From: Chiloscyllium plagiosum
Taxonomy: Eukaryota
Length of the DNA stretch: 64,000 nt
Direction: 5' to 3'
Assembly (NCBI RefSeq): GCF_004010195.1
Contig: NC_057718.1
Span: 64,981,548-65,045,547, forward strand
Part shown: in pieces, positions 1 to 64,000 of the stretch
Layout: each line of letters starts with the position of its first letter
How positions within the stretch are numbered: position 1 is the first letter of the stretch
Translations under genes and position numbers: made by a program
Notes under the pieces: generated by a model
The model's input: only the letters and a program-made list of their open reading frames with translations
Told to the model about the DNA's origin: nothing
Databases searched by the model: none

Positions 1-1724
1 TGACATGAAAATTGTGGTGCGTTTGCTTGCCAGTTCCCAGCAGAGATAGGAGAGTGTGGGGTTGGGGTGAGGATGCTCCAGCAACCAGTTCAAAAGGAAA
101 ATCAGCACTTAAAAAGACAGGGCTGAATTATACAAGACTCTAGATTCCCCACGACCTCTCATGGGGTAGAATATCAGATATGAGGTGCCCGCCGAGGAGG
201 TACATTAAGGATGTTTAACCCCCACCACCCCATTACCATCTCAGGCCCAGCAACCCAAACTTGAAATCCTGTCAGGCTGGCTGCTCAGCATGGACCTCTC
301 CCATTGGCAGTTTAATTTTAGTGGCAGAATAATACCTTTACATGAGCGTTAATTGTCTGCCCAAGAGCCTCAGTTAACCCACTGACTGGTGGAATATTTA
401 TAGTGGAGACTGATCACTCACTGGATTCATGAACCCCTCCCTTTTCAGTCCTACCAGCAGGCAAGTGTTCAATCCCAACTAACTTGTTTCTTTTCACTGG
501 TTTTAACACTTTTGTTCATGATTCATAATGATAATTGAAATGTATAATTTACATGTAGTAGAAGATCATGGAATGAAACAACCAGGAGTATGGGCAACTA
601 GAATTGACAACCTTATAATTGAGTTGCGGGCGGTGCATGGAAACATTGTCACCATCAGATCAGCTGACTGTTGCTTTAACAAAAGAGTTTGGGGTAGTGA
701 GAGCTTGGCCACTTTTATCAAGGCAGTATCAATTTGCACATTTCCTAATTTCTTTGGTGTTCATTGTTCATTAACTTGAAATAAATCACTTTTTCATTAG
801 AACTGAAGCCATATTGAAACATTGGTCAAGGGTAGTTGTACAAAATGGCCAATTGTAAATCAGTAACCTGCTGAACTCTTTTTTTTAAACTGATCTACAG
901 AAAACAAGATTTGGGGACCACTATATAAGGGGGTAAGCACACTCTGTTAATGTTTTTTCATAAGATAGAACTTCCATACCAGTATTGATTCCAAAGGGAC
1001 TGTCTCTTAACTGCTTCTGTTGTAATTATATCCTTCTTAAACTGAATGTAAAAATGTATATAGTACACCAGGGTTGGTCTTGCCAAGCGTCTGTAAAGAG
1101 CTGCAAGGAGCTGCAGTAACACTTCCCTATTTTCATACTAGTCCATCCAATTTGCATTAAATTTGCCTTCCTAATTGCTTACTGTACGTTGTTAGCAAAT
1201 ATTATACAGTAGGAAAACTTGACAATGTCTGGATGCAGAGAGTTTACCATATGTCTTTTTGGAACTGAAAGGTCAAAAGTGGAATTGTGTTGTATTTCTC
1301 AATGTTTACAAAGAGTTAAGTAGATTGGAAAAGGAGATGAATTTGTTCCTTTTGCTGGACAAACCAGTGGAAGGAACATTGGGCTGCAGCGTTGGTGAGC
1401 AACAGCCTTTCGATTGTTATTTTCTGTTTTGCCACAGACTGGGAGTGGTGCAGTTGAAAAGAGACCTCCAAGAAGCCAACAATAAAAAGCAGTCTCTCTC
1501 TCTCCCTGTCCTGGAAAAGAAAATAATCTTTCCAGCTGTCGAGAGGTTTGCAAAGCAATAATGCTCTCTCTTCCACTTTGTCTTTCTCTTTCTCACTGTC
1601 TGAGTAAAAGACAACATTCCAAGATTCTGCACATTAAACTGTTAACTCAATAAAAGACTTGAGTCTGAGAGACTGAACTGAGGAGCTTTCATTCCGCTGT
1701 GACCAACAGCAACATGATCTCATC

Positions 1725-2142
1725 AACACCTGACGCCTGGAGGAAGAATGCCTCATCTTCTGCCTTGGGACCCTGCAACCGCATGGGATTGATGTGGATT
1801 AAACCAGTTTACTCATTTCCTCCCCCCCCCTTATCCCAGTCCCAAGCCTCCAACCGCCCTCTTGACCTGTCTATCATCTTTCTCATCTATCCGCTCCACC
1901 CTCCTCTCCAACCTATCATTTTCTCCCCCACCTTCATCTACCTATTGCATTCCCAGCTACATTCCCCCCACTCCACCACATCCCCCTCCCACGGCCCCAT
2001 GGCCCACAAGCCTCATTCCTGATGAAGGGTTATGCCTGAAACGTCAATTTTCCTGCTCCTCGGATGCTGCCTGACCTGCTGAGCTTTTCCAGCACCACAC
2101 TCTCGACTCTGATCACCAGCATCTGCAGTCCTCATTTTCACC
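1725..2142 (+). mobile_element. Penelope-like element 3' fragment (end of endonuclease region plus pseudo-LTR tail) with a decayed hammerhead motif
   Basis: Colinear with 10190-10600. Ends in the shared tail ...gctgcctgacctgctg..ttttccagcaccacactctcgactctgatc..cagcatctgcagtcctca. CTGATGA at 2019-2025 and GAAACGTC at 2038-2045. Confidence 0.8.
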
Positions 2143-2442
2143 TGTAGTTTAGGTTTGTTAATATATCGTTACACCATTTGTTAATGACCATAATAATATC
2201 CATTTAATTCATATATCCATTGATGAAACCTGGGTGGGAGTTTTTTTGTCCTAAGTAATAGTACAAGTAAGACAATTTAACCATCTTAATGATTCTATTG
2301 GACATTTATACTTTGGAGACACCTTGTGAAGCAGTCAGTCATTATTGCCCAGTGTAGTTCTCCCACAACAATCTGCAAATTAACATTTTGTGATTCCTGC
2401 AGCAGGACATCATAAACCAAACAATTCTAGTAATTCACTTAC

Positions 2443-2559
2443 TTTTCCATAGGACCCCTGACCCAGCACTTTGAGCAATTCAAACTGAGAGGGATCTGCT
2501 TTTTCAAAGCCTTCTTTTACGTGGTTGCTAATGTCTATTTCTTTCACGATACCTTCATC
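2443..2559 (-). CDS. RPS6KA2: RSK3 / ribosomal protein S6 kinase alpha-2, coding exon 2 (start of the N-terminal kinase domain, P-loop)
   Basis: 117 bp, phase 0/0. Encodes [39 protein letters not shown]. Acceptor tttccctgcAG ends at 2560 and donor GTAAGT is at 2442-2437. GSYGK and [10 protein letters not shown] match RSK3 as recalled. Confidence 0.97.
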
Positions 2560-2737
2560 CTGCAGGGAAATAATTACATAGAATATTACTTTAAAGATCC
2601 TACAAAACTGCAAAAAACCAAATTTACATTCAGCATCCAATAATTTAAGCTATAATTGGCCTTTTAGGATTCAAAAACAATGAGCAAGTTTTTCTCCTGT
2701 TTCTGGTTAAAGTGTTTTGTTGAGTGAGATTCATAGC

Positions 2738-3604
2738 GGAGAAAGTGAGGTCTGCAGATGCTGGAGATCAAAGTTGAAACTTTATTGCTGGAACAGCACA
2801 GCAGGTCAGGCAGCATCCAGGGAACAGGAGATTCGACGTTTCGGGCACAGGCTCTTCTTCAGGAATGAGCAGAGAGTGTTCAGCAGGAGAAGATAAAAGG
2901 TAGGGAGGAGGGACTTGGAGGAGGGGCGTTGGAAATGTGATAGGTGCCCCTGTTCAATCAAATCATGGCTGGTCTGATTTTAACCTCAAACCTACATTCC
3001 ATCTTATACCTGATAATTCAAAGCACACCACAGAAACAGGCCCTTTGGCCCACATAGCCTGTGCTGATGCATGACACCTTTGTAAACTAAAAACCTTTTG
3101 CCTCTGCGCTGTCCGTATCCCTCTATTCCTTGCCTATTCATGTATCAAAGTTGAAACTTTATTGCTGGAACAGCACAGCAGGTCAGGCAGCATCCAGGGA
3201 ACAGGAGATTCGACGTTTCGGGCACAGGCCCTTCTTTAGGAATGAGCAGAGAGTGTTCAGCAGGAGAAGATAAAAGGTAGGGAGGAGGGACTTGGAGGAG
3301 GGGAGTTGGAAGTGGAGGAGATGCGGTGGAGGGCACCGTCGACCACGTCGCCTTCCTGACCTGCAGTCTTCTTGTTGACCTCTCCGCCTCCATCCTACTC
3401 CGACCTATCACCCTCACCTTGACCTCTTTCCACCTATCACATTTCCAACTCCCCTCCTCCAAGTCCCTCCTCCCTACCTTTTATCTTCTCCTGCTGAACA
3501 CTCTCTGCTCATTCCTGAAGAAGGGCCTGTGCCCGAAACGTCGAATCTCCTGTTCCCTGGATGCTGCCTGACCTGCTGTGCTGTTCCAGCAATAAAGTTT
3601 CAAC
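2738..3604. mobile_element. Composite Penelope-like insertion: two minus-strand pLTR copies around a ~200 bp foreign segment, plus an inverted pLTR copy
   Basis: 13-bp TSD tgagattcatagc at 2725-2737 and 3605-3617. Near-identical copies at ~2768-2945 (-), ~3144-3310 (-) and ~3431-3604 (+). Confidence 0.88.
3511..3546 (+). ncRNA. Minimal type-I hammerhead ribozyme motif (intact)
   Basis: ATTC-CTGAAGA-A-GGGC[CTGT]GCCC-GAAA-CG-TC^GAAT: helix I ATTC/GAAT, CUGANGA and GAAA boxes, 4-bp helix II, palindromic ACGT at helix III. Predicted cut after 3542. Confidence 0.8.
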
Positions 3605-3844
3605 TGAGATTCATAGCACCTAGTCTCCCATGGCTCAGAGTGCTGTTTCTCTCACAGTCATCCTCTCTTCACCTGAGCAATTAGGCAACTAGATTCCTTC
3701 ATCAGGGAATCACGTGGTCACTTCTGCAGCGAGCTTCAGATGTTCGTGCCCTGTTACTATATTTAAAGACCAGTTGCACACCATCTTATAGACTGCAAGA
3801 CAGGTATTGGCCCTCAATCCATGGTTCTCAAGTTATCACATTCA

Positions 3845-4061
3845 AGATATGGTCCAGAGAAAGGTAAAGCTCATTCCTCATGCAGGGACCTGGAGGTCTT
3901 GGTGGACAAGGTGGCGAAGAAGAGGGCCATTCTTTTTCCAGTCCACTGCCTTTGGAGACATGCCCCAGACTCAGCCAACCAGGACAGAAATCGCAGCTGT
4001 GTTCTGAGATGCCCAGCAGTTCAGGAAGGTCATTAATCTCCTGCTTGCCACAGAGGTGAGT
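3845..4061 (+). mobile_element. Harbinger-type Myb/SANT-like DNA-binding protein remnant
   Basis: Frameshifted reading ..RDLEVLVDKVAKKRAILFP..TEIAAV..QQFRKVINLL followed by gtgagt. TATA-like tatatttaaag upstream at ~3758. Confidence 0.6.
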
Positions 4062-4440
4062 GCCACCATTTTATTTCAGCAACCTCACATTTACAGGGCC
4101 AACTCTCACGAGAGCTTTGTCACTGCACATATGTCTCACCAAGGCTCTTGGACTACAACTCTCACTGTTGTATTATGTCCACTCGATGGCTCCCACCACC
4201 TCATCCTGCCCTCTGTGCTTCCTACTTACTCACTGTCGAGGTGGAGGGGATGAGTTATTCACCGTCCCAGCTACTCCTGCATTGCTAATTTCTGCTCTCA
4301 CATCCACTTTACAACATATTCCAATCTTACCTTTGTTTAACAATATGAGAAACTCCTCTCTCCCCTCTGAATGCAGGATCATACTCTGCATTCCTGACTG
4401 ACTGCTGGTAGCCTACCTGGACAGGAATTGGATGAGCCAC

Positions 4441-6377
4441 TTGACGTTCGACAAGGTTCCTCATGGGAGACTGGTTAACAAGGTTAGATCACATGGAATA
4501 CAGGGAGAACTAGCCATTTGGATACGGAACTGGCTTGAAGATAGAAGACAGAGGGTGATGTTGAAGGTTTGCTTTTCAAACTAGAGCCCTGTGACTAGTG
4601 GTGTGCTACAAGGATCAGTGCTGGGTCCACTACTTTTCATCATTTATATAAATGATTTGGATGTGAACATGGGAAATATAGTTAATAAATTTGCAGATGA
4701 TGCCAAAATTGGAGTAAAGGAGGTTACCTCAGAATACAATGGGCCAATGGGCTGAGGAGTGGCAGATGGAGTTTAATTTAGATCAATGTGAGGTGCTGCA
4801 TTTTGCAAAGACAAATCAGGGCAGGACTTATACACTTAATGGTAAGATCCTGGGAGGTGTTGCTGAACAAAGAGACCTTGGAGCGCAGGTTCATAGTTCC
4901 TTGGAAGTAGAGTTGCAGGTCGATAGGATAGTGAAGAAGACGTTAGGTATGCTTTCCTTTATTGGTCAGAGCATTGAGTAAAGGAGTTGGGAGGTCATGT
5001 TGCGGCTGTCCAGGACATTGGTGAGGCCACTTTTGGAATATTGTGTGCAATTCTGGTCTCCCTCCTATCCGAAGGATGTTGTGAAACTTGAAGGGGTTCA
5101 GAAAAGATTTACAAGGATGTTGCCTGGGTTGGAGGATTTGATCGACTGGGAGAAGTTGAATAGGCTGGAGCTGTTTTCCATGGAGCATCAGAGGCTAAGG
5201 AGTGATTTTATGGAGTTTTATAAAATCATGAGAGGTATGGATAGGCTAAATAGACAAAGTCTTTTCCCTAGAATGGTGGAATCCAGAACTAGAGGTTTAG
5301 TGTGAGAGGGGAAAAATTTAAAAGGGACCTAAGGGACAACTTTTTCATGCAGAGGATGGTGCGTGTAAGGAATGAGCTGCCAAAGGAGGTGGTGGAGGCT
5401 GGTACAATTACGCCATCTAAAAGGCATCTGGATGAGTATATGAATAGGAAGGGTTCAGAGGGATATGGGCGAAGTGCTGACAAATAGGACTAGATTAGGT
5501 TTGGATATCTGGTCGGCATGGATGTACAAAGAACAAAGAGCAAAGAAACTTTACAACCCAGGAAGAGGCCCTTCGACTCCAAGCCTGAGCTGATCCAAAT
5601 CCACTGTCTAAACCTGTCGCCCCATTCCTAAGCATCTGTGTCCCTCTGCTCCCCACCTACTCATGCATCTGTCCAGATGCCTCTTAAACAAATCTACCGT
5701 GTCTGCCTCTACCACTTCTGCTGCCATTGCGTTCCAGACATCCACCACCCTCTGTGTGAAGTACTTGCCATGTGTATCCCCCTTAAACTTTTCACCTCTC
5801 ACCTTGAAAGCGTGACCTCTCATTATTGAATCCTTCAGCCTGGGGAAAAAGCTTATCTCTATCCACCCTGTTTAGAACCTTCATGATTTTGTAAACCTCA
5901 ATCAGGTCCCCCCTCAATCTCCTTTTTTCTAATGAAAATAAACCTAACCTGCTCAACCTCTCTTCATAGCTAGCACCTTCCATACCAGGCAGCCTCCTTG
6001 TAAACCTTCTCTGCACCCTCTCCGAAGCGTCCACATCCTTTTGGTAATGTGGCGAGCAGAACTGTACACAGTGTTTTAAATGCAGCAGAACCAATGTCTT
6101 GTACAATTTTAACATGACCTGTCAGCTCTTATACTCAATACCCTGTGCGATGAGGGCAAGCATACCATATGCCTTTTTGACCCTGATATCTGTCAGGGCC
6201 CCAGCTATTTCCTGTCTCACCTCCCTCAGCAACCTGGGATAGATCCCATCCGGTCCTGGGGATTTGTCCACCTTAATAACCTCTAGCCTACCCAACACAT
6301 CTTCCCTACTTATGTCAACTTATGATGTGTTGGACTGTAGGGTCTCTTTCTGTGCTGTACATCTCTCTGACTCTATG
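4441..6377 (+). mobile_element. 5'-truncated CR1-type LINE (RT C-terminal half plus 3' UTR), interrupted at 5526-6320
   Basis: Fragments FDKVPH, QGSVLGPLLF, KFADDAK, LVRPLLEYCVQFWSP. The tail resumes at 6321 (..ctgtgctgtacatctctctgactctatga). Confidence 0.93.
5526..6320 (-). mobile_element. Internally deleted CR1-type LINE nested antisense in the 3' UTR of another CR1
   Basis: (ctttgtt)n tail at ~5526-5548. LYKTLV..CVQFCSPHYQKD..VQRRFTR in ORF 5792-6115. At ~6183 it jumps to the upstream KVDKSPGPDGIYPRLLRE region. Confidence 0.9.
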
Positions 6378-6982
6378 AATATTTTGGGGTTTAATGAGAT
6401 ACAAATACATGGAAATAGGATAGTCCTATTTCCAAGGATCTGAAGTTGCCAATTATGATTTGAGGAAAAATACAGAAAAGAAATTCTCAATGTCAAAACC
6501 TAATATTTTCATTCGCATTGTATTTTCCCATCTTTCTCAGCATTACTCACACCAACCAGACATAAGAAAATACTGCTCAATGTTGTTCCCACAAGCACCT
6601 GAGAATCTCTGTATCCAGAGGCATTGCTTAAAATTTGCTTCTGTGTTCCTTCTTCAATAAACTTGGGTTTAAAGGTGACAATTAAGTTTATCAAATATTA
6701 TGTTCAATAAATATTGATTTGCTATAGTTAAATGTTTGCATGAAAATTGGATAATGTTATCAATTTACACATATGGATGCATAAGTGATTGTGATTGCAA
6801 GCTTTTTTAGTATTTTTGACTAAAATCAAGTGACATACTTGAGGACCTTACCTTGTGAACATTATGAAAACATTTAGTCCACTAATGGTTTTGTTGAACT
6901 ACATGAAATTTGTGTGCTGCCTTAGGCTCAGCAATGTCACAAGTTTAAATACTGTAAGCCCCCACTTATAATTAATAACCAG

Positions 6983-7345
6983 AGAAAAGGAATAGGCCAT
7001 TCAACCCATTGAGCCTGGTCCACCATTCAAAATGATCATGATTATCGAACTCAGTACCCTCTGCCCACTTTCTCCACATACCCATTTGATCACCTTAGTC
7101 CTTAGAACCATATCTAACTCCTTCTTGAAAGCATTCAATGTCTTGCCTCAACCACTTTCTGTGGAAGAGAATTCAACAGATTCATCACTCTCTTTGTGAA
7201 CAATCTTTTTCTCATCTGAATCCTAAATGGTCTACCCCACAATCTTTAGACAGTGGCGCCTAGTTCTGGACTCCCCAGTCATCAGGAACAGCCTTTCTAC
7301 ACTTACTCCAGCTGATCCGTTAGAATTTTAAAAGTCTGTATAAGA
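6983..7345 (-). mobile_element. Decayed CR1-type LINE 3' end
   Basis: aggaataggccattcaacccattgagcctg...tatctaactccttcttgaa..gcctcaaccactttctgtgg, the typical antisense CR1 tail. Confidence 0.7.
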
Positions 7346-7681
7346 TCCCAACAATTGTGGCTGTGTTGCTGGGGGAAAGTCACTTTTGTGTGAAGTAACT
7401 TTAAGTTAATCATAGGTTTCAATGTTAAAACTAGAGTTGGGTTCCCTTGAACATTTCTCACCGAGAAAGACCAATGTAGAATTTGAAAGCGAGTATCATT
7501 CACATGCATAAGTGTTCATTCCAAGCTGCAATGATTCCAAAATGAAACAAATCACTAAATATAAAAGAAATACTGTGCAGTTGTGTACTTGAGGGCGTTT
7601 CTCAACAGAAAAAGAATGATAAACAATACCAGTTGCAATTCTCTACATTCCTAAATAGCCACATCCCTAAGTATGGTAACA

Positions 7682-8048
7682 GGGTGGCTTAGTGGTTAGC
7701 ACTGCTGTTTTACAGCACTAGAGACCTGGGTTCAATTCCAGCCTCTACTGACTGTATAATCCTTGTATAATCCAAAGATACGCAGGTTAGGTGAAATGGC
7801 CATGCTGAATTGTCCATAGTGCTCAGGAATGTGTAGGTTAGGGGTAAATGTGGGGGGGGTGGATTACTCTTCAGAGGGTTGGTCTGGACATGTTAGGTCA
7901 GAGTTGAAAAATGTGGTGCTGGAAAAACACAGCTGGCCTGCTGTGTTTTTCCAGCACCACATTGTTCAACTCTGGTCTCCAGCATCTGCAGTCCTCACTT
8001 TCTCCTTGTTAGGTCAGATGGCTTGTTTCCACACTGTAAGGATTCTAT
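7682..8048 (+). mobile_element. HE1-type tRNA-derived SINE (internally deleted) interrupted by a ~100 bp Penelope fold-back at 7903-8006
   Basis: A-box ggtggcttagtggttagc and B-box gggttcaattcc. The nested insert has a 12-bp TSD tgttaggtcaga (7891-7902, 8007-8018). Confidence 0.85.
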
Positions 8049-8184
8049 TACTTTTTTTAAAATTAAAATTACAATATATACAAATGTTAAGAAAAAAATT
8101 CATTTTGTTTTAGATTGATCAGGCTCCATCTATTAGCAGATGTTAGTGCGTGTAGGAGGCAACTGAAGTCTGAAGGGGCTGGTT

Positions 8185-8998
8185 TCCCTGGTTTGTTGGA
8201 AACTGAGGAGTGACCTTATGCAAGTTTTAAAATCATGAGGGGCATGGATAGAGTGTATAATCAAGGTCTTTTCCCCAGGGTGGGGGAATTCAAAACTAGA
8301 CAGCATAAGTTTAAGGTGGGAGGGAAGATTTAAATGCAACCTGAGGGGCAACATTTTCTCGCATTGGATGGTGCAAATATAGAATGAACTGCCAAAGGTA
8401 GTGGTGGAAGCTGGAACAATCACAACATTTAAAAGGCATCTGCATGGGTTTATGAATAGGAAGGGTTTAAGGGACATGGACCAAATGCTGGCAAGTGGGA
8501 CTAGATTAATTTTGGATATCTAGTCGGCATGGGCGGTTTGAACTGATGGGTCTGTCTCTGTGATGCATGACCTATGACTGTGACTCTGTGACTGTAGCTG
8601 CTACCTGCACTGACTAACATGTACCACCAGATGGAGCCTAGGGCTTCAGTGCAAGTTCAGAGTAGTGAAAACCAGGAAAAGTGGAGCTGCATCATGATGG
8701 CAATAAGCCCTGTGGTCTTTCAAAATAAGAATGAGAACTTGGCTCTTTTGACATGTAGTTTGACGCTACAATAATGAGTTAGGCTGCCAGGCAGACTGAT
8801 ATGATTCTTTCTTCCAGAAGAATAGATGGAAGCAGGTACAATTACAACATTTAAAAGGCATCTGGATGGGTATATGAACAGCAAGGATTTAGAGAGGTAT
8901 GGGCCAAATACTGGCAAATGGGACTAGGTTAGATTAGGATGTCTGGTCGACAATGCTGAGTTGGACTGAAGGGTTTGTTTCTGTGCAGTATAACTCAA
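8185..8998 (+). mobile_element. Two CR1-type LINE 3' fragments (8185-8594 and 8826-8998)
   Basis: Both contain acaacatttaaaaggcatctg..gggtatatgaa..aaggg. The first ends in (gactgt)n. Confidence 0.85.
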
Positions 8999-9937
8999 TG
9001 TAGAAGGCCAAGTAAGGGGATGTGTTCAGACCTAGATTTCAAAGTAACACAATTTATTATGCATTTATACTAAATAGTATTACACATGATAATTACACAC
9101 CAGCTCCAACTTGTAGTTACATTAGGTAATGATCATTCCATCATTGCAGGATCTAATACCTTGACACAACAGTCCTTCCCAAGTTTTTTAACCCTTTCCA
9201 AATATATTAATTGACATTTATACAATCTCAAAAGTTTTACAATAATTTTTCCTTGTATCTTTCCTTGTTCTGCACAAGTCTTTAATTTGAGTCATCTTTG
9301 TCAGAAAGTGGGGCAGGTAAGTCTGTGACCAAATATAGATAAAACTGATGATTTTGCTTCTTCTTTGGAATATCAGAGATTTAATCAATCTGACTGAAGG
9401 AACTTCCATTGATATAACTGCAGGAATGAGTGGGGAAACTAGATTGTATCTTCTCTATGTTTAACATCTAGGTCAGGTGATATTATTAATTTTCTAAGAA
9501 AAAAGTGATGTTATTCATCCAAAGATAGTTTTTTATTCCACATACTCTGCTTGGAGTTGATATCTGCTATTGAAGCATAATCTCACCAGTGTTCTCTTTG
9601 TGCCTGAAGTCAAATATTTATCAAAAGCAAGAGGACATTGTCAAAGTCAAGTTGTTTCTCATCAATTTGTTATTTATATTTTCTGATGAACTGTTCTTAT
9701 AGTAGTTTGCTCTCAGCTGTGCTCCATTTGTTTTATTGTTCAATCCCAAAGCTGTTCAATCCCAAAGCTGTTCAAAATCTTGGGAATAGTGCTTTCTACA
9801 TTTGCTAATTTGTTGATTTCTCAATTGAATTTGAATTTTTCTGGTGGAAAAACTGGTATAGGTGCATTTTGTTATATTGTCTAATTGTTGACAGGTACTT
9901 GAAGTTTCTTCCAAGATCGCAATTTCCCTTTCCCTCC

Positions 9938-10600
9938 AGTGCATCTCCTCCACATTCGACAGAAATTTCCCTGTACCTCCACCAATGTCATCTACTGTAT
10001 CCATGACATCCGATGTAGTCTCCTCTACATCAGGGAGACAGGACGCCTACCTGCGGATCATTTCAGAGAACATCTCTGGGACACCCGCACCATCAACCCC
10101 ACCACCCTGTGGCTGAACATTTCAATTCTCCTTCCCACTCCATCAAGGACATGCAAATCCTGGGCCTCCTCCATTGCCAAACCCTTACCACCTGATGCCT
10201 GGAGGAAGAACACCTCATATTCCATCTTGGGACCCTGCAACCACACTGGATAGATGTGGATTTCCTCATTTCCCCTCCTCCCACATTATCTCAGTACCAA
10301 GCCTCCAACTCGACATGGCCCTCTTGACCTTTCCCATCTATCCGCTCCACTTTCCACTCTGACCTATCACCTTCTCCCTCACCTTCATCCATCTATCACA
10401 CTCTCAGATACCTTCCCCCCAACCCATCCCCTTCCCATTTATCTCTCAGCCTCCCTGGCCCACAAGCCTCATTCCTGATGAAGTGCTTATGCCCGAAATG
10501 TCAATTCCCCTGCTCCTCGGATGCTGCCTGACCTGCTGTGCTTTTCCAGCACCACATTCTCAACTCTGATCTTCAGAATCTGCAGTCCTCACTTTCTCCC
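9938..10600 (+). mobile_element. Penelope-like element 3' part with a GIY-YIG endonuclease remnant
   Basis: ORF 9939-10253 reads FPCTSTNVIYCIHDIRCSLLYIRETGRL..HFREHL (VIY..C..YIGET..R..EH motif). pLTR tail with a decayed hammerhead at 10471-10506. Confidence 0.9.
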
Positions 10601-12121
10601 CGTTGTTGATTATTTGTTTCATTTGGAGGGTTATTGTTTAGATTTTAAAATGCTTATATTCCACTCATATTTTGATGTTGTTTTGTGTTCTTGGTTGATT
10701 AAAGTTGTTGAATCTTTGATGCAATAAAAATTAGCGCTATAGTACCAAAGTGAAAATTGTTCAAATTCTGCTGTTCTTAATATTGTTTCCAATGTAAAGT
10801 TCAATTTTTCTTTATTGATATGGCTTCTTCGTAGAGATGAATGACAATGAACAACAATACTTCTTTTCTAGTTTCACTTAAGGACTTCCCAAAGATCCAT
10901 GGGCAGAAGGTTTCTTGAAATGGTTTCACGCAATAAGTCAGTAATTTTATTTTTGACTGTATCAAAAATGTCTGCCAAACAAAACTACTTAGTTGCTGTG
11001 TAAAAATTGCTTTCCTCACTCAAATGTCAAAACAACAAAGATTTCACTGATTTAACTGTTCAGCCTTTGAAACCTCGAATTCCAATTACTGATATTTCCA
11101 ATCAATCTACTTAAGTCTGTTACTGAAGATTTCTCAACTTGTTTTTCCTTCACCTTATCATTGGAAAAGTTGTTTGATAGCCACAAAAAGTTTTAATTGT
11201 GCTCCTACGCCTAGCTTTTCCAAAAACAATTTTTTGTGTTCTTCTTTATTTGTCCATCAACAAAGCTTGCTCCACAACTTGTTGCTTCCTAAATCTCAGC
11301 AAGTCCCATTATTTCAATCAATAAATCAGTAGTCCATGACCTTCTGCTCAGTGGTTCACACATAACAATCTTTTCCTCTTCTTTTGCATAGCAGCAACTA
11401 TTCCTGTCCTTGTCTGTATCTCTCAGTCTGAGTTTGTGTCCACATAGAACAACCACCCCTCTTTTGTATCAAGATGCGAAAGCTGGCATTTGAGTTATTC
11501 ACACAAGACATTCAAATCAAAAAGGTGCCATACAAAAGGTTATTATACGAGATAGAACCAATTTGGGGGCAATCTATTAGTATGGAATGGAGATTTGTTA
11601 ATATACAGAAAACAGATCAATGGGTCACTTTTGGGTTAGAAAGACAAAACCAAAGGGACACTTATTTAAACCAGAGATGTGAAAAATTTTCTTCTCCTTA
11701 AGGGCCGTGACTGTCTGGAATTCTCTATTCCAGAGAGTTTTAGAAGCTAATATCAAAGTATTTAAAAAGGAAATTGATAGATTTTCAAAATCCAGTAATT
11801 GAGTGCTATGATAACTTGGCACAAAAGACCAGTTGAGGCCTACAGTAGATCAGTCATGATCTTATTGAATAGCCGGACAGTCAAGACAGTCCATGGTTTA
11901 CTCTGGTTCTTATTCCTTTTGATTCTTATGGTTTTCAATATATTTTTGTCTAACCGCTTTTCCTTTGACAATCAGATCACACCATCCAAGCATCAAGGCA
12001 AGGCTCCATACAATTTCAACATGTTCCCTATTCAGGACATTCTATTTCTCTGGAAATAAAAGGAAGCTTTCTGAAACATAACAGTCTTGAGAAATTCCCA
12101 GAGACATAGCAAAGAGCAGTG

Positions 12122-12382
12122 TTAGATTAGATTCCCTACAGTTTGGAAACAGGCCCTTCGGCCCAACAATTCCCCCCCAACCCTCTGAAGACTAATGCAC
12201 CTAACATGATGGCCAATTTAGAATAGCCAATCTCCCTAACCTGCATATCTTTGGACTGTGGGAGGAAACCAGAGCAAACCCAGGAAGAACGTGCAAACTC
12301 CACACAGACAGTCACCCAAGGCTGGAATTGAACCTGGGTCCCTGGCGCTGTGATGAAGCAGTACTAACCACTGAGCCACCAC
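12122..12382 (-). mobile_element. HE1-type SINE
   Basis: Minus strand: gtggtggctcagtggttagtactgc..gggacccaggttcaattcc, V-domain gtctgtgtggagtttgcac, and an (aatct)n tail. Confidence 0.88.
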
Positions 12383-14439
12383 GGGAATTATGAAGTGGGG
12401 GTTCGGGAGCGGGGAAGGGGTGGGAACTGACTGTTAATTGTTTGCTAATAGAGTGATTCCAGGAAAAGCACCATTTTGCTGGTGGTCTTCCCAATTCAAA
12501 AACATCGGGAATCAGTAGCTGCTCCTACACAATGCTTGATGATTGACAAGCACAATTTCATTCCTATGTGAACACAAAGCATTACACAACATTACTTTTG
12601 TTGTTTTATCTTTTTAAGTTTATATTTATACATCAATAGAGTGAGTCCAAAATCCAATGCTTGTGGGGAATAGTGGTGGGTTGAAGGCAAAGGGACAATT
12701 GTCCCAAAGATAGCATATGAAAAAACTATTTGTGAATGAGCTTTTCCACCCTTTCTCCAATTTCCATTATTTCAAGTGTAAAGGTATGATTTCTTACTAT
12801 TTAAGATTTTGCATTTCCAGGTCATTTCATACCTTTTGCCATTAGATAGATTTCCATTTGCATCTTTAAGTTTTTAAGTTTATTGTGTGGTAAATTGTTG
12901 GGAGTATGATCTGAGGGACCTGACTGAACAGGACAAGCAGCTGTGTATCACTTTCATCAATCAGATTGAAGGATTATGACATTAGCTGTGCCAAAACTGA
13001 GAATGAACTGTATTTCAGAGCGGGTCTATTCAATCTCAAGTCAGGTCAAGAATACGCAAGAAAGGTTAAATGATTTAAAGATAGAATAAATAAAAGATTA
13101 GAAGAAAATATTGAAATTTCACCTTGTAAAAATCTCCAATGTATACATATGAGGGAATGAAATTCCACATATAACAGCTAATTTTCTGAGCCAGGAAGGT
13201 TGACTGGCGGTAATTAACACATCACATGTTAAAAGAGTACTTGGATTGAAATGACAAGACTTACAGTGGTGAGTTCAGTTTGCATCGAATGCTATTCTTT
13301 ACATTTCAATGGCGAAGCATTTAGGGAAATGCGTTGTTCACAAAGCTAATGGTGCAGTAATACAAATTAGATGGCACCTGTTGAATATTTGTGTTTAAAA
13401 TTACATCTGCCTTTAACTGACGTTGCTGTATCATTTGCACATAAATAACAGTGAATGTTATTAGCCTAAATGTTATTGTGAAAGCAAAAGCTGGTTCACA
13501 CAAATCTGTATGCTTTTGTGACAGCTTATATGAATGAGTGCTTGCTTTATTTTTGTCCAATGCATCCTTAACTGTTCGAGATTCGCAGAAACAGTTAGGC
13601 TTCCTGGCAACCAACATTTTTTAAAATATATTTAAGCAGTCTTGTGATTGTAAGTGGGGAATAATAGCTCAAATCTCTTTAGACATGCAACATTTCTTTC
13701 ATGCTCTAGAAGTAATTTCTGAAGGATCGTGAAATTTAAAAGTGCTGTGTGTGGTGTATGCATGACAAGGCAGAGTATGTGCATGCGTGTAATTTCTGAG
13801 CTAAATTTGGAAACATTAGCTCAAATTTGAATGGCTTACATTTTTTTAACCAAAGGCACCTGCATATTATCAGGTTCCAACTATTACTGCTTTGCTTCAT
13901 CTTATGAAGCCTACTAAATTTGGCATAGAACACATGAAATAGCATGTGTAGTGGGTGACTCGGCCCTTCAAACCTGCTCTATCATGTCATACACTCATGG
14001 CTGATCTTGGACCTCAATATCACCTTCTTGCACCATCAACATTATCCCTTAAGTCTTTTGTATTCAAAACTCAATTGATCTGTATCTTGAATATGGGCAT
14101 CCTCTTGCCATAGGGTAGAGGTTTCCAAAGATCCTGGGCTGAATATTACACTTATTTGGCTACTCCTGATTTTCAATGGAATTTTTGAGAGCTTGGTGCT
14201 GTAAGGCCTAATGGGTTGTCTCGCCCTGTCTTACCAAACTAACATCCCTAATTGCCATCACGCCCTGATGGTGTCTCTCAGGTCTGGTTTCTACCCCATT
14301 TTACCGCAGAACAACTTGCCACTCAGTGAATAACTGCTGAAAGACCAGCATCCCTTAACATCAGTGTAATCTTTGAGAGCATGTTTTGCCTTGGAAATAT
14401 ACTGTCATGCTGCAACTCGCCCTGGCATTTGCCCTACAC

Positions 14440-14600
14440 ATGGAAGACAAGGACAAATTGGCACCCCATGTGGCAGGCAGGATCCTAGAGGTCCTGACTG
14501 AGAGGGTGGTGCTAAGGTGGAATTTTCTCTTCCCCAGAATCAGCAGTATAGGCAACAACATCAGACTAATATTCAAGGATTCTCAGCTGTCTGGAGGAAT
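14440..14600 (+). mobile_element. Harbinger-type Myb/SANT-like remnant
   Basis: MEDKDKLAPHVAGRILEVLTERVVLRWNFLFP fits the APRF...LEVL...V..R...LFP pattern also seen at 3845 and 38851. Confidence 0.55.
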
Positions 14601-15531
14601 GCCTTCCACCAAGGCTCATGCTCCACCGCTCTGACTAATGCCTGCGACATCTCTTACTTGCTGTCACCCACCATTCTGGCACTTAATATTTATTGTTAAA
14701 TATGAATATATTAAAATGTTGATTTTAATATGTTACATATTTTTAATCAATGCCAATTTCTTCTTGCACAGAGGAGGACACAACTTCCCCACATTGGGAG
14801 TTAACAAGAAAAACCTGTCCCTGACCAATTTATGATGTAATGAAGCAATGTGGCTGTTTCATCTGAGATATAACTTAATCTTCATCATTTGTCCAGAAAG
14901 TAAAAGCAATGGTGCTTTGTGACATGAATAATGAATAAATTAACACTGTTGCTTGAAAGTATTTTGTGCAGCATTTTAGCTAAGGCATTTGTAGAAATAT
15001 GTCTGATTCTCTTTAAAAAAAGACAATGTTTAGCATGTTCATTATTAATATCACAGAGCATAAGTTCATTTAATAAGAATTTGTGATATAAATATTGAGA
15101 GTACCAAATATTTGATGAAAAAAGTATTCGTGAGCATTCCTCTACGTCATGCACTGGAGGTGAATTCAACAGGTACATTTATGGGAAAACACTTTAACTT
15201 AATCCTAAAATATTTTTAAAAAACAATTCTGATAACTGTGTCATCCCTAAATGCTGTAGAAATACTAAGAATCTTATTTAATAACATGTTTAAATATACT
15301 AGAAACGGCTGTGCCAACATTTTGAAAAACTGGCAGAAAAAATACTCATTTGCAAATTGCAAGGCAGAGATTCAAGGGAAGTCAGGGAATAAATCAACAT
15401 TATTTTAAGTTATATAATGATCTAATTGCCTTTCATTCCTGTTATGTTCAATGAGACTTTTAAGATGATCAATAATATTATAACCTAGCACTTATGGAGA
15501 ATTACAGGAATCAAACTTCATTTGTTAGAAA

Positions 15532-15756
15532 ATAAAACTGAAAGAACTGCAGATGTTATAAATCAGAAATAAAAACAGATATTGCTGGAAAAGTTCAGAA
15601 GGTCTAGCAGAATCTGTGGAGAAAAATCAGAGTTGATGTTTCAGATTGAGTGACCCTTCCTCTGAGAAAGGGTCACTCAACACAAAATGTTAACTCTGAT
15701 TTCTCTCCGCAGATGCTGCCAGAGCTGTTGAGATTTTCCAGCAATTTCTGTTTTCT
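15532..15756. mobile_element. Older Penelope-like fold-back palindrome (second tail family)
   Basis: Arms centred at ~15660 (..gagtgacccttcctctgagaaagggtcactc..). 15-bp TSD ttcatttgNtagaaa at 15517-15531 and 15757-15771. Confidence 0.75.
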
Positions 15757-17184
15757 TTCATTTGATAGAAATCTGAAACAGACAATGTAACCACTACACA
15801 GCAGTACATGGCAGAACCGGACTAATACTTCAAATGAGACCCTTCACTCTTTTGTTCTTATCAAGTTGAACTATTAGTCAACCTTTTACATCTTAGACAT
15901 TGACTGACCTGATGTGCAGTGCCAAATGTTCTCTGTTACTTTAAAAGCAGAAAAGCACATTCTATATTTCAGTGTTAAACTACCCTGAAATACATTATGG
16001 CACTTGACACCTTCTTCTTCTTTATCCACAATGCCTCAAGGTCCCCACTCAACTTTCAATTTACTTATTCAGCAATGAGATGTAGCAACTGATTCTTAAC
16101 ATGTCTTTCTGCTTGTGACAATTCCAAAAATAGGATTCCACCATCAAGTATCTTCCAATCTGGTCAAATTTTTCACTATTCTCTTTGTCATACATTACAT
16201 TTAAACTTCCTGTGTTTATACTGTCCTTGACCAATCATCTAAAAGTTGTTTTTGGGAAACCATATTGGGAAACATTTTTTTATCATTCGAGAAGCCATTA
16301 AAATAGATTTTCACATGATTTTGGGGTCATATTATATCATTACAGGCAGTCTCAGGTGAAGGTAGTACTCTTTCAATAAAGAGGTGATATTAGCAAATTG
16401 GTTTAAAATAATTTTATTTGTTCTTTTTTTCCTCTCTGAGCTACTTACAATCATCTTACAGTCAGGAGAGTGGATTGGCACATGCTCAGACCACTCTCTT
16501 GCAATATGTTCTGTGATCAATCTGTTGAAGGCCGTAAGCCAGCTAACATTAGTTTTTTTTGTATTACGTGGAAAATACAGCAGAGAAACAGGCAATTCAG
16601 CATAACCATACATGCCAATGTTTATACTCCACATCAATCTTCTATCATTGCTCCATTTATAGCTCTGTCATCATGATCCTTTATTCCCTTCTTCTTCCTG
16701 TGCTTATCTCAAATCCATTTAAATATATCTATACTATTCCATTCAACCATTCTCTGTGTTAGTGAGTTCTCACACACTCTCTGTTCTCTTGGTAAAAACA
16801 GCTTTCTCCTGAATTCCTGATTTAATTTCTTGATTCCTCATTATTATTAGCCCCTAAATTTGCTCTTTCCAACAACTAGAAGTAATCTGCATTTACAAAA
16901 CCATACATAGCCTGAGATTTTCCACGATGGAGCAGGAACTATGATGCTAGGAGGTTAAAGATTATGGCCTGGGACAAGTTATCCCATGATTATGTGCTTC
17001 TCAGCTCACTACCGATGCAAGTAAAAATATTGAGCAAGTTCCTCAGTGTGAGGTAGAAGTTCCTGACCAGGTGAAGGAACCTTCTATGTTTGTAGTTTCT
17101 GGTGCTATTTAAAGATCCACTGGACATGAGCTGCAAGCCAGTGAAAGACTCAGTCTACATTGGGTGTCCCCAATACCATTGTAC

Positions 17185-17410
17185 ATGCCTCCAAAGAACC
17201 AAAACCTCACCTCATGTTTTATGATGCATTATTATGTCACTACAGGATAGAGGAAGGGACAAAAGGGAGGCCCTTTTCCAGAGGTTGGCACCAACTGGCC
17301 CTCCCATCCAACCTGGACAGCCTGAACCAAGATAACAGAACAGAGCACTGACTCCTGGCTGCAGTGCCACAAGACTTGCTGTGCTCTACAAGGGCAAATG
17401 CCGCAACAGT
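17185..17410 (+). mobile_element. Highly decayed Harbinger Myb-like remnant
   Basis: ..FYDALL..KREALF..SWLQCHK.. spread across frames. tatttaaag upstream at ~17106. Confidence 0.4.
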
Positions 17411-20012
17411 TATGCCGTAACAGAGGTTATTCTTGGGCCTGGCCAAGGCCTCAAGTGGCATACGATCCAGGTACAGGTCTTTGCCACCAACAACACAGGT
17501 GATTGGAGGCAATTACTACGTCATCCTGAAAATTGCCTTCCTGTACACAATAGTCATCGTCAGATATTTTAAGGTACACAACCAAGTGTTTTCAAATTGC
17601 ACTTTAATTCAATTTCAAATGAATCTTACAAATTCTAAATAAAATCTGGTGTTGACGCCTTTGTCATTGAAGCAACTGCCAGGAGCTCTCACTCCCCCAA
17701 TTCTGCTACACCATTGTATTGCAACCTTCACCTGTGACCTATTATACCTTTCACATTCTTGACTTTCTCCATTGTTTCATTCCAGTTTACCCTTGATACT
17801 TCACCCTCCCTAAATTTTGGTTGTGGCCTTCTCTTATTTTGATCAATGACCCCGTTTTACCCGATAACCCTCACAATGGATGTACTGGAGGTGCTGACAC
17901 TCTCACTGGCCCTACACTCTTCTAATTGGGGCCAGATTGACCATGACTTCCCTTGAACCCTTCTCCCCCGCTTTTTGAGACAATCCAGTTCTTCCTTACT
18001 CGACTGGATCCTACTCTACTTTGTTCAATTTCACCCTGTGATTGTGGCATTCCCTTGGCTAGCAACCAAGTCAGCTCTCAGCCTTGGGCTGGCCACAGCT
18101 TCCAAAACACCTTGATCAGAAATCCCTAATAAACTCCTAGTTTAGCTACAACACTTGATCTGAATTTGGATGACATTCCTGTTTGGCCTACCAGCAAGGC
18201 CCGGATTGATGTTATTTCACTTCTAGGACTGACCGTGACCCAATCCCTCATTGAAAAGCTGTTGAACTCTGGACTTGGGTTAGACTGACCAGCGGACTGA
18301 CTGAGAAATGATCTATCCCCTGGACTGACTGCGGCTGCATGCTCTGATTGAGAAGAATTGACCTTCATCCTACTAACCATGCTCCCTATCCTGTTCACAG
18401 TTCATGATGCTCTTAAGCACATGCACTGTGTTTACCATGTGAACTGTAGGCACTTACACCACCTCTGACATTAACACAGCCTTGTGCCCTTCAATGACGT
18501 TTGCTCCCATTTCACATTGATGCTCCACTTTTCCCTAGACCCACAAGGGGTCACCTGTAAGCATAAGCTTCTGCTATTCTGTGCTGAGGTTTTGTAATGA
18601 CGAAGGGACACAGCCTGCCAATGGTCTCCTTGGACATACCTACTGCAGTTGTAGAGTGTAAGCAAAGGTGAAGGCAATGAACATTGGCAGCGTTTTGCCC
18701 GAGGCAACTAAAGACCTCACCCAGACTGGGGGCTGGTACATACTTGCTGAATACAATTGAGGTTTTGAGGTAGTCAACTATCTGACTCAATTAATTAGGC
18801 AAATTTATTTCTGAGTTGTCAAATTAATACGATGCAAAATATACACAAAAGGCTCCACACCATCTGATGGTGAGATGGTCAATTCAACGATTGAGGATAG
18901 GGGGCTTAATTGCTAAAGTTTATCTTGATGATGAGAATTTGATTTTTGATTCTTATCTGATTAAGTCATCATGCCTGCCATTATTTCTACCAGCTCTGTG
19001 AGCAGAAAAGTGTGTCATGATTTTAAAGATCTCTATTAAGTCACCTGAAGATTTATCTTTCCGAGTTTCCTGTTGAAATGTAGAGTTCTAATATCATCCT
19101 TGTTTTTACATCTTCTCCAGTATCTTTTTTGGTGCATGGAAGATAGAACTAGACATCGTATTCACAGTATGGTCCTAATGAAAGTGAAGTCTGGTTTAGT
19201 GCTGGAGGCAAAGATCCTCAACCCGTTTAAAAAGTATTTGGATTTACACCTGAAGTGATAACCTGCAAGGTATGGATCAGGTACCAGAATTTGAGATGAG
19301 AATAGGAAGCGAGGAGACAGTATGGGCTGAATGGCCTCTTTTTGTATTGTAACTTTTCTATGATTCAACACAAGGCATGAGTTCTTTACTTTTCAACTCT
19401 ATCCATCCGGAAATAAATGCCAATGCTTTGTTTGCTTCTGTTCTAACTTTTTAAACTTGCGTATATACTTGAATGTTTTGCAATAATTGTACTTATAGTT
19501 CTGTTTGCTCCTTTACTATTATGAATGCGCAATTGTAATAATTTCTTGAAACTCACAGGGAGGTTGAGTGGGAGATTGCTTTTGGAGGGCATCATCTAGC
19601 TATTTATGCTGGTATGCAAATCACTGAATATCTCTTCTTCCCCATAAATTGTTGGATGATTTGTACACTAATGTTTTGCACTTTAAATTTCCAATAACTT
19701 TGGCAAAAAATATTCTGGATCAAGCTGCGTTTTGCTAGTGCTCTGAAAACATCCCCAACTAATTCAACTCATCAAAACTTCTCTGTCAAGCCAGAGCAAA
19801 ACGTAAAAGACTCCTGCGAAACTGTAGACCATGTACGTTGCTCATGCTGCAAGCATTGTTCTCTTTCGCAATACAACTTGTTCTTCTCACTACTTTGTTT
19901 CAGAAAAATTAACAACTAGAAAAGTCAGTTAAATTGCTGAGGCAGTGGTGGCACAGATGAAGCTTTTGTATTCCCCACTCGCTTTATTGGCCTGATAGAT
20001 ATTCTTTTTTTT

Positions 20013-20172
20013 TAGATTACTTACAGTGTGGAAACAGGCCCTTCGGCCCAACAAGTCCACACCGATCCGCCGAAGCGTAACCCACCCAGACTCATTCTCC
20101 TACATTTACCCCTTCACCTAACACTACGGGCAATTTAGCATGGCCAATTCACCCAACCTGCACATTTTTGGA
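20013..20172 (-). mobile_element. HE1-type SINE 3' half
   Basis: acagtgtggaaacaggcccttcggcccaacaagtccacac...gggcaatttagcatggccaattcacc..aacctgcaca. Confidence 0.8.
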
Positions 20173-21274
20173 TTCTGCAAGAAGATTTACAAGAGCAGAA
20201 TGTAATTTTCACATCTGAATTGAAATATACTGTTGTCTGATAGGAATGCAATCAAGTGGCGTCCTCCCCAGTTAAAAATTACATTCATGAAACATCTATA
20301 ACTAACAGAGATATCGCTCAATTTCATTTACAAACTTAATAAATTTGTGGCAAGATTGTTATTGTCTGTTAATGTGGATTGTTGGGTGTTTTACAGTTCC
20401 ATGATTGACTGCTAATTGCAATTGTAATTTAAAACAGTAAATCATTGCAGCATATGTCAATAGCCTATCAATATTGTAATGATTAAGGTGCTAGCAATAA
20501 GGTAAACAGTACCCTTGCTGTAGGCGTTCTGGTAGTGGCACTGAAAAACATGGCAGACAGTTCCAGTGACAATAAAAACAATTACAATTTTGTTAAGGAA
20601 TCTATACATACATCTCTGCCAACTGAAATCTGAATGGCTTGTGTGTTAAAATACAGAGCAGACCAAACTCCCACCCCAGTCACACCCATGCCAAGGTCAG
20701 ACAGCTGAGAAATCTGCCTGACTCAGCTGAAAGCCTCAATTATTAAACAAATCAGGGCCCTAGAACATAAGAGGATTTGGGTGGTTTTAACTGTAATTTC
20801 ACTTCTATTGACAACTGAAGGTTGTCGGTTAGAATATCCATATCCTGAACAAAGTGATTACAGTAAGGAGAAAATCATCATATCACATAGTTCTAAACCA
20901 GGTATAGTATAAACTGAAGTTCTGCAGTTATTCTTTACTACATCAAAAAATGTGGATTCACCTTTGAACTTCACAATGACAATTCAATTGTATCTATTTC
21001 ACAACTGTGAGGTCTCCAGACATGATTGACTGGGGAATTATCCAGTCAACTATATATTCTAGCTCAGAATATTGTCACCATATTGCTCATATAAATGTCC
21101 CCAGAGGTCGACCCAACAGGCAGTGGTTCAGCACAGGTAGGGCACTGAATCTTGCAGAAATAGTGTATCAGAGAATAAGGAAGAAAGGAAAACCATCAGT
21201 GTATGTGCAATACTGTAAAGGATTAATGATACCTGTTCTGTCAAGTGCTGTTGTTATCACATATGAAAAGCCAG

Positions 21275-21498
21275 GGAGAAAGTGAGGACTGCAGGTGCTG
21301 GAGATCAGAGTCAAAAAGTGTGGCGCTGGAAAAGCACAGCAGGTCAGGCAGCATCCAAGGAGCAGGAGAGTCGACGTTTCGAGCATAAGTTCGAAATATT
21401 CATCACATTCCTGATGAGGAGCTTATGCTCATAATGTTGACTCTCCTGCCCCTTGGATGCTGACTGACTGGTTGTGCTTTTCCAGCACCACACGTTTG
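21275..21498. mobile_element. Penelope pLTR fold-back palindrome
   Basis: Inverted tail copies meeting at the hammerhead region (~21385-21415). 12-bp TSD acatatgaaaag at 21259-21270 and 21499-21510. Confidence 0.85.
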
Positions 21499-22090
21499 AC
21501 ATATGAAAAGACTCCTATTGAATGTTCCAATAGTGACATATACTGTAAATTATTCTGTTTCACTGTTTAGCACAGACATTCTAATCACACAACAAAGATA
21601 GATACAATAACAATGTGAGTTCATTATTTGTACATAACTGTATATACATACAATGATAATTGAGAAACTACGTAAACATGTCTGACCTGTCGGAGTGCTG
21701 CGCTATTTGTCCACAGACTGCTTAGAATTGAACATTACATCCTGTCTTACAGTAAACAGAGATGGAGAACAACTGGGATACACTTTCTGAATGGTATGTG
21801 TACATTACAACATAGATTACCACTCATTTCAATTCAAACTAATAAATGTTTAAAAATGGAAGAACAAATTAAATAATTCTGAGTATTTGTTAAGTGCAAG
21901 TGATAGTAGAGATGGGTTTTAAATGCTGATCTACTGGCAGTCCAGATGAGACTGGATTGCAATATTTTAAAAAAACCAATTTACTGAAACTCATTGTAAG
22001 CTGTGTTTACACTACAGCTTTTCTCAAGCAGTAGGGGAAGTTGTTTGTAGAATAGCCGGCACCAGGCACTGGCTGATTGGTTTGTGGAGT

Positions 22091-24720
22091 TAAGATCTAA
22101 CCTTGCTAACCAGTCTCCCAGGGGGAACCTTGTCAAACACCTTACTGAAGTTCATATAGAACATGTCTACCGCTCTGCCTTCATCAATTCTCTTTGTTAC
22201 TTCTTCAAAAAACTCAATTAAGTTTGTGAGACATGATTTCCCAAGCTCAAAGCCATGTTGACTATCCTTAATCAGTCCTGTCCTTTCCAATTACATGTAC
22301 ATCCTGTCCTTCAGGATTCCCTCCAACAATTTGCCCACCACTGACATCAGGCTTACTGGTCTACAGTTCCCTGGCTTGTCCTTACCACTTTTCTTAATAG
22401 TGGCACCACATTAGCCAACCTCCAGTCTTCCAGCACCTTACCTGTGACTATCGATGATACAAATATCTCAGCAAGAGGCCCAGCAATCACTTCCTTAGCT
22501 TCCCTCAGAGTTCTAGGGTACACCTGATCAGGTCCTGGGGATTTGTCCACTTTTATATGTTTCAAGACATCCAGCACTTCCTCCTCTGTAATATGGATAT
22601 TTTTCAAGATGTCACCATCTATTTCCCTACATTCTATATTTTCCATGTCTTTTTTCACAGTAAACACTGATGCAAAATACTCATTTAGTATCTCCTCCAT
22701 CTCAGCGGCTCCACACAAAAGCCGCCTTGCTGATCTTTGAGGGGTCCTATTGTCTCCCTAGTTACCCTTTTGTCCTTAATGTATTTGTAAAACCCCTTTG
22801 GATTCTCCTTTACTCTATTTGCCAAAGCTATTTCATGTCCCCTTTTTGCCCTCCTCATTTCCCTCTTAAGTATATTCCTACTGCCTTTATACACTTCTAA
22901 GGTTTGACTTGATCAATCCTATCTACACCCGGCATATGCTTCCTTCTTTTCCTTAACTAAACCCTCAATTTCTTTAGTCATCCAGCATTCCCTATACCTA
23001 CCAGCCTTTCCTGTCACCCTAACAGGGATACGCTTTCTCTGGATTCTCGTTATCTCATTTCTGAAGGCTTCCCATTTTCCAGCCAAGCCTCTACTTGTGA
23101 ACATCTGCCCCCAATCAGCTTTTGAAAGTTCTTGACTAATGCTGTCAAAATTGGCCTTTCTTCAATTTAGAACTTCAACTGTTAGATCTGGTCTATCCTT
23201 TTCCATCACTGTTTTAAAACTAATAGAACAATGGTTGCTGATCCCAGAGTGCTCCCCCACTGACACCTCAGTCACCTGCCCTGCCTTATTTCCCAAGAGT
23301 AAGTCAAGTTTTGCACCTTCTCTAGTAGGTACATCCACATACTGAATCAGAAAATTTTCTTGTACATGCTTAACAAATTCCTCTCCATCTAAACCCTTAA
23401 CACTATGGTAGTCCCAGTCTATGTTTGGAAAGTTAAAGTCCCCTACCATAACCACTCTATTATTCTTACAGATAACTGAGATCTCTTTACAAATTTGTTT
23501 CTCAATTTCCCTCTGACTATTAGGGTGTCTATAATACAATCCCAATAAGGTGATTATCCCTTTCTTATTTCTCAGTTCAATCCAAATAACCTCGCTGGAT
23601 GTATTTCCGGGAATGTCCTCCCTCAGTACAGCTGTAATGCTATCCCTTATCAAAAATGCCACTCCCCCTCCACTCTTGCCTCCCTTTCTGTCGTTCCTCT
23701 AGCATTTGTATCCTGGAACATTAAGCTGCCAGTCCTATCCATCCCTGAGCCATGTTTCCGTAATTGCTATGATATTCCAGTCCCATGTTCCTAACCATGC
23801 CCTGAGTTCATCTGCCTTCTGTGTTAGGCCCCTTGCATTGAAATAAATGCAGTTTAATTTATCAGTCCTACCTTGTTCTCTGCTTTGTCCCTGCCTGCCC
23901 TGACTGTTTGACTTGCTTCTGTTCTCAACTGTACCAGTCCCAAATTGATCTCTTTCTTCAGTATCTCCCTGGGTCCCCCCACCCCCCCTCAACCAGCCTT
24001 ACTAGTTTAAATCCTCCCGAGCAGCTCAAGCAAATCTCCCTGCCAGTATACTAGTCCCCTTCCAATTTAGGTGCAATCTGTCCTTCTTGTACAGGTCACT
24101 TCTACCCTAGGAGAGATTTCAATGATCCAAAAAATGTGACTCCTTCTCCCATACAGCAGCTCCTCAACCATGCATTCATCTGCTCTATCCCCCTATTCCT
24201 ATCCTGACTAGCTTGTAGCACCGGGAGTAATCCAGATATTACTATTCTCGAGGACATCCTTTTTAAATTCCTGCCTAACTCTCTGTATTCTCCCTGCAGA
24301 ATCTCATTCTTTTCCATTCCTATGTCATTGGTTCCAATGTGTACAATGACCTCCTGCTGGCCCTCTCCCTTTGAGAACATACTGCATCCTCTCTGAGACA
24401 TCCTTGACCTTGGCACTAGGCAAGGAATACATCATTCTGATTTTTTGCTGCTGGCCACAGAAACATCTGTCTGTACCTCGGACTAGAGAATCCCCTAGAA
24501 CCTGACATACCCCTCATTGCATTAGAGCCAGTCTCAATACCAGAAACTTGGCTGTTCATGCTCATTTCCCTGAGAATCCATCACCCCCTACACTTTCCAA
24601 AACAGCATACTTGTTTGAAATGGGGATAGCCACAGAAGACTCCTGCACTACCTGCTGACCTCTTTTAATTTTCCTAGAGTTAACCCATCAATGTGACTGT
24701 ATCTGCAACTTTTCTCCCTT
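22091..24720 (-). mobile_element. CR1-type LINE: ORF1 esterase part, ORF2 APE endonuclease and N-terminal RT; 3' end missing
   Basis: VIVHIGTNDIG (SGNH esterase), CIYFNARGL..IAITETWL, VMVGDFNFPNIDW, KSPGPDQVYPR, QHGF..GKSCLTNLIEFFE..FDKVP. Broken by frameshifts and stops. Confidence 0.95.
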
Positions 24721-24830
24721 CAGAGAAAGATAACCACCATTAACTCTATCTATACATCTCATTGTTTTATAAACTTAGAGTTATGGAGTCATAGAGATGT
24801 ACAGCACAGAAACCTTCAGTCGCAGGGTGT

Positions 24831-24883
24831 GGCCTTGTGGCGCAACGGTAGCATGTCTGACTCCAGAGCAGAAGGTGGCGCGT
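24831..24883 (+). pseudogene. 3'-truncated tRNA-Trp(CCA) copy
   Basis: ggccttgtggcgcaacggtagcatgtctgactCCAgagcagaaggtggcgcgt matches the first ~53 nt of vertebrate tRNA-Trp as recalled. Anticodon at 24863-24865. T-loop and 3' acceptor strand are absent. Confidence 0.85.
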
Positions 24884-24898
24884 CAGACCCAATTTCTA

Positions 24899-25207
24899 GG
24901 ATGGCACGGTGGTTCAGTGGTTAGCACTGCTGCCTCAAAGCACCAGGGACCAGGTTCAATTTTCACCTCAGACAACTGTCTGTGTGGAGTTTGCACATTC
25001 TCCCCATGTCTGCGTTGGTTTCCTCCGGGTGCTCTGGTTTCCTCCCACAGTCCACAAATGTGCAGGTAGGGTGAATTGGCCATGCTAATCCAGTGTTAGG
25101 TGGATTTTTCAGGGGAATGGGTCTGGGTGGGTTGCTCTTCGAAGGGTCGGTGTGGGCTTGTTGGGCTGAAGGGCCTGTTTCTACACTGTAGGGAATTTAA
25201 TCTAATC
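24899..25207 (+). mobile_element. Full-length HE1-type SINE
   Basis: tRNA head (tggcacggtggttcagtggttagc..ggttcaat), V-domain ..gtgtggagtttgcacattctcccc..ggtttcctcccacagtcc, and a CR1-like tail ending in aatctaatc. Confidence 0.92.
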
Positions 25208-26410
25208 AACTCGTCCATGCTGACCAGATATCCTGACCTAATCTAGTCCCATTTTCCAGCACTTGGCCCATATCCCTCTAAATCCTTCCTATTCATATAC
25301 CCATCCAGATGCCTTTTAAATGTTGTAAGAGCATGGAATGCGTTGCCAGCAGCAGTTGTGGAAGCAAGGTCATTGGGGACTTTTAAGAGACTGCTGGACA
25401 TGCATATGGTCACAGAAATTTGAGGGTGCATACATGAGGATCAATGGTAGGCACAACATCGTGGGCTGAAGGGCCTGTTCTGTGCTGTACTGTTCTATAT
25501 TCTATGTTCTATGTAATTGTACCAGCCTCCACCACGTCTTCTATAAGCTGCCTCTCAATCTCCCATGGTCCAGTGAATAATGTTGAAGCCTGTCCAGCCT
25601 TTCCTTTTAATTCAAACTTCCATACCCAGCAACATCCTGGAAAATCTCTTCTGAACCCTCTCCATGACTGGACACAGTACTCCAGAAGAGGCCTCACTAA
25701 GTCCTGTAGAACCTTCAAATGACTTCCCAATTCCTATACTCAAAAGAATAAGCAATGAAGGCAAGCGTGCCAAATGCTCTTTTAGCTGCCCTGTCTATAT
25801 GTGACACAACTTCAAAGAATTATCTAACTGAACCTCCAAATCTCTCTGTTCTACAACACTACCTAAGGCCCTACCATTAATTGTAAAAGCCCTACCCTTG
25901 ATTGTTGCACCCGAAATGCATTACTTCACACTTATCCAGATTGAACTCCATCTGCCATTTTTCAACCCATTGACACATTTGATCAAAATCCATTTGTAAT
26001 CTTAGAAAACTTTCTTCACTGTATATTATGCCACCAACTTTGGTATCTTCCCAAAATTACGAGCCATGCCTTCTATATTCTCATCCAAATCATTTATAAA
26101 AATGACAAACAAAAGAAGACCCAGAACCGATCCTTGGAACACCATTGGTCACAGGTCTCAAGTCTGAAACGCAACCTTCCACCACCACTCTGTCTCCTGC
26201 CGTTAATCCAATTATGTATCCGATTGGCAATAGTCATCCAGCATTCTCTATATCTATCAGCCTTCCCCTTCAAACTGTCTCTGAACTCTCATTATCTCAT
26301 TTTTAAAGTCCTCCGACATTCCAACCATCCCTTTCCCTGCAAACAGTCTCCCCAATCAACATTTGAAAGTTCCTGCCTAACACTGTCAAAACTGGCCTTA
26401 CTCCAATTCT
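25208..26410 (-). mobile_element. Cluster of CR1 fragments (minus) with a nested plus-strand CR1 tail at ~25326-25512
   Basis: LVRPLLEYCVQSW on the minus strand. Plus-strand tail ends in (ttctatg)n at ~25493-25513. Confidence 0.85.
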
Positions 26411-26835
26411 TAAAACTAAATTTGCAGCATTGCATCCAGTGAAAGATCAACTCATTAAGTAAAAACAAAACAAAATATGGTCTCTCAAGTCAGATTTCAA
26501 TCAGGGATTGGATTTGTCTGTTAATAATATTTGCTGGGTTCTTAATATTATGTTGTTAAAAAAATGCATTAACAACTGCGAAAATCTCTACAAATTCAGT
26601 TCCAATACAATTGTATACCACAAGCAGAGCAAGTCTTTAGATACGAGGCATAACAGTGGTAAAAACCCTTGGCTGTTACATGAGACATGCAATCTACTGA
26701 CCTGCTCTACTAAATTTCATCGACATGGGAGTGGCAATAGCAGTTCTTGTTATTGTCACTTATATAACTTAGCTGGAAAGGATTTCACAGGTCTGAGTCC
26801 TTTAAAACTTCACACCAATCAATACAAGTATAATT

Positions 26836-27056
26836 AACAAAGCAGAATGCTGCAGATTCTGCACTTCTGAAATAAAAATAGAAGTTGCTAGAAATACTGT
26901 ATTCAATAGATCTAACAGCATCTATGAAGAGAGAAAAAAAAGGAGACTATGTTGATGAAAGGTCAGAAACCTCTAGCGTTAATTTTGTTTCTCTCCACAC
27001 ATGCTGTGGCCTGTTGCCAGGAATGCTGACTATTTCCAGATTTACTTTTATTTTTG
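26836..27056. mobile_element. Old Penelope-like fold-back (same family as 15532-15756)
   Basis: aacaaagcagaatgctgcagat..gaaataaaaatagaagttgctagaaatac on the left, ..tttctctccacacatgctg..tttccagatttactttta on the right. Confidence 0.6.
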
Positions 27057-27142
27057 AAACACAATTCAGCTATAGTATCCTCTAAATTTTGGCTCTTGGC
27101 CGAATATCTTGGTCATCCTCATTCAGATGTATACCAACTCTC

Positions 27143-27460
27143 TCATAGAATCCCTACAGTGTGAAAAGAGACCATTCGGTCCAGCGAGTCTCCGCCAACT
27201 CTCCAAACAGCATCTACCCTATTCTTGTAACTCCCTAATTACCATGGCTAACCCACCTAGTCTACATATCCCTGCACACTACAAGCAATTTAGCATGGCC
27301 ATTCCAACTAACCTGCACATCCTCGGACATTGGGAGGAAACCGGAGCACCCAGTGGAAACCAATGTAGACACAGGGAGAACAGGCAAACTCCACACAGAC
27401 CGTCATCCAAGGCTGGTATCAAACTCAGGTTGCTAGTGCTGTGAGCCACCGTGCTTGCCA
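27143..27460 (-). mobile_element. HE1-type SINE
   Basis: ..gggaggaaaccggagcaccc..gcaaactccacacagac..gagccaccgtgc.. is the antisense V-domain and head. Confidence 0.85.
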
Positions 27461-29398
27461 CCCCCCACCCCTCCCCTTCCTAAGCAAACATTTTGAAAAT
27501 GAGGCATTTGTCACAATATTTTCATCTTATATATGTTCAGCTGAACGAAAAATGATGCTTCATTTTCTGCAGACTTTCAGAGTTACTATTAGTTTGAATG
27601 TATAGTAACACTACTATTGAATTTATTCTAAGGTATGATTTTATTTCTGTTTCCAGGCTTTAACTAAAAAAGCATTACTCTCTGGTGATCCACCTTAATA
27701 AAATGTCACATTAAATTAATTTGCTTAATAAATCATTTATAAATTTCCAGTATCCAATCATTTTAGCAAGTATTAATAATTGTGCCTCCTGTTATGGAAT
27801 TGAATCTTATACCTGACAGTGCACCAATGTATTTTTCGTTTATCCGAGACTATGCAGTTACTTATGTCTGCTTAGTTCAGTCTCTTGGTCACAAGATTGT
27901 GAATTGAACTCCCAAGCTGGATTTTTAATATAAATTTAGCAAACTGATTTTGAGAGTGTTGTCAATGGTATCCACCTCACATGAAACATTGAAGTAATGA
28001 TGTCTGGGTGGTTGAAGTGACATTTAACTATTGATTGTTTTCTTCGAAGAACAGAGAATTCTCTGCAATTCTGCCAAATGATCTTCACTTAGTTTATGGA
28101 AAGGTTTTGGGATGATTCTCAGAAACATAATCAGGTGAACATCATGGAAAAGTGACATACAGTTCTAGTTTTTGCAATAAAGCAGGATAGCTGGGCGATG
28201 TAAATGGCTAGACTCAGTTCACATCTGAAAACTGGGTTTAATTCCAGCCTGAAGTGAAAAATTCAGCTCCTTTTCTCTGGTAACTGTATGCATCCTGAAT
28301 GAAAAGTGGTAAGACAATTTAATGAAATTCCAAAATACATCATGCAAAATATTTCAAAAATTACTATGATGTGGGGAATCAAATTATCAAAAAATGGAAT
28401 ATGGGATTCTTCGAGAAGGAACTCTGATTAGATTTCCCTGACTCTATTAATGGCAATGTTTATAATTGTGGGAATTACCAATATCCAAAAGTAGTCAAAT
28501 TTATCTAGCTATCTGTTTCTCCATGTATATATCCTAAATTTGTTTGAATTTGCTGGCATATTCAACATCCATTGACAAGTTTGTTATAAATGCGTGTCAA
28601 CTGTGTAAAGTATTTAAATCTAAAATATCTTTTCAGTCTTCCTTTTTCAAGTGAAAGGAAGTAACCAGTGGTACTATTTTTGGGCAACATATCTATATTA
28701 ATGAATTATACAAAACACTGGAAGATATTGAACTGTATTAAACATTTATTTAACAAGGGAGAAAGAAAATCATGTGGTTTCTTCAAAACTTAATTTAGTA
28801 TTTTAAATTGGGTTGTGATCTATTTGCTAATTACAAAAACCTTGACTTTGAAAAAATAGCCAAGCAAAGCCTTTAGGGAGATACATAACGGGCTTTATTG
28901 TGCTGCACTGCAGGAAACTCTGGCTTTGTAGGGGATTATGTAGTTCTGTACTGAAAGTTACCCATCAACCCTTTCTGGTCTTAATTTTTGTTTCAAAAAC
29001 CTAGCAATTCAGGAGGAAACCTCCAAGGTTTGCAGAAAAGCTGCAAGTCTCTGTCCTTCTCATGGTTGATGTATTTAGGAATCTGCTAAAGATTGCACAT
29101 ATCAGGATTTTGACTATCTTGTAAACCTTAAGAATCTCAACTGTGACTACTTTACAAAGACTTGGAACCAGCTTAATTCCCATTCATACCAAAGCTTACT
29201 TGAAAACTCTTCTATCAGTCTGTGGCTGGCAGCAATTCAATTTTATCACAAGAAATCTACTGGACTATGAGAATTAATCATTTGCTTCTCACGCCATTCG
29301 TGAATAAGGGTGTTTTCCTTTGCCATTTAAAAAAAACAATTACCTCTATGAAGTGCTGGTTGTCTTTTGCTTTGCGTGGAGATTAAAAAAAGAGTTAA

Positions 29399-29605
29399 GA
29401 GTCATTCAGCATGGAAACAGACCCTTTGGTCCAACCAGTCCATGCTGACCATGTTCCTAAACTAAACTAGCCCCACCTGCCTGCTCCTGGCCCATATCCC
29501 TCCAAACGTTTCTTATTCATGAACTTATCCAAATGTCTTTTAAACACTGTAACTGTAACTGTGTTCACAAATGGCTCTGGCACTTCATTCCACACATGAA
29601 CCATT
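29399..29605 (-). mobile_element. CR1-type 3' tail
   Basis: cagcatggaaacagaccctttggtccaacc..ggcccatatccctccaaac..aaatgtcttttaaac. Confidence 0.8.
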
Positions 29606-29869
29606 GTTTGTCCAGATCATATCTTAGGTGTTAACCAGCTTTGCCACTTGATTTTAGAAATTAATTCTGCATTATATAAAACAGATTTTTGAGTTCATCT
29701 TTAGACTGGAAAAGAGGAAACTAAACTTGTGGCATTTCAATCACAAATTGCCAATAGTGGAATGCAACCTTGCATCTCCAAGCTCTTTAACCCATACAAC
29801 TGAGAAACTGATAAGCTCTAATTTATTTTATCAATGTTTCTTTTCAAATTGTATACCCAATGTCTAGTT

Positions 29870-31630
29870 AAGACAGGAGTTCCAGAAATTTGACCCAATA
29901 TCAGTGAAGGAAAGACAATATAATTTAAGGTCAGGATGGTGTGTGAGCTGGAGGGGAACTTGAGGGTGTTGATGCTTCCATGCATTTCTTGCTCTTATTT
30001 CTCCAGATAGTAGTAGTTGTAGTTTTGCAAGATATTGTTGAAGAGGCATTAATGAGTTGCTGCTTGTGCATCTTGCACATTAAAGTGTTCCAACCGTACA
30101 TGGATGGTGGAGGAAATGAATGTTTGAAATTATGGATGGGGGCCAGTCAACTGCATTGCGATGTACTAGATGGAGTAAAGCATCATAAGAGCTTTGTGCA
30201 CATCCAGGAAAATGGAGAGTGTTTTACACCACTCATTGTGGATGGCTTTAGGGAATAGGTCAATGAGTTAGTGACTTCAGAATTCTCTTTTCTGATGTAT
30301 TATTTTAGCTACAGCATTTATATGGCTGATCTGGTTCAATTTCTGATCAATTTTGCACTACAGGATATCGATAGCAGGGTATTAAATAATGCTAATGCCA
30401 TTGAAAATCAAGGAGTGATGGTGAGATTCTCTCTTGTTAAGATGGTTATTAGGTGGTTATTGCTTGGCACTTATCAGAATGAATGTTACTTGATCATTAG
30501 CTACCCAAGCCAGGATGTTATCCAGGTGTTGGGATTAGAGTGGTGCTGGAAAAGCACAGCAGGTCAAGTAGCATCCAAGGAGCAGGAAAATCGATGTTTC
30601 GGGCAAAAGCCCTTCATCAGGAATGAGGCTTCCGGGCCGGGAAGCTGAGAGATAAATGGGAGGGGAAATGGGGGGGAAGGTAGCTGAGAGTGCAATAGGT
30701 AGATGGAGGTGAGGGTGAAGGTGTTCCGAGGAGCTGTTATCCAGGTGTTGCTGCATGAGGGAACCATCGACCATTTGGAGAGTTATGACTGGTGCTGAAT
30801 ATTGTGCAGTCATCAGGAAATGTCCTCACTTCTGACAATATAATGGAGGGAAGGTTATTTATGGAGCAGCTGAAGATGGTTGGACCAAGGATACTACCCT
30901 GAGGAACTCATGCAATGATATTCCAGTTGATCATCTTCAAAAACCACAACCATCTTCCTTTGTGCTAAGCATGACTCCAAACAGTAATAAGTTTTCTTCT
31001 TGAGTCCTACTGACTTCAATTTTGCCAGTGATCCATCATGCCAGACTCGGACAAGTGCTGTTTTGGGTTAAGGGAAGTCACTCTCATATCCTCTCTTGAA
31101 TTCACCTCTTTTTTCTATATTTGTTGACCAAAGCAGGTCAGGAGCTGAGTAGTGTATGTGGAACTCTAATGTGCAAGTTATTGTTGAGTAAGTCCTACTG
31201 GATAACATTGTTGTGACACCTTCCATCACTTTGCTGATGATCAAGGGGTAGACTGATGGGGCAGTATGGTCAGATAAGATTTGTCCTAATTTTTGTGGAT
31301 AGAACATACCTGGGCAACTGTACTGGAACAGTTGTTCAGTGGCATGGCTAGTTCTGTAGTACAAGTCTTCAATACTATTGCCAGAATGTTAACAGGGTCC
31401 ATAGCTTCTGCAGTATTCAGTGCCTTCAATCATTTCTTAATTTCACGTGGAATCAATCTGGTTGATGATTGGCGTCTGTGATGCAGCAGACTTCAGGAGA
31501 GGTCAAGATGGATCATCCTTGGGACTGCCACCCAAAGCTATTTGCAAATACTTCAGTCTTGTTTTTTGATGGAGGTTCCCTGATCATTGAGAAAGGGGAT
31601 ATTTGTGGAACTTCCTTCTTCAGTTGGTTG
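29870..31630 (-). mobile_element. Old non-LTR retrotransposon RT remnant (clade uncertain) interrupted by a Penelope fragment
   Basis: Minus strand ~31200-31320 reads across frames as AQVC..HK..DKS...Y.P.SL..IISKVMEGV. Related fragments at ~37760-38030 and ~38225-38400. Confidence 0.7.
30532..30734 (-). mobile_element. Penelope pLTR fragment with a hammerhead motif (30589-30624)
   Basis: 16-bp TSD tgttatccaggtgttg at 30516-30531 and 30735-30750. Minus strand reads ATTC-CTGATGA-A-GGGC[TTTT]GCCC-GAAACATC. Confidence 0.88.
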
Positions 31631-33467
31631 TTTGGCTTACCATCTCAGTGAATTAAATGTGAGCATGTTCCAGGCAGAGATAAATATCCAAGGCAGTGAC
31701 ATGGGAATTGAGACAAAACACCATGTGACCACAAGTTTTAGTTTCCCATGCAGGTGTGTGGATAGGAAACCTGAGCAATGGTTTATAAGGGAGTGCTGAT
31801 CAGAGAGTAGAGAGCTTTGCAGAAGGAAGGACACTCAGTTGGGAAATATTGGCCACGCATCACTCCCATCCAACTGGAAGCCAAAACAAACAGCATGCCC
31901 AAATCTCCTCTCAGGCACAAGAAATGCTTAATGTATGGTGAAATCCTCTGCAAGAACATAACGGAAAATGAAACTGAAGGGTACATGCTGCAGGAGTAAA
32001 AACAAAAGGCTTGAAACAAAATTACAATGAACAGAATAGGAAACATATCAAGTTGATTCGAAATATAAGGTCTCACATAATACCTATTAAACAATACTCA
32101 AAATCCAGATTATCCAAATCAAAATCCAAATTATCCAAAACAAAAGTAATTTGCTTCTAGAATGCAAGTTATTCATATTCTTTCCAATATTCCTTTTTAA
32201 ATTCACAGACCTTTGCCCTGCATTCCCCCAAGTACAAATTCCACTTACATGAATAAAGCTAAAGGCAGACTGCTTCAGTAAATAATCAATAAAGCTCCAC
32301 TAACTAACAATTGATGGCTTTCACTGCATCAGTCAATTCATGACTACACCCTGATGAGCTAAAAAAGCTTCCATCTGTCATAATTTCTATTCTGGAGATT
32401 TGAATCCATCTACATTTCTCACATTATGGGATAAAGCACTTTGGCAATGACCCCATTTAATCAGGAATGGCAAATAAATGAACTTTCAGCCAGAAGGCGT
32501 CCAGCTCCATTGTGTTGAAAATATTTTTTAAAAGTGTTCACTTCTCCTTTGAGGCCTAACTGTTTGTCTCCTTAGATTCTCCAATGTGAGGGAGTGCCAG
32601 GCGCAAACACTTGCCTCAATTTCTCCAAGCACCCCTACAAAATGGAATCCATTCACTATAACTGGAGGAAAGTGAGGGAAAACTCCTGCATGGTCAACTT
32701 CATGCTGTCCCACATTATGTCTATTTAAGACAGACGCACTCAATTTCCTCTGGTATGGATCCCAGGAAATCTCAACAGTGTCAAGAGAATTGAGAACAAT
32801 GGTCATGGGTCACATTTTATATTATTTTCTTTGTATTTGGAAATTGAGCATTAAAGAAATAAATTCACAGTGATTATTTTCAGTTGATATTTGTATAAAA
32901 CCAAAATCAGAATTATGTTACTGAAGTAATGAAATACCATGAAATCTGTAAAATATGTGAATGAAGCATGGACTTCTCCGTGTGAGATTTCCCTAATAGA
33001 GTCATAGAGTCATACAGCATGGAAACAGACCCCTCGGTCCAACAAGTTCATGCTGAAGATAATACTGGATCGCAGGACCACCAATACCCACTCAGACCCT
33101 CTGGACACAGATATTTGTACTGCTTACAGTAGAGGGTATAATTTATTCAGGTCCTAATACCGACAGTCTTTCTTTCTGTCTTGTACATTTATTCTATTGA
33201 TCAATGGATAGCATATTTATATCCTGATGTTATAAATTGACTACAAGGTATTTGTAATGTCACAATGTCAATATTTTCCCCACACATCTGCCCACAGGTA
33301 CCTTCTGTTCAAAATCTCAGATTGGCACCCAGCACCCAAATCACGGTTTCGTTTCTCACTATATCTGGTATCTCTCCACCCCCTCACACACACATTCACA
33401 CCCTTACACACACACACAGTCCCTTTGATCAGTCTACACAGAAATATTGACATTGCAGCCAGGACAT

Positions 33468-33720
33468 GGCAACAACTTGCATTTCTACGGCGATATAATC
33501 CTACCACCGAGGTCCTTCACAGAAGTGCACGCAGCCACAATGTTGACATCGTGCTTTTTAAGCTGATATCAGGAAAGCTGGAGGAAGCCAAGAGGTGGTT
33601 CTAAGAAGAATTTGTAAAGACTGGGAGAGAGGTGGTGATGGACAGAGGTGGTTTCGGGAAGGAATTCACAACTGACTCTTGGGAGGGATGCCGGTGCCCA
33701 TGGCACTCACGGAGAGGCAT
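33468..33720 (-). mobile_element. Ancient L2-type LINE 3' end
   Basis: caacaacttgcatttcta..cttcacagaag..gggagagaggtgg..agaggtggtttcgggaaggaattc resembles the antisense L2 tail as recalled. Confidence 0.55.
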
Positions 33721-34834
33721 GTGGAGGAGAAAACAAAAAACCCTGAAGGGAATCAAAGAATTGAAGGTCTTTGGTGCAGTATTTGAAATGAACACCAGTG
33801 ACCCGATTCTGCATTTTGTTGCTTTGTCCGAGATCATATTTCGTGCCATTGCCGGCATGTTCCGAAAGAGAAGTGAAGATATTTCCTGTCCTGACATAAA
33901 GGGTTTTGTTTGGATTTTTGAGCATGAGCGAGCTGTTGTCATGCAGAGGAAGAGATAGCAATGAGAAGGGACGGCTGCTGGAGATTTGATTTCAAGTCTA
34001 CAAAGGAAGCGAGGGGAATGAATTGGCCGGGCTTGGATACCTCACCTTTGTTGGATATTTCGCTTCAAACCGGTCAGCAGCGGTCCCACACTGCAGTCTA
34101 TGTTCACCTTCCACACAGCGCAGGCTGCAGCCAGACTAAATGGCATTAATTGTGCTGGGACCATTCCAACTGCAGTCAGTACATTTCCCCTTTCTAACCG
34201 CTGAGTTGTTTTAAATCCTATAGTTAGAAATCTCAGAGCATGTATGCCCCTTCTGAATCTAGAGTGACACTCCGAGAGAGGGGGAAAACCCTTGTGAGGA
34301 GGGGGGGGTGGGGGGGTGGGAACAGTTATTCTGTCGTTATTTTAATAAAAGAATTCAATGATCTAACTTCTGAGTGCCTGGAAATTCTCGCAATTAAGTC
34401 ATTTAGCAAGAGCGGAGAGGGGACACACACACTGACACATCATTGCCGGCTAAGGGGAATGGCCCAGATAACCCTGGAGCACCCATAACACGGAGACCAG
34501 TCAGAAAAGACTGATAAAAGGGGCTGGCCTCCGGGCAAGATCAGGAATCTCGAATCTGGCCGTTTCCCTGTGTAATCGCAATGTGTTCCTTGTCCTGATG
34601 CAGCGAGCTGTCCAGCCCTAGCTCCTGCTGTGTTGGCATGGCTCGCCACAGCAGCTGTCCTGCTGCGTACTCGGGCTTTGCCAAACCCCAGCCCATCCCA
34701 ATGCAATGCCACCCGCACCCTCTCTCTTTGTTTTCCTCTCCCAGCAGCAGGGATGCTCCGCCGCTAAAAAAAGCAGCTATGGCAAAGCACAAGGACCGTG
34801 GTTCATGTCATTCGGCAACATTTAGGCAACCAAC

Positions 34835-34933
34835 CTCGTATTTGCTTAAACTCGAGCTCTTGCTGCGGGATTTCTTGCGCAGGTAAACAGAGAAGAAGCG
34901 GCGCACGGTGAATTTCTTTACGCTCATGTCCAT
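34835..34933 (-). CDS. RPS6KA2: RSK3 coding exon 1 (unique basic N-terminal region)
   Basis: 99 bp, MDMSVKKFTVRRFFSVYLRKKSRSKSSSLSKYE, nearly identical to the recalled human RSK3 N-terminus. ATG at 34933 in gcaATGG context. Donor GAG|GTTGGT is phase 0 and joins exon 2 in frame. Confidence 0.96.
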
Positions 34934-35560
34934 TGCTCTCTCTCTCTCTCTGTGTCTCTCCCACTGCTCCTGGGCTCGCTCAAAGCGGCACCAACTTCGC
35001 CCGTGAACGCTCGATACGAGAAATCTGCTCAAGGTTCAGTCTCAATCCGCCTTAGAGAACTGGCTCGACTCCCTGGGAGCCCCCTGCATCTTCCTGTACC
35101 AGCTGCCCAGCTCTCTCCACCGAGCTAACGCGGACTGAGGAGGCTCTCCCTTCCCTTGGTCCCCTCAGCGGCTGCTCGGTACGTTCGCCTCTCCGCACCT
35201 TCCTGAGCCTCTCGGGGACCCCCCCCCCCCCCCCAGAACAAGGGGCTTTCCCTTCTCCCTCGCCAGGAGCTCCAGCCACATGAGAGCCTGGCACCGCTCA
35301 GACCTGGCCAATGTTTTTGGCTGGGAGAAAGGCTGCCCGCGAGGGCGGGGGAAGCAGCTCCTTTTTCTATCGGAACAGCCCGAGTGATGAGTGACATTTA
35401 AACTGAACCCGCTCCAGCGGCAAAATCACTCCTCATTGTGTCAAACTGCACGGCCACCTCCAGTAATCTCGCCCCACTGCCGTAAAGGACTGAATATAAA
35501 CAGAAATTGTTAAAGGAGGGAGGGTAGTGCGGAACCGTGAATAAAGCAGACAGCATTTTG
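34934..35560 (-). promoter_or_regulatory. GC/CpG-rich 5' UTR and promoter region of RPS6KA2
   Basis: Local CpG enrichment (~34400-35560) against a CpG-poor background. GC-box-like gggcgggg at 35343 and a C16 run at 35219-35234. The transcription start cannot be determined. Confidence 0.7.
34936..34960. repeat. (CT)n/(GA)n microsatellite immediately upstream of the start codon
   Basis: ctctctctctctctctgtgtctctc. Confidence 0.9.
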
Positions 35561-35689
35561 TCGCACAGTGGTAGTGCCACTACATCAAGTCCCAACTGCC
35601 CAGGATGTGCCTCGTAGCAAGTATCCTCGGCTTCATTCATCGGGGTGCAAAGGATGAGAGCAGCAAGAATTTTTAAAGGACTCCAGTTC

Positions 35690-36205
35690 GACTTCACCTG
35701 GATTATGGTGTCCCGTTCTGGACGCCACTCTTTTATGAAGAATGTGAATGCTCTGGAGAAACTGCAAAAGAGGTTTGAAAGAATGGTTCCAAGGATGAGG
35801 AAATAAACACTTGAGTTATGGTGGTAGATTGGAGAAGTTCACCTTGGAGAGAGGAGAAGGCTGAGCAGAGAAGTTTTCAAAAAGCATGAAGGGTCTGGAC
35901 AAAGCAGACAGGGAAAAACAGTACAGGCCCATTAAAAACATCAAGACCCATATGCATTTAAAATGTTTTGCAAAAGAAACAAACGCAAGGTGAGAAAAAA
36001 AATCGAGTGAAGAGTTAAGGTCTGAAATACATTCCCTGGAAATGTGGTGGAAACAGGTTCAACTAAAGCATTCCAGAAGGCACTGGAGGATGATTTAAAT
36101 AGGTATAGTATTCAGCATTACAGGTAAAAGGCAGGACATCAACCAAAATGTTCAGAGAGCCAGTGCTGACATGATGGGCCAAATAGCCTCCTTCTGCACC
36201 ATAAC
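35690..36205 (+). mobile_element. Decayed CR1-type LINE 3' part
   Basis: ..HLDYGVPFWTP..LEKLQKRFERMVPRM.. followed by a 3' UTR ending ..gggccaaatagcctccttctgcac. Confidence 0.75.
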
Positions 36206-38850
36206 AAAAGCAGAATCAGATACCGCAGTGTTCAGTTATAAAGAAAAGGTATGAGGTTACAGTTCAAAATCACATATTTTGAGATTGCTGAGAAGGAATC
36301 AGATGTAGATAGAATCACTATGGGAAGTAAATTAGGTAGAAATAAATGTCAGTTTGTGATGAACCCAACCCACAAGACTATCATGAATAATCCAGCCTCA
36401 GTGAGACTGTACTCTACCAGGTGTCATGTTATCTTTCCTAACAAGTGAATTCAGTTGGCAATCAGCAAGAATTTTAATTGATTTCTTTCACTTTGTCCAG
36501 AATTCCCTTTTAAAACTTCAGTGACACAGTAGGGTAGTTTATTAGCAATAAAACCTAGGTGGCAGGTCACTACTCTTTTGATGAATTCCAGTGAAAGGGG
36601 GAATGAGTGAGAAAACCAGTCAGCATTGTTGTAAGGAACATCTCACCTTTGAACAGAAGCCACTTCAGAACATGCACAGCACAAACAAAACCTTACATTG
36701 ATATAACACCTTCCATAAGCTCAATATAACACAAAGTGCAATAAAGCCAACAAAGAACTTTGGAAGAGTAGACCCTTATATGTCACAGCTGGCAACTTGA
36801 GAAGTCGTGTGCTTTCCTTTGAAATGATGCCACAGAACCTTTTACATTCTCAAAAAATACAGAGTTGGATAATGATTGAGTACTGTTATACCAATAAATA
36901 GCATAAGTTATCAGTGATACCTGCTTTCATGGATGCACACTTGAACTACTCTATGAGCAGGGTAACTTCAGGAATGCTGTCTTGTTACAACCGGATCCAA
37001 TACAAGGATCCTGAATTTATTATGGTTCCAGATGGAAACCATAATGCAAACTGCCAAATTCCCAGGTGAAAAGGGATGAACTGGATCCCCTTTTTTATTC
37101 ACTTTCCCCTTCATTTGGTTGCAACAAAATTAACTTAAAGAGTATTCCTTTGCCTTATGTATTCCCAGACCCAAATGAACTCACACTTTAAAATGAGCCA
37201 ATGTAATCAACTTTTCTTGAATGAATAACAAAAAAAGTTTATAATTACTGCACACAATACCCATACTCAAATATTGGAAATAAGAGGTGAGTTCAAAAAG
37301 ATGAAACAAAAATAGGTTTGTAAACCAGTCTTTGAATTGTTTGCAAAGACAATTGATATTTTGAATATTACTGCATAATGATTAGCCCTGTTTCAGCAAG
37401 GTGTAGCTGCCTTTGAAACATGGTGGATGTCAGAGGCCAATAATGTAAGAGTAGGAAGTAAGTTCAAGAATGCGTGTAACCTTTCATTGGCCATATATTG
37501 ACCTGCACATTGACAAATGACTGGCTGCTGATCTACATATGGATTTTGGACTTTTTTAAATACCCTTTCTTCTTTAGACTTTTTCTTTTCTCTTTTCACT
37601 TCCTTTATCTCTCATTAACCGCATTTTCTATATCATTTTTCTTTTTTTTTTCCTTCTCTATTCTTGTGCTTTCTTGATATCTCCGTTTTCTTACTCTGGG
37701 AGTCTGTGGTTTGTATCCTCCTCATTATGAGGGTTGAATAAGAGGGACAGCTACTGTACTGTTTGGAAGGAGTTCCAGGATTTTAGCCCAGTGCCACGGA
37801 AGGAAAGGCAACATAGTTTCAAGTCAGGATATTGTGTGACTAGGAGGGGAAAGTGTCTGTGGTGGTGTTCCCATACTTCTCCTGCCCTTGCCATTCTAGA
37901 TGATAATGATTGTCGGTTTGGAAGGTGCTAGTGAAGATACTTTGGTGAACTGCTGCAACACATCTTACAGATGTCATAAACTGTGTTACTGTGCATCAAT
38001 GGTGGAGGGAGTGAAGATTAAGATGGGAAATGGAGGCAGCTTCCTTATTTTATTTCAATCTCAAGCTCTCAGTGACTTTTTCCACTTGGCAGTTAATTTA
38101 GCTTGGCTCACATGATTTCTTCTGTCAAACAATTAAACCTTCACTGCAACTAAACTCCCATTTCTTTTCCCTCAATTACTGCTTGCCATTTAGGAATTAT
38201 TAACACAAACATATATATCTGTGACATATGGGCAGCACTGGCTAGGTGGGCATTTGCTTTCCATCCTTTGTTGTCCTGAACAAGGTAGTGAATAACCAAC
38301 ATGAACTGCTACAGTCTGTGCAATGAACGTTTGCCCATGGTAATGTTAGGTTGGGAGTTCCAAATTTGTGATCCAGCAACAGTGAAGGAATTGGAAACAG
38401 TGTTCAAGGGATAAGACTTTTGTCAAGGAGGGATGGATTTTGGCAGTTGGGGAAACGTTTGACTGAAAAAACATTTTGCTTAAAGAGGCACCCATCCACC
38501 ATATTTTTAGTGAGGGGAGACAACGGTTGGGATGGAATTAGAGTGCACACTTCCTCTGGTGACAGGTCCAAGGCAGCAATAGAGTTAGTGAGCCTGGTAG
38601 GCTAGAAGGCCCACCTCCTATATAAAGCCATTAGCTCATTGTAATCATGAATGTTAGGCCCTTACACTCTCACTTCACACTGCACGCTCACCTGCTACCC
38701 ATGTCCATAATAGCTCCTATTGCATTGTCAAGCTCCCCCCTCCAGTATTTCTTGAGGTACAGGTGCAGTCTAGCTACAGTATATGGTGGAAATTGTTATG
38801 GAAAAGTGTTTGAGCAGTAAAAACAATGAATAATGGTGTAATAAAGTACA

Positions 38851-39075
38851 GAGTATGCTCCAATGTTCTGTGACACAATTTTGGAGGCATTGGTCCAGGA
38901 GCAGTGCAGGTGAAAAGCCCTTTGTCTATAGAAGACCAGGAGACCTAAAGAGAAAAACTAAGAAGGCAATAGGAATAGTTAGCCACTATGGTCAATACCA
39001 GCAGTGTATCCCTGAGAAGCTGGTTGTACTGCTGTAAGACATTCAATGACCTCAAACAAGATGTCAAGATCAGTA
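38851..39075 (+). mobile_element. Harbinger-type Myb/SANT-like protein remnant
   Basis: YAPMFCDTILEALVQE..RQ*E*LATMVNTSSVSLRSWLYCCKTFNDLKQDVK, versus the pattern APRF.D..LE.LV.EV...W..VA..VN....R.W.QCRKKFNDL. Confidence 0.7.
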
Positions 39076-39764
39076 AATACATCTTCAAATGCTATGAGTG
39101 ATGACAACTAATTCACTAATCTTGCACACTTCTCAAATCATCATCCTCTTTCATTCACCCACCAACATTGCTGATCAAATCAAAACCTAACCATATTTCA
39201 CAGCTTGTACTTACTACCACAATTTAACCATGACTGGTATATCACTTGATCACATTGAACTACACTTAGTAACCATATAGGATTACAACACAGTACATTG
39301 CATAGAAATAGGCCATTTAGCCCAACCAGTCTATGCTGGCATTTATACTCCCCTATCACTCCTCCCATCTTTCCTTAATGTAAATCTAGCATTGTAAACC
39401 TTACTCTGTCATCTCTCAAAATGCATGACTCACTTCCCTTTAAATGCATCCATTTAGTTTGATTCAAACACTCCCTATGATGTCAAGGTACATATTCTCA
39501 CCATACAGTCATAGAATTGCACAGCACAGAAACAGACTTTTGCGTCCAATTAAGTTTCACCAACTGATGTAGTCCCATTTGCCAGTATTTAAACCATTTC
39601 TCTCTAAAACCTTCCTATTCATGTACCTATCCATAAAAAAAATGAAAATGAGCAGAGGAAGTGAGGAATTATGTGGCCGAATGGGTATGATGATTAGGTG
39701 AGTGAATATATGAGTGGATGAGAGGTTGTGGTGGGCAGGTTGGTGGGTGAGTGAGGTGGATAGT

Positions 39765-39936
39765 GAGGACTGCAGATGCTGGATATCAGAGTCAAGATTA
39801 GAGTGATGCTGGAAAAGCACAGCAGGTCAGGTAGCATCTGAGGAGCAGGAAAATCGACATTTCGGGCAGGAGCCCCTCATTCTTGATGAAGGTCTCCTGC
39901 CTGAAAAGTCGATTTTCCTACTCCTAGGATGCTGCC
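39765..39936. mobile_element. Penelope pLTR fold-back
   Basis: Tail inverted at the hammerhead (~39850-39915). 8-bp flanking repeat tggatagt at 39757-39764 and 39937-39944. Confidence 0.8.
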
Positions 39937-41949
39937 TGGATAGTTAGATACATGAGTCAGTTGAATAGATGGGTAAGGTAAGTGAATGATGTCATGATGT
40001 AGGTAGTGGGTAGGTGGGGGTGGATGTCTGGATGGGGTAGATGAGTAGGTGAGTTGGGTAGTGAGTGAGGTGGGGAAGGTGAATAAATAGAAGACGTGCT
40101 GATGTAGGTATTCGGGATGAGTGGCTGATTTGGTTAAGGGGTTTCTGGTAATCGGGAGGGAGTTGCAGATTCAGGGAATACACAGGGTTGCTCGGAGAAT
40201 CTGGGGGTCAATCACTGACGAGGGAGCTGCCAAGGGTTTGGTGGGGTAATAAGGTGGCCAGATGGGGTCATAGAGTGGTTGGAATGGAACCTGGAGGCTA
40301 TAAAGTTATTGAGAGGTCGTGGGGGAGTCAAGAGATTGTGCGGGAACCAGAAGTTTGTGGAGGAGTCAGGAGGTATGGTCAGGGGGAGAAAGTGGTCTGG
40401 TGGTTCAAGTAGTCTGTGGACATTAGGATAGACATGGTCGGGTTAGGGAGTTTGATGTTCAGACCTGGGGAATTTAATGGTTGAGGTGGGGAGTTTCGTA
40501 ATATGGATAGAGAGTTTGGTAGTGGAGGGGTGTTTCAGTGGGGACATAGTGGGGTGTAGTTATGCAATCAAATGTGGGTTGGGTGGTCAAGTGGGGTAGT
40601 TAGATGTTAGGCAGGTCATAATCTATTCATCAACAGCCAAGTCAATTCAGTGAAGACATTTCAGGAAATGAAATGCGCCCTGGTGTTCAGATGAAGCAGC
40701 ACATTAAAGTAAAACTACTGGAGTGTTAAATGTTTATATGACACCCCAAAAATAGACTAAATTATGTGCTTAATTGTTTAATACTTTTTGTCTACTTGAG
40801 AAAATGCCTGCACAGGAACATTCTAACTGAGTGTAATGTCAATAATTCAAATCAACTGAACAATAAAAAAATTGTACTAATTCCAATTTATGTTTGCACA
40901 TCATTATTTACAAGTTACAAGAGCTCATTAATCAATATTTGTTGTGATCCTGATCTTGCCACATTCGCTCCCCATTCCAAACCCCCTTTTGACATCATTT
41001 GTGTTTTATGAGTTTAACTCTCAGTTTCTGATTTCTGATCTCACAGCTTGAATGCCCAAATCCTGCTCTCATCTCCATGTTTCACACTTGAACACTTGAA
41101 GTCTTACTCCCACTTCCTTGGCCTCCCCACTTTAAACTTACCCAGCACTCCAATTCTGATGTCACCACTTTAACTCCAGCTCGCACTGTCCTGTATCTCA
41201 ACATGGCAATTTTGCAATCCAATCTGAACTCCCTGTGCTCCCAAAGTTTGACTTCCTTCCCAAGAAGCAAATCAATACCAGAGACAGTTAAACTGGGTTG
41301 TTTTGGACAGTGAGTGCTCAGGATCTTGGAAGAAGAGTGAAGTGTGTGGTCAATCTTGAAGGAGGTTGGGAGAAGTATATTACTTAAGAGATGGGCTGTT
41401 GAAATCTAATGTCTTTTCGAAGTAGGTGTTTACTCACATTCTGACAGATATGCACACTTAGAAGTAGCATGAGGTCCAGGCTGTTGCTTCTTTCTTAAGG
41501 TTCTCTTGATCATCATATGATCTGTTACATTACAACATATTTTCTATTTACTTGGTCAAGTATTAATCATTTACCCTAAATCTAGCCCCCAAATCCTTCA
41601 TTATCTTCATACAATCCTCCTACATTTCATCTAAATGTCTTTGTTACAAAGGGATAGCTGTTACAGTGGGTTCACCAATTTTCCCAAACTCTGTCAAAGT
41701 TTCCTGAGAGGTGGTTACAAATATGCGCTCTCCATGTTTACATTTGCACTCTGAGAGTCATTATTTGAGTTGTCAGAGATGTCTGTTATTGGATGATGTT
41801 CTCTTCCTCAAAGTCTGGATAGTTAGTCCATCCTATTAATGCTTTCCTCTCATTGATCTGCTTCGTTTCTCTTTGCTCCAGAGTGCAATGTATCTATTGT
41901 TGCACCCTTGTTTGATTTCCGGTCATTTTCTTGCTATAAAAGGCACGTA

Positions 41950-43380
41950 TTGGTCCTTGAGGATATGAAAAACTCTTTATTGAATTTGATGATCTTCCTA
42001 CTTTGGTTGATCAACTGGTATTCTTGACAATATAACTGTATCTGCTGTGAGCTGCTACTTTCCCTGAAAGTATTCTATTGTAGCATTTTTATCTCATCAG
42101 CCTTAATCTGAATTTTTTTTATCATTGGTGGCATTGTTGCACTTTGTTTACTGTTCCATCTATTTTTATTCTGAATTGTAACCCTAGAACATGCATCAGA
42201 AAATGTTTTGCTTGCTCAAGTAGCTGGGAGCATTTCGTATTTGATCACAAAGCAACTGTTCAGTTTCTGTTAATGATCTGAAAAGTAATAAACTGGTATT
42301 CTTTTGCCATCGTTTTTGATTGAGAAGAACATGCCCCTAGTTCAGTCAATGATGCCTTAGCAGCCTTTGGTTGGCAGTTCAGGATCAGAATATGCTAGAA
42401 TTTCTGATAACATCAGCATTTTTCCTCTCGAAAGACGACTGTTGGTTTTCATTCCATGCCTCTCATTGATGCTTAGTCTGTCTGAAGATTTCTTGTCATG
42501 ATTCATTCACTTGTGCAAGATGTCGTTGATACTTGCTCATTTGATTGTGTTGTTACTGGGTGACCTTAACTATAAAGGACAATAGCCTTTGTCTCTCAGG
42601 GGTCTACTGTTATGCCTATTGGTTGAACTTTATGTTTCAAGCACTTGACACTACGCATAAAGAACTCACAATTCTCAGTTAATGTCAATCCTGCTTCCTG
42701 CAAAGGCTTGGTACTGGGTCTTATCCTTTTGTCATGCTCAGTCTAGTTGATTCATGGAATAGAATGTCATCTTTGTGACAATACACCACCTTTTAATCTC
42801 TCCAATATGTTTGGCCCCTGGAATATTTTCTGTGTAGAAGTGATGCTAAAAGATTAAAGGTTAACGCAATTCTATCCAAATATGTCGTGAACATTTTTAA
42901 GAAGGTTGATTCTTCATCGAATGATGACTCTCAGAATTCACTATTAGAATCAAGCTTGGTGAAAATGGTACCCTTGCAAGTGTTACAAAACCTTCATCAA
43001 TCCTCAAGCCATAGGATAGATTTCTGACACTGCAAATTTATTTAGTTGTGTAAAGTCCACACAAATTTTTAATTCAACATTCAGTTTTACAACTAGCATC
43101 AACTCCCAACGCCAATTTGTCATTTTGGTTACAAATACAATGGCACCATAGTGAAGCATTACCTCAACTTCTTATTTCACTATTCTTTCTAAAGTACTGG
43201 CAGGACTTGTCTGGGTGTGAATAGGCAAATTATATTCTCATCTGTTCTCAGCATTGTGGTATGCTGTCTTTAGCTTCCCCAAGTCAGTTTTACCATGAGC
43301 AATTTCTGGAATTCAGTTCTGAATTGTTTTGAATTTATGTAGTGAAGTGTTAACCATTCAGAGTAAATCTTACATCTCCC
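41950..43380 (-). mobile_element. Gypsy (Mag-like) LTR retrotransposon pol remnant (RT and RNase H)
   Basis: Minus-strand fragments LKICVDFTQLNK (~43050-43080), IFTKLDSNS, CHKDDIL (YxDD site, ~42765-42782), LQEAGLTL, and RNase H ILAYSDPELP..SLTETEQ. Many stops. Confidence 0.8.
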
Positions 43381-43964
43381 TCCCCCACAACATTGGTCTT
43401 ATACAATTAGAATCATGGAATCATAGAGCTGTACAGCATGGAAATGGACCCTTTGGTTCAACTCATCCATGCCAACAAGATCTCCTAAATTAATCAAATC
43501 CCATTTGCCAGCATTTGTCCCATATCCCTCTAAACCCTTCCTAATCATGTACCAATCCAGATGTCCTTCAAATATTGCAATTGCACCAGCTTCCACCACT
43601 TCCTTTAGCAGCTCATTCCATACATGCACCATCCTCTGCCTGAAAACATTGTCTCTTAGGTCCCTTTTAAATCTTACTCCTCTCACACTAGTTTTGGACT
43701 CCTCTACCCTGGGGAAAAGACTTGGCTATTTACCCTATCTATGTCCCTCATGATTTTATAAACATCTGTAAGGTCACCCCTCAGCCTCTGATGTTCGAAG
43801 GAAAATAACCCAGCCTATTCAGCCTCTCCCTATAGCTCAAACCCTCCAACCCTGACAGCATCCTTGTAAATGTTTTCTGAATCATCTACTTCACAATATC
43901 TTTCCTGCAGAAGGGAGACCAGAATTGAATGCAGTATTGCAAAAGTGACTTAACCAATGTCATG

Positions 43965-44292
43965 TGCAGCCACAATATGACCTCCCAATTCTTTACTCAA
44001 TGCAGTTCTTGCCTAAATTCTTGGACACATACGTCTCCATCAAGGATGGACCCCTCAGCACCACACTCTGCCACAAACCCACAAACAACCTCACAATGCT
44101 ACACTTCTCCAGCTTCCACCCAAAACATTGCAGCCACAATATGACCTCCCAATTCTTTACTCAATGCAGTTCTTGCCTAAATTCTTGGACACATACGTCT
44201 CCATCAAGGATGGACACCTCAGCACCACACTCTGCCGCAAACCCACAAACAACCTCACAATGCTACACTTCTCCAGCTTCCACCCAAAACAT
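43965..44292. repeat. 164-bp tandem duplication
   Basis: 43965-44128 versus 44129-44292, with two substitutions. Confidence 0.95.
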
Positions 44293-44839
44293 ATTAAAAC
44301 AGCCATTCCCTATGGACAAGTCCGACGCATACACCTGATCTGCTCAGATGAGGAGGAACGTGATGGACACCTGGAAATACTCAAGGATGCCCTCACAAGA
44401 ACGGGGTACGATGCTCAACTCATCGACCGCCAGTTCCGACCTGCCACAGCAAGGAACCGTAATGACCTCCTCAGGAGACAGACACGTGCTGCAACTGACA
44501 GCGTACCCTTCATTGTTCAGTACTTCCCAGGAGCTGAAAAATTATGCCATGTTCTTCATGACCTGCAACACATTATCAGTGAGGATGAGCACTCTCCAAG
44601 ACCTTCCCCACACCTCCACTACTTGCCTTTAAACAACCGCCAAACCCCAAACAGATCATTGTTCGTAGCAAACTGCCGGCTCTCAGGACAACTCCATACA
44701 ACCCTGTCACGGTGGACGCTGCAAAGCGTGTCAGATTGTGGACATAGATATCACTATTACGCGTGGGAACACCTCCCACCGTGTACATGGCAGGTACTCA
44801 TGTGACTCAGCCAACATTGTCTATCTTATACGTTGCAGG

Positions 44840-44892
44840 NNNNNNNNNNNNNNNNNNNNNNNNNNNNNNNNNNNNNNNNNNNNNNNNNNNNN
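44840..44892. other. Assembly gap (53 N)
   Basis: Run of n inside the Penelope element. Confidence 1.
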
Positions 44893-45431
44893 CACACTCA
44901 CACATGCACCCCCTCACAGACTTAAGACACTCTGCACTCACTACATACACACACTTTCTCACACTCACAACCCCCAACCCAGACACACAAAGACACTCAT
45001 AGACAAAGACCCACATGCACACATATATTTTGTGGGGTGAATTTGTACTTGCAGAGTTACATTATACTTTGCTCAAAAACTGCATGCATTCATGTAGAAC
45101 TCTTAAGCTCAAAAACTGCATGAATTTATGTAAAACTCCGTTATCTCACTTTTTAGATTAGAATCAATCTAAACATCATGGCATAGACAGAGAACACAGG
45201 GGGCTAACACCTTCAACATCTTGTCTTGCTATCACCATTGTTAACAGCTAACCCGAGAATGCAACTTTAAAAAAAAAGTTGTGTGATTTACACATGAAAG
45301 AAGTGAAACTATCAGTGTATTCTAACAGATGAAAGGCTTAACAGACAATCAATTTTTCAATGTATAATTTCAGTTACATCACACTGTAAATTTTTGCTAT
45401 AAATTCTGTGTTAGATCGAGCCCTCCACTAT

Positions 45432-45466
45432 CACCTGATGAAGGAGTGTCGCTCCGAAAGCTAGTG
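45432..45466 (+). ncRNA. Minimal hammerhead ribozyme motif, second family
   Basis: CAC-CTGATGA-A-GGAGT[GTC]GCTCC-GAAA-GC-TA^GTG: helix I CAC/GTG, palindromic AGCT at helix III. Confidence 0.8.
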
Positions 45467-48400
45467 TGCTTCCAATTAAACCTGTTGGACTATAACCTGG
45501 TGTTGTGTGATTTTTAACTTTGTTCTTGCCTAATACAGTCAAAATTGACCTTCCTCCAATTTAGAACTTAAACTTTTAGATCCCACCTATCCTTTTCTAT
45601 TACTATTTTGAAACTAGAAGAAGAATGATTACTGGCCCCAAAGTGCACCCCCACTGACAGCTATTTCCCAAGAGTAAGTCAAGTTTTGCTCCTTCTCTAG
45701 TAGGTACATCCACATACTGAATCAGAAAATTTTCTTGAATACTCTTAACAAATTCCTCTCCATCTAATCCCTTAACATTATGGCAGTCCCAGTCTATGTT
45801 TGGAAAGTTAAAATCCTCTAGAATTACCACCCAATTATTCTTATAGATAAATGAGATCTCCTTACAAATTTGCCTCTCAATTTCTCACTGACTATTAGGA
45901 GGTCTATAGTACAATCCCAATCAGGTAATCATCCCTTTCTATTTGTCAGTTCTACCCAAATACCCTTGGATGTATTCCCAGGAATGTCCTCCCTAAGTAC
46001 AGCTGTAATGTTATCCCTAATTAATAACATCACTTCCTACCCTCTCTTGCCCCCTTTTTATCCTTTCTTCGAAACCTGTACATGGAACATTAAGCTGCCA
46101 GTCCTGTCCATCCTTGAGCCACATTTCTGTAAAACCGCTGTGATATCCCAGTCACATATTCCTAACCATGCCCTGAGTTCATCCGCCTTACCTGTCAGGC
46201 CTCTTGCATTGAAATGAATGCTGTTTAATTTATCAGTCATACATCGTTCTCTGCTTTGTTCCTGCCTGCCTTGACAGTTTGACTGGCTCTAGCAAATCTC
46301 TCAGGCAGTATATTAGTCCTCTTCCATTTCAGGTGCGATCTGTCCTTCATATACAGGTCACTTCTACCCCAGAAAAGATTCCAATGACCCAAAAATGTGA
46401 ATCCTTCCCTACACCAGCTCCTCAGCCATGCATTCATCTGCTCTATTCTCCTATTCTTATTCTCACTAGCTCGAGGCACCAGATATTACTATACTTAAGG
46501 GCCTACTTTTTAAATCCCTGCACAATTTCCTATATTCTGTTCTCAGGACCCTGTCCTTTTCTCTTCCTATGACATTAGTTCCAATGTATTCAATGATCTC
46601 CTGCTGATCCCTCTTCCCTTTGAGAATATTTTGCACTCTCTCTGAGTTGTCCTTGATCTTGGCACAAAGGAGGCACACACCATCCTGATGGCTCATTGTC
46701 GGCCATGGAAATGCCTGTCTGTGCTTCTGACTAGAGAGTCTCCTATCACAATCGATTGCTTGGAACCTGGCGTACCCCTCATTACAGTTAAGCCAGTCTC
46801 AGTACCAGAAAGCTGGCTGTTGACGCTACATTCCCTCAAGAGTGCATCACCCCCTACATCTTCCAAAACAGCACACTTGTTTGAGGTGGGGATAGGCACA
46901 GGAGACTACTGCAGTACCTGCCTCCCTCTCCTACCTTTCCAGGAGGCAACTCATCTACCTGACTGTGTCTGCAGTTTTTCTTCCCTTCCTATAACTGCCA
47001 TCCGCCACACCCCCTTGTTCCTATAAATTCCTCATTTTCTCTAACTGCCATTCAATCCAATCTATGCAATCTGATAGGATTCGCAACCAAACACCCTTGA
47101 TGCACACATAACATAAGGAACATTAAAACTCTCCCTAATCTCCCACATCCAACAGGAAGAGCACATCATTCTACTAAATGCCATCTTTTCACTTAGCAAT
47201 AATGTACCCCGAAAATAGCACTGTCTTCCTGTTTTAAAAACATTGCTCCCTGATAACGTACTATCTATGTTTTATATTTTTAAAATTAATCAAAAGGCAG
47301 ATCTCAGTTAACAACATAATCAAGAAAATCCTACTCCACTCACTACTGTAAATTTACAATAAAAACAGTAGGCTTACACTTTAAAAAATATCCACTTAGC
47401 TGCTCCCCTGCTGAGAGCATGTCACACAGATTTCTCCAAGGTCACATGTGAATTACACTGTTTGTCTATTTTTCTTAGAACAAACCAATGTCTGGAGACA
47501 CTTGTTACAAAAAGCTGAGGCAGTCAGCTGTGCACGTTCACTGCTGGATCAGACAGCTGTGCAGGTTTAATACTTGTTTGTTTCACCTCTAACGTGGCAT
47601 CTGCTTCCTCTCTCTTCCTCCTTTTATTAAATTGCTGTTGTTTTGATCTTTTTTTTCCAAAGTTCAAGAACAATGCAACAGCTTATAAAACAGTAATTCC
47701 TGTTCCAAAAATTTGAGGAAATCAACACTGAAACTACCTCAAAAAAAGAGCAGCTCTGACAGCCACAATTCTTTCCCATCCTCCATCTTGGATTATGCAG
47801 AATCCTCTTTGACCTATGAGTGAGGCAGGTTCTGGAAGCCAGGTCAGGAGGCACAATACGCCAATATTATCTTTGGGAGGCTGTCCTCTTGAGCACAGAA
47901 CACCCCATGAAGCAGGTACTCCATCATTCTTTACTGCCATTTCCCCAACGTTGATGAGAAAGTCAGCCTTCACACACTCACCGGCCTTTCAATGTCTAGT
48001 CTATGATAGCAGTGAAGACAGACTGACCCTTAAGCAGCTATTAATTGGCCCATTAAGGACCTCAATACTTCTAGAATGAATGGAAACCCTAGGGCATCAT
48101 ACACACCTCCTGCTTTATGAAGAATTGTGGGCAAGAACATTATGGCTATTTTGCATACCTGCCAGCTGAAAACATGTCCAGCAAGGGGACATGGTGTTTT
48201 CAAGAATTTGGTGTTTAATCAGTACTTTTTAAGAGTAGTATAGGGAGCACTGAAAGTCAGCACCTCATGTTAATTTAAATGATGATGACAGGCAGCCCAG
48301 CACTGAACTGCACTCTTGAGTGGCTGCAGACCTCAGTAGGAGAGCGAATTTTGTATGAATGCCTTCTCAAACTAATGCTTAAAGCTCACGTCGCAATTTA

Positions 48401-48785
48401 AAACAAGATGGATTCTGGCTCCAGCATATACTGGAAGGTATTGTAGTAGGACTACATTGCTCACAGAGATTGAGGGCCTCCAGTCAAGCATTTAGAAGGG
48501 AATGCGGGCAGGTAACCACTGAAATTACCTGTGGATCTTGATACAAGATCAGGAGATGTTCAGTGATCACACTTGAGTAGTCAAGGTCAATGCATTCATT
48601 TTCAAATCGCACATCTTTACAACTGCACCAGTAGCTGCAGAAACTGCTCAATTCACCAAACCCCAGCTCACTCTCTCACCAATGATCTCTGTCTATAAAG
48701 ACTCAAATGTCATTTGTAGCTTCTCCCAACTGTCATTCACTCAACAATGCTATAAGCCTTACATTCACATCTAAGTTTGCAAACA

Positions 48786-49295
48786 CTGAGGGATAGATAG
48801 GGTAGACATGATAGAATTTTTCCCTTTGGTAGAAGGATCAAAGACCGGGGGCATAGATTTAAAGTGAGGGGCAAATGGTGTAGAGGAGATGTGAGGAAAA
48901 CACTTTTCGATCCAGAGGTTGGTGGCAATCTGGAACTCACTGCCTTTAAGAGTGGTAGAGACAGAAACCCTCATAACATTTGAGAAGTATTTAGATGTAC
49001 ACTTGCAATGCCAAGGCAGGCAAGGCTTTGGTGTGATGCTGGAAAAGCATAGCAGGTCAGGCAGCATCCAAGGAGCATGAGATCTCCTGCTCCTTGCATG
49101 CTTCCTGACCTGCTGTGCTTTTCCAGCGCCACACTCTCAACTCTGATCTCCAGCATCTGCAGTCCTCACTTTCTCCTATAAGGCTATGGGCCAAGTGCTG
49201 GAAAATGGGACTAGAAAAGTTAGGTGTTTGCTTTTGACTGATACAGATTTGGTGGGCTGAAGGGCCTTTTTCCTGTGCTGTGGACCTCCATGACT
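48786..49295 (+). mobile_element. CR1-type 3' end interrupted by a Penelope fold-back at ~49032-49177
   Basis: CR1 tail motifs. The insert is flanked by aaggctttgg (49022-49031) and aaggctatgg (49180-49189). Confidence 0.85.
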
Positions 49296-49540
49296 GTACG
49301 ACATTGCCCAAACACATCATGACATACTTTCCTTCTTTTGCAAGACAAGTTTCCTCAGACTGCAGGGATTGGAAGCTAAGCTGTGGGGGCAGGCACACTA
49401 CATATTCTTATCCTTACAGACGAGCTTGTGGTTTCTGTACTTTTGGCAGCTATCACAGAGGTCACAAGCTATTCCTATCTTACCCACCTTCTCATGTCAC
49501 CCAGCAAATATTTTCTAATTAAGCTGTTCAGAGATGTTAT

Positions 49541-49612
49541 GACACACCACTGGAGCAAGTGGGACTTGAACCGAGACCTCCTGGTCCAGAGGTAGAAGAC
49601 ACTACCACTGCC
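49541..49612 (-). mobile_element. tRNA-derived SINE head (non-HE1)
   Basis: Minus strand: gggcagtggtagtgtc (A-box) ... ggttcaagtccc (B-box). Confidence 0.6.
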
Positions 49613-49744
49613 CCTCCCCCCATCTCATCCTGCAATCAATTTTTCAAGTTTAGAAGTGCACATTGTGTAATCATCGATTGCTTGCTTACCACCCTTTACT
49701 ACAACCCTACCTATGTCCCTCCCTTCTTTCAGATACACCGGACT

Positions 49745-50130
49745 AGCAACAGATTGGACTTTTGTGTGAGGTTGTAAGATCAAGATAAGCAGCATGATGC
49801 TGACGATGAAGAAACTCCATATTTTGATCTCATACTTTCAGCGTTGTGATGTGGTGTCCACAAAGCTGTATGTGTACAGTAAATTGCACCTGCACTGGGA
49901 GGAAGCCCACTATTCCATGTGTACATTCTCCCCACTACTCTCTATTCTGAGAACATAATGAACTTCCCTCTCCTGGTAGAAGCAGCTTCCATCATCTGTC
50001 CAACGCAGCTGGGGATCTTGAACTTGGAGGTGGAACAGGCATCCTACTTAAGTCTGGAAAGAGCTGCTGCGAGCAAAATCAGCTTCACAATCACTCCACA
50101 TGCAATATCATTCCTTATAGACTTCACCTG
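49745..50130 (-). mobile_element. Harbinger/PIF transposase remnant (DDE)
   Basis: Minus strand FARSSSFQT (ASGSFQ-like), then RGKFIMF, then GIVGFLPVQ/GAIYCTHTAL (cf. GFP.VQGAIDCTH, with the catalytic D changed to Y and a frameshift). Confidence 0.75.
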
Positions 50131-51281
50131 TTTTACCCACTCTGAGAAACACCAAGCACTTCCCACAAACTCAAAAAGCATCAGTTAGTGCAGCAGGAGT
50201 AGCAGGAGAGGAGTGAACGAACTGGGGGCGAATGGGGGGGGGGGGCGGAGAGAAGTGAATATGGGGGTGAATGGCAGAAGTGAAGTGAGTGAACCTGGGG
50301 GTGAATGGAGGAAGAGAAGTGAGTGAATCTAGGGGTGAACAGAGGGAGAGGGAGAGGAGTCAATTTAGGGTGAATGGCAGAAGAGCAGTGAGTGAACCTA
50401 GAGGTGAACGACAGGAGAAGAGCCCATGAACCTGGGGGTGAACTGTGACAGCAGGAGCTGAATCAAGAAGTGAAACTCATGAGGTGACAACAAGGTTCAA
50501 GAAGTGATATAGAGCAAGAGGATTAACTGCTTAGGAACCAGCTTGGTAAACTGAGTGAACAATACCTGGAGGAAGACAGAGTGTAAAGTCCATATTTTCG
50601 TAATTTGTAGTTTGCGAGGAATAGAGAGGGAGACAGAGACAGAGAGAGAAAGAGAGAAATCTGATCGGTTTGGTCAGAGTAAGGTTGAGAAATTGGTTTC
50701 TAGTTTATTGTTTGCCATTGTTAAAGCTCATAATTGCAGGAGAACTTGTAGAATGCTCCTCCTACAATATGTGGGAAGTCAGGGACACCTCCAGTCTCCA
50801 TGGTGACCATGTATGCAAAAAGTGTGTTCAGCTGCAGCTCCTGATTGACCTCAGGAAGCAGCTGGAGCTGCAGATAGACTCGTGACAGACCATCCATAAG
50901 TTGAGAATTTTGTGGAAAGCATGTTTATTGAGCTGGTCACACAAGTAAAGGCTGCATGGACACAAAAGCATTGAGGACCACTAGGAAGACGAGTAGGTGT
51001 GGACCGGTATTGTAGGAATCCCCTGCTGCCATTTCCCTGTTAAATAGATCTGCCCTGTTGGATACTGTCAGGGCATGGTCTCTTAGGGGAAAGCAACAGC
51101 CAGGTTTTTTGGCACGATGGTTGGCTCTGCTGCACAGCAGGGGAGGTAAAAGACTGGGAGAGTTTTAGTGGTAGAGGGCTTGATTATCCTCTATCACTAA
51201 AGCTGACAGGTGGTTCTATGATTGCCAAATGGTATGTTGCCTGTTGTTGTGGTTCTGTTCGCCGAGCTGGAAGTTTTTGTT

Positions 51282-51321
51282 GCAAACGTTTCGTCCCCTG
51301 GCTAGGCGACATCATCAGTGC
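51282..51321 (-). ncRNA. Minimal hammerhead ribozyme motif, third family (inverted copy)
   Basis: Minus strand GCA-CTGATGA-T-GTC[GCCTAGCCAGGG]GAC-GAAA-CG-TT^TGC. Confidence 0.75.
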
Positions 51322-51858
51322 TTGGGAGCCTCCTGCGAAGCGCTTCTTTGATGTTTCCTCCGGTGTTTATAGTGGTCTGTCCCTGCCGCTTCCGGTTGTC
51401 AGTTTCAGCCAACCGCTGTAGTGGTTGGTATATTGGGTCCAGGTCGATGTGTTTGTTGATGGAGTTTGTGGATGAATGCCATGCCTCTAGGAATTCCCTG
51501 GCTGTTCTCTGTCTGGCTTGCCCTATGATAGTAGTGTTGAGATAAATCAATAAACGATATAAATGGAACACGAAATGACACGACCAGCTATCCTTAGTAG
51601 CCACACACGCAGACAACAAGCAACATGAATTCGACTGGGACAACACTACTATCATAGGGCAAGCCAGACAGAGAACAGCCAGGGAATTCCTAGAGGCATG
51701 GCATTCATCCACAAACTCCATCAACAAACACATCGACCTGGACCCAATATACCAACCACTACAGCGGACGGCTGAAACTGACAACCGGAAGCGGCAGGGA
51801 CAGACCACTATAAACACCGGAGGAAACATCAAAGAAGCGCTTCGCAGGAGGCTCCCAA

Positions 51859-51898
51859 GCACTGATGATGTCACCTAGCCAAGGGACGAAACGTTTGC
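51859..51898 (+). ncRNA. Minimal hammerhead ribozyme motif, third family
   Basis: GCA-CTGATGA-T-GTC[ACCTAGCCAAGG]GAC-GAAA-CG-TT^TGC: helix I GCA/TGC, palindromic AACGTT. Confidence 0.75.
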
Positions 51899-54800
51899 AA
51901 CAAAACCTTCCAGCTCGGCGAACAGAACCACAACAACGAGCACCCGAGCTACAAATCTTCGCACAAACTTTGAACACTTACGGTATGTTGCCTCCGTGGT
52001 GCCAGGGTTAGGGATGACTCAAAGCAGCTGCAGGGCATTTTGAAGGTGGAGGCGCAGCTGTCTGCAGTCATGGTTCATGTCAACACTAACAACATGGGTA
52101 AAAAAAAAATCTTCTGCAGCAGGAGTTTAGAGAGTTAGTGAGTAGATTAAAGATGAAGATAACAAAGGTTGTAATCGCTGGATTAATTCTGGTGCCATGC
52201 GCAACTGAGTCTCAGAATAGGAAAACAGGTCAGATGAAAGCATGGCTAAAGGAATGGTGAAACAGGGAGGCTTTTTGATTTTTGATCTTTGGGAGAGACT
52301 CTGGGGTAGGTGGGACATGGTACAAGCTGGACGGGTTGCACCTGAACCAGAATGGACCCAATATCCTTGATGGGAGGCTTGTTAAGCTGTTCAGGAACTT
52401 TTAAACTGATTTGGCAGCGGAATCAAGCACAGAGGAGATGTGAAGTCAGCAGCAATGGCCAATCATTTTTGGAAGGGATGACAGGAACTCCAGTAGGTGG
52501 AGAATGGGCAGCATGAGACACACGGGAGATCTGGAAAGTTAAATTTTATCTATTTTAATGAAAGGTAAATTTTACCAATTTTAATTCAAGGAGCCGGACT
52601 GGTAAGGCAGTTGAACTTAGAACATTGATACATGATATGACATTGTGCAATCACTGAGACATTGGTCCAAGGCAGGACAGGAGTAGCAGCTCAACATCCC
52701 TGGTACAGAGGTTTCAGGCAGGATGGGAGGGAAATCAGACAAGAATGGGCATTGCATTATTGATAAAGGAAACCATCACTGCAGTAATGATGGAGTATCT
52801 TCTAGAAGGGTCTTCAAATGAGATCATCCGAGTAGAGCTGAGAAATAAAAAAGGGGCGATTACTTTGCTGGGATTAAACAACAGGCCTCGCAACAGTCAG
52901 GGGGAGATAGAGGAGCAACATATCGGCAAATCGCAGAAAGGTGTGAAAGAAATGAGATTGTAGTTGTAGGGGACTTCAACTTTCCTAACATTAACTGGAA
53001 TCGTCTCAGTGTGAAAGGATCAGACAGGTTAGAATATTAAAAGTACATTCAGCAGAGACTTTTTGTGCCAGCATGTAGATAGCTCTATTAGAGATAGGGC
53101 AGTGCTTGACCCAACTGAGGGATTGAAACCGGTCAAGTTTGAGTGGGTGAACATTTTGGAGATAGTATCATAACTCTGGAAGTTTCAAAGTTGTTATGGA
53201 GAGGGATAAGGATAGTGCAGAAGTTAAATGTCTGAATTGAAGGAGAGCCAATTTCAATACCATTAGACAGGATCTGGCAAACATAGTCTGGGAGCAGCTA
53301 CTTGCAAGCAAGTATACATTTGGAAAAGTATTATTGTGGAATTCAGAGCTGGTGTGTTCCTCAAAGAATGAAGGGCAAGAGCAGCAAGTCCAGGGAACTC
53401 TAGATGTCCAGGGATATTGACAGTTTTGTAAAGAAAAATAAGGAAGCACATATTAGGAACATTAAAAACAAAGGAGAGCCTTCAAAAATATAGAGAGTGC
53501 AGGCGGTTGCTTAAAAAGGAAATTAGGAGAGCAAAGTGACGCTACAAAATATCTTTGGCAGATGAGATCAAGAAAAACCCCAAGGCTTTTTATAAATATA
53601 TTAAGAGTAAGAGGATTATCAGAGAAAGAGTGAAACCCATTAGAAACCAAAGGAGCAACTTGTGCATGGAGCCAATGGACATGGGTGAGATCCTAATTTA
53701 ATATTTCTTATCTATCTTCACAGAGGGGAAAGATACTGTAGCTGGGATAGCGGGGTTCCAGAACACGTTAAGATTAATAAGGAGGAGGTATTATATATTT
53801 TAGTAGGCATACAGGTGCGCAAATCCCCAGGGTCCGATGAGATGTATCCCAGGCTGCTATGGGAGGCAAGGGAGGAGATTGCTGGCAGAGAACTTTAGTA
53901 CTTTGCTGGCTGCAGGTGAAGTGCCAGATGAATGGACGATAGCTAATATAACTCCTTTATTCAAGAAAGGCAGCAGAGATAAGTCAAACAATTACAGACT
54001 GGTTAGTCTGATGTCAGTGGCAGGGAAATGATTACAAAAAGGTTCTGAAGGACAAGATTAACCAATACTTGGAAAGACAGGGATTGATCAAAATTAGTCA
54101 ACACGGATTTGTTAGAGGGCAATCCAATTTAATTGAATTGTTCTGAAAATGTATGTAAATAAATTACTGGCAGTAGTGCAGTTGATACAGCTTACATGGA
54201 CTTCAGTAAGGCCTTTTACAAGGTCCCACATGGAAGGTTGGTCCAGAGTTAATAGCCCAGGGGATCCAAGGCAAATTGGCAAACTGAATCCAAAATTGGC
54301 TTAAAAATGGAGGCAAAGAGTGATGTAGAGGGTTGTTTTCATAATTGGAAACCTGAGATCAGTGTACCACAGGGTTTAGTACTAGGACTTTTGCTGTTTG
54401 TTATTTACATTAATGACTTGAACATGAATGCAGAAAGTATAATTAGTAAGTTTGCAGATGATATGAAAATTGGTGGTGTTGATAGTGAGAAGCATGGCCT
54501 CAGGCTATAATCTGATATTGATCAGCTGGTTACTGGGCAGAGCAATGGCAATGGAAGTTAATCTCAGTAAGTGCAAAGTGATGCATTTTGGGAGGTCTAA
54601 TAAAGGAAAGACATACACAATCAATGGTTGTTCTTTGGAAGTACTAAGGCAAAAACAGAACTTAGTGTACAAATCGAAAGATCCCTGAAGGCGTTGGCAC
54701 CGTTGGACAGCTTGGTGAATAAGGCATATGGGATGCTTGCCTTCATTAGCCAGGGCATAGAATAATGGAACAAGAAAGACTTGTTAACAAATTTAGAAAA

Positions 54801-57800
54801 CATTGGTGAGACCACAGATACCATACTGTGTGTAGTTCTGGTCGCCACACTATTAGAAGGACATGATTTCACTGGAGAGGATGCAGAAGAGATCTACCAA
54901 GATGTTGCCTGGGGTGAAAGGTCTCAGTTATGAGGACAGTCTGGATGAGCTAGAGCAGAGGAGGCTGAGATGGATTTAGTGGAGGTATATAAAATTTTGA
55001 GGGGCATTGACAGAGTGGATCATGAGAATCTTCCCCATGGCTAAGACCATGGCATAAATTTAAGATGAGGAGGAAGTTGTTTCGAGGAGAATTAAGAAAT
55101 ATTTTTTCTCAATCAGAAGGTGGTATGGAACATGTTGCCTGAGAGGGTGGTTGAGACAGATACTGTTGCACATTTAAAAATAATCTGGATGTGTACTGAA
55201 AATGTCAGTTCATAGTAGGCAATGGACGAAGTGCAGGTAAATGAGATTAATCTAGTTTGGTGTTTGTTGGTCAGCATAGACATGGTGGGCTGAAGGGCCT
55301 GTTTCTTTGCTGTATGAGCCTCTGACTCTCTAAAGGTAATCAGCAACTAAACTGCAATTTGATGATCCCTTTAAATAGTAAATAGTTCTGGGAACAGGTT
55401 CGAAGGATTAAATTGTTTACTCATGTTCCTTTTTCCTTTGAGTTCTTCCTGCTGCTGAATGGATTTTCAGTTGTGTGTATTTAAGAGAGAGATTTAGCTG
55501 GAGCAGTAAGGTCATAAATGATAATGCCGATTGATGTCGTAAACTGCTGTGTATATTGCAGATGAGCCCATTCTAATGGCTTCACTAAAATTATGATCAG
55601 CATGGTCACATAAAAAATGTATCCAAAGGTGCATGAACACCATTTTGCTACTGAATAGCACTTATTACTCTGAAACTACTGGCACTATTTTTCCTGAACT
55701 TTACATTTTGATTTTTCTTTCTCATATTAATCTCCTCTCGCAATTTCTTTTGTTCCTTTAATATATTTCATTGCCTTACCTAAATCATATTTTCAAAATA
55801 ATTGCATGCATAGCCTGATTCCCTGAGAATATTTATCAGGAATTTTGATGCAATAGCATGCAATTTACCTACCATATAAATCAATCATTAGATAATTGTA
55901 TCCAGTAGCCACACAAATATCTGATATGAATTTCTGGTGGCAAAAGCCTCACGAGAAATGTAAAAATCCCTCTTTTATGTTATCTGATCTTTCCTGTTTC
56001 TCATTTAAGATGGTAACCAATCATTTGACTGACAGTATTAATTTGTTCTATATGACTGCTTCTACCATTGATTTTCCTTCTTTGCTTGTTACTCTCACCC
56101 TCATTAATTTCTCCGAAATAATTGCCACTTGCTTTCCCAATGGATTTTCCTTTCTCTTCTGTTGAACTTTCCTCAGTGAGTATCACTCTCCACTTTGCTA
56201 ATTTCTCCTCGATGAATGCTACTCTCATCTGTTTACGCCCTTGTTACACCCTCCCAGTGTTACTCTCTTTCCTGCCAAGTGTCTCTCTCTCTCTGACTGC
56301 TGCTACTATTAACTTGTTCTCTGTGAGTTCTTATCATTCTCCCACTTGTTTTCAAATGTACTAAACTCTACTAAATGTCTTCTTTCTTCTCAGTCTGATT
56401 CCCAAAATGTTAACATCCCTTTTCTCCTTGTTCATGCAAACCAGCTGTAGTCCATTTGCACAAGTGGACTCAGAAAATAGTTATAAGCTATACACCATTC
56501 CTTGTTTCCATATTAATCCTTAGTCATGATTAACCTTTACCTATTGCACTCATCTGGCACCCAATATGAATATAATACAGTATGTACAGCATCAGTGATA
56601 CCCTTCTTGCTGATATGTATTTAAAAAGAAGGTTGGTGGATAATGCCTTTTGAAAAAAAGAGTGAGAGGAGGGAGAAACGAAGCAAAAGTGTGTGCTGAT
56701 TGTGGTAGAACCATCATGTCAATCCAATCACACTCTATTTTTGTTTGAGTGCTGATCTGTACCTGCCATAAAGCTCGCCAAATAGATGAAAAATAACACA
56801 AATCAGCCCTGTGTACTTGCTCATTGAGGTTTGCTTTAGGGTGTAACAGTTGAAACTGAGATGATTCTGAAAAGAACATTTGTGGCGTCATTTCAAGTCA
56901 CAGTTCCATTTTTGTCTCGCGGCCCACTCCAGACTATGTTTCTTCCAAGATCAAGATATCATTTTCAGGGTGTATATTGTAAAGAATAGCACACTCATTT
57001 GTTGCAGTTCATTGAAGTTCATTCCATTTTTCAGCTCTATGCAAAGACTAAAAATGAGTCATCTTTGAGTGAAAATGTGAAATATACAATAACAAATTTA
57101 ACAACACTCCCAGACAGTTAATGCTGTAATCCTGTTCCACCCTATCACATTGAGAAACATACAAAGTAAATGAATGAAGTAAAGTTGTATTTTGTATAGG
57201 ATGTCAAACTACTCTAGCCCACAATAAACACACCCATTGTGCAGCAGTTGTCAAATTAATTCTTTCTTGTAGTAACTACGCACAGAGATGGTCCAACAAC
57301 AATAAGGTGCTTGCAGCGATCTAAATGAATTCATTTTCATCTCCATGCCAAGAAGTGCAAAAATTGACAACTTCCAAAACATACTGCCAACATGGAGCAG
57401 CACACAAGAATAAATAACTAATGTGGATATATGTTACATCATTAGGGAGCTGTGTCACCAAGCATTTGTAGCTACAATCCTCAGTGCCAACAAACCTTGT
57501 GTAAGGCAGCAGATGGGATGGAGGAGTGAACTCTTGGTGGTACCACAGGGCTGTTGTGACTTTTATTAGAAAGTTTATTCTGGACAATTAGGAAAAATGA
57601 GATCACACTGCCTAAACAGTTAAGAAAAACCACAGTAAACATGAACTAACATTAAACATTGGTCTACAATCTTATTAGCTGCTTGTATAAAGCAGTTCCA
57701 ATTTGCAAATTAATTATTTTCTATTAGAACATTGCCTCCCTTTGCTTTTACAACAAATTATTTATATATGGTTTCTCCAATTTAAGATTTAAAAAAGGCT

Positions 57801-58699
57801 TTTATTAATGCTAAAAATTTAAATACAGTGGATTAGACAATGGGAAGAATTTATTGCCAGGAAGGCGAGTGACTGCCCAGAGATTGGCACTTAATTTAGC
57901 AGATCTTCCCAAGAGGATGTGACACTGGGTTCTCCAGCCAGTAGGCAAGAGCCTTGTCACCTACAATGGGACCTTTGTCCAAATCCAGCTCCAACAAAAG
58001 GGCTAACAGCAACAGTTCATCACGCAAGGGACTTAGATAGTGTTAGCCCAACTTTTAGTACAGATGAGCCTCAACTAATTGGTGATTTGACTTGAAAGAC
58101 CACAAGATGGAAAGAAAAATGGAAAATGCCACACTTGTACAATAAAAGCAAGCTCCTCTTCTAAGGTTTGGGATGGTTGAGGAACTTTACTATATATTTA
58201 AATATTGTTCTGTATGTGATCTCAGAATCAACAAGACTGACTGTGGATGATTGAAATTTCTATTTCCCATACAAACAAATCCCATCTTCCTCAGCAGAAG
58301 TTCCACAAATGTAATTATATTGTACATTTAATGTAAACAAACATTTGAAGGTATTTCATGGATAGACAATTAAACAAAAACTGACATCTGACAAAATTGG
58401 TGAGGTGAAGGTGATGTTGGATGTTACATAGCCTGCCTGATCTAGAATCTGTCCAAAAGTACAACCTCTCCTCCTTTCTCATTAAAGAATGGGAACCATT
58501 TTTTAATAACATGTATAAAGATGCAAATGCACAATTGTCTCCATACATTCAGATAGTACTATGGCAAATATATAACATTACCTAAAATTATCTTTATACA
58601 TTTATCACAACCTGATAATATAGTTTCAACTTGCAACCTGCTATTTGTCATTGATTGTGGATGTGTATCATTTGTTGTAAATGTGTGGTTGTTGTTAGG

Positions 58700-60981
58700 C
58701 ATAATATATTTTGAGTATCCATGTAATAATTCTGCGTGATGGGTGGTTGATCATGTACAGTTCTGTTCCGTTGTTTATTCCGTCACAGGTCTCAACTGTT
58801 GCTCATTACCATGTCAAACAACCTAGGCATGAGATAATCAGTACTGTTTTGGTGGGTGAGACCAATCACACTTCACACAATATTTGGATGTTTCATTGAA
58901 TCAGTTGAGAGCTGAAATAGCTGTTCCAGAGATGAGCACTGGGTCAGTTTCCTGAGTACATCTCATTTGCACTTGCATCAGTGCCAATCTTGGCATAGGC
59001 TATATATTGCACATTTCTTTGGGGTATATCACTTGGTCAGAAATATAGATATCAGGTCTTCTGATGGTATCCATGAGGAATTTCAAATTTACTACATGCA
59101 CTGTCTGATAAAAGTATGGAAGCTGCAATGTTGTTAGATTTGTTGATATGCTTGCATGACAATGATGTATTTGGAAGCTTCTTTTGCATTGTTCTTTGGT
59201 TGTCTACATGCTTATGTGAAGCATGGTGTCGCACTTTGGGTTTCTCTGGGTGATTGGGCTTCCTACACATCTTAGCCTAATGTTTTCTTGTAGAACAGAT
59301 CTTTACACCATGAAATACCAGACTGTGTCTTGGTGGATGAGACCACTCACGCCTCATATAATATTTGGATGTTCCATTGAAACAATTGTTCCACAGGTAA
59401 ACACTTGCAGATGGAAGTGATCTGTCACAATTGCTTTGAACTTGTGTCTATTGTCTAGCAGTGCATCAGTGGCATATTACTTAGATTATCTTTTGGGAAG
59501 ACTTGCTGTGTGTTGAAGTAAAGGCCAGTTCCCTAGCCTTTCAGCTAATTTAGCTGTCTTGAAACTACATTCTTAACCTTTGCCCCAACATCTGCCTACA
59601 AATCGGTCAATTGTTTCAACAGACTGTTGGCTCTATGCCACGAAGTGAAGCCTGTATATCCTGAAGTTGACTTGAACTTTGAAATGATCTTTGAAAATCT
59701 GAAAAATCTAGTCAGGATAATCAATGTCATTTTCTTCACCCTTCAGTCCAAAGCAATAAGAGGTTTGACCACCCGTCAATCATCATCAGTTATCCGCTGA
59801 TCAATAAAAATTAATTCTTTCTTTGACCAACTTATAACAATATATCCAAGTATGCTAATCCATGATTAAATGTTTGTTTTCCATTTTCTTTTGTGGTTCA
59901 TGTTATTTAAAATATCATTGTAAGAATCACAAATTGTGCTTGTCCATACTTTTATTGACTTCTGTACCTTTTTATTTCATGTTGCTGCTATTAAGAATTG
60001 AAGGCCTTGAATATCAGGTTTTGGCCTGTAGATATCTTTAATACCAAAAATGCAATGTTAACATCCATAAGCATTTTAAAAAAAAATTGAAATAAGAAAA
60101 TGGTGGCAATCACCAAAGTCTGGACAGTCTTATGACTTGTTAATGAAGAAAGTGCCCATTTTAATGTTTTTTTTAATGCTGTGTTTTCTTCTAGGAACAC
60201 TTTGGAGCTATTCTTTCAGATCCATTTAAAAGTCTATTTGTTTTTAATCAGTTCAACAGCTTTTTGTGTTTTTTCTTCTTCTTAAAATGAGAGAGGATTA
60301 GATTGTTCATAGTTCTTCAATATACATTTGTAGCTTTTATTCTGTATTTGTTAACTTCAGTCCTACACTCAGACAGATTGATGGATGACTGAAAGGAAAA
60401 AGATGACTTTTTACAACTGCTATTCTGCTGCCATTTTTCAACCTTTAGTGTGCACCTACTGCCTCTAAATTGCTGTCATGATTATCATTAATGCCCACTG
60501 GCTGCCACCATGATCCTGTTTTGTGTTTTACGATGTACTAGTCCATGTAACATATGCCACATGTAGTCAGGTTCTTCTTGAGTCAAGTATCTGAAGTTTG
60601 TTTTTATCAGTAATGGTTTTCAAGCTTACACGATGGCAGAATCACACACCCAGTTGCAATCTGTGCTTGCCTGATGTTATTGTACGGAGAAAGTGAGGAC
60701 TGCAGATGCTGGAGATCAGAGCTGAAAATGTGTTGCTGGAAAAACGCAGCAGGTCAGGCAGCATCCAAGGAACAGGAGAATCGATGTTTCAGGAAGCCCT
60801 GAGGAAGGGCTTATGCCCGAAACGTCGATTCTCCTGCTCCTTGGATGCTGCCTGACCTGCTGCGCTTTTCCAGCAACACATTTTCAGCTCTGATGTTATT
60901 GTACATATACACATAATTGACTGTCTACACTGACTCAATTACACAGAAAGAATGACTGAAGGCATGCACTATTATACTACA
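58700..60981 (-). mobile_element. Gypsy (Mag-like) element 5' part: candidate LTR, tRNA-Leu primer-binding site, gag and protease remnants
   Basis: PBS-like TGGTGGCAGCCAGTGGG at 60510-60494. Gag-like FKDHFKVQVNFRIYRLHF..ETIDRFVGRC..ECSF..LAERL (~59540-59705), zinc-knuckle remnant ..KH*AKMCRK, protease-like KIGTDASAN (~58965-58993). The LTR (~60511-60981) is tentative. Confidence 0.7.
60686..60889. mobile_element. Penelope pLTR fold-back palindrome with a hammerhead core
   Basis: 15-bp TSD ctgatgttattgtac at 60671-60685 and 60890-60904. CTGAGGA-A-GGGC[TTAT]GCCC-GAAACGTC at 60799-60826. Confidence 0.9.
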
Positions 60982-61122
60982 ATGTCATATGTTGTAAGGT
61001 CATGTAACTCTTAAGGGCACAGAAGTATCGTATCTGGAATCTGTGCCATAATACAACAATGGCAGAGGACTAATGGTTTGCAAATGTTACATTCAACTTC
61101 ACAAAGGAGGGGATGCATAAAT

Positions 61123-61432
61123 TGGGTGGCATGGTGGCTTAGTGGCTAGTACTGCTGCCTCACAGCACCAGGGGCCCATGTTCAAATCCACCTTTGGATG
61201 ACTGTCTGTGTGAAGTTTACATGTTCTCGCTGGGTGCTCTGGTTTCCTCTTTCAGTCCAAATGATGTGCAGATTAGGTGGATTAGCCATGGTAAATTGCC
61301 CGCAGTGCCAAAGATGTGCAGACTAGATGCATTAACCATAAGGAAATTACATAGATAGAGGAGGGAGTAGGATGCTGTACAGAGGGTTGGTGTGGACTTG
61401 GGCTGAATGGTCTGCTTCTACACTGTAGGATT
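61123..61432 (+). mobile_element. HE1-type SINE
   Basis: gggtggcatggtggcttagtggctagtactgctgcctcacagc..gttcaaatcc, V-domain, and a ..ctacactgtaggatt tail. Confidence 0.85.
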
Positions 61433-62449
61433 GATATGATAAACCTTGTAACAACAGACCAGTTAGTTTCACTGAGCGAAACTACAAAAGACCATTGACC
61501 AAGGACAAAATGTATTCTCACTTGAAGAAACATTGTTTGATCAAAGATGAGCTAGTATGGATTTAATAAGGCACATTAAGTCTAATTAACCTGTATTTGA
61601 GTACTTTGATGAAGCAGTATAAATCATTTGTAAAGGTGCTGCAATGGAGGTTGCATTGGCCTACTTTCAAAAGATAGTTAATAAAATATCTTACAACAGA
61701 CCTCTTCAGATAATAAGAGCAAAGAGTATTCAATGTAATAACTTAAGTACAACACTAGCTGCGAGATAAGAGATTAATGCAATGTATGACTTTCTGACAG
61801 GAGAAAAGAATGCAGTGGAGTCTCCTGGAAATTGGTATTGGCACCATTCGTTTTTGTTATATATAAATTACCTGAAAATGAGCATAGGAAGTAGAAATTC
61901 AAAGTTTATGGCTCATGAGATTACAATTGTTCTCTTTCGAGAAGAGAAAGTTCTGAGGAGAGCAAAGAGAAAAACTAGGGGCTGTTGGTGCAGCCGGTTT
62001 GGGGAACAATTTTCCTTGTCAAATACCTTAGTATCCAGAACTCATTAAGTTAAAATCATTTACTGAAGAATTAGAACGAAATGGGGAGCAGTTCCTTCAC
62101 ACAAGGGATTGTTACGATCTGAAGTGGTGATGGAATCAAATTAGATTCCACAGGAACTGCTAAAGTTACACTATTAATAAAATGCTATTTCCTGTTTAAG
62201 TTATAACTTTTGTATTTGACATCTGTTACTCTTAAGGTCTGGTTAGGAACAGTTGGCAAAATTTAAGGGTCACTGAATATTTCAGTTTCATTGTGTTGGG
62301 AATCCAGTGATAGCCAGGCTGATTTAATTTGGCTTGCTGTCCCAACCTCATAACATTTTGTGTTGTAAAATAAGTTATATCAGTAATTTAATCAAATATC
62401 TCACCTACTCTTAAAAATTCACATGATTTAAACTTCACTCACTAACTCA

Positions 62450-64000
62450 ATCAGTCCACAGGCCCATAGTTTGTTGCGAAAAAAAGTCTTGCTACATAAT
62501 TTCCAACCATTTTCTTATTTAACTCTAACCCAAGTTCACCTAATGACCTTCATTGCACTAGAATTTAATCATGGTCAGCAATAGCTTCTTCCATTGTGTC
62601 TCTGCATAAACTAGCATATCATATTCCATAACTTTAACTTTAGGAAGATCAGTAACCATCTCAGGTTGTCTGTGTTGGTGTTTTTCTGGATCAGTGGATA
62701 TGTCAAACTGCACGCTAAACCATCTGTATCTCCTGAAATGCATCCAAAATGTGGTTAGAAAACTGTTCTTTCATCCAACTTCACCTGCCAGTAAAACCAT
62801 CTTTTACATCTGGCATAGTGAAGATTTTTGCAAGTTGTGACAAAATTCCTTTGATGATTGCTATGGGGTAATGAGATTTCATCAAAGCATATTCTCAGCT
62901 TTCCAGAATATTTCACTGTTACCTTGCTGCAGGTCCATTCTGTAGGAGTTATAACTTTTTTGATTGCTCCTTTCTTTTCCAGCTCTCATATCTTGTCTTT
63001 CAGCTGGAGCTTTCCTCGGCAAATGCTGAGGTTTTATATTCTCATCTACTTTGAGATGTTATGCTCCTGGAAGATGTCCTAATCTGGTTAACCTATCATT
63101 TTACCCCTCTAGGATCTGTTCCATGGTCAATGATGTAGTGCACTGTAACTTGTTACAACTCTCTTGTCACATTCATGGCTAACAACCCAAGCTTTAGACT
63201 TGTCCTGGCTGAGATGAGTGACATTTGCTTTCCATCTGTAATTTGGAAATCCAGATCCTTGTTCATGTCATTGCATTGGATTCACAGGACAATCTGTCCT
63301 CTCGGCGCATGTGTGGTGATATCATTGTTGTATGGTGTGGAGTAATTCATTAGAAACTTCAGCCAATATCACTCCAGTGACCACATGAACCTGCTTACTG
63401 TATTTCCTTCTAGGCATACCCCTGTATGCACGTAATTCATCAGAAAACTCTGCTTTCTCCACACTAGATATGCCTTCCTCATCTTTCTACAATGACCTCT
63501 GCAGTATTTGCATTATTGTTCTGCCTTTTGTGTCTGAACAAGCTGTCAGCACAATGCAAGACCTGGTCAATTCTATCATGTTCTGTGCTGTATTGTTCTA
63601 TGTTCTATGAATATGCGAAGCTGTTTAGGCCCAGCTCAATAAATCTATTGCTATTTCATAATTCTACCACTGTGCTGAAAGAAATATCAGTTTTGCTTCG
63701 TATCTCCTGTCCTTTGCAGTTGGTAGGGGTAAAGCAGCAGCTATTTTGTTTGAACGAATGTTTTGACTGTGGCTTGCTTCATTGATCTTTGATTTTATTT
63801 GTGCTACAGACAGCTCACAGCTCTGCATGTATCTGTGTCTCCCTATCAGTAGCTCTGCTTTCTTACAGCTCAGCAACACTCACTTCAGTGCCTATTCTGA
63901 CGTCATGTTTCACTGTGTTCAACACAAGGACTTTATTGAAGTAAAGATATCTGCCAACAGTCCATGTGCCCCATGATAGAGGTCACATGGCTACAACAAA
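62450..64000 (-). mobile_element. Gypsy (Mag-like) gag-pol remnant, running off the right edge
   Basis: Minus strand ELEKKGAIKKVITPTEW..GKLRICFD, IFTMPDVKDGF/WQVKLDE/FLTTFWMHFRRYRWFSVQFDISTDPE..YDMLVY..DTMEEAIADHD, matching RT domains up to the YxDD region. A short CR1 tail is inserted at ~63570-63610. Confidence 0.85.

Follow-up and report, generated by a model that had tools for sequence, protein, structure and literature searches.

The three motif families found in the window, a 64,000-nt stretch of the genome of Chiloscyllium plagiosum, are real minimal hammerhead ribozyme motifs carried in the end-repeats (pLTRs) of Penelope-like elements (PLEs). In the reading that we prefer and consider probable, they are minimal type I hammerheads, those of families A and B lie at the very start of a capped RNA, and most solo copies are short run-off cDNAs of uncut RNA: about half of the sampled A and B copies end just before the motif, likely because the element RNA begins there and is copied uncut. 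The pairing of hammerhead and PLE is already published, and the finding as first given in the earlier note repeats a 2014 result in another vertebrate, at far higher copy number; its by-product, the edge at which the copies end, matters more. 'Self-cleaving' denotes a predicted function here, and the genome gives no sign of cleavage. The features concerned are as follows (positions within the window).

2772–2946, minus strand: second family A copy, in direct tandem with 3140–3314, 377 nt apart; helix II mismatch
3140–3314, minus strand: family A inverted copy; core G5 changed to A, predicted inactive
3431–3606, plus strand: 3′ end fragment of family A (Neptune-type PLE), by blastn; 5′ end at −84 from C3
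3481–3486, plus strand: TTATCT box of family A, 30 nt before the putative start base; TATA-position element by its presumed function
3511–3546, plus strand: family A minimal hammerhead, by sequence and descriptor; predicted cut 3542/3543
3511, plus strand: A3511, putative transcription start of family A and first base of helix I
44017–44840, plus strand: broken ORF remnant of family B, from the C-terminal part of the reverse transcriptase (RT) region to the start of the endonuclease; an assembly gap follows
45398–45404, plus strand: TATAAAT box of family B, by sequence, 29 nt before the putative start A45427
45427, plus strand: putative transcription start of family B, an A at −8 from C3 in TCCACT, from short-copy 5′ ends and the preceding G
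45432–45466, plus strand: family B minimal hammerhead; helix III AGCU, predicted cut 45463/45464
45475–45480, plus strand: family B poly(A) signal ATTAAA, within 45475–45516; hexamer present in 54 of 68 sampled B copies
About 45492–45494, plus strand: equivalent of the family B poly(A) site, then a GU-rich downstream stretch ending at 45516; from RNA reads at matching places of locus L015
51243–51539, minus strand: family C inverted arm with an intact hammerhead at 51321–51282
51570–51878, plus strand: C-terminus of the family C (Poseidon-type) endonuclease; tblastn 97% to the L070 frame
51859–51898, plus strand: family C minimal hammerhead; helix III ACGU, predicted cut 51895/51896

The family A fragment at 3431–3606 is the inverted partner of the copies at 3140–3314 and 2772–2946.

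Motif structure and copy number

The four motifs of the earlier note lie where it placed them, with the helices and cut sites it gave, and each has the single bulged base after A9 and the loopless helix III (ACGU or AGCU) that it described. CUGANGA and GAAA boxes, an NUH site and a helix III with no loop place them in the minimal hammerhead class. A descriptor that demanded a palindromic helix III, boxes free of mismatches and three or more pairs in helices I and II gave four exact-box matches in the window, and five matches when one box mismatch was allowed; exact-box matches numbered zero both in 100 first-order Markov simulations and in the reversed window, and one-mismatch matches came to five in total over all 100 simulations. 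An Rfam scan of the window at E values up to 1 returned no hammerhead, only hairpin-driven miRNA matches below the gathering score. Twelve places in the window (nine A, one B and two C) lie within 12 mismatches of a core, so the claim of at least ten intact or decayed motifs in 64 kb stands; intact ones number only four.

Two claims about pairing needed narrowing. That the helices always pair is true of the four window motifs and fails genome-wide, where helix I carries a U·U mismatch in 22 of the first 30 family A genome loci: GATT follows the cut site there, and ATTC precedes the core in the long reference copies. The helix III palindrome has only two states, ACGU (A and C) and AGCU (B), and its covariation amounts to a single double change between families. 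By a by-eye tally of the first 100 listed family A cores, 74 have ACGU, 24 are CpG-decay forms (ACAU, AUGU, AUAU) and two are other, with no compensatory swap to AGCU. MAFFT could not align the three families by structure, and pairs were counted by descriptor instead; helix I counts made in this way include junction-derived bases and are not taken as evidence for covariation. The first helix II pair is GC in 107 and GU in 23 of the 132 family-assigned motifs.

An 864-kb sample of the genome gave 30 descriptor matches, against none in its reversed control. The bulge between A9 and 10.1, optional in the search, was present in all 30, and with the palindrome requirement lifted helix III read AGCU in 11, ACGU in eight, a CpG-decay form in nine and something else in two. 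Pairing in trans of both helix III and helix I is possible only between members of the same family; minimum-energy cofolds of motif pairs differ from the active dimer. Exact cores in the 3.56-Gb genome number 88,166 for A, 24,318 for B and 15,446 for C, with none in the reversed controls. The proposed multi-family, high-copy PLE system is thus borne out in copy number, families and PLE link; it is not new, being already described in the available text of Cervera & de la Peña 2014 (PMC4209133).

The 5′ edge of families A and B

In the 864-kb sample, copies were picked by their tail and not by the ribozyme. Those below 85% identity were removed before 5′ ends were counted (31 of 189 A, 2 of 68 B), and the tail queries L005, L017, L018, L037 and L040 were left out, L037 and L040 having drawn in other repeats. 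The 5′ end fell between −10 and +4 from core base C3 in 75 of 158 A copies and 32 of 66 B copies. Among copies at risk the proportions were 75/110 and 32/44, compared with 19/160 and 4/54 for six upstream 15-nt windows summed (Fisher p 4e-22 and 9e-12). The edge peaks sharply at −4 in A (the family mode: by eye 20 of 58 truncated copies, and 17 of 117 among those scored) and at about −8 in B; it is not a single base, many ends lying at −3 to +4. A lack of upstream references for old subfamilies is a possible artefact raising the −2 bin of B, and for this reason young single subfamilies were tabulated apart. Family C had no edge in the stretch −14 to −31, about 95 of 100 copies being intact there.

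The edge lies some 32–37 nt upstream of the cut site, and copies that end at it retain the whole core. This position bears directly on the idea that ribozyme cleavage creates the 5′ end of the copied RNA, the solo copies being cleavage products, which is the simplest sense of the earlier note's 'self-cleaving retroelement system'. Intact cores in more than 120,000 places would suit such an origin, but within 7 nt of the cut site 5′ ends do not rise above background (A 15/146, B 4/60 copies at risk) and the pile stands upstream with the core kept. These counts contradict the idea for A and B, and we regard it as highly improbable, even if a minor share of copies could have arisen in this way.

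Upstream of the edge, by about 30 nt, are conserved boxes that the short copies lack: TTAT[CT]T, which is not a standard TATA box and occurs at −32 to −41 in 34 of the 39 long A copies, and TATAA[AT], which occurs at −36 to −40 in 18 of the 21 long B copies. The 3′ ends of B copies form two clusters about 35 nt apart, at +81 to +91 (29 of 68) and +118 to +126 (27 of 68). The great number of 90–130-nt copies, and target duplications of at least 8 bases in 15 of 60 loci, might suggest an independent SINE-like or retrozyme family that copies itself from an internal promoter, and the Penelope element of D. virilis has, in the available text of PMC2377424, a TATA-less internal promoter and an intron. 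We consider such a family very unlikely here. The short copies match long, ORF-linked subfamilies in sequence, their 5′ edge is ragged, and the box is upstream of them and absent from them; none of the tandem repeats in the window overlaps a hammerhead motif, and the window thus holds no hammerhead-bearing tandem array of the retrozyme kind.

The base preceding the edge is often G. Genome-wide and unfiltered, G precedes the B edge in 1,795 of 2,849 cases against 26% expected, inverted arms contributing part of this count (by eye, 28 of 100 rows). At clean junctions, a few inverted ones still being classed as clean, it precedes 16 of 18 B and 9 of 16 A edges; among copies not chosen on the preceding base it was found at the edge in 5/8 for A and 2/3 for B. 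Away from the edge G is at background (8/22 and 7/25, with 6.3 and 7.0 expected). In the A subfamily found in the window the excess is weak, at 7 of 20 by an eye count. Of nine A junctions with G and a target duplication of at least 8 bases, six have the G as the final base of the duplication and three as an extra base; with six of nine inside the duplication, the G at A junctions could often be target-derived. For the larger A subfamily, the five bases immediately past the cut site read the same as G+ATTC, a match that allows a template-switch origin there.

These last observations are the ground for supposing that the edge records arrest or template switching of the RT at the ribozyme fold (or a dimer, or a bound protein) within a longer RNA, the G coming from the target or from a jump to GAUUC past the cut site, a supposition that also fits the scatter of 5′ ends over −10 to +4. 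We think it unlikely. To reach the ends, the RT must already have passed through the structure, beyond which they lie; the offsets −4 and −8 differ by family and track the upstream box at about 30 nt; B, which has no such microhomology, shows the strongest G excess, and junctions elsewhere show none; and family C has the same fold without an edge in the stretch given above. An RNA start at the edge remains our preferred reading, and the literature searched held nothing relevant to a start-site reading of PLE hammerheads.

Host elements, RNA and a model of the transcript

Families A and B are assigned to Neptune-type PLEs by their linker, and family C provisionally to Poseidon-type PLEs by resemblance. 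The linker between RT and endonuclease has the Neptune trait CX2-5CxxC, as CHGGRCKTC in locus L259 and CHRRNCKTC in L292; family C frames (L060, L070) have no zinc-finger linker. Pfam RVT_1 was found in three of six proteins tested (B and C frames). The B remnant at 44017–44840 finds 150 scored relatives in the genome, whose longer frames match RVT_1, and has no Pfam match itself; nor has the family C endonuclease fragment at 51570–51878. Endonuclease fragments carrying YIGET or YIGQT motifs had no Pfam match, and we presume a GIY-YIG endonuclease from these motifs by eye. In 14 of 20 loci an A hammerhead follows the start of the endonuclease peptide at a distance of 413–500 nt; a full-length A element was found in none of these 20, mostly owing to assembly gaps. 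Locus L259 holds a complete B unit of 3,438 nt with a TATA box and a hammerhead at each end, an ATG at +121 and, by self-match, a partial tandem pLTR. The family B start codon is at the end of the tail, whereas the family C hammerhead overlaps the end of the ORF, the stop codon TAG lying in loop II. Inverted arms adjoin 82 of 158 A copies and 40 of 66 B copies.

At locus L015, poly(T) loose ends in 601 and 487 reads place a B poly(A) site 27 nt downstream of the cut, in a poly(A)-primed RNA library from a run that may be of a species other than Chiloscyllium plagiosum. Family B appears to seed poly(A) sites used in RNA; family A has no shared poly(A) hexamer (7 of 189 copies). In this one library polyadenylated reads cross the cut site, where read ends do not pile up, and none of the places listed is one at which many molecules start or end. 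A sister run (X21) gave no matching reads, and contig runs X1 and X4 indicate presence only. Box spacing, the G test and the poly(A) site were worked out in this analysis.

Reads that span the cut site also raise the prospect, real although clearly the less favoured one, that the ribozyme is no longer a working cutter and is kept as a binding site, 5′ leader or passenger with no role in mobility, which would be compatible with the start-site reading. The U·U mismatch in A and the lack of a genomic pile at the cut site agree with this, and in vitro hammerhead mutants left insertion unaffected and Naiad PLEs thrive without a hammerhead, according to the accessible parts of PMC11167929 and PMC8557442. 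Yet boxes, bulge, paired helix II and palindrome are kept in three divergent families while N7, loop II, bulge and H17 vary, and related motifs cut weakly as dimers or with protein (available text of PMC4209133 and PMC11167929).

Under the start-site reading, RNA polymerase II would start at −4 (A) or −8 (B), and the element RT would start internally, about 85–90 or 120–125 nt downstream, as in vitro for an Anolis PLE. It would reach the cap after 90–130 nt, add a C opposite the cap and then integrate; integration from both nicked strands would be common and would produce the head-to-head arms. A full B mRNA would have a hammerhead behind the cap, another ahead of the poly(A) tail, and no others. 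We expect the two to pair by way of the palindromic helix III and to cut, at a slow rate and probably aided by protein, freeing a unit-length RNA able to circularise or decay. Solo copies stand alone, are mostly decayed and are likely inert.

In retroviruses and LTR elements, the U3-R-U5 arrangement has its promoter upstream, the segment from start to poly(A) site repeated at both RNA ends, an RT start just downstream and a strong-stop cDNA that ends at the cap. The B layout resembles this arrangement in its putative start site and in having a poly(A) site 27 nt downstream of the cut. For PLEs it is an analogy and not membership: they are target-primed, have no tRNA primer or integrase, and it is the short cDNA that would integrate. 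Evenly balanced, in our judgement, is the fuller proposal that the Neptune pLTR is a working U3-R-U5, with a TATA promoter that starts the RNA at the hammerhead, a hammerhead that occupies R from cap to poly(A) site, and an RT that begins in U5; that several hundred thousand solo hammerheads are integrated strong-stop cDNAs recording the copying of the cap by a telomerase-related RT; and that the two hammerheads of the mRNA dimerise end-to-end, removing cap and tail together.

The rebuilding of PLE pLTRs and the role of their hammerheads are described as open questions in the accessible text of PMC8557442. If the edge is a start site, the genome preserves, on a very large scale, a natural record of the start points of PLE RNA and of its RT, and of whether the template was cut or uncut, and exact ends are predicted for CAGE, cyclic-phosphate sequencing and circle RT-PCR. 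If the U3-R-U5 reading is true, it offers a direct test of what PLE ribozymes do.

Comparison with known systems

The minimal hammerheads of metazoan PLEs described by Cervera & de la Peña 2014 (PMC4209133) share with those here the missing helix III loop, the bulge between 9 and 10.1, the G10.1-C11.1 pair, the palindromic 15.2-16.2 and a short helix I, and likewise occur in pLTRs as several families per genome, mostly solo or in opposite-strand pairs. In its available text that report covers many covarying families per genome, a dimer model and hosts including fish, coelacanth and Xenopus; it names no cartilaginous fish there, and treats solo copies as plain truncations, with no start-site edge. 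We count about 128,000 exact cores against its approximately 4,000 in coelacanth and 9,000 in Xenopus, the search methods being different. Dimer cleavage of PLE hammerheads was shown by Lünse et al. 2017, according to the part of a review available (PMC6765202), and shark motifs may already appear in that study or in supplements of earlier work.

Another close system is Poseidon of Anolis carolinensis (PAc; Frangieh et al. 2024, PMC11167929). As described in the accessible text, PAc also has two RT start sites bounding a 30–40-nt tail about 90–125 nt past the core, and uses uncut RNA as template with no read ends at the cut site. RT starts are internal, both strands are extended, uncut RNA is the main substrate and cleavage is protein-assisted; that text contains no mapping of start site, cap or poly(A). 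The PAc ORF starts inside the ribozyme, whereas the B ATG follows the tail and the C ORF stops in loop II. Endonuclease-bearing PLEs of the Penelope/Poseidon and Neptune groups (Arkhipova et al. 2013, PMC3846280; Craig et al. 2021, PMC8557442) share with the elements here, in the available parts of both papers, the order of RT then GIY-YIG, a partial tandem pLTR, an adjoining inverted copy and a tail, and the CX2-5CxxC linker of their Neptune clade is likewise present in A and B. The same parts report a putative TATA box and Inr in one rotifer pLTR, and 5′ truncation as described there favours no particular position.

Non-LTR retrozymes (Cervera & de la Peña 2020, PMC7229834; Li et al. 2026, 10.64898/2026.07.22.740005) have type I hammerheads and PLE pLTR ancestry, and their copy number is high, reaching 120,000 in axolotl; the accessible text of Li et al. 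includes one chondrichthyan. Retrozymes form tandem arrays of 170–400 nt, whereas the copies here are dispersed, single or head-to-head.

Hammerheads in the window and the elements that carry them

The earlier note described minimal hammerheads in three families (A, B and C) of Penelope-like elements (PLEs), and a sequence check confirmed four of them, with helices, bulge, palindromes and cut sites all as claimed:

3511-3546, + strand: family A hammerhead
45432-45466, + strand: family B hammerhead
51859-51898, + strand: family C hammerhead
51321-51282, - strand: family C hammerhead

A strict hammerhead descriptor gave four matches in the window, none in 100 Markov simulations and none in the reversed window; an Rfam scan of the window left the hammerheads undetected. 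The proposed total of at least 10 intact or decayed motifs holds as a sum, with 12 places no more than 12 mismatches from a core (A 9, B 1, C 2), but only four are intact. Exact core patterns in the 3.56-Gb host genome number 88,166 (A), 24,318 (B) and 15,446 (C), as expected of the high-copy, multi-family system that had been suggested, and the reversed patterns are absent genome-wide. Leaving helix III free raises the genome-wide family A count to 124,657. An 864-kb sample (four 200-kb blocks plus the window) held 189 A and 68 B tail-anchored copies, about 224 and 81 per Mb; extrapolation from these five blocks gives roughly one million A and B fragments genome-wide. Judged by the resemblance of its repeats, the host is presumably a cartilaginous fish.

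The Penelope-like attribution also stood, as reverse transcriptase (RT) and endonuclease ORFs are tied to the A, B and C hammerheads. A 3,438 nt family B unit (locus L259) has a TATA box and a hammerhead at each end and an ATG at +121, and its broken frames encode an RT (Pfam RVT_1), a CHGGRCKTC linker and a YIGET endonuclease motif; an upstream hammerhead of this kind is present in 3 of 19 loci. In family A the hammerhead lies 413-500 nt past the endonuclease peptide in 14 of 20 loci (14 of 26 matches in a separate search), and locus L292 has a CHRRNCKTC linker. By sequence, both linkers fit the Neptune-clade linker between RT and endonuclease given in PMC8557442. For family C, Pfam identified an RT in locus L063, and no Neptune-type linker was found in the frames seen. 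The family C ORF stops inside hammerhead loop II; in the window, at 51862-51878, the CUGAUGA box translates as Thr-Asp-Asp, with the stop in loop II. By resemblance, we take family C to be Poseidon-type. Pfam gave no match for three short fragments searched.

The interval 2772-3606 holds three family A copies of 175 nt each, of which two are direct and one is inverted; the direct pair, separated by about 190 nt of unrelated DNA, is the sole same-strand pair near enough for a dimer, and each member has a defect. Head-to-head family A stubs, truncated within or beyond the core, occur at 7898-7976, 15580-15745 and 49037-49127, and such stub hairpins explain spurious Rfam miRNA matches at 7898. 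At 43965-44292, where a family B ORF remnant has its 5′ end, 164 nt are tandemly duplicated (98% alike), which probably reflects template slippage during insertion or an error of assembly. The - strand of 23162-23698 carries a 178-aa apurinic-endonuclease-like frame of a LINE, presumably CR1/L2-type by resemblance.

Helix III and helix pairing

The helix III palindrome is genuine and has two states, set by family. With no palindrome required, 30 motifs comprised 11 AGCU, 8 ACGU, 9 CpG-decay forms and 2 others. The palindrome proposed earlier is therefore real, but its covariation reduces to two family-fixed states, AGCU being found in none of the 100 family A cores listed. Helices I and II, said always to pair, do so in the window's four motifs; elsewhere GATT follows the cut site in 22 of 30 A loci, where it is mismatched (U·U) with ATTC. 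Helix III together with both trans helices I can form only between members of one family, and the families would therefore not cross-cut. Locus L061 and sampled copies show compensatory changes between subfamilies: an older family related to C combines a longer helix II (GUUAC/GUGAC or GUAAC) with UCA/UGA in helix I, and older subfamilies related to A have GGGU/ACCC in helix II and AGUC/GACU in helix I.

Copy ends, the preceding G and polyadenylation

Copies were gathered through the tail downstream of the hammerhead, the ribozyme having no role in selection, and positions are numbered from core base C3. The 5′ end lies within -10 to +4 in 75 of 158 A copies and 32 of 66 B copies, counting those with 85% or more identity to a long reference; these make up 68% and 73% of the copies reaching this interval. 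For six 15-nt windows upstream, the corresponding share is 0-25% each. Around the cut site (predicted first base of the 3′ product +28 in A, +29 in B and +34 in C), 10% (A) and 7% (B) of those reaching it end. By eye, 42 of 100 copies of a young A subfamily extend past -14, and 20 end at -4, 13 at -5 to -7, 24 at -3 to 0 and 1 at -10; the commonest ends of a young B subfamily are -8 (12), -7 (10), -6 (8) and -9 (7). About 30 nt upstream of the edge, long copies carry TTAT[CT]T (A, 34/39) or TATAA[AT] (B, 18/21). The edge base is A in both families, in surroundings that we regard as initiator-like. Family C showed no edge from -14 to -31, about 95 of 100 listed copies being intact there.

RTs copy caps as G (L1, Ty1). 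Where the base preceding A(-8) of family B differs from the templated C, it is G in 1,795 of 2,849 places genome-wide (26% expected), a count that takes in inverted arms as well as long copies bearing point changes. Filtered junctions (30 loci per family) have G in 16/18 B (p 4.5e-8) and 9/16 A (p 0.011), and by-eye counts, from 100 rows listed each, are 33/48 (B) and about 38/66 (A). In copies not chosen on the preceding base, G precedes 5/8 A and 2/3 B edge ends and is at background before non-edge ends. Both arms of one head-to-head insertion (L177/L178) have the extra G. Against a cap origin, the window's own A subfamily has it in only 7/20, and in the main A subfamily G+ATTC repeats sequence past the cut site. 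In family A target duplications, G is the last duplicated base in 6 of 9 testable cases, which takes away strict 'non-templated' proof of cap copying; it is compatible with cap copying, because cDNA with an extra terminal C would prefer targets having G there.

RNA reads were examined on L015:340-1700, which holds B and A copies. X20, a single-cell poly(A) run whose organism may differ from the window's species, gave 4,779 reads there, mostly 90-95% alike; run X21 gave none. B-sense polyadenylation at +55/+57 is marked by loose poly(T) ends in 601 reads at place 413 and 487 reads at place 415; it falls 12-14 nt past ATTAAA/AATAAA and ahead of a GU-rich stretch. X20 depth peaks in the bin spanning the cut site, and no place in the region was listed with many read starts or ends. 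These reads may be host transcripts ending in B copies. The hexamer occurs in 54/68 B versus 7/189 A copies; most A subfamilies lack it, and the window's has AATAAA in its tail (3591-3596). More than 1,000 reads of one library use a poly(A) site supplied by B copies; present tens of thousands of times, the family could influence where host transcripts end.

Proposed mechanism and known systems

Anatomy, counts, edges, G excess and poly(A) site form the established part of the mechanism. The order in a B pseudo-LTR (pLTR) would be promoter, start (-8), hammerhead, poly(A) site (+56), RT starts (+88, +122) and ATG, and a transcript from the upstream pLTR would bear a hammerhead at its beginning and at its end. 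RT starting in the 5′ tail would meet the cap after 90-130 nt; solo copies would arise because it stops there and the cDNA integrates, and the template would therefore be uncut RNA. Priming from both target strands would yield head-to-head arms, which are present in 82/158 A and 40/66 B copies. To make long copies, RT would have to jump at the cap or use a circular template. Two-end dimer cleavage followed by ligation, as modelled by Cervera & de la Peña 2014 (PMC4209133), could supply the circle and fits the layout; strand transfer, or plain decapping and decay, would fit likewise.

A literature search of partial coverage turned up nothing published on start-site edges, cap G or poly(A) sites in the pLTRs of PLEs; for a rotifer pLTR, a putative TATA plus Inr has already been described. 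The core finding is ordinary, and the start-site reading offers a lead that can be put to the test. The 3′ ends of B copies form two clusters, +81 to +91 (29/68) and +118 to +126 (27/68), resembling the two internal RT starts of an Anolis PLE in Frangieh 2024 (PMC11167929). Cervera & de la Peña 2014 (PMC4209133) give the bulge, palindrome and pairing features as the signature of PLE minimal hammerheads, which cleave weakly and in dimers only. Every palindrome and helix feature of the A, B and C motifs matches that signature, and the hammerheads here are a very abundant further case of this known kind.
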